A stretch of 45,933 nucleotides of DNA from Actinomycetota bacterium (GTDB lineage Bacteria > Actinomycetota > Acidimicrobiia > IMCC26256 > VFJJ01). Below are positions 1 through 45,933 of the stretch, piece by piece. Within the stretch, counting starts at the first letter, position 1; each line of letters starts with the position of its first letter. The position numbers were made by a program, and so were the translations under genes. Where the stretch lies: positions 1 through 45,933 of the forward strand of contig VFJJ01000035.1 of NCBI GenBank assembly GCA_009886115.1, given 5' to 3'. The notes under the pieces were generated by a model. It did not search any database and was not told where the DNA came from. It was given only the letters and a program-made list of their open reading frames with translations.

Positions 1-10
1 CCCAGCCCCA

Positions 11-55
11 TCTGTGTGCAGAAATCGTCGCCAGGCGACGATTTCTGCACACAGA
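11..55. repeat. REP-like perfect palindrome (22-1-22), copy 1
   Basis: TCTGTGTGCAGAAATCGTCGCC-A-GGCGACGATTTCTGCACACAGA; the arms are exact reverse complements; bases 15-55 recur identically at 42856-42896. Confidence 0.9.
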
Positions 56-99
56 ACGGCGGGGGTGGCGGATGCGGGTCCCCGATAGGCTCCCGGGCC

Positions 100-1791
100 A
101 TGGCTGATCTTCCCGACCCCACCATGAAGCCCCGCTCGCACGAGGTCACCGACGGGTTCCGCAGAGCGCCGTCGCGTGCCATGTTGCGGGCCGTCGGCAT
201 GACCGACGCCGACTGGGTCAAGCCCCAGGTCGGCGTGGCCTCGTCGTGGAACGAGGTGACGCCGTGCAACATGCCGCTCGACCGGCTGGCCAAGCGGGCC
301 AAGCAGGGCGTGCGTGACGCCGGCGGGTTCCCGCTCGAGTTCACCACCATCGCCGTGTCCGACGGCATCTCGATGGGCCACGAGGGCATGCGGGGCTCGC
401 TGGTGAGCCGCGAGATCATCGTCGACTCGGTCGAGTGCATGATGCACTCCGAGCGCTTCGACGCCATGGTCACCTTCGCCGGCTGCGACAAGAGCCTGCC
501 GGGCATGCTGATGGCAGCGGCGCGCATCAACCTCCCGAGCGTCTTCCTGTACGGGGGGACGATCCTGCCCGGTCAGTTGAACGGTCGGGCGCTCGACATC
601 GTTTCGGTGTTCGAGGCCGTCGGCGCCTGCGCCACCGGGGCGATCACCGAGGAGGAGCTGGGCCAGATCGAGCGCAACGCCTGCCCGTCGGAAGGCTCGT
701 GCGCCGGCATGTTCACCGCCAACACCATGGCCTCGGTGGCCGAAGCCATGGGCATGTCGCTGCCCGGATCGTCGAGCGCACCGGCCCCCGACCGGCGACG
801 CGACGACTTCGCGTACGAGTCGGGCCGAGCCGTGATCCGCTTGCTGGAGTTGGGGATTCGGCCGCGCGACATCATCACGAAGGAGTCGATCGAGAATGCC
901 ATAGCAGTCACTATGGCAGTGGGCGGGTCCACCAACGCGGTGCTGCACCTCCTGGCCATCGCCTGGGAGGCCCGGATCGAGATCGACCTCGACGACTTCA
1001 ACAAGGTCGGCCGCCGGGTGCCGCACATCGCCGACATGAAGCCCCACGGCCGCTATCACATGACCGACCTCGACCGCATCGGCGGCGTGCCCGTGGTCAT
1101 GAAGCACCTGCTCGATGCCGGCCTGCTCCACGGCGACTGCCTCACCGTCACCGGCAAGACGATCGCCGAGAACCTGGCCGAGATCAACCCCCCGGCGCCC
1201 GACGGCCTCGTCGTGCACCCGCTCAGCGACCCCGTCCACAAGGAGGGCGGCATCGCCGTCCTCACCGGATCGTTGGCGCCCAAGGGTTCGGTGGTCAAGA
1301 CCGCCGGTATCGACTTCGAGCACTTCGAGGGCCGGGCCCGGGTGTTCGACGGCGAAGCGGCGGCGATGGACGAGATCCTCGCCGGCAAGATCCAGCCGGG
1401 CGACTTCGTGGTGATCCGCTACGAAGGCCCCAAGGGCGGACCGGGCATGCGTGAGATGCTGGCGGTCACCGGGGCGATGAAAGGCGCGGGTCGAGGCGCC
1501 GATGCCGGTCTCATCACCGACGGGCGCTTCTCGGGAGGAACGCACGGCTTCTGCATCGGCCACGTCGCACCCGAGGCCGTCGACGGCGGCCCCATCGCCT
1601 TCGTGGCCGACGGCGACCGCATCGTCGTCGACGTCGCGTCACGCCGCATCGACCTGCTCGTCGACCCCGCCGAGCTCGAGCGTCGTCGGGCCAACTGGAA
1701 GATCCCCGAGCCCCGCTACACCTCGGGCTTCCTCGCCAAGTACGCCCGCCTCGCCGCCGGCGCCGAACGCGGAGCCATCACCGAAGCCTGA
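100..1791 (+). CDS. ilvD: Dihydroxy-acid dehydratase
   Basis: Motifs [44 protein letters not shown]. Start placed at ATG 100 (TAGGCT -10 box 8 nt upstream); ORF positions 16-99 are translated palindrome and flank. Confidence 0.97.
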
Positions 1792-1890
1792 CCCGGCCCG
1801 TCGGCTGGAAGAGACCCTCCGGGTGCTCCTTCGGGCCGGGAACACGAACGCCGGGTTCCACCGGTGAGGGAGTCGGTATCCTAAAAGCCC

Positions 1891-2463
1891 ATGGTGCGAG
1901 CCGTGGTCGTCGAGGTCCCCGAGACCTGGGTCTGTGAGCGGCGCTCCTGTGGTGCGGACCGTTGGGACGAGATGTGGGAAGCGGAACTCCACATGGTGCC
2001 GCCGCCGCCCGATGGTCACCAGCGCCTCGTCTTTCGTCTCGGCCTCCGACTCGGCCCTCTTGCCGAGGATGCTCACCTGGTGGCCTCGCACGAGACCGGC
2101 GTGTTCTTGGCCGACCGCGACCTGACGAACTACCGGATCCCCGATCTGGTGTTCACGCGTCCCGATCACCGCTTCGACGCCGGGGTGAGCGGTGGAGCCG
2201 AACTGGCCGTCGAGATCCACTCGCCGGGTGACGAGACCTACGCCAAGCTCGGTTTCTACGGTGCTGCCGGGGTGGCCGAGCTGCTCGTCGTCGACACCGA
2301 CACCAGGGCCATCGAGCTCTACGTGAACCGGGGCGGCCAGATGGTCGCCGTGCAGGCCGCCGACGACGGCTCGTTCCGTCTGCAGTCGCTGGGCGTCACC
2401 GTGCGCCGCACCCACACCGGCGAGCTGCACCTGCGCTGGGCCGACGGCGAAGCGACGATCTGA
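1891..2463 (+). CDS. Uma2/DUF820-family PD-(D/E)XK nuclease-like protein
   Basis: E..E.ELHMVPPP...HQ, IPDL, LAVEIHSPGD, K..FY...GV.ELLVVD pattern typical of Uma2. Confidence 0.85.
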   Translation: MVRAVVVEVPETWVCERRSCGADRWDEMWEAELHMVPPPPDGHQRLVFRLGLRLGPLAEDAHLVASHETGVFLADRDLTNYRIPDLVFTRPDHRFDAGVSGGAELAVEIHSPGDETYAKLGFYGAAGVAELLVVDTDTRAIELYVNRGGQMVAVQAADDGSFRLQSLGVTVRRTHTGELHLRWADGEATI

Positions 2464-2484
2464 GCGCGGCCGCGAGGCGGGCTC

Positions 2485-3192
2485 TCAGCCCCCGAGGTGC
2501 TGGCTCAGGAAGGCCAGCGTTCGGCCCCAGGCGAGATCGGCCGCGTGCTGCTGGTACATCGAGGGCGCGTCCCAGTTGCTGAAGGCATGGCCCGCTGCGT
2601 AGCGGTGGAACTCGACCCCGGGACGACCGGCCACGGCGGCCTCGACGGCGGCGATCTGCTCTTCGGGGATGAACGGATCGTCGTTGCCGTAGTGGAACAT
2701 GATCGGACAGGCGATGGCCGTCACGCCGTCGAGCATCTCGTGGATGCCCGAGCCGTAGTACGACACGGCCACGTCGGGATCGGCGTGCACCGCGCACGCG
2801 TAGGTGAGCGTGCCTCCCAGGCAGAACCCGACGGCGCCGACTCGACCTGTGCACTCGGGCATCGACCGGAGGTGACCCAGCGCGGCGGCCACGTCGGCAC
2901 CCGCCGCGACCCGGTCGAACCGCTGCATCATGGCGAAGGCGTCAGCCATGCCCGACTCGTCCTTGCGCTCGAATCGGGGCTCGATGCGCCAGAACATGTC
3001 GGGGACGAGCGCCACGTACCCGGCCTCGGCGAGCCGCTCGGCCAGGCCCCGCATGTTGTCGTTGATGCCGAAGATCTCCTGGAACACGAGCACTCCCGGC
3101 CCCCGCCCCGATGCGGGGACTGCCCGGTAGGCGGCGAAGCTCCCACTGCCGTCCACTGCGGCGACCTGCTCGTAGCCCGTCGTCACTGCCAT
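2485..3192 (-). CDS. Dienelactone hydrolase family protein
   Basis: QEIFG, GY.ALVPD, nucleophile GFCLGG, SYYG, G..DP, AGHAF; GGAGG RBS upstream of GTG/ATG at 3195/3192. Confidence 0.92.
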   Translation of the reverse strand: MAVTTGYEQVAAVDGSGSFAAYRAVPASGRGPGVLVFQEIFGINDNMRGLAERLAEAGYVALVPDMFWRIEPRFERKDESGMADAFAMMQRFDRVAAGADVAAALGHLRSMPECTGRVGAVGFCLGGTLTYACAVHADPDVAVSYYGSGIHEMLDGVTAIACPIMFHYGNDDPFIPEEQIAAVEAAVAGRPGVEFHRYAAGHAFSNWDAPSMYQQHAADLAWGRTLAFLSQHLGG

Positions 3193-3210
3193 CACACGTC
3201 CTCCGGTTCT

Positions 3211-3291
3211 CGGTCTGCTCGGTCTGCCCGGTCTGCCCGGTCTGCTGGTGCTGCTGGTGCTGCTGGTGCTGCTGGTGCTGCTGGTGCTGCT
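3211..3291. repeat. Compound 9-bp tandem repeat (CGGTCTGCY)x4 + (GGTGCTGCT)x5
   Basis: Read directly; lies between the SDR stop and the dienelactone hydrolase RBS. Confidence 0.9.
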
Positions 3292-3319
3292 CGGTCGTGA
3301 GCCACGGCGGCTCGTCGGT

Positions 3320-4114
3320 TCAGACACCCGATCCCGGGATGGGCGCCAGCTGCTCCATGGGTCCGCTGATCCAGCCCCCGTCGATCACGAAGTCGCTGCC
3401 GGTGCAGAAGCTGCTCTCGTCCGACGCCAGGTAGACGGCGAGCAGCGAGACCTCACGGGGCGAGCCGACCCGCCCGAGCGGCACGCGGGCCAAGAGCACC
3501 TTGGGGTCGATGGTCGTGCCGTCGGGCAGGGTCCGGGCTGCTGTCATCGTCGTGTCGATCGCCCCGGGGCAGATCGCGTTGACCCGAATGCCGTCGACCG
3601 CGAGCTCGAGCGCCGCGGTCTTCGTGAGCCCCCGCACGGCGAACTTCGACGAGATGTAGCTGGCGACGTTGGCCATCGCCACCATGCCGTCGATCGAGGC
3701 GATGTTGACGATCGAGCCGCCACCGCGACGGCGCAGGGCTCCGATCGCCGCCTGCATCCCCAGGAACACGCCGAACTGGTTGACCTCGATCACCTTCCGG
3801 TACTCGGCCAGAGGGGTCGTCTCGATGGGCGAGCTCGTGACGATCCCGGCGTTGTTCACCAGGATGTCGAGGCCCCCGAAGCGCTCTTCGGCCAGAGCGA
3901 CCGTCGCCCGCCAGCTCGCCTCGTCGGTGACGTCGAGCGTGGCGGCCACGGCCGCGGAGCCCAACGATTCGGCCAACGACTCGGCTTCGCCGGTGAGGAG
4001 ATCGGCCACGACCACCGACGCGCCCTCCTCGACGAAGACGCGGGCGTGCGACGCGCCCATGCCTCGCGCCGCACCCGAGATCAGTGCCACCTTGGAGCTC
4101 AAGCGTCCGGTCAT
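3320..4114 (-). CDS. Short-chain dehydrogenase/reductase (3-alpha/20-beta-HSD-like)
   Basis: SGAARGMG, NNAG, NIAS, catalytic YISSK, IRVNAICPG, IDGG. Confidence 0.93.
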   Translation of the reverse strand: MTGRLSSKVALISGAARGMGASHARVFVEEGASVVVADLLTGEAESLAESLGSAAVAATLDVTDEASWRATVALAEERFGGLDILVNNAGIVTSSPIETTPLAEYRKVIEVNQFGVFLGMQAAIGALRRRGGGSIVNIASIDGMVAMANVASYISSKFAVRGLTKTAALELAVDGIRVNAICPGAIDTTMTAARTLPDGTTIDPKVLLARVPLGRVGSPREVSLLAVYLASDESSFCTGSDFVIDGGWISGPMEQLAPIPGSGV

Positions 4115-4155
4115 GGACCGGAAACTAGCCCAACCAGCGCGCGACGATCATGGGC

Positions 4156-4638
4156 ATGGCCGGCAAGGGAACCCCCGCGACCCGTGTGTTGGACCAGGCC
4201 GCGGTCGAGCACCGGCTGCACAGCTACGTCCACGATCCCGATGCTGCGTATGGGATCGAGGCGGCCGAGGTGCTCGGGCTCGATCCCGAGCGGGTCTTCA
4301 AGACGCTCTTGGCGATGCTCGACGGCCGACCTGCGGTCGCGGTCGTCCCGGTGAGTCGCCAGCTCGACCTCAAGGCGCTGGCAGCAATCCTCGGCGCCAA
4401 GCGGGCCACGATGGCCGCACCGGGCGACGCCGAACGCCTCACGGGATTCGTGCTCGGCGGGATCTCGCCGCTCGGGCACAAGCGCCTGCTCCCCACGGTG
4501 ATCGACGCGTCGGCCCGCATCCACGACGCGATCTTCGTCAGCGCAGGCCGCCGCGGGCTCGAGGTGGAGCTGGCCCCCGACGACCTGGCCCGTCTCACGG
4601 GAGCGACCTTCGCCGCCATCGCCACGACGGGCGGGTGA
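4156..4638 (+). CDS. ybaK: Cys-tRNA(Pro) deacylase YbaK
   Basis: TPA, VFKTL, TGFVLGGISPLG, SAGRRG.EVEL.P.DL; start could be 4150 or 4156. Confidence 0.92.
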   Translation: MAGKGTPATRVLDQAAVEHRLHSYVHDPDAAYGIEAAEVLGLDPERVFKTLLAMLDGRPAVAVVPVSRQLDLKALAAILGAKRATMAAPGDAERLTGFVLGGISPLGHKRLLPTVIDASARIHDAIFVSAGRRGLEVELAPDDLARLTGATFAAIATTGG

Positions 4639-4644
4639 GCGACG

Positions 4645-5466
4645 ATGCCCGAGATGCTCGAGGTCGAGTCGTACCGTCGGCTCGCGCTGCGGTGCCTTCA
4701 GCGGACGATCGCCGAGGTCGACGCCCCCGACCCCTGGTACCTGAAGGACGGGCTGAGCGCCGCCGCGGTCGTCGACGTCCTCCGAGGCCGGCGGTTCGAT
4801 GCCGCTCGGCGCACGGGCAAGCTGCTCATGCTCGACATCCGCGATGGACCGGTGCTGGGCCTGCATTTCGGCATGACCGGCCGTCTCGTGGTCGACGGTG
4901 ACGTCGGTGCGGTCGACGGGCTGCTGTACGGCCCGTCTCGGATCGCCGCGGCCTGGGTTCGCCTCACGGTGCGCTTCGACGATGGCGGCGCCATGGCCAT
5001 GGTCGACGCTCGCCGTCTCGGCGGCATCACGCTCGATCCCGACGAGACCGCGCTGGGCCCCGACGCTGCGGTGGTGACGAGGAAGCAGTTGACGACGATC
5101 CTCGACCGCAGCCGGGCCCCACTCAAGGCTGTCCTCATGGACCAGCGCCGCTTGGCCGGCCTGGGAAACCTCCTCACCGACGAAGCCCTCTGGCGGGCGG
5201 GCCTCCACCCGGGCCGCCCGGCGAACGACCTCGACGCCGCCGAGATCACCAAGCTGCACAAGGCGATACGCGCCACGTTGAGGATCTGTGGACAGCGAGG
5301 CGGCTCGCACACCGGCGATCTCGTGCCCCATCGTCAGCCGGGAGGTGTGTGCCCGAGGACGGGTGTTCCCTTGGAACGTCTCACGATCGGTGGCCGCACG
5401 ACGTGGTTCTCGCCCGCCCGACAGCATCCGTCTCCGAGACGCGGCGCTAGCGTCGAGCCCCTATGA
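4645..5466 (+). CDS. Fpg/Nei-family DNA glycosylase/AP lyase with a degenerate zinc finger
   Basis: N-terminal MPE..EVE, R.GKLL, HFGMTG, D.RRLG, H2TH AGLGNLLTDEALW; C-terminal finger CPRT...GGRTTWFSPARQ. Confidence 0.9.
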   Translation: MPEMLEVESYRRLALRCLQRTIAEVDAPDPWYLKDGLSAAAVVDVLRGRRFDAARRTGKLLMLDIRDGPVLGLHFGMTGRLVVDGDVGAVDGLLYGPSRIAAAWVRLTVRFDDGGAMAMVDARRLGGITLDPDETALGPDAAVVTRKQLTTILDRSRAPLKAVLMDQRRLAGLGNLLTDEALWRAGLHPGRPANDLDAAEITKLHKAIRATLRICGQRGGSHTGDLVPHRQPGGVCPRTGVPLERLTIGGRTTWFSPARQHPSPRRGASVEPL

Positions 5467-6332
5467 CCACTCCCAGGACCAAGGAACTCGTGTGGTTCAC
5501 GGGGCGCGACGGCAACCGGATCGCCGGCGACCGCGTCGGCGACGTGAACGATCCGATCGTCGTGTTGTTGCACGGTGGCGGCCAGACCCGGCACTCGTGG
5601 CACGGCACGGCCGACCGTCTGGCCGAGCACGGCTGGTGCGCGTACTCGCTCGACCTGCGGGGCCACAGTGACAGCGAGTGGTCGCCCGATGCCGATTACA
5701 GCCTGCCCGCCTTCGCCGGCGACATCGCCGCGGTGATCGACGAGCTCGCCCGACCGGTGATGCTCGTCGGGGCGTCGCTCGGGGGGATGACATCGCTCGC
5801 CCTGGGTGGCGACCTCCGCCCGGAAGTCGTGACTGCGCTGGTGCTCGTCGACATCACCCACCGGGCCGAGCCCGAAGGCGCCCAGCGGATCGGCGAGTTC
5901 ATGCGGGGTGCGCCCAACGGGTTCGCCGACCTCGACGAGGCGGCCGACGCGGTGCACGCCTACAACCCGCACCGGCCCCGCCCGAAGGACCCGTCGGGGC
6001 TCGTGAAGAATCTCCGACGCCACGACGACGGGCGTTGGTACTGGCACTGGGATCCTGCCTTCACCAACCCCGAGCGGCGTCGCAGCGAGGCCGACCTGAT
6101 GGCTCCCGACTACGCCGTCACCTGCGCCCGGGCGCTCCGCCAGCCGACGCTGCTGGTTCGGGGCCGGCTCAGCGACATCGTGAGCGACACGACCGTGTCC
6201 GAGTTCAGGGCACTCGTCCCCCACGCGGAGTACATCGACGTGAGCGACGCCGGGCACATGGTTGCCGGTGACCGCAACGACGTCTTCGCTGCTGCGGTGA
6301 TCGAGTTCCTCGACGGCGTCGCCGCAACCTGA
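5463..6332 (+). CDS. Alpha/beta hydrolase
   Basis: LLHGGGQT, DLRGH.DS, nucleophile GASLGG, G..SD, AGHMVAGD; ATGA overlap with the Fpg/Nei stop. Confidence 0.9.
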   Translation: MTTPRTKELVWFTGRDGNRIAGDRVGDVNDPIVVLLHGGGQTRHSWHGTADRLAEHGWCAYSLDLRGHSDSEWSPDADYSLPAFAGDIAAVIDELARPVMLVGASLGGMTSLALGGDLRPEVVTALVLVDITHRAEPEGAQRIGEFMRGAPNGFADLDEAADAVHAYNPHRPRPKDPSGLVKNLRRHDDGRWYWHWDPAFTNPERRRSEADLMAPDYAVTCARALRQPTLLVRGRLSDIVSDTTVSEFRALVPHAEYIDVSDAGHMVAGDRNDVFAAAVIEFLDGVAAT

Positions 6333-6421
6333 GCGACTCGTGAGCGTTTCCGCCGGCGCCGGACGCCGGCCGCTCGGGCGCGCGACCGGGCGGTGGGTGC
6401 GACGGCCTACCCTTGCCCGCC

Positions 6422-8290
6422 ATGGGAACGTGTCACCAGTGCACGAGCGAGCTGACCGCAGGGGCGCGATTCTGCGCGCAGTGCGGCGCACCCACGCAGT
6501 CGGAGATCCCGACGAGCCCGGGTGTGCCAGCGGTGACGGCAGCGTTCCTCGCCAGCGCCGATCACGGGCCACGCCCCGGCGAAGACCCGCCGACCACGCC
6601 GTACCACTTCGGGAGCCAGACGCCGCAGGGTTGGCCGCCTCCGCAGGCGCCCCCGCCGCCTCCGGCGCCGGCCCTGCTCACACCGCCGCCTCCGGCTCCG
6701 CTGCCCCAGGGCCCCCCGCCGCTGTCGAGCTGGCCCCCGGGCCCGCCTCCGCCGGCGTTCGCAGCCGTTCCCGTTCCCGGGTACCCCGCGGCGCCTCCGT
6801 ACGATCCGGCGCCCGACGAGGCGCCTCCGACCGGTCCGTGGTCCCCGACGGCACAGGGAGCTGCGGGTCTCTGGGCTGTGCCGGTCCCCACGATCCCGTC
6901 GTATCCGTCCGGGCCGTGGGCGCCGCCGCCCGCTGGCGGACCCCTCGGGTACGGTCCTCCGCTCGGCGAGTGGCCCCCGCCCGGGCCGGCCGAGCCCTGG
7001 CCGCTCGGCCCCGAGCAGCGCCTCCAGCAGCCACCGGCCCGGCGCAAGCGGCTGTCACGGTGGATGGTGTTCGTGGCCGCGCCACTCGTTCTCGTCGTGG
7101 GGCTCGCCGCGGTCTGGTACTTCGCCGTTCGCGACGGCGGGGCCGATGCCGAGGCCACGATCGATGGCGAGCTCGTCTGGGCAGCCGATCTCACAGGTGA
7201 CGCCCGTGATCCGATCGAGTCGGTGCTCGCGGTCGAGGGTCTGGTGCTGGCCGCCGTCGACCAGGTCATCGACGGGCGTCCTGCCGAGGTGTACGCGCTC
7301 GACGCCGAGCAGGGGGGCGAGCCGCGCTGGAGGTACGAGGGCGCCGGGTCCGAGATGTACCTCGTCGGCGGAGCGAGCGGGACGGTCGTGGTGCTGAGCG
7401 ATGAGATGCTCATCGGGCTCGATGCCGACACGGGCGTCGAGAGCTGGTCGCAGCCTGCGGCGGGGGCCGCCTTCGCGGTCGTGGAGTCCGATCTGGTGCT
7501 CGCCGTCGACGGCGCGACGTTGCGGGCCCGCGAGGTCGTCTCCGGGGCGGAGGTCTGGAGCCGCGAGTCGCCCACTGACGCGTCGAACGTCTTCCTGGAC
7601 GGGGCGGGTGACGGCCTGGTGGTCGTGTCCGACACCGATGGTGCGGTCTCGGGGCTCGAGCTGGCCTCGGGCGACGAGCGTTGGAACGTCACCTTCCCTG
7701 GTCGATCGGTGCTCGCGGCGCTCGATGACGGCCGGGTCTTCCTCGAGATCGCCGATGGGATCAGCGAGGAGCGAGCCGTCCGCATCGATGCTCAGTCGGG
7801 CGACGAGCTCTGGGACGTCGACCTCCCGGGCCCGGCAGCTTTCGTCGACGCCGACGAGGAGATCGTGGTCTACCAGGTGCTGGGCGAGTCCGGTGAGGCT
7901 CCCCGGTCGATCGCGTTCGACGTCGGCACGGGCTTCGAGCGGTGGAGCGAAACGATTCCCGGGCAGGTCGACGCCGCGGCCGTGGCGATCGTCGGCAGTG
8001 TCGTGGTGGTCGACGCTCCGGGCCGGATCTTCGGGCTCGACGCCGAGACCGGCGAGCGCCTCTGGCGGGAATCCGTCGGTGGCCCGGCGCCGGTCTACCT
8101 GGGCGTCTTCGGCGGCACGGTCTCTGCCGCATCGTCGGTCGAGGGCGAGAGCCGGATCGTGGGCATCGACCCCGAGAACGGTGCCAAGGTCCTCGAGTTC
8201 ACCTCGAGCGCCGAGATCAACGGCATCGACAGCGTCGAGGGTCGTCTGTTCGTGGCCTCGTCCGATGGCGCGGTGTACGCCCTGGGCTGA
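6422..8290 (+). CDS. Membrane protein: N-terminal zinc ribbon, Pro-rich linker, one TM helix, PQQ/BamB-type beta-propeller
   Basis: CHQC...CAQC, long poly-Pro region, hydrophobic [21 protein letters not shown], repeated A/G-LDA..G...W propeller motifs; TACCCT 8 nt before ATG 6422. Confidence 0.8.
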
Positions 8291-8407
8291 GCCCCGACCC
8301 CGGACGCAAGGATCCGGGCACGCCCGGTCCCGCTGGGGTCCGAGCCCTCCGAGCCCGGTCCGTTCCGGATTGCGCGCGTCGGCGCCAGTCATGAACAATG
8401 GCAGACT

Positions 8408-8434
8408 ATGCACATGCTTCTCGTCGTTCCCTAG
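8408..8434 (+). CDS. ilvB operon leader peptide MHMLLVVP
   Basis: ATG CAC ATG CTT CTC GTC GTT CCC TAG; consecutive Leu-Leu-Val-Val codons upstream of a terminator and ilvB. Confidence 0.75.
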
Positions 8435-8474
8435 GCGCCGAACTGCACCGCCTGGTGCGTTCGTGCGCATCCCC

Positions 8475-8500
8475 GCCCCTCGCCGATGCGAGGGGTTTGT
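8475..8500 (+). terminator. Attenuator terminator hairpin
   Basis: CCCCTCGC-CGAT-GCGAGGGG followed by TTTGT, about 45 nt before the ilvB start. Confidence 0.75.
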
Positions 8501-8543
8501 CGTCTCAGGGGAACACTTCGGAGAACCCACGCGTGGAGGACTG

Positions 8544-10313
8544 ATGAAGCTCACCGGTGCCCAGGCACTCATCAAGAGCCTCGAGATGGAACAGGTCGAG
8601 GTCATGTTCGGCCTTCCGGGCGGGGCGATCCTGCCCGTCTACGACCCGATCCTCGATTCGTCGATCCGTCACGTGCTCGTGCGCCACGAGCAGGGCGCTG
8701 GCCACATGGCCGAGGGCTACGCCCACGCCACCGGCCGCCCCGGCGTGTGCATCGTCACGTCGGGCCCGGGCGCGACCAACATCGTCACGCCGCTGGCCGA
8801 CGCGTACATGGACTCGATCCCCATGGTCGCGATCACCGGCCAGGTCGCCACCCACGCCATCGGTACCGACGCCTTCCAGGAGTGCGACACCACGGGCATC
8901 ACGATGCCCGTCACCAAGCACAACTGGCTCGTGACCGACGTCGACGACATCCCCCGCATCGTCCGCGAGGCATTCCACGTCGCCACGACCGGTCGCCCCG
9001 GGCCCGTCCTCATCGACGTGCCGAAGAACATCAGCAACGCACAGATGGACTGGTACTGGCCCGACGGCGTCGACCTGCCGGGCTACAAGCCCACCGTCAC
9101 CGGCCATCCCCGCATGATCAAGGAAGCGGCGCTGGCCATCATGGCGGCGGAGCGCCCGATCATCTACGCCGGCGGCGGCATCCTCAAGGCGCGCGCCGCC
9201 GAGGCCTTGCGGGAGCTGGCCGAGCTCACCGGCATCCACGTGGTCACGACCCTGATGGCCCGGGGGGCTTTCCCCGACGATCATCCGCTGTGCCTGGGCA
9301 TGCCCGGCATGCACGGCTCGTACACGGCCGTCATGTCGATGCAGCGGTCCGATCTGCTCATCGCCCTGGGATCGCGATTCGACGACCGGGTCACCGGCCA
9401 GGTCTCGAGCTTCGCCCCCGACGCGAAGATCATCCACTGCGACATCGACCCGGCCGAGCTGGGCAAGGTCCGCCGACCCGACGTCCCCATCGTCGGCGAC
9501 TGCCGGCTCGTGATCGAGGCGCTCGTCAAGGCGGTCAAGCACGAGATCGCCAAGCTTCCGGCCGGTTCGCCGGGCCGGGGCGACACGACGGAGTGGGACG
9601 GGCTGCTGAGCGAGTGGCGGGTCAGCTATCCCTTCCGCTACCAGCAAGAGGCCGACGGACCGCTCAAGCCCCAGTTCTGCATCGAGCAACTGCGCGACCG
9701 GTCGCCGTCCGACACGATCGTCGCGGCCGGCGTGGGCCAGCACCAGATGTGGGCGTCGCAGTTCTGGAGGTTCAACCATCCCTACACCTGGATCAACTCC
9801 GGAGGCTTGGGCACCATGGGGTTCGCGGTGCCCGCCGCCATCGGGGCCAAGGTGGGTCGACCCGACAAGATGGTCTGGGCGATCGACGGCGACGGGTGCT
9901 TCCAGATGACCGCCCAGGAGCTCGTGACGGCCTCGGCCGAACGCATCCCCGTGAAGATCGCCATCCTCAACAACGCCTACCTCGGGATGGTGCGCCAGTG
10001 GCAGGAGCTCTTCTACGAGGAGCGCTACAGCGAGGTGTACCTCTCGCCCGACCTCCCCGACTACGTGAAGTGGTCGGAGGCCATGGGGTGCGTGGCCTTC
10101 CGGGTCGACTCGCCCGAGGACGTGGGTCCGACGATCGACAAGGCCAACGAGATCGACGACCGTCCCGTCGTCATCGACTTCCGGGTCGACTACCGCGAGA
10201 AGGTGTATCCCATGGTGCCCGCGGGCGGCTCGAACGACAGCCTGATCCTCGGGCCCTGGGCCGAGATGTCGGCCGACGACCGCAAGGCCGCTGGCGATCC
10301 CAACGCCGTCTGA
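8544..10313 (+). CDS. ilvB: Acetolactate synthase large subunit
   Basis: [49 protein letters not shown], ThDP motif DGDGCFQMT...NN. Confidence 0.97.
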
Positions 10314-10339
10314 TACGGCACGAGACAGGACCCGTCCCG

Positions 10340-11981
<1,642 letters not shown>

Positions 11982-12038
11982 GTGTTCGGGGCGGCTGAAT
12001 CTCCCGTGCGGCCGATCCGGGCGAACGACGTCGCACAC

Positions 12039-12674
12039 GTGACGGGCGGGCGCGTCGTTGGCGTCCTCGGCGCAGGGCTGGCCGGATACCTGATCGGCAC
12101 GTTCCCGTCGGCCGATGTCGCGGCCCGGGTGGCGTCGAGGGGTGAGGTCGACCTGCGCGAGCACGGCTCGGGGAACCCGGGAGGGCTCAACGCGGCCCGG
12201 GTCCTGGGCAAGCGGTGGGGCGCAGCCGTGATGGCCGCCGACATCGCCAAAGGCGCCGCTGCGTCGGGGGTAGGGCGCCGCCTCGGTGGCGACACCGGTT
12301 CGTACCTGGCCGGAACCGCCTCGGTCGCCGGTCATATCTGGCCGGTGTGGAACGGGTTCCGAGGCGGCAAGGGTGTGGCGGCCGCTGCGGGTTCGTGCCT
12401 CATGAACTTCCCGCCGTACTTCCCCGTCGACCTGGCCATCGCCGCGGGTGGGGCCCGAACCTCGGGAAGCTCCGAGCGGGCGATCCAGGTCGCCGCGGTC
12501 ACCTGGACCGCCGCGGCTGTCGTGTGGTGGAGGCGATGCCTGCCCAACGGGTGGGGGCCCCGCCCCACGGTGGCGCTGCCGCTGTCGACGGCTGCAACCT
12601 CGGTCATGGTCGTCGTGAAGTTCAGGGCCGCCCGCCTGGCCGCAGCGAGGGACGGCGTCACGCCTGTGTCGTGA
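12039..12674 (+). CDS. plsY: Glycerol-3-phosphate acyltransferase PlsY family
   Basis: YLIG.FP, DLR..GSGNPG..N..R, D..KG, GH.WP...FRGGKGVA motifs; start uncertain (11982 or 12039). Confidence 0.8.
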   Translation: MTGGRVVGVLGAGLAGYLIGTFPSADVAARVASRGEVDLREHGSGNPGGLNAARVLGKRWGAAVMAADIAKGAAASGVGRRLGGDTGSYLAGTASVAGHIWPVWNGFRGGKGVAAAAGSCLMNFPPYFPVDLAIAAGGARTSGSSERAIQVAAVTWTAAAVVWWRRCLPNGWGPRPTVALPLSTAATSVMVVVKFRAARLAAARDGVTPVS

Positions 12675-12690
12675 ATGTGGGAATTGCGGT

Positions 12691-12718
12691 TAAGTTCCGC
12701 AATGCCCGATGTCGATGA
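12691..12718 (+). promoter_or_regulatory. Putative sigma28 (FliA/WhiG-type) promoter
   Basis: TAAG-N16-GTCGATGA, ending 6 nt before the cyclase ATG; resembles TAAA-N15/16-GCCGATAA. Confidence 0.5.
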
Positions 12719-12724
12719 AGGGGA

Positions 12725-14284
12725 ATGCACCCGGTCGTCTCCCGAGCGCTCTCGCTCATCGAGGATCTGTTCTTCGGTCGTCCGGGGACCGATCCGCGAG
12801 CCAGCGCCGGCCGCCTGGCCGGGACCCTCTACATCGGCGGCGCGCTGGTCGTGGTCTCCACCGTGTGGACCCTGCCCGCCTCGGTCGATCGTCTCGACCT
12901 GACCCTGATCGCCGGTGCAGGACTGCTGATCGGCCTGGTCGTGCGGCTGCTGCCCTGGGAACACTGGCCGGACCGGGCGATCTGGTCCCTCCCCATCGGG
13001 ACCCTCGCCGGTATGGCGACGGCCGCTCGGTTCGAACCCGCGGCCGTGGGTCACTACCTGGCGTTCAACGCGCTCGTGTCGATGTTCGTCGGTCTCACCC
13101 GTAGACCCGGAGCGGCGCTGACGGTCGCACCGCTGGGCTTGGGCACCTACCTGTTCGTCGCCGGATCAGCAGGTCAGCGACACTTGGCGGGCCTGGTGAT
13201 CCAGACCCTGGTCGCCGTGGCGATCGGCGAGATCCTGGCCCTGGCCATCGCTCGCCACTCCCGGACCGGACGGGACATGGCCGCGCTCCTCGACGCTGCG
13301 GTCACGCTGGGAGCCGCGACGACCGAACGGGAGGCGGCCGCTGCCATCACCTCGGTGCTGCGTGATCTCCTCGGAGCCGACGCCGTCACCTTGTGGAGAT
13401 CACCCGAGGGCGCCGATCCGATCGGCGGCCCGTTCGTGCTCGAAGGTGAGTCCCGGGCGGTGATCCACCTCGGCAGGGACCTCACGGACTGGGCCGCTGA
13501 TCCGCCGGAGCAGGGCATTCGGGCAGCCATGGCGACGGGTCGGATGATCCATGTCGGCGACGCGGCGTCGTCGCGCTTCCCGACGGTCACTCTCGATGGA
13601 ACGCCGGCCGCCTCGGTGCTGTACCTGCCGCTGCGCAACGGGCCTGTCATCGCCGGGGCTGTCGTCGCCAGCTGGCGCCAGCGGCACCGTCGTCTCGACG
13701 CGTTCGTCCATCGGGCGCTCGAGCTCCTCGCACCCGAGGCGGGGCGGGCGCTCAGCCGGCTCCGGGTCACGACGAACCTGGCCCGGGCGGCCGAAACCGA
13801 TCCGGTGACGGGCCTGCTCAACCGCCGAGCGTTCGACCGGGCGCTGTCGGGCCTGGCCGCCGGTGACGCGCTGGCGATCATCGACCTCGATCACTTCAAG
13901 GCGGTGAACGACCGCTTCGGGCACGCCGAGGGCGACGTGCTGTTGGCCCGGTTCGGCGAGGCCATCGCCCAGGTCGTGCGGCGGGGCGACCTCGCCATCC
14001 GCTACGGCGGCGAGGAGTTCGCCATCGTGCTGAGCGCCGCTGGTCAGCACGGCGTCGAGCTGGTCATGTCGCGGCTCCAGCGGGAGTGGCGGGCCACGAG
14101 CCCGCTCGCCACCTTCTCGGCCGGCGTGGCCGTTCGTGAGGCCGACGAGGACCCGGCCGGGGTCTTTCTCCGAGCCGACGCTGCGCTCTACGAGGCCAAG
14201 CGCGGGGGACGCGATCGCGTCGAGCATGCCCGGACACTCGTGCTACCCAATGGGGCTCGTGAGGCCACCGATGTTGGGAGATGA
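12725..14284 (+). CDS. Membrane-anchored GAF-GGDEF diguanylate cyclase
   Basis: About six N-terminal hydrophobic helices, GAF-like middle, TDPVTGLLNRR, DLDHFKAVNDRFGH..GD, RYGGEEF with RxxD I-site (RRGD), AD.ALY.AK..GR. Confidence 0.92.
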   Translation: MHPVVSRALSLIEDLFFGRPGTDPRASAGRLAGTLYIGGALVVVSTVWTLPASVDRLDLTLIAGAGLLIGLVVRLLPWEHWPDRAIWSLPIGTLAGMATAARFEPAAVGHYLAFNALVSMFVGLTRRPGAALTVAPLGLGTYLFVAGSAGQRHLAGLVIQTLVAVAIGEILALAIARHSRTGRDMAALLDAAVTLGAATTEREAAAAITSVLRDLLGADAVTLWRSPEGADPIGGPFVLEGESRAVIHLGRDLTDWAADPPEQGIRAAMATGRMIHVGDAASSRFPTVTLDGTPAASVLYLPLRNGPVIAGAVVASWRQRHRRLDAFVHRALELLAPEAGRALSRLRVTTNLARAAETDPVTGLLNRRAFDRALSGLAAGDALAIIDLDHFKAVNDRFGHAEGDVLLARFGEAIAQVVRRGDLAIRYGGEEFAIVLSAAGQHGVELVMSRLQREWRATSPLATFSAGVAVREADEDPAGVFLRADAALYEAKRGGRDRVEHARTLVLPNGAREATDVGR

Positions 14285-14435
14285 CCCATTCTCACCCTCA
14301 GGGACGACTTTAGCGACATGGGGGGTTCGCGCACTACGTACCGTGTCGGGGTAGTCTGCACCTAGAGCGGTTGGCACGAGACCAGCACCTTCGGGGGAGG
14401 GTGGGTCCAAAACGGCCGACGGAGGAGCACACAAG

Positions 14436-15296
14436 GTGGACCGGAACGATCATGTTGTCGAGTTGGCGCCCAGCGTGGTCGCTGACGAGGTGGCAGAGAC
14501 CAGGATCGACTTTCGCATGGCCGACGTCGCCGTCCGGCTCGGTATCAGCGAGCGGACGTTGGCCCGGTACTTCGGGGGGCGTGACGGTCTCGTCCGGGAG
14601 GTCGCGTCGATCCGTGACGCGGCATACGTTCGGCGACTCGCCGGGGCCACCGGTGGACCGGCCGATGTGCTCGCTACGGCCATGGAGGCCTCGCGATCCG
14701 ACACATCGCACGTCCCGCTGATGCGCCTGGCCGAGCAGGTCGAGGCGGGATCGCCAGCGGCGGTCGATCGGGCGCGACGTGTCGGGTACACCGACGTCTC
14801 CGACACCCTGGCCCGGACCGTCAGCGGTCTCTCCAGCGACCACCTGGCGCTGGGCCTGATCGCCTTGACGGTCTTCCCGCTCGCGTTCCCGCGCTGGTCC
14901 GAGACGATCACCGGGAGCGACCCGCGCAGCGACGAGTTCCGCACCGCCCACGACGGGTTCCTGGTCGAGGCCTGTGCGCGCCTCTCGGGCGCCTCCGGTG
15001 TCTCGGGCGAGGGAGCCGCGCTGACCGCGCTGGCTGTGCCCGCCGCGCTGTCGCCGTCGTCGTCGAGCGGGCTCCAGGTCGACCTCGACGACCGGGACAT
15101 CGACCTGACGAACGTCCACACCACCGCCGAGCTTCCGCTCTCGAGGGCCGCCGCCACCGTCATCGAGCACGCCAAGGGCATCGCTGAGCTCGCCGGTGCA
15201 TCCGAGCTCGCTCCGGCGCACCTGTTCAAGGCGCTGCGAGCGCTGGCGCCGGGCCTCGTCGACCGGTCGATGACCGCGACGGTCGATCTCGACTGA
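14436..15296 (+). CDS. TetR-like HTH regulator with a C-terminal Clp-N-like repeat
   Basis: GGAGGAG RBS; MADVAVRLGISERTLARYFGGRDGL HTH; tail LPLSRAAATVIEHAKGIAELAGASELAPAHLFKAL. Confidence 0.65.
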   Translation: MDRNDHVVELAPSVVADEVAETRIDFRMADVAVRLGISERTLARYFGGRDGLVREVASIRDAAYVRRLAGATGGPADVLATAMEASRSDTSHVPLMRLAEQVEAGSPAAVDRARRVGYTDVSDTLARTVSGLSSDHLALGLIALTVFPLAFPRWSETITGSDPRSDEFRTAHDGFLVEACARLSGASGVSGEGAALTALAVPAALSPSSSSGLQVDLDDRDIDLTNVHTTAELPLSRAAATVIEHAKGIAELAGASELAPAHLFKALRALAPGLVDRSMTATVDLD

Positions 15297-15313
15297 AGGG
15301 AACGAAGCCCCGC

Positions 15314-15913
<600 letters not shown>

Positions 15914-16073
15914 GGTGGGAGGCTACGCGGCCGTTCGGCCGCTCGGGTGGGACACCGCTTTGCTTGGGGGCCCCGCGCGGGACTACACCCGCGCCGGCGT
16001 GGTTCCCGGTGGGCATGAGGTGCCCACCGCATCACCCATGGCCGATCGGTGACCACCCTCGAGCACGGAGCAG

Positions 16074-17687
16074 GTGAAGGAGATCGTCGGCATCATGGTG
16101 GAATCGGACGAGGCTCGATCGTTGGGGCCTGGCGCGCGCCACCTGCTGCTGGTCGCCGGCGCCGTGGCGGTCGTGGTGTCGATGGGATCCATGGTCGCGG
16201 TCGGATCTGCGCTGTGGCTCGACGAGGCCCTCTCGGTCGAGATCGCGCGTCTGCCCCTCGGAGATCTCGAGCAGGCGCTGAGGATCGACGGGGCCCCGCC
16301 GCTGTACTACGTGCTGCTCCACGCCTGGATGTCGATCTTCGGCGACGGCGACACGGCGGTCAGGGGCCTGTCGGCCGTCTTCGCCGTCGGCACCCTGCCC
16401 CTGGCGTGGTACGCCGGCCGCCGCATCGGCGGAGCCTCGGGGGCGGTCGCCGCGGTGCTGGTGTTCGCCACCTCGCCGTACCTCGTTCGATACGGGTCCG
16501 AGACCCGCATGTACTCCGCAGTGATCTTCCTGGTGGTCGCCGGGTACCTCGCCATCGTGCGGGCGTGGGAGCGACCGTCGTCATACGGTCGGCTTGCCCT
16601 GCTCGGCGCGATCTGCGGGCTGCTCGTGCTCACGCAGTACTGGGCGCTCTACCTGTTGCTGGCCACGGGGCTCGTGCTCGTCCGCGCCGCGTGGCGCCCC
16701 CGGGAGCCGGCGCTTCGGCGCACCGCCGTCCGGGTGCTCGCAGCCGCGGTGATCGGCTCCGTCGTCTTCATGGCGCCGTGGCTGCCGACGTTCCTCTACC
16801 AGCGGGCGCACACGGGTACGCCCTGGGGACGCCCGGTCCAGCCCTTCCAGGCGTTCATCGACAGCATCACCGACTTCGGGGGTCCCGGCGGGGTCATCAA
16901 GCCCCAGGACACCACGCTCGGAATCATCCTGCTCCTGCTCGGGGTGGTGGCGTTGTTCGCCGTGGGGATCGACGGCCGACGGCTGGAGGTCGACCTCCGG
17001 ACCCGGCCCGCAGCCCGTCCGCTCGCGTTCGTCGCCACGGCCACGCTGACCATCGGCGTCGTGCTGGGGCGCGTCTCGGGGGTGGCCTTCCAGCCCCGCT
17101 ACGCAGCGGTGATCTTCCCGCTGTTCCTGCTGCTCGTGGTGATGGGGCTCATGCAGCTCCGTGACGAGCCGATCCGAGCCGGGGTGCTCGCTGTCGTCGT
17201 CGCCATGGGGCTCTTCGGCGTGGGCCGCAACCTCGTCGTCGACCGGACCCAGGCCGCCGAGCTCGCCGCGGCGATCAATCGTGACGCCGTCCCCGGCGAC
17301 GTGGTCGTGTACTGCCCCGACCAGCTCGGTCCCGACACGCATCGCCTCATCGACGACGAGCTGATCGCCGGGGGACTCGTCGAGGTCACGTTCCCTGACC
17401 TCGAGCCGCCGACCCGCATCAACTGGGTCAGGTACGCCGAGCGCAACGCCATCGGTGGCGAGGCCGTCGCCGCCGTCGCCCAGCGGGTCGTCGAGCGGGC
17501 CACCCCGACCGGTGCCGTCTGGCTCGTGTGGAACCCGACCTACAAGCACCTCGAGGGTCGCTGCGAGCAACTGATCGACGGGCTCAACGCGCAACGCCCG
17601 GGCCTCGAGCAGCGGATCGTGGGCGCCGACACGGCGCTCTACGAGAACGCATACCTGTACCGCTGGGCTCCGGTGACGGTTCCGTGA
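16074..17687 (+). CDS. GT-C membrane glycosyltransferase (PMT/ArnT-like, GT39/83 type)
   Basis: LWLDEA.S, D..PPLYY.LLH.W, R.LS, E.RMYS, multiple TM helices, PRY, soluble C-terminal domain. Confidence 0.85.
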   Translation: MKEIVGIMVESDEARSLGPGARHLLLVAGAVAVVVSMGSMVAVGSALWLDEALSVEIARLPLGDLEQALRIDGAPPLYYVLLHAWMSIFGDGDTAVRGLSAVFAVGTLPLAWYAGRRIGGASGAVAAVLVFATSPYLVRYGSETRMYSAVIFLVVAGYLAIVRAWERPSSYGRLALLGAICGLLVLTQYWALYLLLATGLVLVRAAWRPREPALRRTAVRVLAAAVIGSVVFMAPWLPTFLYQRAHTGTPWGRPVQPFQAFIDSITDFGGPGGVIKPQDTTLGIILLLLGVVALFAVGIDGRRLEVDLRTRPAARPLAFVATATLTIGVVLGRVSGVAFQPRYAAVIFPLFLLLVVMGLMQLRDEPIRAGVLAVVVAMGLFGVGRNLVVDRTQAAELAAAINRDAVPGDVVVYCPDQLGPDTHRLIDDELIAGGLVEVTFPDLEPPTRINWVRYAERNAIGGEAVAAVAQRVVERATPTGAVWLVWNPTYKHLEGRCEQLIDGLNAQRPGLEQRIVGADTALYENAYLYRWAPVTVP

Positions 17688-18928
17688 GCCTCGTCGCCGG
17701 GGTGATCCGACGCGCGAGGGTCCGGGCTCGCGCCCGTGTCGTCGCCTTCGTGCACGAGCGGGCGCCGGAGCTCCCGGGCGCGTCGGCGCCGAGGCGGTCC
17801 TGGAAGTGCGACGCCCGGGCCGTCGTGCCGGCCTGGGTGCTCACCCGGTTGGTCGTGCTCGGATCGCTGGGCTTCTCCCACGTCGTCTACAACCGGTTCG
17901 AGGAACAGAACCCGGGCGTCGGGCTCCGGGCGCCCGTCCAGCTCCGCGACGGGTTGGTCGCCTGGGACGGCACCTGGTATCGCGACATCGCCGACGGGGG
18001 CTACGAGGCCACGAGCAACGTGCGCGAAGGTCTCCGGTTCTTCCCGCTCTGGCCGGTGCTGGGCAAGGTCTTCTCGTACCCGTTCGGTGGCAACACCAAC
18101 GTGTCGCTCGTGGTGCTCGCCAACGTCATCGCCTTCGCCCTCCTCGTCGTGCTCTACCGGTTCGTGGCCCTCGAACGGGGTGTCGAGCTCGCATCGCGCG
18201 CGGTCTGGTTGCTGTCGATCGCACCGCTGGCCTTCGTGCTCGTGCTGGCCTACAGCGAAGCCCTGTCGATGACCTTGACGGTGCTCTCGTTCTGGGCGCT
18301 GCGGACCCGGCGCTGGCGGTGGGCTGCGCTGTTCGGCTTCTTCGTGGGCCTCACGCGTCCCTTCGGGCTGCTGCTGGCGATCCCGGCGTTCGTCGAAGGC
18401 CTGCGCGGCATCGCCACCTCGGGGTGGCGCGACCGGGCCTGGCGTCTGGTCCCGGCGGTGGCTCCGGCCGTGGGGTGCGGCGTCTATCTCTCATGGGTCA
18501 AGGCCGAGCACGATTCCTTCCTCCTGCCGTTTCGCATCCAGTCGAAGGCGTTCGGCCGGGGCTTCGACTACCCATGGGCCCGTTGGTGGCGGGCGTTCCA
18601 CGACGGTGTCACCGGCAACGTCAACGAGATCCTCCACGCCGGCTGGGTCGTGGTGCTCGTGGTGCTGATCGTGGTGCTGGCCCGGCGCTGGCCGGCCTCG
18701 TACACGTGGTTCTGCGTCGCCGTGCTCCTGGTCGCCGTCAGCGCCGACAACATCAACTCAGCCGAGCGCTACTGCCTCTCGGCGTTCCCGTTCATCCTGG
18801 CGGCGGCCGAGTTGACCGTGAATCCTCGACTCGTCCGATGGCGCCTCGACGTGCTCGTCGCTCCGCTGGCCGTCACCGGCCTCACGGTGTACTCGGTGCT
18901 CACCTTCCTCGGCGGATACGTTCCCTAG
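17684..18928 (+). CDS. GT-C mannosyltransferase-like protein (PIG-V/GT76-like)
   Basis: WDGTWY.DIA..GY, FFPLWP, AYSEAL, TRPFG, ERY; GTGA overlap with the upstream stop. Confidence 0.82.
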   Translation: MSLVAGVIRRARVRARARVVAFVHERAPELPGASAPRRSWKCDARAVVPAWVLTRLVVLGSLGFSHVVYNRFEEQNPGVGLRAPVQLRDGLVAWDGTWYRDIADGGYEATSNVREGLRFFPLWPVLGKVFSYPFGGNTNVSLVVLANVIAFALLVVLYRFVALERGVELASRAVWLLSIAPLAFVLVLAYSEALSMTLTVLSFWALRTRRWRWAALFGFFVGLTRPFGLLLAIPAFVEGLRGIATSGWRDRAWRLVPAVAPAVGCGVYLSWVKAEHDSFLLPFRIQSKAFGRGFDYPWARWWRAFHDGVTGNVNEILHAGWVVVLVVLIVVLARRWPASYTWFCVAVLLVAVSADNINSAERYCLSAFPFILAAAELTVNPRLVRWRLDVLVAPLAVTGLTVYSVLTFLGGYVP

Positions 18929-19073
18929 ACGCGGACACCGTCGCCCGAGCGTGCCCGTGCCGGTTGTGGCGGTTGTGGACGGTGATTCGGGGGTCAGCCT
19001 GGGCGTTCGCGTAGCCTGATCTCGTTCGCCGCCGCTCCGGTCGGACCCTGAGATCACATCCGAGGAACGCTCC

Positions 19074-20531
19074 ATGACGACACCCGCGCCTGCACCCGGC
19101 GACCTCAAGGTCGTCATCATCGGTGCCGGCCCTGCCGGCCTCACCGCTGCCTATCAACTGGGCAAGGCCGGTGTGACCTCGACGATCCTCGAATCCGACG
19201 ACGTCGTCGGCGGCATCAGCCGGACGGTCGTTCGCGACGGCTGGCGCTTCGACATCGGCGGCCACCGGTTCTTCACCAAGGTCCGCCCCGTCGAAGACCT
19301 CTGGTTCGAGATCCTGGGCAAGGACGACTTCCTGCTCCGACCTCGGCTGAGTCGCATCTTCTACAAGGGCAAGATGTTCGACTACCCGCTCCGGGCCAAG
19401 AACGCCCTGTTCGGCCTGGGGCTGCTCGAGGCGTTCCTGTGCGTCATGTCGTACATCTGGGTGCGCATCCGTCCGCCGAAGGACCAGACGAACTTCGAGG
19501 GTTTCGTCGCCTCCCGGTTCGGCTGGCGTCTGTACCGGACCTTCTTCAAGACCTACACCGAGAAGGTCTGGGGCATGAAGGCCACCGAGATCCAGGCCGA
19601 CTGGGGCGCCCAGCGCATCAAGAACCTGTCGCTGTTTCGCGCCGTCTGGGAGTCGCTCAAGCCCCAGAGCTTCCGCCTGCGCAACAAGGACAAGTCCAAG
19701 CAGGTGACGAGCCTCATCGAGGAGTTCAACTACCCGAAGTACGGCCCGGGCATGATGTGGGAACGTTGTCATGAGCTCTGCGAGGCCCAGGGTTCGAAGG
19801 TCTGGTTCAACAGCCGGGTCACCACCGTCCATCATGACGGCGGACGGGTCACCGGTGTCACGGCGCTGGTCGACGGAGTGCCCACCCGCATCGAGGCCAC
19901 CCACGTCATCTCGTCGATGCCCATCAGCCATCTGCTCCAGGGCATGGACCCCCCGGCGCCGGCCGAGGTGGTCTCAGCAGCCGGCGGGCTCGCCTACCGT
20001 GACTTCATGACCGTCGCCCTGGTCGTGCCCGAGGAGTTCGGCTTCCCCGACAACTGGATCTACATCCACGACCCCGCGGTCTCGGTCGGGCGCATCCAGA
20101 ACTTCGGGCAGTGGTCGCCGTACCTCGTCAAGGAAGGCCGCACCTGTCTCGGTCTCGAGTACTTCGTCTTCGAGGGCGACGACATGTGGACCAAGTCCGA
20201 CGCCGACCTCGTCGAGCAGGGCAAGCGGGAGTTGACGAAGCTGGGGCTGGTCGACGGCACCAAGGTCGAGGCCGGCTACGTGGTGCGCATCCCCAAGGCC
20301 TATCCCACCTATGACGGGAGCTACAAGGCCAACATCGAGACCATGCGCGGGTGGCTCGATGCCAACGTCGCCGGCGTGTACCCCACCGGGCGCAACGGCA
20401 TGCACAAGTACAACAACCAGGACCACTCGATGTACACCGCCATGCTCTCGGTCGAGAACATCCTCGGTCAGGGCGACCACGACGTGTGGACGGTCAACGT
20501 CGAGGAGGAGTACCACGAGGAAAAGGCCTGA
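19074..20531 (+). CDS. FAD-dependent oxidoreductase, UDP-galactopyranose mutase-like
   Basis: IIGAGPAGLTAA FAD motif, GG.SRT, DIGGHRFF, YT.KVWG, F.YPK.G, AYP.Y, GRNGMHKYNNQDHSM. Confidence 0.75.
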   Translation: MTTPAPAPGDLKVVIIGAGPAGLTAAYQLGKAGVTSTILESDDVVGGISRTVVRDGWRFDIGGHRFFTKVRPVEDLWFEILGKDDFLLRPRLSRIFYKGKMFDYPLRAKNALFGLGLLEAFLCVMSYIWVRIRPPKDQTNFEGFVASRFGWRLYRTFFKTYTEKVWGMKATEIQADWGAQRIKNLSLFRAVWESLKPQSFRLRNKDKSKQVTSLIEEFNYPKYGPGMMWERCHELCEAQGSKVWFNSRVTTVHHDGGRVTGVTALVDGVPTRIEATHVISSMPISHLLQGMDPPAPAEVVSAAGGLAYRDFMTVALVVPEEFGFPDNWIYIHDPAVSVGRIQNFGQWSPYLVKEGRTCLGLEYFVFEGDDMWTKSDADLVEQGKRELTKLGLVDGTKVEAGYVVRIPKAYPTYDGSYKANIETMRGWLDANVAGVYPTGRNGMHKYNNQDHSMYTAMLSVENILGQGDHDVWTVNVEEEYHEEKA

Positions 20532-20538
20532 CCTGTCG

Positions 20539-21474
20539 GTGCCCGCTCGACGCCTCATCGCTGGGTTGGCCGCGGTCGCGCTCTCGGGCGGGCTGGGAGC
20601 CTGTGAGTATCCGGGCTTCGGCGATTCCGAGCCCAAGGCCGCCGACTCCGGGGCCGAAGGGAGCGTCGCCGCCATCCCTGCGCCCGTGGAACACGCGGTG
20701 GAGGCTCTCGAGGGCGAGCCGGCGTCGGTGGTGATCGAGGCCGCACCGATGATCGAGACGGGCGCGGCCCCGCTCGTCCCGGAGCGGGTCATGTTCGTCG
20801 GCGATTCCGTGATGGGTGAGGTCGCGCTCTCGGCCGGCGCTGCCCTCTCGGCCAGCGTCGGAACCACATCGGTGGGGCACCGGCTGCAGGTGGGCGTGCT
20901 CGGTCTCGGCGACGGCTGGCGCGAGCGTTGGGCGAGCGATCTCGCCGGGCTCCGTCCCGACACCGTCGTCGTGATGGTGGGTCCGTGGGATCTCAACGAC
21001 GCCACCCGCCCCGATGGCACGGTGTGGCGTCTGGGCGATCCCGGCTTCCTCGACTGGTACCGTGCCGAGCTGCACGCCTGGGTCGACACGCTCACCGCGT
21101 CCGGCTCGGAGGTGCTCTGGCTCAGCGTCCCGCCCGTTCGTGACGCGGTCCTGGCGGCACAGCTCCAGCCGATCGACGCCGAGTTCCGGTTGCTGGCGGC
21201 CGATCGCCCCGATGTCGAGTACCTCGACACTGCCATCCTGGTGGGCGATCCGTCAGGCGCCTACCTCGAGCGAGATCCGGCGTCGAACGTCGCCCTGCGC
21301 ATGACCGACGGGTTGCACCTGTGCCCGGAAGGGGCGGCCCGGATCGCCGACGCCGTGGTCGCTCACCTGGGCGTGGGACCGATCGACCCGGCCGCGTGGC
21401 GCGACGGGGCCTGGCGCCTCGATGCCGAGCGCTTCGACCCGGCCAACTGCCCCGAGCCCGCGCCAACCATCTGA
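20539..21474 (+). CDS. SGNH/GDSL-family lipoprotein (paralog 1)
   Basis: Lipobox LGAC after a hydrophobic stretch; FVGDSV; DGLH; GTG start 7 nt after the upstream stop. Confidence 0.8.
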   Translation: MPARRLIAGLAAVALSGGLGACEYPGFGDSEPKAADSGAEGSVAAIPAPVEHAVEALEGEPASVVIEAAPMIETGAAPLVPERVMFVGDSVMGEVALSAGAALSASVGTTSVGHRLQVGVLGLGDGWRERWASDLAGLRPDTVVVMVGPWDLNDATRPDGTVWRLGDPGFLDWYRAELHAWVDTLTASGSEVLWLSVPPVRDAVLAAQLQPIDAEFRLLAADRPDVEYLDTAILVGDPSGAYLERDPASNVALRMTDGLHLCPEGAARIADAVVAHLGVGPIDPAAWRDGAWRLDAERFDPANCPEPAPTI

Positions 21475-21559
21475 GCACCTGTCAGGTGTCGGGTTCAGGG
21501 CCCGTTCAACGCACAGTGCTCGGCCTGGGGGCGGGGGCAGCCCGTACGATCTCGGGTTG

Positions 21560-24280
21560 ATGACGGCGACCGTTCCCGACACTGTGATCGCTCCGGGGCC
21601 GGGAGCGCCGCCGGCCGTCGCTCGACCCCAGTTCTCCTGCCTCGACGGCCTGCGCGCCATCGCGGCGCTCAGCGTGCTCGCCCACCACGTGGGCTTCGAC
21701 ACGGGGGCGACGTTCCGGCACGCTGGCGCGGGCGAGTTCCTCGCCCGTATGGACATCGGCGTCTCGGTCTTCTTCGCGCTCTCGGGATTCCTGCTCTACC
21801 GCCCCATGGTCACAGCGATCGTGGAGGGACGTCCGCTCGTGCCGCTCGGCGAATTCTGGAAGCGCCGGGTGCTGCGGATCTTTCCCGCCTATTGGCTGGC
21901 CCTGTTCGTGATCGTGGTCGCCTTCGGTCGCACGCTCAGCGACATCGGTGACGTCGTGGTGCTCGGGGGGTTGTTGCAGATCTACGACGAGAGCCGCTTC
22001 TTCGGGGGTCTCGTCCAGGCCTGGAGCCTGAGCACCGAGATCAGCTTCTACCTGCTGTTGCCCTTGTACGCCTTGGTGATTCGGCGTCGGCTGGCCGGCC
22101 GCTCAGCCGAGCAGCGGCTCCGGTTCCAACTCGGAGCGATCGTCGTGCTGTACCTCGCGGGCCTGGCCTGGCGGATGCTCCTGCTCGGCGCCGACCCTCC
22201 GGGGATCGCCCGCATCGGCCTCCACTGGCTCCCCGGCCAGATCGACCACTTCGCGATCGGCATGGCGCTGGCGGTGGTGTCGGTGTGGGCCGGCCGTTCC
22301 CCGGCGGTGGCCGAGCGCCTCGAGCGCTCCACTACGCGCCCGTGGATCTGGTGGTCGGGGGCGGCCGCCGCGTTCTGGGCCGTGAGCGTGCCGCTCGACG
22401 TCCCCGGGGGGCTGGCGCAGATCCCGGCCGGGACCGACCTGGTCCGCCAGTTCCTCTACGGACTGGTGGCCTTCTTGCTCTTGGCCCCGGTGATCGTCGA
22501 ACCCGGGGTCCGGGGCGGCTCCGGCGGCTCCGGCGGCTCCGGTGGTCGCTCGGGCATCAGGCGATTCCTCGCGCATCCGGTCATGTGGTGGATGGGCGTG
22601 ATGTCGTACGGGATTTACCTGTGGCACAAGGACCTGATCCCCAAGGTGCAACTGCTGCTCGGGTGGGAGAACTTCCAAGGCAACTGGTTCGTGGTCTTCG
22701 GCATCACGCTGGCGGCCAGCACCGCGATCGCCGCGCTGAGCTACTACCTGCTCGAGCAGCCGCTGATCGCCCGCAAACACGGCCGCGCCGCCCGACCGGC
22801 GACGGTGTGGACGGGCCTCCTGCCCGACGCCGATGCGGACGCCGATGCGGACGCCGACGCGGACGCCGAGGCGGGCGCGGTACCCGGTGCGGTGGCCGTG
22901 CTGCCCGGGCGCAGGCCCCGAGCTGGCGACGGGGCCGAGCATCGCCCCACGTTCTGGCGGCGGGTGATCGTCGTCACGCTCGTCGGGCTGGTGCTGCGGA
23001 TGGCGTACCTGTGGTTCTCTCGTCGGGGCATCTACGACTGCCCGCCCGAGACCCTGCTCGGGTGCGCCGGCGACTCGTACGTGTACCACACGGGCGCCAA
23101 CCTCATCGCCGACGGTCAGGGGTTCGTGTCGCCGCTGGGCCTGCTCGACGGCAACCGCTTCCCCGGCGCCGATCATCCGCCGCTGTACTGGCTGTACCTG
23201 GCGGCGTACTCGTTCGTCGGCCTCGACAGCTACACCTGGCATCAGATGGCCACGGTGCTCGCCGGGGTCGCGGCGATCCCGGTGGCGGCCCTGGTGGGCC
23301 GCGAGCTCGGGGGTGTGCGGGTCGGGCTGGCGGCGGCGATCGCCGTGGCGCTGTACCCGAACATCTGGATCAACGACGCGCTCGTGCTGTCGGAGACCCT
23401 CACGATCCTGCTCGTCCTCGTGGCACTACTGGCCACCTACCGGGTGTGGCGACAGCCGTCGGCCGCGAACGTGGCCCTTCTCGGACTCGCCGGTGCTGCC
23501 GGTGCTCTCACCCGGGCCGAGGTGGTGCTCGTGTACCCGTTCGTCGTGCTGCCGCTGCTGGCTCGGCACCGTGCCCTGGCCACGTGGGGGCGACGGATCG
23601 CCCTGCTGGCTCTGGCGGGCGGCGTCGGCCTCGCCGCCATGGCGCCCTGGCTGATTCGCAACCAGCGCCAGTTCGAGGAGCCGGTGTACCTCTCCACGGG
23701 GCTCGGTGTCACGCTGCGCTACGCCAACTGCGACCAGACGTATTCCGGTCGGCTCATCGGCTATTGGTGGTTCGAGTGCAAGGGCGATGTCGACCTGCAG
23801 GCCCTCGCCGACCAGTCGGTGCTCGACAAGGCCTTGCGCTCGCAGGCCATCGACTACATCGAGGCCCACAAGAATCGGCTCCCGGCCGTGCTCGCGGCCC
23901 GTTTCGGGCGCACGTGGGGCCTCTACAAGGTCAACCAGATCGCCTACCTCGACACGTTCGAGCACCGACCGCTGTGGGCGACGCGCCTGGGCGCGATCAG
24001 CTTGTACCCGGCCATGGCCTTCGCCGCCTTGGGCATGCTCGTGCTGCGCCGCCGCCGAGTTCCCGTGTACCCGTTGCTCGTCCCGCTTGGAATCGTCACC
24101 TTTGCCGTGCTCTTGACCTTCTCCCAGACCCGGTACCGCTCGACGGCGGAGGGGTCCCTGGCGGTGCTCGCTGCCGTCGGCATGCTGCGGACGGTCGAGG
24201 TGGCTCGGGCTCGCCGTCAGCGAGGCCGGGGGTCGGGATCGGTCGCCGACCGGCAGCCTTCGCCGCCGTCCCAGGCGTAG
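21560..24280 (+). CDS. Fusion of an AT3 acyltransferase (N-terminal) and a GT-C glycosyltransferase (C-terminal)
   Basis: AT3 motifs LDGLRAIAA...H, VSVFFALSGFLL, R.LRIFPAY, WSLSTEISFY, SYGIYLWH, YYLLEQP; (DA)n linker; then GDS..YH, DHPPLY, LSETL, TRAE, PW.IRN, RYR; no in-frame stop. Confidence 0.85.
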   Translation: MTATVPDTVIAPGPGAPPAVARPQFSCLDGLRAIAALSVLAHHVGFDTGATFRHAGAGEFLARMDIGVSVFFALSGFLLYRPMVTAIVEGRPLVPLGEFWKRRVLRIFPAYWLALFVIVVAFGRTLSDIGDVVVLGGLLQIYDESRFFGGLVQAWSLSTEISFYLLLPLYALVIRRRLAGRSAEQRLRFQLGAIVVLYLAGLAWRMLLLGADPPGIARIGLHWLPGQIDHFAIGMALAVVSVWAGRSPAVAERLERSTTRPWIWWSGAAAAFWAVSVPLDVPGGLAQIPAGTDLVRQFLYGLVAFLLLAPVIVEPGVRGGSGGSGGSGGRSGIRRFLAHPVMWWMGVMSYGIYLWHKDLIPKVQLLLGWENFQGNWFVVFGITLAASTAIAALSYYLLEQPLIARKHGRAARPATVWTGLLPDADADADADADADAEAGAVPGAVAVLPGRRPRAGDGAEHRPTFWRRVIVVTLVGLVLRMAYLWFSRRGIYDCPPETLLGCAGDSYVYHTGANLIADGQGFVSPLGLLDGNRFPGADHPPLYWLYLAAYSFVGLDSYTWHQMATVLAGVAAIPVAALVGRELGGVRVGLAAAIAVALYPNIWINDALVLSETLTILLVLVALLATYRVWRQPSAANVALLGLAGAAGALTRAEVVLVYPFVVLPLLARHRALATWGRRIALLALAGGVGLAAMAPWLIRNQRQFEEPVYLSTGLGVTLRYANCDQTYSGRLIGYWWFECKGDVDLQALADQSVLDKALRSQAIDYIEAHKNRLPAVLAARFGRTWGLYKVNQIAYLDTFEHRPLWATRLGAISLYPAMAFAALGMLVLRRRRVPVYPLLVPLGIVTFAVLLTFSQTRYRSTAEGSLAVLAAVGMLRTVEVARARRQRGRGSGSVADRQPSPPSQA

Positions 24281-25203
24281 CGGTCGTCGGCGCGCCAGGC
24301 GCCCTCGGTCCAGGTCGGCTCGGGTTCGAGGCCGAGCTGCTCGGCGATGGGCCGGAGGGCCGCCGCTGCGAAGCGCTCGGCGCCCTCGGCGCAGAGGTGC
24401 TTGCCGTCGGGCTTGCGTAGGCGCACCCCGGGCTCGGCCAGCTCGAGATGGCGCCCGTCGGGCCCGGCGAGCGCCCCAGCGGCGTCGACGTAGGTGACGG
24501 CGTCGTGGCGCTCGGCCAGGGCCGCGAGCTCGGCGTTGAGCGCCGCCACGGCCGCGTCGGAGCCGTGCAGCTCGGGCTGGCCCTGCCAGAGCATGCCCAG
24601 CCACACCACCGAGGCCCCGCGGGCTGTGAGCGCTCCCGCGGCCTGGTCGAGCAGACCGCCGTACCAGTTGCTCCAGATCGGATCGCCCGGTCCCCGCGCG
24701 GTGCCGTCGACCGGCCGGGAAACGACGTCGTGCGGGCCCACGGTGACGATCACCACGTCGGGATCGAGCTCCGCGACGTACTGCGGCCACAGGGTGGTCC
24801 AGTCGCGCCACTCGGGACGGGTGAGCCCGAAGCCCCAGTACGACTCGTCGCGTACGACGACCGGGCCGATGGCTCCGAGCGCCGCCTGCACGGCCGGGCT
24901 GGCGTCCCACATGATCCCGTCGCCGAGCAGCAGCACCCTCAGCGGCTCGGCGGCGGTGGGGGAGGGCAGCGTTGGCGGGGCGGCCGACGGTGGCTCGGTC
25001 GGTGGCACGGTCGGCGGCACGGTCGCCGGCCTCGCCGCAGGCGGGGTGGCTTGGCTACCGGTGGTCGTGGGTTCCGCCGCCCGATTCACCGCGACCGGAC
25101 GAGGCTCGGGTGCGCTTCGGGGCTCGGCGGGTCCACACGCCGCGAGGCCCAGGCCCATGGCGACGAGCGCGGCGACGGAAGCGGCGAACCTGGAGTGGAC
25201 CAC
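24217..25203 (-). CDS. SGNH-like lipoprotein (paralog 2) lacking the nucleophile Ser
   Basis: Lipobox LAAC; Pro/Thr linker; LLGDGIM in place of GDS; DGKHLC retained. Confidence 0.78.
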   Translation of the reverse strand: MVHSRFAASVAALVAMGLGLAACGPAEPRSAPEPRPVAVNRAAEPTTTGSQATPPAARPATVPPTVPPTEPPSAAPPTLPSPTAAEPLRVLLLGDGIMWDASPAVQAALGAIGPVVVRDESYWGFGLTRPEWRDWTTLWPQYVAELDPDVVIVTVGPHDVVSRPVDGTARGPGDPIWSNWYGGLLDQAAGALTARGASVVWLGMLWQGQPELHGSDAAVAALNAELAALAERHDAVTYVDAAGALAGPDGRHLELAEPGVRLRKPDGKHLCAEGAERFAAAALRPIAEQLGLEPEPTWTEGAWRADDRYAWDGGEGCRSATDPDPRPR

Positions 25204-25312
25204 GCCGCCAAGTATCTCGCGTTGACGCGGGTGCGTTCGATGGCGACGGGCGATGTGCGTGGTTCGCGCGGTCACGGTGGTCGCGGGAGGCTCCCGGCTA
25301 TCGTCGCCCGTC

Positions 25313-26755
25313 GTGGCCATCCCGTCCCTCAACGCCGATCGGCGATTCGTCCTCCGCCTGCTGGTGGTCGTCGCCATGGCGTTCGCTCTGCGGATGGCCT
25401 ACTTCTGGTTCTCGCGCAAGGGCGTGTGCGACTTCACGTACCCGCTCGACTACTTCTACAGCCCGGGCTGTCCGGGCGACAGTTCGGTGTACCACCACGG
25501 GGCCAATCTGCTGGCCGACGGGTTGGGCTTCATCGTCCCGACCGACTACTTCGCCAGTGGCGGTACCACGCTCAAGGCCGGAGCCGATCATCCCCCGCTG
25601 TTCACGCTGCTGCTCGCCGCGTTCTCGTGGATCGGGCTCGACTCGTGGTCGTGGCACGCGATCGTGACGGTGCTCATCGGGACTGCCACCGTGGCTGTCA
25701 CCGGTCTCTTCGTGCGCGACATCTTCGGATCACGCGCCGGGCTCATCGCTGCGGCGCTGGTGGGCGTGTACCCGTTCATGTGGTTGAACGACGGGCTGGT
25801 CCTCTCGGAAGGGCTGTCGATCCAACTGGTGGTGTGGGTCACCTGGCTGGCCCACCGGTTCTGGCGGGCACCCGGGTGGCGACCGGCTCTCGGGCTCGGC
25901 GTGGCGTGCGGCGCAGGGATGCTGACCCGGGCCGAGGCCGGGCTTTTCCTGCCCCTGGTGGTGCTCCCGATCATCCTGATGACGCAAGCGTCGTGGCGGC
26001 AGCGCTTCGTGCACGCGTTGACCGTGGGGGTGGCGGCGATCGTGGTTGTCGCGCCCTGGGTCGGTCACAACCTCACCCGGTTCAACCACCCGACCACGCT
26101 GTCGACGGGCTTCGGGATCACCCTGGCCAACACCAACTGCGACGACACGTACTACGGCGGCGGGCTCGGATACTGGTCGTTCCGATGCATCGGCGAGGTG
26201 CCCCGGGGCCCTGCGCTCGATCAGTCCGACGACGAGAAGTTCCTTCGCCAGAAGGGGCGTGACTACATCGCCAGTCACAAGGCGCGTCTGCCCGTCGTGG
26301 TGCTGGCCCGCCAGGGGCGGGTCTGGAACGTCTTTCGTGTGGGCCAGAACGTCACGTTCGACGTCGGCGAGGGTCGGCCGCAGTGGGCGACCGGTCTGGG
26401 TCTGGCCACCTACTACCCGTTCATGGTCCTGGCCGCTGTCGGGGCCGCGGCCGTCCGCCGCCGCCGGATCCCGGTGCTGCCGCTGCTGGCCCCGCTGGCG
26501 ATCGTGGCGATCAGCGCGTCGCTGGCGTTCGGCCAGGCCCGCTACCGCACCACAGCCGAAGCGTCGATCGCCATCTTGGCGGCGTTGGGCGTCGAGTCGC
26601 TCTGGGACCGTCTCCGACGCTGGGGAGCCGATCGGGAGGGCGACCGGGACACCGGCCGGGACACCGGTCGGGGCTCAGCCGGGGTCACAGGCTCCAACGG
26701 GATCGGCGACGTAGATGGGGTCGCCCGTCCAGGGGCCGAGGTCCCAACCGGGTGA
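25313..26755 (+). CDS. GT-C glycosyltransferase, paralog of the C-terminal half of 21560-24280
   Basis: LRMAYFWFSR.G, GCPGDSSVYH.GANL.ADG.GF, ADHPPLF, NDGLVLSE, TRAE, NCD.TY, RYR.TAE shared with the upstream fusion; TATCGT 8 nt before GTG. Confidence 0.85.
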   Translation: MAIPSLNADRRFVLRLLVVVAMAFALRMAYFWFSRKGVCDFTYPLDYFYSPGCPGDSSVYHHGANLLADGLGFIVPTDYFASGGTTLKAGADHPPLFTLLLAAFSWIGLDSWSWHAIVTVLIGTATVAVTGLFVRDIFGSRAGLIAAALVGVYPFMWLNDGLVLSEGLSIQLVVWVTWLAHRFWRAPGWRPALGLGVACGAGMLTRAEAGLFLPLVVLPIILMTQASWRQRFVHALTVGVAAIVVVAPWVGHNLTRFNHPTTLSTGFGITLANTNCDDTYYGGGLGYWSFRCIGEVPRGPALDQSDDEKFLRQKGRDYIASHKARLPVVVLARQGRVWNVFRVGQNVTFDVGEGRPQWATGLGLATYYPFMVLAAVGAAAVRRRRIPVLPLLAPLAIVAISASLAFGQARYRTTAEASIAILAALGVESLWDRLRRWGADREGDRDTGRDTGRGSAGVTGSNGIGDVDGVARPGAEVPTG

Positions 26756-27739
26756 GGGCGGCGGGAGCGCCCAACCCTGGGCGATCAGGGCCTCGTGCAC
26801 GGAGGTCGCGAGCGCGGCCGCGCCGGGGACGCACAGGTGCGCACCATCCTTCTTCCGGGCCCGTACCAGGGCGCCGGAGGCATCGTCGATGTAGTCGCGG
26901 TAGTTGCCGAGTGCGTCACCGAGCACCGGCTCCGCATCGAGGTACACGACCCTGCCGGGGAACCGGCCGGGGAGCTCGGCCAAGAGTGCGTTGATCCGTT
27001 CACGATCTCGGTGCTTGCGGGCACCGGGCGTCACGGCTGGCGCCCCGATGAACAGCAGCGTCGCGCCCTGGGCGGTGAGCGTGGCCACGGCCTGGTCGAG
27101 AACCTGCCGGTAGAACCCAGCGCCGTTGAGGCGAGCCATGTCCTCGTCCCACCCGCCGAACATCAACACCACGACCTCGGGCTGCTCGGCATCGACGCTC
27201 GGAGGCCACACGCTCCTCCAGTCGTAGGCCCCGGTGAGCCCGAAGCCCCCGAACGGAGCGAGCCCCTCGGTGGCCACCCGGGCCACGGTCGTCGACTCGA
27301 GCGCGGCCGTGATACCCGGTCGGGCGGTGTTCATGACCGAATCGCCGATGATGGCCACGCGCAGGGGGTCGCCGAGCGAGATCGCCCGCCGTGGACCGAT
27401 GCCGGGCTCGGCCGTTGCCGAGCCGGGGGCCGGCGCCGTGATGGGAGGCCCCGTCCCGGTCGTGGTCTGGGTCGTGGTCGGAGGCGTGGTCGGAGGCGTG
27501 GCCGGAGCCGGAGCCGTGGTGGTCGGATCTGCCGTGGTGGTCGGATCTGCCGTCTGGGCCGTGGATGACGGTGTGAACGCGGCGCTGGCGCCGAGGAGTG
27601 CGACGAGGACGGTCGCGGTTGCGGCGACCAACCGGGAGCCGGCTGGTACCGCCGGTGTGCGACGTCCTGGTCGCACCGTGGGCACGCGGGTCAGCCGGCA
27701 TTGCTCCCGAGCCCCAGGTTCACGCGACGCGGTACTCAC
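26675..27739 (-). CDS. Exported SGNH/GDSL-family protein (paralog 3)
   Basis: Hydrophobic signal-like segment, Pro/Thr linker, IIGDSV, GGWD, DGAHLC; start uncertain (27739 or 27685). Confidence 0.8.
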   Translation of the reverse strand: MSTASREPGAREQCRLTRVPTVRPGRRTPAVPAGSRLVAATATVLVALLGASAAFTPSSTAQTADPTTTADPTTTAPAPATPPTTPPTTTQTTTGTGPPITAPAPGSATAEPGIGPRRAISLGDPLRVAIIGDSVMNTARPGITAALESTTVARVATEGLAPFGGFGLTGAYDWRSVWPPSVDAEQPEVVVLMFGGWDEDMARLNGAGFYRQVLDQAVATLTAQGATLLFIGAPAVTPGARKHRDRERINALLAELPGRFPGRVVYLDAEPVLGDALGNYRDYIDDASGALVRARKKDGAHLCVPGAAALATSVHEALIAQGWALPPPSPGWDLGPWTGDPIYVADPVGACDPG

Positions 27740-27769
27740 GGCCCCATGCTGTCATGCGCCAGGAGAGTG

Positions 27770-28912
27770 TCATGCGTCAGGAGATGGGCACGGCCCGAGC
27801 GCCGCCGGCGCGAACCGGGGATCGAGCGTCCATTCGTCGGTGGACCAGGCCTCGACGGGCTCGGGCAGGTCCCAGTGCTCGCTTAGCGACTGCAGCGTCG
27901 CACGGGCGAATCGCGCGGCGCCGGAGGGACAGAGGTGGACGCCATCGCTCATGCGGACGCGCTCGGTTGCGCCGTCGGGACCGGGGAGATCGAACGCGAA
28001 GCGTCCGTCGACGCCGGTGAGGAACGGCTCCGGGGCCACGTACGAGACGACATCGGCAAACCGCGTCGGGAGCTGGGCGAACACCTCGTTGACGGCGTGG
28101 CGTGCGCGCTCGTCGTCGAGGAACCAGGCATTGGGGGCCGCGCCGACCCAGACGATCTCGGCGCCGCCCGCTCCCAGGATCCGCACGGCGTGCTCGACGA
28201 TGCCCTGGTACCAGTGCTGTCCGTTGGCGTCGACGGCGGCACCGTCGCCGGGCCCGACGTGGACGATCACCACCTCGGGATCGACGCGCTCGATGATCGC
28301 CGGCCACTCGCTGCGCCAGTCGTAGGCGTCGAGTCGGCTGAGACCGAGATCGGTCACGGCCACCTGCTCGACCACGACCACTCCGGTGGCCTCGAGCGCT
28401 GCCGCGATGGCGATCTCGGCGCCGAGCATCACCGAGTCGCCCACGACGAGCACCCGCAGCGGCGCGGCGGCCGAGACCGTCCGGCGAGGAAAGCCCGGCC
28501 CGAACGGATCGGCCAGCGGAGCGGCCGAGCGGGGCCCCGGCGATGGCGGGGCGGACGGCGCCGAGGTCGTCCCTGGCGTCGGTCCCGGCCCGGGCAGCGT
28601 GGTCGGTTGCACCGCATCGATCGCTGGGACCTGTGAGATCTGCACCGCCGCCGGCGGGGTCGCCGCCCGCTGATCCGATGCCGTTGTCGGCAGCGGGGTG
28701 GCTGCACCCGAGGGCGCGGAGAGCGATGATTGGGCCAGCGCCGGTCGAGGCGGTGGGGTCATGCGGAGGGCGGCCCCCGCAACCACCGCAGCGAGGATCG
28801 CCACGCAGACCGTCGGCCCGATCGAGCCGGGGAACGGGCCGGGCCGATCGGGAGCGCGCTCGGGCCCGACGGTGCTGAGAGGACGGTCGACCCGCGAGGG
28901 GTGGCGCTTCAC
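27770..28912 (-). CDS. Exported or membrane-anchored SGNH/GDSL-family protein (paralog 4)
   Basis: N-terminal hydrophobic helix, Pro-rich linker, VVGDSV, DGVHLC; GTGA overlap with the upstream AT3-SGNH stop. Confidence 0.8.
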   Translation of the reverse strand: MKRHPSRVDRPLSTVGPERAPDRPGPFPGSIGPTVCVAILAAVVAGAALRMTPPPRPALAQSSLSAPSGAATPLPTTASDQRAATPPAAVQISQVPAIDAVQPTTLPGPGPTPGTTSAPSAPPSPGPRSAAPLADPFGPGFPRRTVSAAAPLRVLVVGDSVMLGAEIAIAAALEATGVVVVEQVAVTDLGLSRLDAYDWRSEWPAIIERVDPEVVIVHVGPGDGAAVDANGQHWYQGIVEHAVRILGAGGAEIVWVGAAPNAWFLDDERARHAVNEVFAQLPTRFADVVSYVAPEPFLTGVDGRFAFDLPGPDGATERVRMSDGVHLCPSGAARFARATLQSLSEHWDLPEPVEAWSTDEWTLDPRFAPAALGPCPSPDA

Positions 28913-31305
28913 GACGTGAGGGCCGGGATGATCTGCTCGTCCGTGAGGGTGTCGATGATCCAGCGGGCGACGATGGTCTTGCCCTCGCCGTTACCGTCTT
29001 GCTCGTAGTGCAGCCCGTCGGGACGCAGGCGCACGTCCTCGAACGTGACGCCGCCATCGTCATCCGCGATGGGGAGCGCCACGTTCTTCTTGCAGCCGTC
29101 GTCGAGGTTGTCGGGGTCTTCGCCCGAGCCTTCGCCGGGGCAGACCCACGCGGCCAGGTCCACGAGCACGGCGCCGTCGTCGGCGTGGCGCTCGACGGCC
29201 GCCCGGTAGATGCGGTTCAGGCAGTCGACGCGCTCGTCGACCTCGTCGGCATCGACCCCGTACAGGTCAGATCGGGGCTCGCGCACATAGGCCACCGTCA
29301 TCACGGCGACCGTGGCGCCACCGGCGCCCAGGACCCCGAGGGCATCGTCGACCTCGCCGGCGAACCAGTCGTCGAAGACCGGCTGGCACGGACGCACCCA
29401 TTCACCGTCGAGCTTCCGTTCGGCGATGTCCCAGCCCCCGAACTGGAACACCACGAGCTGGGGCTGGGCCCAGGCGACAGCCGCGGTGTAGCGCTCTTCC
29501 CAGCCGTGGCATCCCGTGTCGGAGCCGGCGCCGAGGATGCGGACGTCGCCGTCGGCGCGTGAGAGCCCGCATCCCGATGCTGCCTGGTTGTCGACCCAGA
29601 GTCCGCCGTGCTCGTCGAGGATCGTCTCGAAGCCGAGGAAGGTGGACACCCCGAGCGAGTCGCCGACGATCGTGATGCGGTACCGCCCATCCGACTCGGG
29701 CGGTCCGGCCAGCAGCGACGGATCGGGACGGGTCGCCCCGGTGGCCCCGGTGGTGTCGGCGGTGTCGGTGGTGTCGGTGGACGGGGCGGTGACCCCCGGC
29801 CCGGTCGCCCCGCTCGAGGGCGTGCCGGTTCCCGTGCCCGGTGTCGGTGCGCCCGGTGTCGGGCCCGTGGGTGTTCCCGGGGCGACGGTGGGCACCGTGG
29901 GGATCGACGGGCCGGCGAGGTTGTCGGCCGTCGCCCCGTCGGTGCTCACGACCAGCGCCGCGATCACCACGGCCACCGCGGCGACGGGGGCGGCGACCGT
30001 CTGCCAGCCGTGGATCCAGCGACCCTTCCGGATGGGCTGCTCCAACAGGTAGTACGACGCCATGGCGATGCCCATCGACACCGCGTAGCGCACGAGCGAG
30101 AGCTGCCAGCCCGACCAGCCCGTGCGGTCGGGGTTGAGCACCACGAACACCGGCCAGTGCCACAGGTACAGCCCGTAGGAGATGAGGCCCAGGTACCGCA
30201 GCGCCGGCGTGGCGAGCACCTTCGAGACCGGACCCTGGACCGGATGGGCGACGGCGGCGATCACGATCGCGGCCAGCACCCCGCACAGGAGCAGGCCACC
30301 CTCGAACAGGCCCGGGGTGGGGTACTCGACCGTGACCCAGGCGAAGACCAGCCCGGCGAGCGCGAGCGCAGCCGCGACCTCGAGGACGGTGCGGCCGGCC
30401 CGGGAGGCCACCGGTCCCCGCCAGGCCACCCAGATCGCCAGGACCGCTCCGATGAGGATCGACGACGCCCGGGTGTCGGAGCCGAGATACACCCGGTTGA
30501 CGTCGGTCACGTCGTGATGGCGCAGCACCATGTAGGCCGCCGAGGCGACCATCCCGACGGTCGTGCACACCGCGAGCACGGCGAAACCGGCTCCGGGCCG
30601 TGCCGGTGCCGGTGCCGACGGGCCGCCGGCGTCGAGATCACCGAGTGCACCGTGGGCACCGTGGGCCCCGTCGCGGCGGGCCTGCACCCGGCGCCGACCG
30701 AGATGCAACAAGACGAACACGAGCAGCGGCCAGACGACGTAGAACTGCTCCTCGACGGCGAGGCTCCACATGTGCTCGAGCGGCGATGGCGTGCCCCCGA
30801 GGGCGTAGCCGCCGCCGCTGAAGATGGCGTTCCAGTTCGCCACGTAGAACAGGGCGTAGAGGCCGTCCTTGCGGATCACCTCGAGCTGGGAGTCGGGCGC
30901 GAACCAGACGGCGAACAGGCCCATCGCGGCCAGCACCACCAGCACCGCGGGCAGGAGCCGGCGGGCCCGGCGCGACCAGAACGTCTTGAGCGAGATGGCG
31001 CCGGTGCCAGTCCACTCGGCGAGGAGCAACGACGTGATGAGAAAGCCCGAGAGGGTGAAGAAGAGGTCGACACCGAGATAACCACCCACGAGCCGACCGT
31101 CGCGATCGCCGTTCCACAGGGGAGCGTCGTGGAAGAAGACGACGGCGGCCACCGCGGCGCCCCTGAGCCCGTCGAGACCGGGCATGTGCTTGAGCCGGGC
31201 GTGGCTCGGGCGCGATGGCGAGTTGGCATCGACGGACGCAGCCGCGGTCGGAGCCCGAGAGGGAACCCGAGGCGCATCGGCGATTCGGCTGGACAGGTCG
31301 ACCAT
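28909..31305 (-). CDS. OatA/OafA-like O-acyltransferase (AT3 + SGNH)
   Basis: LDGLRG.AV, GGYLGVDLFF.LSGFLIT, FW.RRARRLLP, H.WSLAVEEQFY, SYGLYLWHWP, Pro/Thr linker, IVGDSL...DGLH. Confidence 0.9.
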   Translation of the reverse strand: MVDLSSRIADAPRVPSRAPTAAASVDANSPSRPSHARLKHMPGLDGLRGAAVAAVVFFHDAPLWNGDRDGRLVGGYLGVDLFFTLSGFLITSLLLAEWTGTGAISLKTFWSRRARRLLPAVLVVLAAMGLFAVWFAPDSQLEVIRKDGLYALFYVANWNAIFSGGGYALGGTPSPLEHMWSLAVEEQFYVVWPLLVFVLLHLGRRRVQARRDGAHGAHGALGDLDAGGPSAPAPARPGAGFAVLAVCTTVGMVASAAYMVLRHHDVTDVNRVYLGSDTRASSILIGAVLAIWVAWRGPVASRAGRTVLEVAAALALAGLVFAWVTVEYPTPGLFEGGLLLCGVLAAIVIAAVAHPVQGPVSKVLATPALRYLGLISYGLYLWHWPVFVVLNPDRTGWSGWQLSLVRYAVSMGIAMASYYLLEQPIRKGRWIHGWQTVAAPVAAVAVVIAALVVSTDGATADNLAGPSIPTVPTVAPGTPTGPTPGAPTPGTGTGTPSSGATGPGVTAPSTDTTDTADTTGATGATRPDPSLLAGPPESDGRYRITIVGDSLGVSTFLGFETILDEHGGLWVDNQAASGCGLSRADGDVRILGAGSDTGCHGWEERYTAAVAWAQPQLVVFQFGGWDIAERKLDGEWVRPCQPVFDDWFAGEVDDALGVLGAGGATVAVMTVAYVREPRSDLYGVDADEVDERVDCLNRIYRAAVERHADDGAVLVDLAAWVCPGEGSGEDPDNLDDGCKKNVALPIADDDGGVTFEDVRLRPDGLHYEQDGNGEGKTIVARWIIDTLTDEQIIPALTS

Positions 31306-31490
31306 CTGGTGGATGCTCCTGGTGGATCACAGGGCCGCTCGGCGTCCGCTCAGGCTACCGGCCGACAGCCGTGCGCCCTGAGGCACTCCGACCCTTCCGG
31401 GGAGGTTGTTCTTGCTTGTCCCGATCATTCTCGGCTCTCGGAGGCTGCGCTACCCTCGGCGGTTCTTGCCCCTCTCGCCGGAGGCCGTCG

Positions 31491-32765
31491 TTGGCGCCCT
31501 CGCCCGAGTACCGCCCGTCCACCCGACAGACCCGTGACCCCGAGGCGACGCTCGACCTCGGCTTGGCCTCGGGCGCGCTCGGCGACATCGCCGCCGAGGC
31601 CGGCCTGCGGCGGATCAACATGCTCGCGTGGCGCGATCTCGACGATCCCGAGGCCGGCGGCAGTGAGATCCACGCCGACCACATCGCCCGTCTCTGGTCC
31701 GCCGCCGGTATCGACGTCTCGGTGCGCACCTCGGGCGTCGTCGGGGCTCCGGCGCACGTCGACCGCTCGGGCTATCACGCTCTCCGGGCGGGTGGACGCT
31801 ACGGCGTGTTCCCCCGGGCTGCTGCGGCCGAGGCGCTCGGACGGCACGGCCCTCGCGACGGCCTGGTGGAGATCTGGAACGGCATGCCGTTCTTCTCGCC
31901 GTTGTGGGCCCGGGGGCCGCGGATCGTCTTCTGCCATCACGTGCACGCCGAGATGTGGCGGATGGTGCTGCCGCCGTGGAAGGCCCGCATCGGTGAGTTG
32001 ATCGAGTTCCGCCTCGCTCCTCCGCTGTACCGCGGTACCCGGATCGTGACGCTCTCGTCGTCGTCGCGCGACGAGCTGGTCGGCGACCTGGGCTTCCGTG
32101 AGGAGCTGGTGACCGTGGTGGCGCCGGGGATCGACCCGAAGTTCCGTCCCGGGGGCCGGCGATCGCAGCACCCGTCGGTGGTCGCCGTGGGTCGGCTCGA
32201 GCCCGTCAAGCGGTTCGATCTGCTCGTCGACGCCCTCGCCGAGCTCCGACGGCGTCATCCGGCGTTGCAAGCGACCATCATCGGCGAAGGCAGCGAGCGG
32301 GATGCGCTCGAGGCGCAGATCGCCGCGCTCGGTGCGTCGGAGTGGCTGCGACTTCCCGGACGGGTCGACGACGACACGCTCGTGAGGGCCTACCAAGAGG
32401 CGTGGACCGTGGTGTCGACGTCGAAGCGCGAGGGCTGGGGCATGACCCTCACCGAGGCCGCGGCCTGCGCGACGCCGGCCGTCGCGTCACGCATCGCCGG
32501 TCACGAGGACAGCGTCGAGCACGGGGTGAGCGGGCTGCTGGCGACCGACGACGAGTTCGTGACCCGTCTCGACGCCGTGCTCGGTGAGCCCGAGCTGCGA
32601 GATGCCCTGTCGCGTGGCGCCGAGGCCCGTGCCGCCCGATTCACCTGGCAGGCCACAGCCGAGGGAACCTTGACGGCCCTTGCCCACGAGGCGCACCGGT
32701 ATCGCCACCGGGCCCGGAACGCCCAGCGCCGGCACAGCTTTCGCAGGACGCCACCGTCCGAGTGA
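31491..32765 (+). CDS. GT4-family glycosyltransferase
   Basis: WRDL..PEAGGSE, HHVH, VGRL.P.KR, EGWGMTLTEA (Ex7E), P.VA; start codon uncertain. Confidence 0.88.
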   Translation: MAPSPEYRPSTRQTRDPEATLDLGLASGALGDIAAEAGLRRINMLAWRDLDDPEAGGSEIHADHIARLWSAAGIDVSVRTSGVVGAPAHVDRSGYHALRAGGRYGVFPRAAAAEALGRHGPRDGLVEIWNGMPFFSPLWARGPRIVFCHHVHAEMWRMVLPPWKARIGELIEFRLAPPLYRGTRIVTLSSSSRDELVGDLGFREELVTVVAPGIDPKFRPGGRRSQHPSVVAVGRLEPVKRFDLLVDALAELRRRHPALQATIIGEGSERDALEAQIAALGASEWLRLPGRVDDDTLVRAYQEAWTVVSTSKREGWGMTLTEAAACATPAVASRIAGHEDSVEHGVSGLLATDDEFVTRLDAVLGEPELRDALSRGAEARAARFTWQATAEGTLTALAHEAHRYRHRARNAQRRHSFRRTPPSE

Positions 32766-35700
32766 GCCCGGCTCCGAACCCCCAGGCGCTCGTCGCGCGG
32801 CTGCGACGCCGGCGAGGTCGGTCGAACCGGCCCGTCGCCGATCGGATCCGAGCCCGGCGTCGCCGTCGTGAGCGTTACGGGCCCGTCGCCCTCCTCGCCG
32901 TGGTCGCCTACGTTCCCTTGCTCCTGACAGCGAGGGGCCAGGTCGGCGCCGACACCAAGCAGTACCTGTATCTCGATCCCGGCCGGCTCCTCGAGCGGGC
33001 ACCGTCGCTGTGGGATCCCCACGTGGGCTTCGGCACGGTGACCCACCAGAACATCGGCTATCTCTGGCCGATGGGGCCCTACTACTGGCTCCTCGAGCGG
33101 CTCGGCGCGCCCGACTGGGTGGCCCAGCGCCTCTGGCTGGGATCGCTGTTGCTCTTCGCCGGCGCCGGGGTGCTCTGGCTGGCCCGGATGCTCGGACCGT
33201 TCGGCGAGCGCCGCAACCGGGGGGCCGCGGCCGTGGCCGCGCTCGTCTACATGCTCACGCCGTACACGCTCACCTATGCGGCCCGGATCTCTGCGATCCT
33301 GCTGCCGTACGCCGGACTGCCGTGGATGCTCGGCCTCGTCGTGGCGGCCCTGCGGCGAGAGGCAGCCGTTGTCGAGGAGCGGGCTGCGAAGCGCGACGCG
33401 GAGTCGGCCCAGCTCGAAGCGACGTCGATTGCCGAGGCCGGCTCCACCGGTCATCACCATCTGCCGTCGCTGTGGTCGGCGGTGCGGCACGTGCTCACGC
33501 GTTGGCGGCTCCCTGCCATCTTCGCACTGCTCGTCACCACGGTGGGCTCGGTCAACGCGACCGCCCTCATCTACGTGGGGCTGGCGCCGGCGCTCTGGTT
33601 CCCCTACGCGATCTGGTTCAACCGCGAGGTGCGCCCCCGTCAGGCGATCGGCGTCCTCGTGCGCATCGCGGTGCTCACCACCGTGACGCAGCTCTGGTGG
33701 ATCGCCGGCCTGCGCACCCAGGCTGGCTGGGGGCTCCCGGTCCTCGAGTTCACCGAGACGGTCGAGACTGTCTCGGAGACGGCGGTGAGCTCCGAGGTCG
33801 TCCGCGGCCTCGGCAACTGGTTCTTCTACGGCCACGACCGTCTGGGCGCCTGGATCGAGCCGTCGCTCCGGTACACCCAGGACGTCTGGCTCATCGCGAC
33901 GAGCTTCGCCATACCAGTCCTGGCCTTCGTGGCCGCCGCGTACACGCGTTGGAAGCATCGCCTGTACTTCATGGTGCTGTTCGCCGTGGGCGTGATATGC
34001 GCCGTCGGGACCCATCCCTACGACGATCCATCGCCGCTCGGGCGCGTGTTCAAGGCCGCGGCCGAAGGCTCGACGGCGGGGCTGGCGATGCGCTCCTCGC
34101 CCCGTGCGGCACCACTCGTGGCCCTGGCGCTGGCGTTCATGATCGGCACGGGTCTCGTCGCGCTCGGCCACTGGGCCACCGAGCGGCTGATTGCCGTGCG
34201 TCGCCCCCCGCGCGTGCGATGGCAACGCGTCCCCGTGCTGGCCACGTTGGCCGTCGGACTGTTGGCGGTGGTCAATGCCGCTCCGCTGTGGACGGGCACC
34301 GTGATCGGAGGGAATCTCCAACGTCCCGAGGATCTCCCCGAGTATTGGATCGCCGCGGCGGCAGCCCTCGACGCTGATCGTTCGACCGCCGCTCCGACTG
34401 CCGGCTCGACGGCTGGTTCCGAGCTCGACGGCGCCCTCGGCTCCACCGGCCCGGTCACTCGGGTCCTCGAGCTCCCGGGTTCAGACTTCGCGTCGTACCG
34501 GTGGGGCAACACGGTGGATCCGATCACCCCGGGGCTCATCGAGCGCCCCTGGGCCGCGCGCGAGCTGATCCCGTTCGGCTCCGCGGCGTCCGCCGATCTG
34601 CTCATCGCCCTCGATCGCCGGCTCCAGGAGGGCGTGCTCGACATCGACGCCATTGCGCCGATCGCCCGACTCCTCGGTGTCGGCGACATCGTGCTGCGTT
34701 CCGACCTCCAGTACGAGCGCTACCGCACCCCCCGGCCCCGCCCGACCTGGGACCGGTTCCTCGCGGCCGACGGGCTCCTGGCGCCCGAGTCGTTCGGAGA
34801 TCCGGTCCCGAACCGGGCTTCCAGCAAGCAGCCCATGATCGACGAGACCGAGCTCGCCATCCCGACGGATGCCCCCCATCCGCCTCCGGTGGCGATCTTC
34901 CCGGTCGCCGACAGCCGACCGATCGTCCGGGCGGAGCCCGTCGAGCAGCCGATCATCGTCGCCGGCGATGGCGAGGGCCTCGTCGACGCCGCCGCTGCGG
35001 GCCTGCTCGACGGCGATGCCGTCGTGGTCTACAGCGGCGACGTCACCGGCGATCTCGATCGTCTCCGCACGAGCTTCATGGCCGAGGGTGCCGACCTGGT
35101 CGTGACCGACAGCAACCGGCGTCGAGGTCAGCGGTGGGGGACGATCCGCGAGAACCTCGGCTACACCGAAGAAGCCGGCGAGCAGCCGCTGGTGGTCGAC
35201 CAGAAGGACAACCGCAACGAGGTGTTCCCCGACCGCGGCGACGAGGTCAAGACGGTCGCCGAGTACGACGGTGTCGCCTCGGTGCAGGCGTCGCACTACG
35301 GGAACCCGGTCTCGTACACACCCGAGGAACGCCCGGTCAACGCCTTCGACGGGAACCTCAGCACGCAATGGCGGGTGGGGGCGTTCGACGACGTCGACGG
35401 CGAGCGCATCGTGCTGCGCACCGATGCTCCGGTGGCCGCCGATCGGATCAACCTCGTGCAGCCCTTGTCCCCCTTGGGGAATCGGACCATCGCCCATGCG
35501 ACGGTGCGCTTCTTCGACGATGCCGGACGTGGGGTTGGCGCTCCGGTCGAGGTGGTGCTGGGCGCGTCGTCGCTCGAAGCGGTGGGCCAGGAGGTGCCGT
35601 TCGAGCGGCGCACGTTCTCTCGCATGGAGATCACCGTCGATCGCACCGACCTGGGCGATCTCGACGACTACCGCGGCGTCAGCGGCGTCGGCTTCGCCGA

Positions 35701-37657
35701 GATCCGGCTCTTCGACGGCGATCACCTGCCCGACGCGGACCCGGTCGTTCGTGCCCGCGAGGTCATCCGCCTGCCGGGTGACCTCCTCGCCGCTGTCACC
35801 GCGGCCGGTGGACCCGGAGCTTCCCTCGACCACCGGCTCGTGATCGTGATGTCGCGTCTGCGAGCCAACCCGGCCGAGCTGTTCCGATCCGATCCCGAGC
35901 TTGCGCTCGCCCGCCGGTTCGATCTGCCCGACGGGCGGTCGTTCGCCCTCACCGGCCAGGCCCGGATCTCTGATGCCGTGGCTGACGACGCGCTCGATGC
36001 TCTGCTCGGCCGCCCGGGCCTGGCCGAGGGCGCGCCCGTCGCCCGATCGTCCGACCGTCTGGCCGGCGCGCTGCGAGCCCGGGCCTCGGCGGCCTTCGAC
36101 GGCGACCCGACGACTGCGTGGACCCCCGGCCTCCACGAGCAGGTGGGGCAGTGGATCGAGATCGAGGCGCCGGCGCCCGTCACCTTCGACCGCATCGATC
36201 TCGTGGTCGTGGCCGACGGGCGCCACACGGTGCCGACGCGCATCCGGCTCGAACCCGACGGCGCCGACCCGGTCTCGCTCGAGCTCCCGCCGGTTCCCGA
36301 CGGAGCCGCCGAGAACGCGACGGCTCCGATGACCGTGACGCTGCCGTCGGCGATCACCGCGTCGAAGGTCAGGATCGTGATCGAGGCCACACGCATCGTC
36401 ACCGCGCGCGACGGTGGCGGTCTGGCCCAGCTCCCGGTCTCGCTGGCCGAGGTCGGGATTCCCGGCGTCACCATGGTCGCCGTCGCCGACTCGTTCCCCG
36501 CGGTGTGTCGTGACGATCTGCTCACGATCGATGGCCGTGGTGTCGGGGTGCTCGTCTCGGGCTCGACCGCCGACGCGCTCGACGGCGCGGGCCTCGATGT
36601 CGAGGCGTGCGTGGCCGAGGGCGTCACGCCGGTGATCGAGCTGGCTGCGGGTGAGCACGAGGTGCAGACGGCCGACCGGGCGATCGTGCCCCTCCAGCTC
36701 GACCGGCTCGAGCTGCGCTCCGACATCGGTGGTGCCCTTCCCGGCGCGGCGATGCTCCGGGCGTGGCCATCGCAGTTCGAGCCGGCGCCGGTGGTGGAGA
36801 TCCTCGAGAGCGATGCGACCTCGTTCGAGCTCGAGGTCTCGGGTGCGACCGATCCCTTCTGGCTCGTGCTGGGTCAGAGCCACAACGACGGTTGGGAGGC
36901 CGTGCTCTCCTCGGGTGCCCGCCTGGAAGGACCGCAGCGCTTCGACGGCTTCGCCAACGCATGGCATGTCGTGCCGGCCAGCGAAGGCGGGACCTTCAGG
37001 GTCGCCCTCGAGTGGGAGCCACAGCGCCTGGTCTGGGGCGCGTTGGCGACATCGTCGGTCGGCGCCGCCCTGTGCCTGTTGATCGTGGTCGGGGGCTGGC
37101 AGCGGGGTCGGCGTCGGCTCTGGGCGGCCCCGGAGGTGTCGGAGGCCGCCGACGGGCCCGTGGGCGACACCGATCGGGTGGAGGTTCGCGTCGACGCTGG
37201 GCCGGTGCTGCGCCCCGAGCAGATCACGCCGCCGCGTCCGTCGCGTACGGTGCTGGCTGCTCTCGCCGCTGGCGGCGCCACCGCAGCAGTCGTCGATCCC
37301 GTGTGGGGACTGGCCCTGATGGCGCTCACGGGGTGTGCGCTGCACCTCGGCGTGTGGTGGGCCCGGCTCCCGATACGGGTGCTGCCCTGGCTGATCGTCG
37401 CCGTGAGCGGGGCCTCGGTGGCGGCGCGTCAGCTCCGCAGCGGATTCCCCCTCGAGTTCGCCTGGACCTCGAACTTCGAGGCCCTGCACCAGCCCGTGTT
37501 GTTCGCCATGATGGTGCTCGTGGTCGATGTTGTCATCGAACGGTTCGCGAACCCGGCGGACGGCCGTGCTTCACGGCGACGGGTCAGGCTCGATCGCGGC
37601 GCCGGCGAGCCCATTCCGAGCATTGCCGGAGCCGATCGCGAACCCCCCAGATCGTGA
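32762..37657 (+). CDS. AftD-like alpha-(1->3)-arabinofuranosyltransferase family protein (DUF3367 GT-C + discoidin/CBM32-like domains)
   Basis: ADTK..LY.DP, LWDP...G...HQ..GYL.PMGP, W..QRLW, P.YW, Y.WG...D; two AFDG...T.W modules; C-terminal N.GW.A..DGFAN.W and TM helices; 1631 aa. Confidence 0.85.
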   Translation: MSPAPNPQALVARLRRRRGRSNRPVADRIRARRRRRERYGPVALLAVVAYVPLLLTARGQVGADTKQYLYLDPGRLLERAPSLWDPHVGFGTVTHQNIGYLWPMGPYYWLLERLGAPDWVAQRLWLGSLLLFAGAGVLWLARMLGPFGERRNRGAAAVAALVYMLTPYTLTYAARISAILLPYAGLPWMLGLVVAALRREAAVVEERAAKRDAESAQLEATSIAEAGSTGHHHLPSLWSAVRHVLTRWRLPAIFALLVTTVGSVNATALIYVGLAPALWFPYAIWFNREVRPRQAIGVLVRIAVLTTVTQLWWIAGLRTQAGWGLPVLEFTETVETVSETAVSSEVVRGLGNWFFYGHDRLGAWIEPSLRYTQDVWLIATSFAIPVLAFVAAAYTRWKHRLYFMVLFAVGVICAVGTHPYDDPSPLGRVFKAAAEGSTAGLAMRSSPRAAPLVALALAFMIGTGLVALGHWATERLIAVRRPPRVRWQRVPVLATLAVGLLAVVNAAPLWTGTVIGGNLQRPEDLPEYWIAAAAALDADRSTAAPTAGSTAGSELDGALGSTGPVTRVLELPGSDFASYRWGNTVDPITPGLIERPWAARELIPFGSAASADLLIALDRRLQEGVLDIDAIAPIARLLGVGDIVLRSDLQYERYRTPRPRPTWDRFLAADGLLAPESFGDPVPNRASSKQPMIDETELAIPTDAPHPPPVAIFPVADSRPIVRAEPVEQPIIVAGDGEGLVDAAAAGLLDGDAVVVYSGDVTGDLDRLRTSFMAEGADLVVTDSNRRRGQRWGTIRENLGYTEEAGEQPLVVDQKDNRNEVFPDRGDEVKTVAEYDGVASVQASHYGNPVSYTPEERPVNAFDGNLSTQWRVGAFDDVDGERIVLRTDAPVAADRINLVQPLSPLGNRTIAHATVRFFDDAGRGVGAPVEVVLGASSLEAVGQEVPFERRTFSRMEITVDRTDLGDLDDYRGVSGVGFAEIRLFDGDHLPDADPVVRAREVIRLPGDLLAAVTAAGGPGASLDHRLVIVMSRLRANPAELFRSDPELALARRFDLPDGRSFALTGQARISDAVADDALDALLGRPGLAEGAPVARSSDRLAGALRARASAAFDGDPTTAWTPGLHEQVGQWIEIEAPAPVTFDRIDLVVVADGRHTVPTRIRLEPDGADPVSLELPPVPDGAAENATAPMTVTLPSAITASKVRIVIEATRIVTARDGGGLAQLPVSLAEVGIPGVTMVAVADSFPAVCRDDLLTIDGRGVGVLVSGSTADALDGAGLDVEACVAEGVTPVIELAAGEHEVQTADRAIVPLQLDRLELRSDIGGALPGAAMLRAWPSQFEPAPVVEILESDATSFELEVSGATDPFWLVLGQSHNDGWEAVLSSGARLEGPQRFDGFANAWHVVPASEGGTFRVALEWEPQRLVWGALATSSVGAALCLLIVVGGWQRGRRRLWAAPEVSEAADGPVGDTDRVEVRVDAGPVLRPEQITPPRPSRTVLAALAAGGATAAVVDPVWGLALMALTGCALHLGVWWARLPIRVLPWLIVAVSGASVAARQLRSGFPLEFAWTSNFEALHQPVLFAMMVLVVDVVIERFANPADGRASRRRVRLDRGAGEPIPSIAGADREPPRS

Positions 37658-38453
37658 CCAGGGTGAGCGCTTCGCCCACGATCCTCCACGACATCTTCGA
37701 GTCGCCCCGGGCCCGCTCCCTGAAGGTGATCGGCACCTCGCTCATGGTCGCGCCCAGGCGGTGGAAGCGATACGCCATCTCCACCTGGAACGCGTAGCCC
37801 GACGAGCGCACCCCGGTGAGGTCGAGGGTCCCGAGGATCGAGCCCCGGTACGCCCGGAACCCGGCGGTCGCGTCACGGAGCGGGAACCCGAGCATCACAC
37901 GGGCGTACCAGTTCCCGGCCCGGGAGATGAGCTCCCGGTTGCGTGGCCAGTCGACCACCGAGCCGCCCTCGACCCATCGGGATCCGATCACCAGGTCGGC
38001 ACCGGCATCGATCGCGGCGAAGAGCGACGGCAGGACCAACGGATCGTGTGAGAGGTCGGCGTCCATCTCGACGATCGTCTCGTAGTCGCGCTCCAGACCC
38101 CACCGGAACCCGGCGCAGTAGGCCGCGCCGAGCCCGTTCTTCTCGGTCCGACGCAGCACGTCGATGCCGCCGAGCAACTCGCGCTGCTTGTCGGCCAGGT
38201 CGGCCGTCCCGTCGGGACTGCCGTCGTCGACGACGAGCACGTGGGCGCTCGGGACCGCTGCCCTGATGCGGCCGAGGATCTCCTCGACGTTCAACGCCTC
38301 GTTGTACGTGGGCAGCACCACCAACTGGCGCAAGGGGGCGGGGATCGGGGCCGGGGCCGCGTGGTCGAGGGCGCGCTCGTCCGAGTCGTCGCGGTCAGAT
38401 CCGTGTGACGTGGCGGCACCGTCGGTCGACGCGCCCTCCTGCGGCTGCTTCAT
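37584..38453 (-). CDS. Polyprenol-phosphate mannose synthase-like GT2 (Ppm1/Dpm1 family)
   Basis: VLPTYNE..N, VDDGSPDGT, GLG.AY..GF, EMDAD.SH, IGSRWV.GG, D.TAGFR.Y, GY.FQVEM, F.ER..G.SKMS. Confidence 0.9.
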   Translation of the reverse strand: MKQPQEGASTDGAATSHGSDRDDSDERALDHAAPAPIPAPLRQLVVLPTYNEALNVEEILGRIRAAVPSAHVLVVDDGSPDGTADLADKQRELLGGIDVLRRTEKNGLGAAYCAGFRWGLERDYETIVEMDADLSHDPLVLPSLFAAIDAGADLVIGSRWVEGGSVVDWPRNRELISRAGNWYARVMLGFPLRDATAGFRAYRGSILGTLDLTGVRSSGYAFQVEMAYRFHRLGATMSEVPITFRERARGDSKMSWRIVGEALTLVTIWGVRDRLRQCSEWARRRRDRA

Positions 38454-38484
38454 GGAGGCCCGAGCATAGGGGTCGATGCTCCGG

Positions 38485-38949
38485 TCACGGCGAGTCGCCT
38501 CCAACCGGGAAACCGGCAGCGATCGACGCGTCGCGGAGGTCTTCCTTCCACGTCCGGAAGCGAACATGCGCGGTCCCGCTCGGCCCCCGACCCTCGCCCC
38601 GACCGTCGGGATACAGGCGGAACGAGAATCGGAGCGTGAGGTCGTCGGATGCCACCGCGAGATATCGCGCATCCCCCCGCGACGGCGGGCCGGCCCTCCA
38701 CAGCAACCACCGCCCGATGCGGCGCTTGTAGGCCACGAGCGGCTCGGCGATGTCGGCGCCGAGCCGCACGAGCTCGTCGGGCGCCTCGATCCAGGCCGTG
38801 GCCGGGATCGTCCGGTCGCGTTGGGGGGTGTCGGGAAGTTCGCTCGTATGGACGGGCGACGGGTCGAGCGGGCGTACCTGGTCGGGACGGGGTGGCGCGG
38901 GCCGGTTCGCCCCCGGGCGTGCCGGCTGGCGCGGATCGTTGGATGTCAC
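38485..38949 (-). CDS. Hypothetical protein, 154 aa
   Basis: GTG start overlaps the menE TGA; protein-like composition (YKRRIG.WLLWRAGP, F.F.L.PDG.G.G.GP.G..H.RFRTWKE). Confidence 0.65.
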   Translation of the reverse strand: MTSNDPRQPARPGANRPAPPRPDQVRPLDPSPVHTSELPDTPQRDRTIPATAWIEAPDELVRLGADIAEPLVAYKRRIGRWLLWRAGPPSRGDARYLAVASDDLTLRFSFRLYPDGRGEGRGPSGTAHVRFRTWKEDLRDASIAAGFPVGGDSP

Positions 38950-40172
38950 GGCATCTCCCCGTCGGGCTCGGTGTGCGGCATTGGGGGAACCGGGGACGAG
39001 CCGCCCGGGCTCAGGAGCCGGCGTAGCACCTTGCCTCCACCGGTTCGAGGGATCGAGGCCACGAGCACGAGCTCGCGTGGGAGCTTGGCGACGGCCAGGC
39101 GTTCTCGTGCGTGGGCCCGCAGCCCCTCCAGGGTCGGCGGGTCGGCGGCATCGACGGGAACGACGTGGGCGACGACCCGTTCGCCCCATTCGGCGTCGGC
39201 CCGTCCGGTGACGCACACGTCCTTGACGCCGGGCGTGTCGGCCAGCACCCGTTCGACCTCGGTGGGGCTGACGTTGACGCCGCCACTCACGACGAGGTCC
39301 TTGAGGCGATCGACCACCTGGAGGCGCCCGGCTGCCGTGAGGCAACCGGCGTCTCCGGTGTGGAGCCAGCCGTCTGCGTCGAGCGCCGCTGCGGTGAGCT
39401 CGGGACGGCTTCGATACCCGCGCATGAGCATCGGCCCTCGCAGCAGGATCTCGTGGTCTAGCGCCGCGCCCTCACGCCATGGGTGGGCGGGGTCGGCCCG
39501 GTCGACCGGCGGTGGCGCCAGCGCGATCTCGACCCCCGGGAGCGGACGCCCGTCGTACACGCAGCCGCCGCAGGTCTCGGTGAGCCCGTAGGTGGTGATC
39601 AGCTCGACTCCGGCAGCTCGTGCCCGCTCGCGTAGGCCGGGGGGAACGGGGCCGCCGCCGAGCAGCACCCGGCGAGCCCGCTCGAGTGGTGCGCCGGCGT
39701 CGAGCAGCCGGATCAGCGTGGTGGGCACGAGGGAGATCAGGTTGGCCCCGGCCGCCAGGCTGGCGCTCACCGCTTCGATGCTGAAGGCGTCATGGACCTC
39801 GACGGGCACGCCCGTGTAGCGCGAGCGGGTGAGGATCGCCAACCCTGCGATGCCATGCACCGGTAGACAGCACAGCCAACGATCGGCGTCGTCGCGGCCG
39901 AGCACGCTGTCGACCGCCCGGCTGGCCGCCTCGAGCGCCGCGTGCGTGATCTCGACCCCCCGTGGTTCACCGGTCGTGCCCGACGTCGCGACGACGAGCG
40001 CGACCCCGTCGGCGACGGGGCCGTCAACGTCGAGCGCTTCGAGCTGACGCGCGACCTCGGCCTGGGGAGCACGCGGGTCGAGCAGCACCACCGCATCGCC
40101 GTTGCGCCAGCAGGCGTCGATCGCCGCGGCAGCTTGGGTCGGTGCGATCGCGAGCGGGACCAGAGACGCCAC
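38946..40172 (-). CDS. menE: o-succinylbenzoate-CoA ligase (short actinobacterial type)
   Basis: TSGTTGEP.G AMP-binding loop, W.CCLP.HGIAG, SLVPT.L, LLGG, TYGLTET.GG, TGD.G, R.KD...SGG.NV.P, GK; divergent from menA. Confidence 0.8.
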   Translation of the reverse strand: MASLVPLAIAPTQAAAAIDACWRNGDAVVLLDPRAPQAEVARQLEALDVDGPVADGVALVVATSGTTGEPRGVEITHAALEAASRAVDSVLGRDDADRWLCCLPVHGIAGLAILTRSRYTGVPVEVHDAFSIEAVSASLAAGANLISLVPTTLIRLLDAGAPLERARRVLLGGGPVPPGLRERARAAGVELITTYGLTETCGGCVYDGRPLPGVEIALAPPPVDRADPAHPWREGAALDHEILLRGPMLMRGYRSRPELTAAALDADGWLHTGDAGCLTAAGRLQVVDRLKDLVVSGGVNVSPTEVERVLADTPGVKDVCVTGRADAEWGERVVAHVVPVDAADPPTLEGLRAHARERLAVAKLPRELVLVASIPRTGGGKVLRRLLSPGGSSPVPPMPHTEPDGEMP

Positions 40173-40195
40173 GCGGCGGTACGGTACTCGGGCCG
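40173..40195. promoter_or_regulatory. Putative bidirectional promoter for menE and menA
   Basis: 23-bp gap; TACGGTA core gives TACGGT (+, 40180-40185) and TACCGT (-, 40186-40181); no RBS on either side. Confidence 0.55.
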
Positions 40196-41116
40196 ATGAC
40201 CGCCGCACCCGCCTCCGCCCCGGCTCCGACACCCACGGGACTGCGCCTGTGGATCGCGGGCGCCCGTCCCCGCACCCTCGGCGCGGCGTTCGCCCCGGTG
40301 CTCGTGGGCACCGCGGTCGCCGGCTCCGCTGACGCCGTCGTGTGGTGGCGAGCCGGGGCTGCGCTCGTGGTCGCGCTGGCGCTGCAGGTGGGTGTCAACT
40401 ATGCGAACGACTACTCCGACGGGGTCAGGGGCAGCGACGCCGAGCGCCGAGGACCGTTACGCCTCACGGCATCGGGCCTGGCCCGGCCCGGGCAGGTGAA
40501 GTTGGCCGCCGGGGCCGCGTTCGCCGTGGCGGCCGTCGTGGGGCTGGTCGTGTCGATCGCCGTCGCCTGGTGGCTCGTGGCGGTGGGAGCTGCCTGCATC
40601 GTGGCTGCGGCGCTCTACACGGGCGGGCCGCGTCCCTACGGGTATTCGGGCCTGGGCGAGCTGATGGTCCTGGTGTTCTTCGGGTTCGTGGCCACGGTCG
40701 GATCGTCGTTCGTGCACACCGAGCAGATCACCGCACTGGCGATGGGCGGAGCGACGGTCGTCGGCCTGCTGGCGTGCGCCATCCTGCTCGTGAACAACGT
40801 GCGCGACATCGAGTCCGACCGGCTGGTGGGCAAGCGCACGCTGGCGGTGACGATCGGCTCCCGTTCGGCTCGGCGCCTGTACGCGGCGACCGTCGTTGGC
40901 GCGTTCGTGGCCGTGGCCGTCATCGGGCTCTCCCGGCCGTGGGCGCTGATCGCGCTGACCGCGCTGCCGCTGGCCGTGCGCCCGGTGCGCACGGTGCTCT
41001 CTGGAGTCACCGCCGCCGAACCCGGTGGCGTGGCGCGCCTCGTGGGAGCGCTCGTTGCGACCTCGCGCCTCGAGGTCGTGGTGGGCGTGCTGCTCGCCGC
41101 CGGTCTCTGGATCTGA
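40196..41116 (+). CDS. menA: 1,4-dihydroxy-2-naphthoate polyprenyltransferase
   Basis: W..GARPRTL, QVGVNYANDYSDG..G.D, YTGGP.PYGY.GLGE, L.VNN.RD..SD...GKRTLAV. Confidence 0.95.
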   Translation: MTAAPASAPAPTPTGLRLWIAGARPRTLGAAFAPVLVGTAVAGSADAVVWWRAGAALVVALALQVGVNYANDYSDGVRGSDAERRGPLRLTASGLARPGQVKLAAGAAFAVAAVVGLVVSIAVAWWLVAVGAACIVAAALYTGGPRPYGYSGLGELMVLVFFGFVATVGSSFVHTEQITALAMGGATVVGLLACAILLVNNVRDIESDRLVGKRTLAVTIGSRSARRLYAATVVGAFVAVAVIGLSRPWALIALTALPLAVRPVRTVLSGVTAAEPGGVARLVGALVATSRLEVVVGVLLAAGLWI

Positions 41117-41125
41117 GCCTGAGCA

Positions 41126-41170
41126 GTGAGCGGGCAGGGTGAGCGGGCAGGGTGAGCAGGCACGGTGAGC
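41126..41170. repeat. 13-bp tandem repeat GTGAGCGGGCAGG (about 3.5 copies)
   Basis: Two exact copies, one degenerate copy and one partial copy between the convergent menA and menH genes. Confidence 0.7.
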
Positions 41171-41252
41171 CCGCTGCTGGTTCCCCGGCTCTGTGCGCAA
41201 GGGGCGGCCGACCCGCGTGCCGTCGTGGGCTGTCGAGGACTGTCGTGGGCCG

Positions 41253-41996
41253 TCACCGTGACGGCTGATCGCTCCCGAGACGGTCGACGAATCGGCTCAG
41301 GAGCCGGGCAACGTCGTGCGGTCGTTCGAGGTGCGCGGCGTGGCCGGCGTCGGCGATGCGCACCACTTCGGTCGGGCCGCCGAGACCGGTCGCCATCCGG
41401 TGCGCGAGGTCGACGAACTTCGTGTCGAGCGCCCCGGCGGCGAGCAGCGTCCGACCGGTGAACGCGCTCAGGCGGTCCCAGAGCGGTTCCATGGACCCCG
41501 TCCCGAGGTGGCGCAGCGCGTGCGCCAGGCCCTCGACGGTGTTGCACCGGCGCTCGTCGAGCCCCGCAGCCTCGGGGGCCAGGGTGCGAAAGAGCGGCTG
41601 GGCCAGCCACCGGGCCAGAAAGGCATCGACACCGTCACGCTCGAGGTCGCGGGCCAGCAGCTCGTCGGCCCCCCGCCGGGCCTCCCGTTCGTGGGGATCG
41701 GCCAACCCGGCCGTGGCGCCGATCGTCACGAGCCCGGCAACGAGGTCGGGCCGGTCGAGCGCCACGCGGAGGCACAGGCGCGCTCCCAGCGAGTACCCCA
41801 CATAGACGGCTCGACCGCCCTGCGAAGCCAGCCACGCGGCGGTCTCCACGAAGGTGCTGCGGACGGCCGCGTGCGCGCCGTGGCCGGGCAGGTCGACGGC
41901 CACGAGCTTCATGGCGGTGGGCCCGAGTGCGGCCCGCACCGTGTCCCACGACGCCGCCGTCTGGGTGAAACCGTGCACCAGCACGACCCGGGTCAC
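41253..41996 (-). CDS. menH: 2-succinyl-6-hydroxy-2,4-cyclohexadiene-1-carboxylate synthase-like alpha/beta hydrolase
   Basis: VHGFTQT, DLPGHG, GYSLGAR, R..R...D..LA, F...W..QPLF, G.LD.KF, GHAAH.E.P; adjacent to menA and menE. Confidence 0.8.
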   Translation of the reverse strand: MTRVVLVHGFTQTAASWDTVRAALGPTAMKLVAVDLPGHGAHAAVRSTFVETAAWLASQGGRAVYVGYSLGARLCLRVALDRPDLVAGLVTIGATAGLADPHEREARRGADELLARDLERDGVDAFLARWLAQPLFRTLAPEAAGLDERRCNTVEGLAHALRHLGTGSMEPLWDRLSAFTGRTLLAAGALDTKFVDLAHRMATGLGGPTEVVRIADAGHAAHLERPHDVARLLSRFVDRLGSDQPSR

Positions 41997-42039
41997 GTCG
42001 CGACCACCCCGTCGTCCGTGCGCCGTGACCTCGCCCCGG

Positions 42040-42819
42040 TCATCGGCCCTTCCACACCGGCGTGCGCTTCTCGGCGAAGGCCCGCGCACCCTCGAGTGCA
42101 TCCTCAGAGCGGTTGGCGACGACCGTGAGCTCCCGATTGCGGGCCCAGGCCTGCTCCTCGGTGAGCCAGACGGCATCGACCATGAGCTGCTTGGTGATCG
42201 CCACCGCGAGGGGCGCGTTGGCTGCGATCTCCCGGGCCAGCGCGAGCGCGACAGGGACGACCTCGGCCGCCGGGACGACACGATTCACCAGACCGAGCGC
42301 GTGGGCTCGCTCGGCGCCGATCGAACCCCCGGTGAGGCCGAGCTCGAGCGCCACGGCCAACGGGATCCGGCGGGGGAGCCTGATCACCCCGCCGGCGCCG
42401 GCAACGAGGCCCCGCTTCACCTCGGGGATCCCGAACGACGCGTGCTCGGCGGCGATCACGAGATCGCAGGCCAGCATGATCTCGAGGCCTCCGGCGAAGG
42501 CGGCGCCGTTCACCGCGGCGATGATGGGCTTGGGGTGATGCCGGCCGGTGATGCCTGCGAAGCCGTTGACGGTGAACACGCCCCGGGCGCCGTTGGTCAC
42601 GAACTCCTTGAGGTCCATGCCCGAGCAGAAGGCGCGCTCGCCAGCGCCGGTGATGACGACGGCGCGGACGGTCTCGTCGGTCTCGGCCTCGTCGAGGGCG
42701 GCCTCGAGCCCGCGGGTCACGGCCGTGTTGATGGCGTTGCGGGCGTCGGGCCGGTTGATGGTGACGACGATCACGCCGTCGTGGCGCTCCTGCACGGTCT
42801 CGCCGGACGGATCGGTCAT
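42040..42819 (-). CDS. Enoyl-CoA hydratase/crotonase family protein
   Basis: INRP..RNA, FCSGMDL, KPIIAAVNG...GG.E, PEVKRGL, EGARAF.EKR.P.W. Confidence 0.92.
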   Translation of the reverse strand: MTDPSGETVQERHDGVIVVTINRPDARNAINTAVTRGLEAALDEAETDETVRAVVITGAGERAFCSGMDLKEFVTNGARGVFTVNGFAGITGRHHPKPIIAAVNGAAFAGGLEIMLACDLVIAAEHASFGIPEVKRGLVAGAGGVIRLPRRIPLAVALELGLTGGSIGAERAHALGLVNRVVPAAEVVPVALALAREIAANAPLAVAITKQLMVDAVWLTEEQAWARNRELTVVANRSEDALEGARAFAEKRTPVWKGR

Positions 42820-42855
42820 GGATCGACGCTCCCTTGCTCGTTTGCTCCCGAAATT

Positions 42856-42896
42856 TGTGCAGAAATCGTCGCCAGGCGACGATTTCTGCACACAGA
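42856..42896. repeat. REP-like palindrome, copy 2
   Basis: 41 bp identical to positions 15-55, in the divergent gap between the crotonase and the L,D-transpeptidase. Confidence 0.9.
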
Positions 42897-42932
42897 TCGG
42901 CGGGTCTGTCACTCCTGATAGCTTTGGGGCCC

Positions 42933-44252
42933 ATGTTGCGAAAGAGGACTGGGTTGATCGCGCTCAGGCGTCGGGCTGCAGGGATCGTCATGATCGCCGC
43001 CCTGGGACTGGCAGGCACGTTCGGGGCGGGCCGGCTCGATCCCCGCCTCGGTTCCACGACGGCATCGGCCGAGGACGGTTCCGACCGGCTCGTCGCGTTC
43101 GGCGACGCCCGCGACCTCGGGTCCCCCGAGGGCTTCGCTGCGTTGGGGCGCTTCGTCGCCGTCGAGTCCACGCCTTCGGGACGCGGGTACTGGATGGCCG
43201 ACGCTGCCGGTGGCGTGTATGCGTACGGCGATGCGGCGTTCCTCGGCTCGGTGGCCGACCGTCCGCTCACCCGTCCGATCACCGACCTCGTTGCGACGGC
43301 CACGGGTGACGGGTACTGGCTGCTCGCCGAGGACGGTGGGATCTTCGCGTTCGGCGACGCCGACTTCCACGGAGCGATGGTCGGCACACGGCTGAACCGC
43401 CCCATGGTGGCCCTGGCGCCGACGCCCTTGGGCAACGGGTACTGGATGGTCGGCGACGACGGTGGCGTGTTCGCCTTCGGCGACGCCGAGTTCCGTGGTG
43501 CAACCGGGGCCCAGCTGGGCGCAGCACCGATCGTGGGGATCTCGTCGTCGCTGTCGGGCCGGGGCTACTGGATCGTCGCTGCCGACGGTGCCGTGTACGC
43601 GTACGGCGACGCCGAGTATGTCGGTGGCCTCGGCGGCCCTGGCATGCACCAGCCCATCGTCGACTTCGCCGTCACCGACACCGGTCGCGGGTACTGGCTC
43701 GTCACCCGTGAGGGAGGTGTGTTCGGCTTCGGCGACGCCCGCGAGGTTGGCTCCATCGTCGGTTCGGGCGACACCAGGGCCGTCGCCATCGCGGGTACCC
43801 CGAGCGATCGCGGCTACCTGGTCGCCGTGGTGCCGCCGGGCTTCGAACCGGCGCCGAGCATCCCGATCGACTCGGGAGCCGGGCGGCGCATCGTGTACTC
43901 GAACTCCCAGCAACGGGTCTGGCTCGTCGAGGACGACGGTCGGCTCTACGACAGCTGGCTCGTCTCGGGCAAGCAGGGAGTTCCATTGCCCGGGAGCTAC
44001 ACGGTGTTCTCCAAGTCCGAGCTCTCGTGGTCTGGAAGCCTGAAGCTGCCGTACATGACCCGCTTCGCCCACGGACGCACCAAGGCCATCGGGTTCCACG
44101 GGATTCCGTCACGCGGCGACGGGTCGCTCGTGCAGACGGTCGAGGAGCTGGGCCAGTTCCGAAGCGCCGGGTGCGTGCGACAGGAGCTCGAGCAGGCGAA
44201 GAGGCTGTACGAGTGGACCCCGGTCGGAACCCCTGTGATCGTCCTGGCGTGA
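42933..44252 (+). CDS. Secreted L,D-transpeptidase (YkuD) with N-terminal GYW/DGG/FGDA repeats
   Basis: Signal peptide; five full and two half repeats G.GYW....DGG.F.FGDA; C-terminal Q.VW, VSG, PG.Y.V..K, IGFHG...SAGCVR; TAGCTT 8 nt before ATG. Confidence 0.88.
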   Translation: MLRKRTGLIALRRRAAGIVMIAALGLAGTFGAGRLDPRLGSTTASAEDGSDRLVAFGDARDLGSPEGFAALGRFVAVESTPSGRGYWMADAAGGVYAYGDAAFLGSVADRPLTRPITDLVATATGDGYWLLAEDGGIFAFGDADFHGAMVGTRLNRPMVALAPTPLGNGYWMVGDDGGVFAFGDAEFRGATGAQLGAAPIVGISSSLSGRGYWIVAADGAVYAYGDAEYVGGLGGPGMHQPIVDFAVTDTGRGYWLVTREGGVFGFGDAREVGSIVGSGDTRAVAIAGTPSDRGYLVAVVPPGFEPAPSIPIDSGAGRRIVYSNSQQRVWLVEDDGRLYDSWLVSGKQGVPLPGSYTVFSKSELSWSGSLKLPYMTRFAHGRTKAIGFHGIPSRGDGSLVQTVEELGQFRSAGCVRQELEQAKRLYEWTPVGTPVIVLA

Positions 44253-44262
44253 CCCCCGCGGT

Positions 44263-44310
44263 TCTTCGCGCAGAATTGTTCGTCTGGTGAGCCTTTCTGC
44301 ACGCAGAACG
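44263..44310. repeat. Degenerate REP-like palindrome, copy 3
   Basis: Ungapped 35/48 match to positions 11-58, counted by hand. Confidence 0.65.
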
Positions 44311-44757
44311 AGACGGGTCGCCAGGAGGGTCGTGGTGCTCGGGGTCGCAGGCTTCTCGCTCCTCACGATCGTCCGCGGCTACGACGACCCCCATCGGGTG
44401 TTCGCGTTCCACATGTTCAACGAGTCGAGCGTGTGGGAGGCCGACATCGTGCGCGTCACCGTCGACGGCGGCCGCGTTCCGATCGACGAGCCCTGGCCGG
44501 GGGGCTACCGCTGGGCGACGCTGGTCCCCGAGCGGGGCCTGGCCTACCCGCAGTTCCGCCACCACGCCGACGCCGGGGTCGACTCCACGTTGGCGTACCT
44601 CGACGCAGCACTCGACTGGGTGGCAGCCAACACGCCGGCCGATCCCGAGACCCGCTACCTCGAGGCGATCGTCACCTACGACCGCAACACCCACGGCGAC
44701 CGGATCGTGGTGTTGCGCAGCATCGACAGGGCGGCCGGGGACGCCGAGGCCTTGTGA
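44287..44757 (+). CDS. Small membrane-anchored or exported hypothetical protein coupled to the HTTM gene
   Basis: Basic N-terminus, one hydrophobic helix, HRVFAFHMF motif; its stop overlaps the next start (GTGA); start uncertain. Confidence 0.65.
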   Translation: MSLSARRTRRVARRVVVLGVAGFSLLTIVRGYDDPHRVFAFHMFNESSVWEADIVRVTVDGGRVPIDEPWPGGYRWATLVPERGLAYPQFRHHADAGVDSTLAYLDAALDWVAANTPADPETRYLEAIVTYDRNTHGDRIVVLRSIDRAAGDAEAL

Positions 44758-45908
44758 GGACATGGCTCCGATCGGCTGACGCGGTGCTCGACGCCGAGGG
44801 CAGCGTGCGCGCGGTGGCGCTGCTCCGTATCGCCGCCGGGCCCCTGCTGTGGTTGCACCTCGAACGCTTCGTGCGCCTGATGGATGCCGACCTCTACTAC
44901 GGCGACCGCTTCCACGAGGCCTATTGGTCGTGGTACCCGGAGGTGGGCAAGACCACCTACTTCTGGCTCCTTCGCCTGGCGGTGCTCGCCGCGGTGTTGG
45001 TGAGCCTGGGCCTGTTCAGCCGGCTCGCAACGGTGTACGCGGCCGGATTCGTGGCCTGGAACCTCTGGCTGTCGACCACGCACTACCACAACAACCGGGC
45101 CTTCTTGCTGATGATCCTCGTGGGGCTCGCCGTGTTGCCTTCGGGACGGGTCCTCTCGCTCGACGCGCTCATTGCCCGCAGAAGGCAGCGGCCACGGGTC
45201 GATCGCGTGCCCTTGTGGCCCTTGTGGTTGCTGCGTTTCGAGCTGGCGTCGGTCTACGGTGCCTCGGGCGTGAGCAAGCTGCTCGACGGTGACTGGTGGG
45301 CCGGGACCGTCACCTGGAACCGGGTCATCAGATCCGGGCCGGAGCTCGCCCGGACCCCGCTGCCCGACTGGTTCATCGACGCCATCGGCAACCGTGGCTT
45401 CCATTCGGTCTTCGCCAAGGTGGTGATCGTCACCGAGGTGTTCATCGCCCTTGGGCTGTGGCTCCGGTCCTCGCGAGCTTTCACGATCTGGATCGCCGTG
45501 TGGTTCCACGTGTTCATCGAGATCTCGGCGCATGTGCAGGTCTTCAGCCTGGCCGGCATCTGTGCCCTGGTGATCTGGGCGACGCCGTCGACTGGTGGCC
45601 GCTCGCTCGTGCTGACCGGCGACGGGCGGGACACACGCGCCTTGGCCTTCGCAGTGCGCCGCCTCGACTGGTTGGCCCGCATCGAGCTCGTGCAGGAGCC
45701 ACGGGACGCGCTGGCCGGGCGCGCCGATGCGGTCGTCCTGACCGAGGTCGACGGGCGCCGGTTCACCGGCTCGGCTGCCGCGTGGCAGACGCTGCGGTAC
45801 CTCCCGGCGACGTTCATGGTGGCGCTGCCGATCTCGTGGGTGCTCGGGCGTCGAGGCCGTGTGGCACACGCCACGTTGACAGTGAGCCCATCTCGACGTA
45901 CAAAGTGA
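44754..45908 (+). CDS. HTTM-domain (vitamin K-dependent carboxylase-like) membrane protein with a degenerate DCC1-like C-terminal domain
   Basis: LLRI..G, LG.F.R, YHNN, SLDA, W...LLR......Y..SG.SKL..DW..G, E, FH; tail VRRLDWL.R...DGR.FTG..A....R.LP. Confidence 0.78.
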   Translation: MRTWLRSADAVLDAEGSVRAVALLRIAAGPLLWLHLERFVRLMDADLYYGDRFHEAYWSWYPEVGKTTYFWLLRLAVLAAVLVSLGLFSRLATVYAAGFVAWNLWLSTTHYHNNRAFLLMILVGLAVLPSGRVLSLDALIARRRQRPRVDRVPLWPLWLLRFELASVYGASGVSKLLDGDWWAGTVTWNRVIRSGPELARTPLPDWFIDAIGNRGFHSVFAKVVIVTEVFIALGLWLRSSRAFTIWIAVWFHVFIEISAHVQVFSLAGICALVIWATPSTGGRSLVLTGDGRDTRALAFAVRRLDWLARIELVQEPRDALAGRADAVVLTEVDGRRFTGSAAAWQTLRYLPATFMVALPISWVLGRRGRVAHATLTVSPSRRTK

Positions 45909-45933
45909 ACGGCGTTCACTGAACGTCGTTCAC
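45876..45933 (+). promoter_or_regulatory. Sigma70-type promoter with two tandem palindromic operators, for a gene beyond the window
   Basis: TTGACA (45876)-17 nt-TACAAA (45899), then GTGAACG-G-CGTTCAC (45905-45919) and TGAACG-T-CGTTCA (45920-45932). Confidence 0.65.

What the first reader, a model, noticed from the sequence alone, without database searches (positions are those of the whole stretch)
16074..38453. 22-kb extracytoplasmic glycan assembly and multi-component O-acylation island (best candidate for an undescribed system)
Seen: 13 contiguous genes encoding five GT-C-type modules (including an AftD-like one), a GT4, a polyprenyl-phosphate sugar synthase, a UGM-like flavoprotein, two AT3 domains and five SGNH domains. 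No Wzx/Wzy/Wzz or ABC exporter is in the window. Established: GT-C enzymes use lipid-linked donors outside the membrane, and membrane acyl translocators pair with SGNH proteins to O-acetylate glycans (OatA, PatA/PatB, AlgI/AlgJ/AlgX). Inference: a pathway that builds a branched, possibly furanose-containing, acylated lipoglycan, wall glycan or protein glycan, with AT3 domains feeding a panel of free SGNH transferases.
Basis: partly seen in the sequence, partly recalled or inferred. Interest (0 to 1): 0.8.

Follow-up and report, generated by a model that had tools for sequence, protein, structure and literature searches.

The report
Envelope glycan assembly and acylation locus
An uncultured Acidimicrobiales bacterium carries a 13-gene block for building a cell-surface sugar polymer outside the membrane and decorating it with acyl groups, and its core is related to a mycobacterial cell-wall locus in which an acyl-transfer protein and a sugar-transfer protein were recently shown to work as a pair.

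Summary
Window 16074-38672 holds 13 contiguous genes:
- five GT-C modules (one of the AftD family, one fused to an AT3 domain);
- one GT4 and one GT2 of the polyprenyl-phosphate-sugar-synthase type;
- a flavoprotein like eukaryote-type UDP-galactopyranose mutase;
- two AT3 domains and five PatB/DUF459-type SGNH domains.

The block is modular.
- GT4 next to AftD is near-universal in Acidimicrobiales (28 of 30 fully flanked loci).
- GT2, AT3, GT-C and the mutase-like gene recur variably.
- The full set was seen only in the same genus.

Three components are homologous to the conserved mycobacterial tmaT/aftD locus: the GT4, the AftD-like protein and the AT3 domain of the fusion. So it is not a wholly undescribed system.

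New relative to what I found in print:
- AT3 covalently fused to a PMT_2-type GT-C, in both domain orders, in 69 of 93 homologue clusters, one of them a GT-C-AT3-SGNH triple fusion;
- PatB-type SGNH proteins grouped with AT3 rather than MBOAT;
- no decaprenyl-phospho-arabinose pathway marker, which points to another furanose donor.

The glycan, the acyl group and the AT3-to-free-SGNH relay remain inferred. Verdict: a new variant of a known kind, of moderate to high interest.

The parts
16074..17687 (+). g01, GT-C glycosyltransferase of the PMT_2 type (537 aa), about 9 predicted TM helices, with an LDEA motif after TM1
   Evidence: Pfam PF13231 E 3e-13; hydropathy; alignment. Forms a recurring g01-g02-g03 module in L058, L065 and G020.
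17684..18928 (+). g02, PIG-V-like GT-C. The longest ORF starts at 17528. The GTG at 17684 overlaps the g01 stop as GTGA.
   Evidence: Pfam PF04188 E 4e-5; NCBIfam NF046093, cell surface glycopolymer formation protein, E 1.6e-10, below its cut-off; start codons.
19074..20531 (+). g03, flavoprotein resembling eukaryote-type UDP-galactopyranose mutase; candidate nucleotide-sugar pyranose/furanose mutase
   Evidence: NCBIfam NF005548 (PRK07208.1-4), 752 bits, over its cut-off. Best PDB matches are UGMs 4u8l, 3ute and 4dsg, E about 3e-19. The GGH, YPT and GRxGxxxY..NQDHS motifs are aligned.
20539..21474 (+). g04, free PatB/DUF459-type SGNH protein, probably a lipoprotein (signal peptide ending LGAC). 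The longest ORF starts at 20311.
   Evidence: Pfam PF04311 E 3e-24; the database's own 311-aa form, P0094; GDS and DGxH motifs present; sequence.
21422..24280 (+). g05, fusion of a TmaT-like AT3 acyltransferase domain (about residues 70-455) to a PMT_2-type GT-C domain (about residues 505-940)
   Evidence: Pfam PF01757 E 2e-21 and PF13231 E 2e-5; AF2 model pLDDT 80.9 with both domains folded; Foldseek matches to GT-C enzymes and HGSNAT; R78-X10-H89, FFALSG and R149xxR152 motifs; 32% identity to the TmaT-position AT3 of G099.
24217..25377 (-). g06, free DUF459-type SGNH protein, probably a lipoprotein (LAAC), with GDG in place of the GDS nucleophile motif. Start uncertain.
   Evidence: Pfam PF04311 E 2e-23; GDG also in the L007 orthologue at 71% identity.
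25253..26755 (+). g07, PMT_2-type GT-C, paralogue of the g05 C-terminal half (48% identity). Start uncertain.
   Evidence: Pfam PF13231 E 9e-14.
26675..27739 (-). g08, free DUF459-type SGNH protein with an N-terminal anchor and a Pro/Thr-rich linker
   Evidence: Pfam PF04311 E 1e-22; motifs; sequence.
27770..28912 (-). g09, free DUF459-type SGNH protein with an N-terminal anchor. Its start overlaps the g10 stop (GTGA).
   Evidence: Pfam PF04311 E 1e-26; aligns with solved PatB 8tlb over residues 155-342, E 5e-5.
28909..31305 (-). g10, AT3-SGNH fusion (OatA/OafA/SucT architecture); first gene of a g10-g09-g08 minus-strand run
   Evidence: Pfam PF01757 E 1e-28 and PF04311 E 3e-8. NCBIfam SucT, 110.6 bits against a cut-off of 1275, so not an equivalog. 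GGYLGVD motif of SGNH-coupled AT3 domains.
31215..32765 (+). g11, cytoplasmic GT4 glycosyltransferase. Homology starts at residue 131, so the true start is probably later. Its stop overlaps the g12 start (GTGA).
   Evidence: Pfam PF00534 E 7e-33; 37% identity, E 6e-54, to the GT4 of the G099 tmaT-type locus; within 1.5 kb of AftD in 48 of 52 loci.
32762..37657 (+). g12, AftD-family GT-C (1631 aa): N-terminal TM glycosyltransferase domain, a large outer domain with an F5/8-type C/CBM module, and C-terminal TM helices
   Evidence: Pfam PF11847, 314 bits, plus PF00754 and PF24607; a profile of 14 Acidimicrobiales homologues matches solved AftD 6w98 at E 4e-66 over about 810 residues; hydropathy.
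37584..38672 (-). g13, GT2 of the polyprenyl-phosphate-sugar-synthase type.
   Evidence: Pfam PF00535 E 1e-25. The best NCBIfam matches are all polyprenyl-P-sugar synthases (Dol-P-hexose transferase, AglJ, PpgS, ArnC), and all are below their cut-offs.

Best explanation
The block is a chromosomal cell-envelope glycan locus of an uncultured Acidimicrobiales bacterium.

Its core is a GT4, an AftD-family GT-C and a TmaT-like AT3. This core is the Acidimicrobiales counterpart of the conserved tmaT/aftD locus of Mycobacteriales. Three things have been added here: a sugar-donor module, four more GT-C modules, and a battery of PatB-type SGNH proteins.

Proposed mechanism. Every step below is inferred from family membership, not shown for these proteins.
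1. The soluble GT4 works on a lipid-linked acceptor on the cytoplasmic face.
2. The UGM-like flavoprotein converts a nucleotide-pyranose into the furanose form.
3. The GT2 loads a sugar onto polyprenyl phosphate.
4. An unidentified flippase moves the lipid-linked sugar across the membrane.
5. The AftD-like and other GT-C enzymes add residues to the glycan outside the membrane.
6. The AT3 domains bring acyl groups from cytoplasmic acyl-CoA to the outer face.
7. The acyl groups go onto sugar hydroxyls, either directly (the TmaT-like AT3 of g05, held next to a GT-C by fusion) or through the Ser-His-Asp SGNH domains (g10's own domain plus the tethered g04, g08 and g09). g06, which lacks the serine, would be a non-catalytic partner.

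Shown here: domain identities, folds, catalytic motifs, synteny, fusions.
Inferred: the substrate glycan, the sugar (a hexofuranose such as Galf is favoured over Araf), the acyl group, and who passes acyl groups to whom.
For: Gene content.

Lineage: all 79 related loci come from Acidimicrobiia or Actinomycetota MAGs.

Module recurrence around AftD-like genes:
- Across all 79 loci: GT4 57, GT2 45, GT-C 37, AT3 35, UGM-like 15, DUF459 6, PIG-V-like 5.
- In the 30 loci with at least 8 kb on both sides: GT4 28, GT2 20, GT-C 16, AT3 15, UGM-like 7, DUF459 5, PIG-V-like 1.
- G020 (same order, single contig) has a g07-like GT-C, g01, g02, g03, GT2, GT4 and AftD on one strand.

Homology to the tmaT locus. 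The G099 region holds GT4, MmpA (NF053599, 641 bits), PgfA (NF053601), an AT3 and AftD.
- g11 against its GT4: 37% identity, E 6e-54.
- g05 AT3 against its AT3: 32% identity, E 1e-35. g10 against the same AT3 scores only E 4e-7.
- A g11-like GT4 lies near AftD in 8 of 10 regions examined, including all 6 from other classes.

AftD membership: profile E 4e-66 to 6w98. The residues aligned with the proposed catalytic E251 and D474 are invariant (E332, D586).

AT3-GT-C coupling. Of 93 homologue clusters:
- 41 are GT-C-AT3;
- 26 are AT3-GT-C;
- 1 is GT-C-GT-C-AT3;
- 1 is GT-C-AT3-DUF459.
Two 2026 preprints report a physical TmaT-AftD (AT3 with GT-C) complex.

SGNH domains:
- PatB family (8tlb).
- GDS and DGxH motifs in 4 of 5.
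- Signal, anchor or lipobox N-termini and a C-terminal Cys pair.
- Island-type DUF459 genes lie beside AT3/GT-C clusters in G007 and G022 as well.

Donor:
- UGM motifs are kept.
- No PF04030 (DprE1 type) and no PF03275 (GLF) match in the 95.6%-complete genome.
Against: - No product is known for any gene here. The organism is uncultured.
- No flippase (GtrA PF04138) and no exporter was found in the window, so the pathway is incomplete as drawn.
- All NCBIfam matches of g13, g10 and g11 are below their cut-offs.
- The UGM-like protein has Lys where the aligned fungal enzyme has an Arg that, as I recall, contacts the diphosphate. Its family (PRK07208) is named 'hypothetical protein'.
- MmpA and PgfA of the mycobacterial locus have no detectable homologue in the island.
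- Block III Asn of the SGNH fold is replaced in all island paralogues, and g06 lacks the nucleophile.
- The AT3 of g05 and 67 of 67 AT3/GT-C fusions lack the GG-F/Y-xGV-D motif reported for SGNH-coupled AT3 domains. This weakens a g05-to-free-SGNH relay.
- The full gene set does not recur outside the genus.
Confidence: 0.6

Rival explanations
1. Two or more unrelated systems lie side by side. In this reading the AT3-SGNH protein g10 and the free PatB-type proteins O-acetylate peptidoglycan (an OatA/PatB-like job), while the glycosyltransferases make a separate glycan.
For: - DUF459 is the PatB family, whose characterised members acetylate peptidoglycan.
- AT3-SGNH is the OatA architecture.
- G020 has the glycosyltransferase set without any AT3 or DUF459.
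- DUF459 was seen in only 5 of 30 fully flanked AftD loci.
Against: - The genome already has a canonical MBOAT plus high-scoring DUF459 pair elsewhere (C110; 200 bits against 82-96 bits for the free island copies).
- AT3, this GT-C type and DUF459 occur in a single polypeptide (P0064).
- AT3/GT-C fusions make up 69 of 93 homologue clusters.
- The acylation genes are interleaved with GT-C genes here and in L007, L065, G007 and G022.
Confidence: 0.15
2. The locus glycosylates and then acylates secreted or membrane proteins rather than a polysaccharide or lipoglycan. The PMT_2-type GT-C enzymes would act as protein O-glycosyltransferases.
For: - PMT_2 and PMT are protein O-mannosyltransferase families.
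- The fold search places the g05 GT-C domain with oligosaccharyltransferases and Pmt4.
- The island's own SGNH proteins carry Pro/Thr/Ala-rich linkers. As I recall, such linkers are typical O-glycosylation targets in actinobacteria.
Against: - The AftD-family enzyme has carbohydrate-binding modules and acts on polysaccharide in mycobacteria.
- ArnT and AftB, which act on lipids or glycans, are matched too.
- The conserved GT4 and the tmaT-locus homology point to envelope glycan or lipid work.
Confidence: 0.12
3. The free DUF459 proteins are esterases that remove or remodel O-acyl groups (an Ape-like role), not transferases that receive acyl groups from an AT3 domain.
For: - Most SGNH members are hydrolases.
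- Block III Asn is replaced in all the paralogues, which therefore differ from PatB.
- The AT3 of g05 is of the AT3-only (TmaT-like) type, lacking the SGNH-coupling motif.
Against: - Their closest characterised relative is the transferase PatB.
- The same domain type is fused to AT3 in g10, P0064, P0070 and P0073.
- g10-g09 are translationally coupled, and g08 follows after 30 nt.
Confidence: 0.15

Closest known systems
Conserved tmaT/aftD locus of Mycobacteriales (aftD, tmaT, mmpA, lmcA/pgfA, a glycosyltransferase gene, mtrP), with the TmaT-AftD complex
   Same: - A GT4 (37% identity), an AftD-family GT-C (profile E 4e-66) and a TmaT-like AT3 (32% identity) are all present.
- An AT3 and a GT-C work as a physical pair in Mycobacteriales (preprints). 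Here an AT3 and a GT-C are one polypeptide.
   Different: - No MmpA or PgfA homologue, and no mycolate context.
- The AT3 is fused to a PMT_2-type GT-C, not bound to AftD.
- There are extra GT-C modules, a UGM-like gene, a GT2 and five SGNH domains.
- No DprE1-type marker, so decaprenyl-phospho-arabinose is unlikely to be the donor.
PatA/PatB peptidoglycan O-acetylation (MBOAT plus DUF459 SGNH)
   Same: - The five SGNH domains belong to the PatB/DUF459 family and are membrane-tethered outside the cell.
- Four of the five keep Ser and the Asp-x-x-His motif.
   Different: - They are grouped with AT3 domains, not with an MBOAT. The genome's only MBOAT sits beside a separate canonical DUF459 gene.
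- Block III Asn is replaced, and one copy lacks the serine.
- The 2022 review passage describes the family as Gram-negative only, whereas 28 of 31 Acidimicrobiales genomes have it.
AT3-SGNH acyltransferases (OatA, OafA/OafB, mycobacterial SucT)
   Same: g10 has the AT3-SGNH architecture, with the R-X10-H, FFxLSG and RxxR motifs and the GG-F/Y-xGV-D motif of SGNH-coupled AT3 domains.
   Different: - The SucT model score is 110.6 bits against a cut-off of 1275.
- The SGNH part is DUF459-type.
- Four further SGNH proteins are free-standing.
Three-component extracytoplasmic glycosylation (polyprenyl-P-sugar synthase, flippase, GT-C), as in Gtr, ArnC/ArnT, PpgS/Rv3779 and the GT136 pentofuranose systems
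   Same: A GT2 of the synthase type lies together with GT-C enzymes.
   Different: - No GtrA or MATE flippase was found.
- There are five GT-C modules instead of one.
- A hexose-type mutase replaces the phosphoribose route.
Eukaryote-type UDP-galactopyranose mutase (Aspergillus, Trypanosoma)
   Same: g03 aligns over nearly its full length (residues 12-472 against 4dsg), with the GGH loop, YPT and GRxGxxxY..NQDHS motifs kept.
   Different: - About a quarter of residues are identical, by my reading of the alignment.
- One aligned Arg is Lys.
- The substrate is unknown, and its NCBIfam family is unnamed.

Membership tests
AftD family (Pfam GT-C_AftD / DUF3367) | Sequence match to the family model and to the solved AftD over the GT-C domain | tested here: met
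   PF11847 at 314 bits against a cut-off of 26. A profile of 14 homologues matches 6w98 at E 4e-66, positions 13-833 against residues 18-827.
AftD family (Pfam GT-C_AftD / DUF3367) | Topology: N-terminal TM domain, long outer domain with carbohydrate-binding modules, and a C-terminal TM region | tested here: met
   Hydropathy peaks at 39-510 and 1426-1592; F5/8 type C and CBM_AftD matches at 1093-1239. The topology is as described in the preprint passage.
AftD family (Pfam GT-C_AftD / DUF3367) | The proposed catalytic residues E251, D474 and E475 of M. abscessus AftD | tested here: inconclusive
   The aligned columns are E332 and D586 (both invariant in 14 of 14 sequences) and P587 in place of E475. 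The mapping assumes a 3-residue offset between chain and paper numbering, which I inferred.
Arabinofuranosyltransferase function (uses decaprenyl-phospho-arabinose) | Presence of the donor pathway (DprE1-type epimerase) | tested here: not met
   No PF04030 match in the 95.6%-complete genome. The control genome, C. glutamicum, rings.
tmaT/aftD locus of Mycobacteriales | Co-located aftD, tmaT-type AT3 and locus glycosyltransferase | tested here: met
   g12, the AT3 of g05 and g11 are homologous to the G099 genes. G099 is identified as tmaT-type by its MmpA and PgfA equivalog matches.
tmaT/aftD locus of Mycobacteriales | MmpA and PgfA/LmcA present | tested here: not met
   No blastp or phmmer hit at E 1e-2 from the G099 MmpA or PgfA to any island protein.
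PatB / DUF459 SGNH O-acetyltransferases | Family model match and similarity to solved PatB | tested here: met
   PF04311 at E 1e-22 to 1e-26 for the four free copies and 3e-8 for g10. 8tlb and 8gr2 at E about 5e-5.
PatB / DUF459 SGNH O-acetyltransferases | Ser (block I) and Asp-x-x-His (block V) catalytic residues | tested here: met
   Met in g04, g08, g09 and g10. Not met in g06, which has GDG, as does its L007 orthologue.
PatB / DUF459 SGNH O-acetyltransferases | Partner is an MBOAT (PatA) with a C-terminal acyl-Tyr shuttle | tested here: not met
   The only MBOAT of the genome is on contig C110, beside a different DUF459 gene. None is in the window.
AT3 acyltransferases (PF01757) | R/K-X10-H in TMH1, an FFxISG-type motif, and RxxR | tested here: met
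   g05: R78..H89, FFALSG at 117-122, R149xxR152. g10: R48..H59, FFTLSG, RRARR. The motifs are as given in PMC7448272.
AT3-SGNH coupled type (OatA/OafA) | GG-F/Y-xGV-D motif in the first outer loop | tested here: met
   Met in g10 (GGYLGVD). Not met in g05 or in 67 of 67 AT3/GT-C fusions examined. Met in the triple fusion P0064 (GGFLGVS), but not in the AT3-DUF459 proteins P0070 and P0073.
SucT (NCBIfam NF058601 equivalog) | Score above the curated cut-off | tested here: not met
   110.6 bits against 1275.
UDP-galactopyranose mutase, eukaryote type | Flavin-site GGH loop and C-terminal YPT and GRxGxxxY..NQDHS motifs | tested here: met
   Seen in the alignments to 3ute and 4dsg. Which residues are functional is recalled, not taken from any call. 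The Arg in FMRPY is Lys in g03.
UDP-galactopyranose mutase, eukaryote type | Mutase activity on UDP-galactose | not testable with these tools
   Needs an enzyme assay.
GT-C fold (PMT_2 type) for the C-terminal half of g05 | GT-C membrane fold | tested here: met
   In the AF2 model, residues 505-940 are mostly at pLDDT above 90. Foldseek top matches are AglB, PglB, STT3, Pmt4, ArnT and AftB (best E 2.6e-4, probability 1.00).
Polyprenyl-phosphate sugar synthase (GT2, DPM1/ArnC/PpgS type) | Equivalog-level match to a characterised synthase | tested here: not met
   The best match is 58.6 bits against a cut-off of 375. All the top matches are of this enzyme type.

The most novel reading that the evidence does not exclude
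Acidimicrobiales use 'glycosylate-and-acylate' machines in which a TmaT-like AT3 acyl translocase is covalently joined to a GT-C glycosyltransferase, and sometimes also to a PatB-type SGNH domain.

These fusions would be the covalent counterpart of the TmaT-AftD complex just reported in Mycobacteriales. That would mean AT3/GT-C partnership is an old, general actinobacterial principle that couples sugar addition outside the membrane with acylation.

In the same pathway, the AftD-like enzyme would use a polyprenyl-phospho-hexofuranose donor, made by the UGM-like mutase and the GT2, in place of decaprenyl-phospho-arabinose. I found no description of such a donor in bacteria.
Probability: 0.3. Interest if true: 0.8.

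Novelty: new variant of a known kind. Interest (0 to 1): 0.6.

Why it matters
- AT3 proteins move acyl groups across membranes in all domains of life. The AT3 review asks how AT3-only proteins find their acceptor, and whether they need an SGNH or other partner.
- In 2026 an AT3 (TmaT) and the GT-C AftD were reported to form an essential complex in mycobacteria and corynebacteria, by an unknown mode of cooperation.
- Natural fusions of a TmaT-like AT3 to a GT-C, in both domain orders and once with an SGNH domain, are independent evolutionary evidence that such pairs act on one substrate. They also offer single-chain, non-pathogen models for structure and biochemistry.
- The locus suggests that the AftD/GT4/AT3 core predates the mycolate envelope.
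- PatB-type SGNH proteins turn out to be common in a Gram-positive lineage.
- Acidimicrobiales, which are abundant in water, soil and sludge, may make an undescribed acylated and possibly furanose-containing envelope glycan.

Tried and rejected
- **Complex prediction.** The g05 AT3 domain (residues 60-480) with the g04 SGNH domain (residues 75-311), each given as an alignment. The answer was 'no answer' (score 0.00 in both runs; controls not folded). This says nothing either way about an AT3-to-free-SGNH contact. It used the session's single job, so a g05-AT3 with g12 pairing could not be tried.
- **Alignment with guessed L007 coordinates.** It failed on stop codons. I replaced it with ORF extraction in a script.
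- **Word-based homologue search for g04.** Only 6 proteins were found, too few to describe the free paralogues' range. The family search over 31 genomes was more informative.
- **PDB sequence search with g05 alone.** Nothing useful. The fold search on the model gave the GT-C and HGSNAT matches, at modest TM-scores (0.2-0.3 over the whole two-domain model).
- **Arabinan reading.** Rejected as a direct counterpart of mycobacterial arabinan synthesis. There is no DprE1-type or GLF-type match, and a cultured Iamiaceae isolate is reported with galactose and no arabinose listed (a different organism, so weak).
- **Mobile-island reading.** Rejected. GC content is even (0.67-0.73), the flanks are housekeeping genes (ilv, plsY, men-like), and the right junction (GT2 then menE-like) is shared with the same-genus contig L007.
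- **Literature.** Searches for DUF459; AT3 architectures; AftD with Acidimicrobiia; polyprenyl-galactofuranose with GT-C; Acyl_transf_3 with PMT_2; and PF01757 with PF13231. None found a paper on AT3/GT-C fusions or on this locus type. The library lacks most subscription journals, and no supplements were read.

Full report
**1. What is there**

The window is 70% G+C, so I chose frames by third-position GC. Between 16074 and 38672 there are 13 contiguous genes. Pfam gives:
- g01: PMT_2 GT-C.
- g02: PIG-V-like GT-C.
- g03: FAD/amine-oxidase fold.
- g04: DUF459.
- g05: AT3 plus PMT_2 in one 952-aa frame.
- g06: DUF459.
- g07: PMT_2.
- g08 and g09: DUF459.
- g10: AT3 plus DUF459.
- g11: GT4.
- g12: GT-C_AftD (314 bits) with an F5/8-type C/CBM module.
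- g13: GT2.

The flanks are ordinary metabolism. On the left are ilvD, ilvB-like, ilvC, plsY, a GGDEF protein, a TetR-like protein and a flavin reductase. On the right are a menE-like ligase, hydrolases, an enoyl-CoA hydratase, an L,D-transpeptidase and an HTTM protein. None of the 22 flank ORFs scanned hit an exporter family.

GC content is even across the block.

Several gene junctions overlap by four bases: g01/g02, g10/g09 and g11/g12.

**2. Whose genome**

The contig belongs to a 5.45-Mb assembly that is 95.6% complete. A scan with g12 returned 79 distinct loci. Every record title is a MAG, labelled Acidimicrobiia, Acidimicrobiales, Microthrixaceae, Iamiaceae or more broadly Actinomycetota. 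One of them, L007, is a same-genus contig at 88% identity.

**3. The single proteins**

*g03, the flavoprotein.* It scores 752 bits on NCBIfam PRK07208.1-4, a family named only 'hypothetical protein'. Its best solved relatives are the eukaryote-type UDP-galactopyranose mutases, at E about 3e-19 and over nearly the full length against 4dsg. The GGH loop, the YPT motif and the GRxGxxxY..NQDHS motif all align. The Arg of FMRPY is Lys in g03. Which of these residues matter for catalysis is my recollection, not a result of any call.

*g12, the AftD-like protein.* As a single sequence it matches solved AftD only weakly (E 1e-15). A profile of 14 Acidimicrobiales homologues matches 6w98 at E 4e-66 over about 810 residues. 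The AftD preprint names E251, D474 and E475 as the likeliest catalytic residues (passages). With a 3-residue numbering offset that I inferred, these align with invariant E332, invariant D586, and P587.

*The SGNH domains.* They are of the PatB type. g09 aligns with PatB 8tlb over residues 155-342. GDS and DGxH are present in g04, g08, g09 and g10. g06 has GDG, and so does its orthologue in L007 at 71% identity. The block III Asn is replaced in all five. The four free proteins carry signal or anchor sequences (two end in LGAC or LAAC, which I read as lipoboxes), Pro/Thr/Ala-rich linkers, and two conserved C-terminal cysteines. They are only 32-40% identical to one another, so they are old duplicates.

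*The AT3 domains.* Both carry R/K-X10-H, an FFxLSG motif and RxxR. These motifs are as defined in PMC7448272 (passages). Only g10 has the GG-F/Y-xGV-D motif which that paper reports for SGNH-fused AT3 proteins.

*The g05 fusion.* A 24-sequence alignment gave an AlphaFold2 model with mean pLDDT 80.9 and pTM 0.73. It has two well-folded membrane domains joined by a disordered linker at residues 456-503. Foldseek places the C-terminal half with GT-C enzymes (AglB, PglB, STT3, Pmt4, ArnT, AftB; best E 2.6e-4). It places the N-terminal half with HGSNAT. The abstract listed says HGSNAT shares the AT3 fold.

**4. Do the genes go together elsewhere?**

I ran the island's proteins, split by domain, against the 79 AftD-centred loci by tblastn, requiring at least 30% of the query covered.
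- Across all 79 loci: GT4 57, GT2 45, GT-C 37, AT3 35, UGM-like 15, DUF459 6, PIG-V-like 5.
- Many contigs are short, so I also counted the 30 loci with at least 8 kb on both sides: GT4 28, GT2 20, GT-C 16, AT3 15, UGM-like 7, DUF459 5, PIG-V-like 1.
- GT4 lies within 1.5 kb of the AftD match in 48 of the 52 loci that have both.

No locus outside the genus holds the full set.
- L065 comes nearest: PIG-V-like, g01-like, UGM-like, GT-C, GT4, AftD, two AT3-DUF459 proteins and a free DUF459. It is bounded by unrelated genes and has no exporter.
- In G020, a single-contig genome of the same order, a g07-like GT-C, g01, g02, g03, GT2, GT4 and AftD lie on one strand with no acylation genes.

Matches to g05 occur in 24 of 31 related genomes, often as runs of AT3 and GT-C copies. 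DUF459 occurs in 28 of the same 31. Island-type copies lie beside such runs in G007 and G022.

So the block is a genus-specific assembly of modules that recur across the order. It is met for the complete 13-gene set.

**5. The fusion is real and recurrent**

A database search with g05 gave 93 protein clusters at E 1e-10 or better, among the 8000 candidates scored. Classified by local BLAST against the three domain types, they are:
- 41 GT-C-AT3
- 26 AT3-GT-C
- 1 GT-C-GT-C-AT3
- 1 GT-C-AT3-DUF459 (P0064, confirmed by Pfam)
- 18 AT3 only
- 2 AT3-SGNH
- 2 AT3-AT3
- 2 GT-C only

The few source names all say Acidimicrobiales or Microthrixaceae, except one weak hit from Nitriliruptorales. The ESM Atlas holds two large clusters with the same two families.

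Fusion in both orders, plus one triple fusion, is Rosetta-stone evidence that AT3, this GT-C type and the DUF459 domain act together.

In the sister genome the AT3 and GT-C halves lie at contig ends. That is compatible with the same fusion broken by assembly, but does not prove it.

**6. Relation to known systems**

In a sample of 121 genomes of the phylum, 18 have an AftD-family match. I fetched 40 kb around the match in 10 of them. I left out the own genome, the unpublished G117, G123, G137, G140, and three weak matches (G032, G040, G058).
- A g11-like GT4 lies near AftD in 8 of the 10, including all 6 from other classes. It was not found in G062 or G134.
- An AT3 lies near AftD in 2 of the 10.

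One of those two, G099, carries NCBIfam equivalogs of MmpA (641 bits) and PgfA between the GT4 and the AT3. That is the arrangement of the conserved tmaT locus as described in the C. glutamicum preprint (sections 6 and 11).
- Its GT4 is 37% identical to g11 (E 6e-54).
- Its AT3 is 32% identical to the AT3 half of g05 over 376 residues (E 1e-35). Against g10 it reaches only E 4e-7.
- MmpA and PgfA find nothing in the island.

Two preprints of July 2026 report that TmaT and AftD bind each other and depend on each other. I read the abstract and two sections of one and only the abstract of the other.

The island therefore shares three homologous parts with a studied locus and does not map onto it one-to-one.

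On the acylation side, the SGNH review describes DUF459/PatB as a small family of Gram-negative bacteria that works with the MBOAT PatA (passages). Here the genome's only MBOAT sits on another contig beside a canonical DUF459 gene of 200 bits. The five island copies sit among AT3 genes.

**7. Which sugar?**

The genome gave no match to the DprE1-type ALO domain, the classical GLF domain or GtrA. The control genomes ring for each of these families.

The UGM-like gene is therefore the only candidate furanose-forming enzyme seen. It lies directly beside a GT2 in several loci and in G020.

A cultured Iamiaceae isolate is reported with whole-cell rhamnose, ribose, mannose and galactose (passage).

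I therefore favour a hexofuranose donor carried on polyprenyl phosphate over arabinofuranose. This is inference.

**8. Mechanism and its weak points**

The model is given under Best explanation. Its open points are:
- No flippase or exporter was found.
- The GT2, g10 and g11 matches are below their curated cut-offs.
- The AT3 of g05 looks like the AT3-only type, so it may acylate directly rather than feed g04 and g06.
- g06 cannot form an acyl-serine.
- The acceptor could be a wall glycan, a lipoglycan or a protein.

The run g10-g09-g08 (an AT3-SGNH protein followed by two SGNH proteins, coupled or nearly so) is the best candidate for one AT3 serving several SGNH domains.

**9. Verdict**

The locus is a new variant of known kinds: the AftD/tmaT-type envelope locus, AT3/SGNH acylation, and lipid-linked GT-C glycosylation.

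Its most interesting feature is the widespread covalent AT3/GT-C fusion with a TmaT-like AT3. I found no description of this fusion in the searches. That library is limited, and I read no supplements.

Noticed in passing
G000 contig C110, locus L106:2347-6084: A canonical MBOAT (570 aa) and a high-scoring DUF459 gene (198 bits) lie on one strand, with a 165-aa ORF between them that weakly matches an IS1595-type transposase domain. This is a PatA/PatB-like pair in an actinobacterium, separate from the island.
   Followed up: partly
window 24217-25377 (-), and L007 orthologue: The SGNH paralogue g06 has Gly in place of the catalytic Ser (GDG) but keeps the Asp-x-x-His motif. The same change is in the sister species at 71% identity, so it looks like a conserved non-catalytic copy.
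   Followed up: partly
proteins P0074, P0076, P0077, P0084, P0086: Relatives of the g05 AT3 domain are fused to other modules: an O-antigen-ligase (Wzy_C) domain with TPR repeats, phosphodiesterase/sulfatase domains, methyltransferase domains, and a second AT3 domain.
   Followed up: partly
G020:C1, loci L104-L105 (concatenated coordinates 16736-33432): A compact one-strand cluster in a 2.46-Mb genome of the same order: g07-like GT-C, g01, g02, UGM-like, GT2, GT4 and AftD-like, with no AT3 or DUF459. It may show the minimal glycan pathway.
   Followed up: partly
window 18001-21000: G+C falls to about 0.665 over the UGM-like gene and its surroundings, against 0.70-0.73 elsewhere in the island.
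   Followed up: no
window 42834-45908 (+): An L,D-transpeptidase (YkuD) gene is followed by an HTTM-domain membrane protein gene (vitamin K-dependent carboxylase-like fold), next to menaquinone-type genes (menE-like, enoyl-CoA hydratase).
   Followed up: no
window 6413-8290 (+): A zinc-ribbon plus PQQ/BamB-like beta-propeller protein is encoded between an alpha/beta hydrolase gene and the acetolactate-synthase-like gene of the ilv cluster.
   Followed up: no
L065:14431-15177 (+): In the closest non-genus counterpart of the island, a class I methyltransferase gene directly follows the AftD-like gene. The mycobacterial tmaT locus also holds a methyltransferase (MtrP).
   Followed up: no
ESM Atlas hit 2: A Bacillota cluster combines AT3 with DUF6020 (PF19484) in about 790-aa proteins. 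This may be another AT3/membrane-domain fusion outside Actinomycetota.
   Followed up: no

Follow-up and report, generated by a model that had tools for sequence, protein, structure and literature searches.

At the end of the 45,933-nucleotide stretch of DNA from a soil member of the Actinomycetota analysed here (the window), a gene for a small anchored protein is followed directly by a gene for an HTTM membrane protein, and men-type genes lie 2–5 kb upstream of this pair. Do the two genes encode a vitamin K-dependent carboxylase-like enzyme in two parts, and do the menaquinone genes belong to it? We consider it rather probable, with considerable doubt left, that the pair is a catalytic core like that of human gamma-glutamyl carboxylase (GGCX) split into two proteins, the small subunit corresponding to about GGCX 362–504 and the HTTM subunit to about 41–326.

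A conserved pair of overlapping genes

The two genes and the features first needed are as follows.

44287..44757, + strand: small-subunit gene (ORF; 829 homologues at E<=1e-3 by sequence search, with 126 cluster representatives; AF2 model, pLDDT 91; profile links to GGCX 362–504)
44293..44382, + strand: TM helix of the small subunit, residues 3–32 (helix in the AF2 model)
44401..44418, + strand: FAFHMF loop, F39–F44 (family alignment A1; profile alignments; predicted interface)
44754..45908, + strand: HTTM-subunit gene, 384 aa (PF05090; Foldseek; VIA fold match)
44754..44757, + strand: GTGA start/stop overlap (read directly from the sequence)

The small protein has 156 aa and is rich in Arg at its N-terminus; one TM helix is predicted, and the predicted layout is a single N-in anchor followed by an extracytoplasmic alpha/beta domain of ~120 aa. 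The public gene call (P0001) starts at Val17 and has 140 aa; we have preferred the longer start because homologues align through the Arg-rich stretch. The protein matches no Pfam or NCBIfam family and is a member of an unnamed family. An ESM Atlas query returned unnamed clusters only, and we have found no paper in the literature on this family, which has no name to search by. Homologues of the split modules number in the hundreds in soil Actinomycetota, and Myxococcota have unnamed clusters that look similar.

The HTTM reading frame is open from 44433, and the start that fits is the GTG at 44754, which overlaps the stop of the small ORF by 4 nt (ccttGTGAgg). Its 384-aa product equals the public cluster P0121 in length, with 100% identity and coverage. 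This overlap, as read from the DNA, suggests that the pair may be translationally coupled. The HTTM model PF05090 matches residues 20–278 with 68.3 bits against a cut-off of 27.7, all 36 of 36 family members match it, and a sequence search found 876 homologues. The contig ends 25 nt past the HTTM stop, and 42500–45933 yielded no site resembling a promoter or terminator.

At all 14 loci (the window plus 13 related genomic loci), the HTTM gene is immediately preceded by the small gene, both having the same orientation. The pairing of the two genes is more than chance, and the coupled pair of the original prediction is indeed present, though in only 13 of the 401 sampled genomes of the class. No third conserved gene was found near the pair. 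No ORF of at least 30 aa recurs within 3 kb in at least 3 of the 14 loci besides two enzyme types, luciferase-like monooxygenases (4 loci, two of which belong to a single genus) and acyl-CoA dehydrogenases (3 loci). The loci examined show no linked substrate gene either.

The layout of a small protein and an HTTM membrane protein encoded by two genes is shared with Bacillus subtilis SdpA/SdpB, a parallel that had been drawn from the start. The pair might accordingly be read as a peptide-maturation pair of the SdpA/SdpB or linaridin LinG/CrdG kind, processing or exporting a ribosomal toxin or RiPP precursor; HTTM-domain proteins do occur in linaridin clusters, according to the accessible part of bioRxiv 10.1101/2022.05.11.491181. 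The parallel stands for the layout but fails for the family models: the SdpB model (TIGR04033) gives 16.4 bits against a cut-off of 178.4, no SdpA model matches, and no sdpC-like gene is present at the loci. In addition, no small ORF recurs across the 14 loci, and the 117 neighbour ORFs hold no common peptide-cluster genes. We regard this explanation as quite unlikely.

The HTTM protein and the membrane core of GGCX

The alignments referred to here are those of the small-protein family (A1), the HTTM family (A2), a short partner family (A7), 17 HTTM proteins of four subtypes (A8), and the C-terminal module of fused bacterial HTTM proteins (A9). The sites compared with GGCX are listed below.

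45081..45098, + strand: HYHNNR, H110–R115, over GGCX W157-N-N-H160 (A2 and PDB profile alignments)
45267..45296, + strand: GVSKLLDGDW, with Lys175 (45276–45278) at GGCX Lys218 and Trp181 at Trp223 (A2, A8 and PDB alignments)
45435..45437, + strand: Glu228, in the profile column of GGCX Asp263 (A2 and A8 profile alignment)
45504..45509, + strand: Phe251-His252, at GGCX Phe286-His287 (A2, A8 and GGCX alignment)
45543..45545, + strand: Phe264, at GGCX Phe299 (A8 and GGCX alignment)

The HTTM subunit is a GGCX-like membrane core with a thioredoxin-like tail. For the core, residues 1–311 of the model (pLDDT 80) superpose in VIA on GGCX 41–321 with a Z of 18.0 and an rmsd of 3.7 Å over 264 residues. 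All 16 GGCX entries listed come first (Z 11.5–18.0), and the next unrelated chain has a Z of 9.7. The top 15 Foldseek matches are likewise all GGCX, with E from 9e-7 to 9e-4 (best E 8.8e-7, TMq 0.56). At the sequence level, the A2 profile retrieves GGCX from the PDB with E 7e-6, and the broader A8 profile retrieves GGCX 48–490 with E 5.5e-58. Profiles are needed for this match, since a single-sequence phmmer search of the PDB with the HTTM protein gave no GGCX.

Judged from these alignments, the HTTM protein keeps counterparts of Lys218, Trp223, Asp263 (a Glu in this case), Phe286/His287 and Phe299. The original prediction had likened GVSKLLDGDW to the GGCX segment with the catalytic Lys, and the Lys of this motif does align with Lys218 in both profile searches. 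The whole motif is invariant in A2, as are H112 of HYHNNR and K175, W181, E228, N114 and R115 (36 of 36 members each), while the fused relatives carry Asp in the column of Glu228. K175, H252 and F264 are invariant across the 17 proteins of A8. The FH dipeptide occurs twice in the protein, at F216/H217 and F251/H252.

According to the accessible part of PMC12647623, Lys218 is the base of GGCX and stacks on Trp223, its amine bonding the Met401 carbonyl; the vitamin K ring is sandwiched by Met401 and Phe286, the latter being the pocket floor, and CO2 is stacked by Phe299. The Glu-binding set of GGCX (Asn159/His160/Tyr395), on the other hand, is not all kept: one Asn is retained and His160 is replaced. 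The register of HYHNNR on GGCX differs by one residue between two PDB profile alignments, so that His160 corresponds to either Arg115 or Asn114 here. In A1, the column aligned to Tyr395 shows no conservation.

A cysteine-free tail

45588..45827, + strand: thioredoxin-fold, DCC1-like tail, residues 279–358 (model, VIA, hhalign)

The tail has a beta-alpha-beta-beta-beta-alpha fold in the predicted model. GST and glutaredoxin N-domains match it in VIA at Z 4.7–6.2, and by hhalign it matches DCC1 with E 3.6e-5 and a probability of 71% over 46 columns, all in the C-terminal half. PF04134 matches neither this tail nor those of the family. The tail has no cysteines; the CxxC position reads G291-R-D-T294 (45624–45635), i.e., GxxT, and sister HTTM tails read LVWDDGCDSCRAW where the tail here reads LVLTGDGRDTRAL. 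The tail is probably of DCC1 type, its redox cysteines having been lost, and probably has a structural role.

VKOR recycles vitamin K epoxide in animals. Among the 14 carrier genomes (completeness 92–99%), VKOR (PF07884) was found in only one, so a GGCX-like turnover would need some other way to handle the epoxide.

These observations bear on another explanation, in which the pair is a quinone-linked membrane redox or maturation factor of the DoxX/MauE/LMF1 kind, with an HTTM fold that holds quinone or chaperones secreted proteins and performs no GGCX-type oxygenation or carboxylation. The descent of the tail from DCC1-type thiol-disulfide oxidoreductases and the lack of VKOR in 13 of the 14 carriers agree with it, as do weak Pfam matches to MauE (23 of 36 family members) and DoxX (7 of 36). 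In sister modules the tail still has its CxxC and the short partner carries two Cys, and the chain that follows GGCX in the VIA ranking is NACHO/TMEM35A. Cysteine, however, is conserved in neither protein in the family alignments, which excludes thiol chemistry for this subfamily. Moreover, the positions that serve GGCX in quinol deprotonation and CO2 stacking do not vary, a constancy that a protein acting only as a scaffold would not need. We hold this explanation to be unlikely.

The small protein and GGCX 362–504

The original prediction had noted that HRVFAFHMF, which we located in the small protein, weakly recalls the motif that opens the GGCX lumenal domain. A chain of profile comparisons leads in the same direction, although part of it is weak. 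By hhalign, A1 matches A7 with E 5.9e-10; A7 matches A9 with E 2.6e-8; and A9 matches human GGCX 362–504 with E 7.6e-15. The direct hhalign comparison of A1 with A9 gives E 1.5e-4 over 123 columns with a probability of only 52%. As negative controls, A1 against DUF5819 and DUF5819 against A9 reach probabilities of 0.9% and 0.3%; since these stay low, a TM helix alone does not yield such scores. The small protein thus appears, by way of these partly weak profile links, to be related to GGCX 362–504, the helix and loop capping the vitamin K ring.

In the A1–A9 and A9–GGCX alignments, FAFHMF overlies GGCX Y397-S-W399-D-M401-(M402)-V403. The consensus of the loop in A1 is FGFQMF, with F44 invariant and F39 near-invariant. 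Met43 aligns to Met401, and about one third of the A1 members have Pro at that position.

Several searches did not reach the same target. The A1 profile found no GGCX in the PDB at E<=10, nor did an A1 hmmsearch retrieve any of the fused HTTM proteins at this cut-off; the A7 hmmsearch matched 3 of 13 loci in this small set (E 3e-4 to 2.4e-3). Foldseek and VIA searches with the small-protein model do not list GGCX, and neither support nor exclude a fold relation; their best matches are kinesins (E 0.03) and proteasome subunits (Z 5.4–5.5), respectively. Of 18 longer matches to the small protein, inspected for fused small-partner/HTTM forms, only P0315 has a partial HTTM domain, and it is probably a chimeric gene call.

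Predicted complex of the two proteins

The complex prediction passes with an ipSAE of 0.66 (runs 0.68, 0.65 and 0.66) against 0.00 for the best control, though this pass may partly reflect the likeness to GGCX, a solved single chain that holds both parts. By the same mark, 116 of 157 solved complexes pass, and so do 2 of 215 mismatched pairs. Contacts agree between runs to 97% or more, and the pLDDT of the partner does not fall below 81. In the prediction, residues 10–32 of the small protein contact HTTM 155–175, and residues 36–47 contact HTTM 107–117 and 169–181, an interface that includes Lys175, Asp178, Asp180 and Trp181. The model places the FAFHMF loop against Lys175. The binding of the two proteins to each other, which the earlier idea of a split enzyme implies, is borne out at the level of this prediction.

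The neighbouring menaquinone genes

39962–41116: menA (336 bits against a cut-off of 264)
41253–42281: menH-like gene (174 against 208.55, below the curated cut-off)
38946–40232: menE-like gene (265 against 345, below the curated cut-off)

It is tempting to regard the pair as an accessory of menaquinone biosynthesis or modification that acts on the quinone itself and hence stands beside menH, menA and menE. This would suit their distance in the present genome, and the pocket in GGCX equivalent to that of the HTTM protein is a naphthoquinone pocket, according to the accessible text of PMC12647623. The linkage, however, breaks down among the relatives: none of 13 has a menA or menH homologue within 10 kb of the pair, while menA scores above its cut-off in all 13, either at least 246 kb away on the same contig (6 genomes) or on another contig (7 genomes). 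The rarity of the pair within the class also speaks against such a role, and so do an L,D-transpeptidase gene and an opposite-strand crotonase gene that intervene between the pair and menH. The men-gene neighbourhood is a coincidence and no part of the system, as the original prediction had allowed, and an accessory role in menaquinone metabolism is extremely improbable.

Related bacterial systems

Among bacterial relatives of GGCX, the reaction is, to our knowledge, known for MloH only. This protein acts in malonomycin biosynthesis (cited in the literature as Law et al. 2018, Nat Catal), on a known substrate and within a biosynthetic cluster. MloH and fused HTTM proteins from the bacterial class of the window are built alike: the HTTM core leads into a TM helix, after which come an RF(A/S)W.VM motif and a ~120-aa domain; the module after their HTTM core is what stands alone here as the small subunit. 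While they are single polypeptides, the pair here is split and lies outside any biosynthetic cluster.

A 2026 preprint, in its accessible part, proposes the same idea for DUF5819–HTTM pairs, exemplified by a DUF5819 protein and an HTTM-DCC1-like protein of Melghirimyces thermohalophilus (bioRxiv 10.64898/2026.08.19.745780). As described there, such pairs resemble ours in the adjacent genes for a small anchored protein and an HTTM protein whose C-terminal domain is of DCC1 type (probably so in our pair), in a predicted GGCX-like complex with an aromatic/aliphatic pair of the partner at the quinone pocket, and in the conserved Lys, Trp and Phe. The pair differs from them in that its tail has lost CxxC and has no PF04134 match, and in that the link to GGCX comes from sequence profiles rather than from predicted structure alone. 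The pair would be a further form of the enzyme type already proposed for DUF5819–HTTM pairs.

The small partner itself could not be identified as a DUF5819 protein: PF19136 has no match in its own genome and none among 33 family members at E<=1, and hhalign comparisons of A1 or A7 with DUF5819 alignments are not significant (probabilities 0.9%, 3.8% and 8.6%). The best local alignments among these set FxMF on NWxLFAP.

A putative split enzyme

Compared with GGCX, the pair has in common the membrane fold, the key residues and the profile-linked 362–504 region with its TM helix and LL9 loop. GGCX is a single chain, whereas here there are two polypeptides, with the C-terminal module encoded first; a Cys-less thioredoxin-like tail is added, and VKOR is missing from most carriers. 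Nothing matches the lumenal propeptide clamp of GGCX (beyond ~504), and the profile link stops at 504.

If the split GGCX-like core that we favour is correct, the HTTM subunit would provide the pocket for quinol deprotonation and CO2, formed by Lys175, Trp181, Glu228, Phe251/His252 and Phe264. The TM helix of the small subunit would pack on the helix bearing Lys175, and the FAFHMF loop would close the quinone pocket from the outer side, like the GGCX loop LL9 with Met401. The small extracytoplasmic domain would stand in place of the first part of the GGCX lumenal domain. The enzyme would presumably bind menaquinol, the sole quinone expected in these bacteria. With Lys175 it might then initiate oxygenation of the GGCX type, producing a strong base with which an acidic substrate outside the cytoplasm could be modified, most likely by carboxylation; the gene for this substrate would lie elsewhere in the genome. 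Such a substrate would not be a Gla-domain protein with a propeptide, because the substrate-recognition part differs from that of GGCX.

Whether the Cys-free split modules are true menaquinone-dependent carboxylases, which turn over without VKOR by handling the epoxide through another route and attach malonate-type (Gla-like) groups to molecules that are secreted or belong to the envelope, is a further step that we find doubtful. The GGCX orthologue of Leptospira reportedly epoxidises without carboxylating, which counts against the favoured explanation.

Overall, the analysis disposes of the men genes nearby as a lead that was tempting but false, and it delimits two families of partners missing from Pfam. 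It also adds a sequence-based argument for deriving the small partners encoded upstream of bacterial HTTM genes from GGCX 362–504. The pair is a very small, Cys-free form with the active-site cap as a separate protein of 156 residues, which makes it convenient for testing GGCX chemistry, be it quinol deprotonation, epoxidation or CO2 capture, as well as the working of the cap loop. If the carboxylase reading were true, Gla-type modification would be widespread in bacteria, and the pair would offer a minimal two-subunit enzyme of 540 residues for its study.

Organization and conservation of the gene pair

At the right end of the contig (45,933 bases, G+C ~70%) two co-oriented genes are found, with the following features.

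Features of the gene pair in the window
44287–44757, + strand: small-subunit gene, 156-aa ORF
44401–44418, + strand: FAFHMF motif of the small protein
44754, + strand: GTG start of the HTTM gene and TGA of the small gene, with a 4-base overlap
45081–45098, + strand: HYHNNR motif of the HTTM protein
45267–45296, + strand: GVSKLLDGDW motif of the HTTM protein, read exactly where the original prediction had placed it

The small protein begins with an Arg-rich N-terminus and a single predicted TM helix (residues 3–32), followed by a compact alpha/beta domain (AF2 model, pLDDT 91), which should lie outside the cell since the N-terminus follows the positive-inside pattern. Its search against Pfam and NCBIfam gave zero family matches. 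The HTTM reading frame is open from 44433, and the best-fitting start is the GTG at 44754; it overlaps the TGA of the small gene and gives 384 aa, a length equal to that of the public cluster P0121. The HTTM domain occupies residues 20–278 (Pfam; 68.3 bits, cut-off 27.7).

The small protein has 829 homologues at a threshold of E ≤ 1e-3, all of them free of Pfam domains, and 126 representatives at 50% identity; the HTTM protein has 876 homologues, equal in length to the 384-aa protein. The small-protein profile (A1) had matches in 2 of 401 genomes sampled from the phylum and in 16 of 401 from the class, 13 strong (own genome included) and 3 weak. For the 13 strong matches outside the window, up to 20 kb of surrounding sequence was fetched. 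At 14/14 loci (window plus 13) the small gene immediately precedes a co-oriented HTTM gene belonging to the same subfamily. Overall, the ORFs, their overlap, the motifs and the conserved order confirm the coupled pair noticed originally. In one related pair (L031:6716-8028) the HTTM gene stops ~22 residues past the HTTM domain, without the thioredoxin-like tail, which may be its natural form or the result of a frameshift. In one genome, the three frames of a broken second small-partner gene (G236:C10:550845-551201, L004-L006) cover profile positions 31–64, 53–106 and 113–150, which looks like a decayed copy.

Genomic neighbourhood

Among 117 neighbour ORFs, the Pfam families present differ from locus to locus. 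When all ORFs of at least 30 aa lying within 3 kb of the pair at the 14 loci were compared with one another, just two families recurred: luciferase-like monooxygenases, at 4 loci of which two belong to one genus, and acyl-CoA dehydrogenases, at 3 loci. In the window, 35 nt upstream of the pair, lies a YkuD-type L,D-transpeptidase gene (42834–44252, + strand, E 1.3e-14), in whose product ~7 repeats built on the pattern GRGYW..A.DGGVF.FGDA.F.G make up the N-terminal two thirds; at the 13 related loci the search gave no YkuD homologue up to 10 kb from the pair.

The original prediction had pointed out nearby men genes and allowed that this proximity may be chance. In the window, menA exceeds its curated cut-off; the scores of the menH-like and menE-like genes fall short of their respective cut-offs. 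No menA or menH homologue lies within 10 kb of the pair at any of the 13 related loci; menA above cut-off is present in 13/13 of these genomes, with 246 kb or more between it and the pair in 6 (on one contig) and on a separate contig in the other 7. Linkage is therefore rejected and the men neighbourhood is a coincidence, as had been allowed; that the pair is a men accessory is very improbable. Between menH and the pair lies a crotonase gene (42040–42912, − strand) whose product is a PRK08252-type enoyl-CoA hydratase (313 bits, cut-off 282) and not a MenB naphthoate synthase; one same-order genome has a homologue ~2 kb from its pair (L027:6891-8045). At 38946–41116 the menE-like (−) and menA (+) genes, taken as their longest ORFs, overlap by ~270 nt; menA probably starts further downstream than its longest ORF does, as its family match begins at residue 94.

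The HTTM subunit resembles the GGCX membrane core

With the AF2 model of the HTTM subunit (pLDDT 80), the best 15 Foldseek matches are all GGCX, the animal gamma-glutamyl carboxylase that depends on vitamin K (E 9e-7 to 9e-4). VIA superposes model residues 1–311 on GGCX 41–321 (Z 18.0, rmsd 3.7 Å, 264 residues), and the first unrelated chain appears at Z 9.7. In addition, human GGCX is matched by a profile of 36 family members (A2, E 7e-6) and by a wider one built from 17 HTTM proteins that cover four subtypes within the class (A8, E 5.5e-58), the latter in a single alignment across GGCX 48–490.

Equivalent residues, HTTM subunit and GGCX (A2 and A8 alignments and A8 columns)
Lys175: Lys218
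Trp181: Trp223
Glu228: Asp263
Phe251-His252: Phe286-His287
Phe264: Phe299

K175, H252 and F264 are invariant in A8 (17 sequences), and K175, W181, E228, N114 and R115 in A2 (36/36). According to PMC12647623, Lys218 is the base deprotonating the hydroquinone, stacks on Trp223, bonds the Met401 carbonyl and is adjoined by Asp263; the vitamin K ring lies between Met401 and Phe286, CO2 is stacked by Phe299, the Glu carboxylate is held by Asn159, His160 and Tyr395, and bacterial GGCX orthologues keep the CO2 and KH2 residues. The Glu-binding set is not kept in the pair: HNNR overlies GGCX W157-N-N-H160, and since the two alignments differ by one residue, His160 corresponds to Arg115 or Asn114. Judged from alignment and model, the HTTM subunit corresponds to the membrane core of GGCX including active-site residues, with those for quinol deprotonation, ring binding and CO2 stacking conserved.

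The C-terminal tail (residues 279–358) is modelled by AF2 as beta-alpha-beta-beta-beta-alpha and matches the thioredoxin-fold N-domains of GSTs and glutaredoxin 2 (VIA, Z 4.7–6.2). The Pfam DCC1-like model PF04134 does not match it, and an hhalign comparison of ten tails with fifteen DCC1 domains from the class gave E 3.6e-5 and prob 71% over 46 collinear columns. Since sister tails read LVWDDGCDSCRAW where the HTTM protein of the window reads LVLTGDGRDTRAL, the tail would be a DCC1-type domain without its former CxxC. Neither protein of the window subfamily has a conserved Cys. That the pair is a DoxX/MauE/LMF1-like redox or maturation factor appears unlikely.

The small subunit resembles the GGCX cap segment

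HTTM genes occur in 63 of 401 genomes of the class, and we classified them by type and inspected the upstream gene of each. Four situations were found: the small-partner family of the window (A1); a ~105-aa anchored partner (A7) that has RFGWQMF as well as two conserved Cys and lies upstream of HTTM proteins, in whose tails CxxC is frequent; DUF5819-like partners with NWxLFAP; and long fused proteins, in which HTTM is followed by a TM helix, RF(A/S)WxVM and a ~120-aa domain (A9).

Profile comparison linked A1 to A7 (prob 96.6%, E 5.9e-10, 58 columns), A7 to A9 (prob 95.2%, E 2.6e-8, 64 columns) and A1 directly to A9 (prob 52%, E 1.5e-4, 123 columns that run collinearly through almost all of both profiles), the TM helix contributing part of each score. 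DUF5819 alignments, usable as negative controls since they likewise start with a TM helix, gave prob 0.9%, 3.8%, 8.6% and 0.3%. Against PDB, A9 matches human GGCX 362–504 (E 7.6e-15). In the combined alignment, F39-A-F41-H-M43-F44 of the small protein falls on GGCX Y397-S-W399-D-M401-(M402)-V403, that is, loop LL9, the cover of the vitamin K ring. This chain bears out the early impression, the weakest of the original leads, that FAFHMF recalls the opening of the GGCX lumenal part. GGCX is unlisted in the Foldseek and VIA searches with the small-protein model. On profile evidence, the small subunit appears to be the next piece of GGCX (362–504), separately encoded, the direct A1–A9 link being moderately probable.

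Predicted complex and proposed function

The complex test gave ipSAE 0.68, 0.65 and 0.66 for the pair and 0.00 in each of three controls (the mark used is attained by 116 of 157 complexes of solved structure and by 2 of 215 mismatches), a pass that may partly reflect GGCX likeness since GGCX, solved as a single chain, holds both parts. Contacts are shared between runs to at least 97%, with partner pLDDT of at least 81. The small-subunit TM helix (residues 10–32) is placed on HTTM 155–175, and loop 36–47 contacts HTTM 107–117 and 169–181, taking in Lys175, Asp178, Asp180 and Trp181. The anticipated association is thus predicted, and the model supports binding of the small subunit at the active site, with the cap loop on the catalytic Lys.

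Computation establishes a conserved pair, probably coupled in translation, with the GGCX core fold in the HTTM subunit. The complex would bind menaquinol and O2 and perform the first half of GGCX chemistry, in which Lys-initiated oxygenation yields a strong base; this base would act on an extracytoplasmic substrate of acidic nature, with carboxylation as the most likely modification. Several points argue against the complete GGCX cycle: 13 of the 14 carrier genomes lack VKOR, the Glu-binding residues are changed, the propeptide clamp is absent, and so is a linked substrate gene at the 14 loci. The originally proposed split modifying enzyme is supported as far as sequence and modelling go. We slightly favour a split GGCX-like quinol-dependent enzyme; given such an enzyme, we would put carboxylation as the outcome at less than even odds.

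SdpAB includes an HTTM protein. Linaridin clusters include HTTM proteins as well (bioRxiv 10.1101/2022.05.11.491181), and we regard an Sdp/linaridin-like peptide maturase as rather improbable for this pair.

Relation to known and sister modules

A7 partner genes, which form a second unnamed family (L019-L021, L091, L096, L099), lie directly upstream of HTTM genes outside the window subfamily, as in L096:1154-1474 with the HTTM-DCC1 gene L096:1330-2559. Their two Cys are invariant (HLC ... C-terminal C), and the adjacent HTTM tails include some DCC1 with CxxC, one with CxxS, one without Cys, and two proteins are tail-less. Fused HTTM proteins of 420–550 aa, with the partner module in cis, occur in 13 genomes of the class (L072-L083, e.g. 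L073:1420-2823), several preceded by a gene for a 350–480-aa protein ending ...GFSD(S/A)DGD(T/G)G. In one genus with 7–10 Mb genomes, strong DUF5819 genes (215–239 bits) were found in 8/8 genomes (L035-L042); the downstream membrane genes carry WYKIQGSRW and are too divergent to match the A2 profile at E ≤ 10.

The idea of an anchored small protein with an HTTM-DCC1 protein as a bacterial GGCX-like complex is already in print: an August 2026 preprint (bioRxiv 10.64898/2026.08.19.745780) proposes DUF5819 plus HTTM-DCC1 on an AlphaFold 3 basis, with MloH as a fused form. Unlike in those pairs, the small partner of the window is not covered by a Pfam model and shows no detectable relation to DUF5819. 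What is new here is this small-partner family, together with a putative sequence-based derivation of small partners from GGCX 362–504 via fused bacterial intermediates, and a cysteine-free version of the small-partner/HTTM module.
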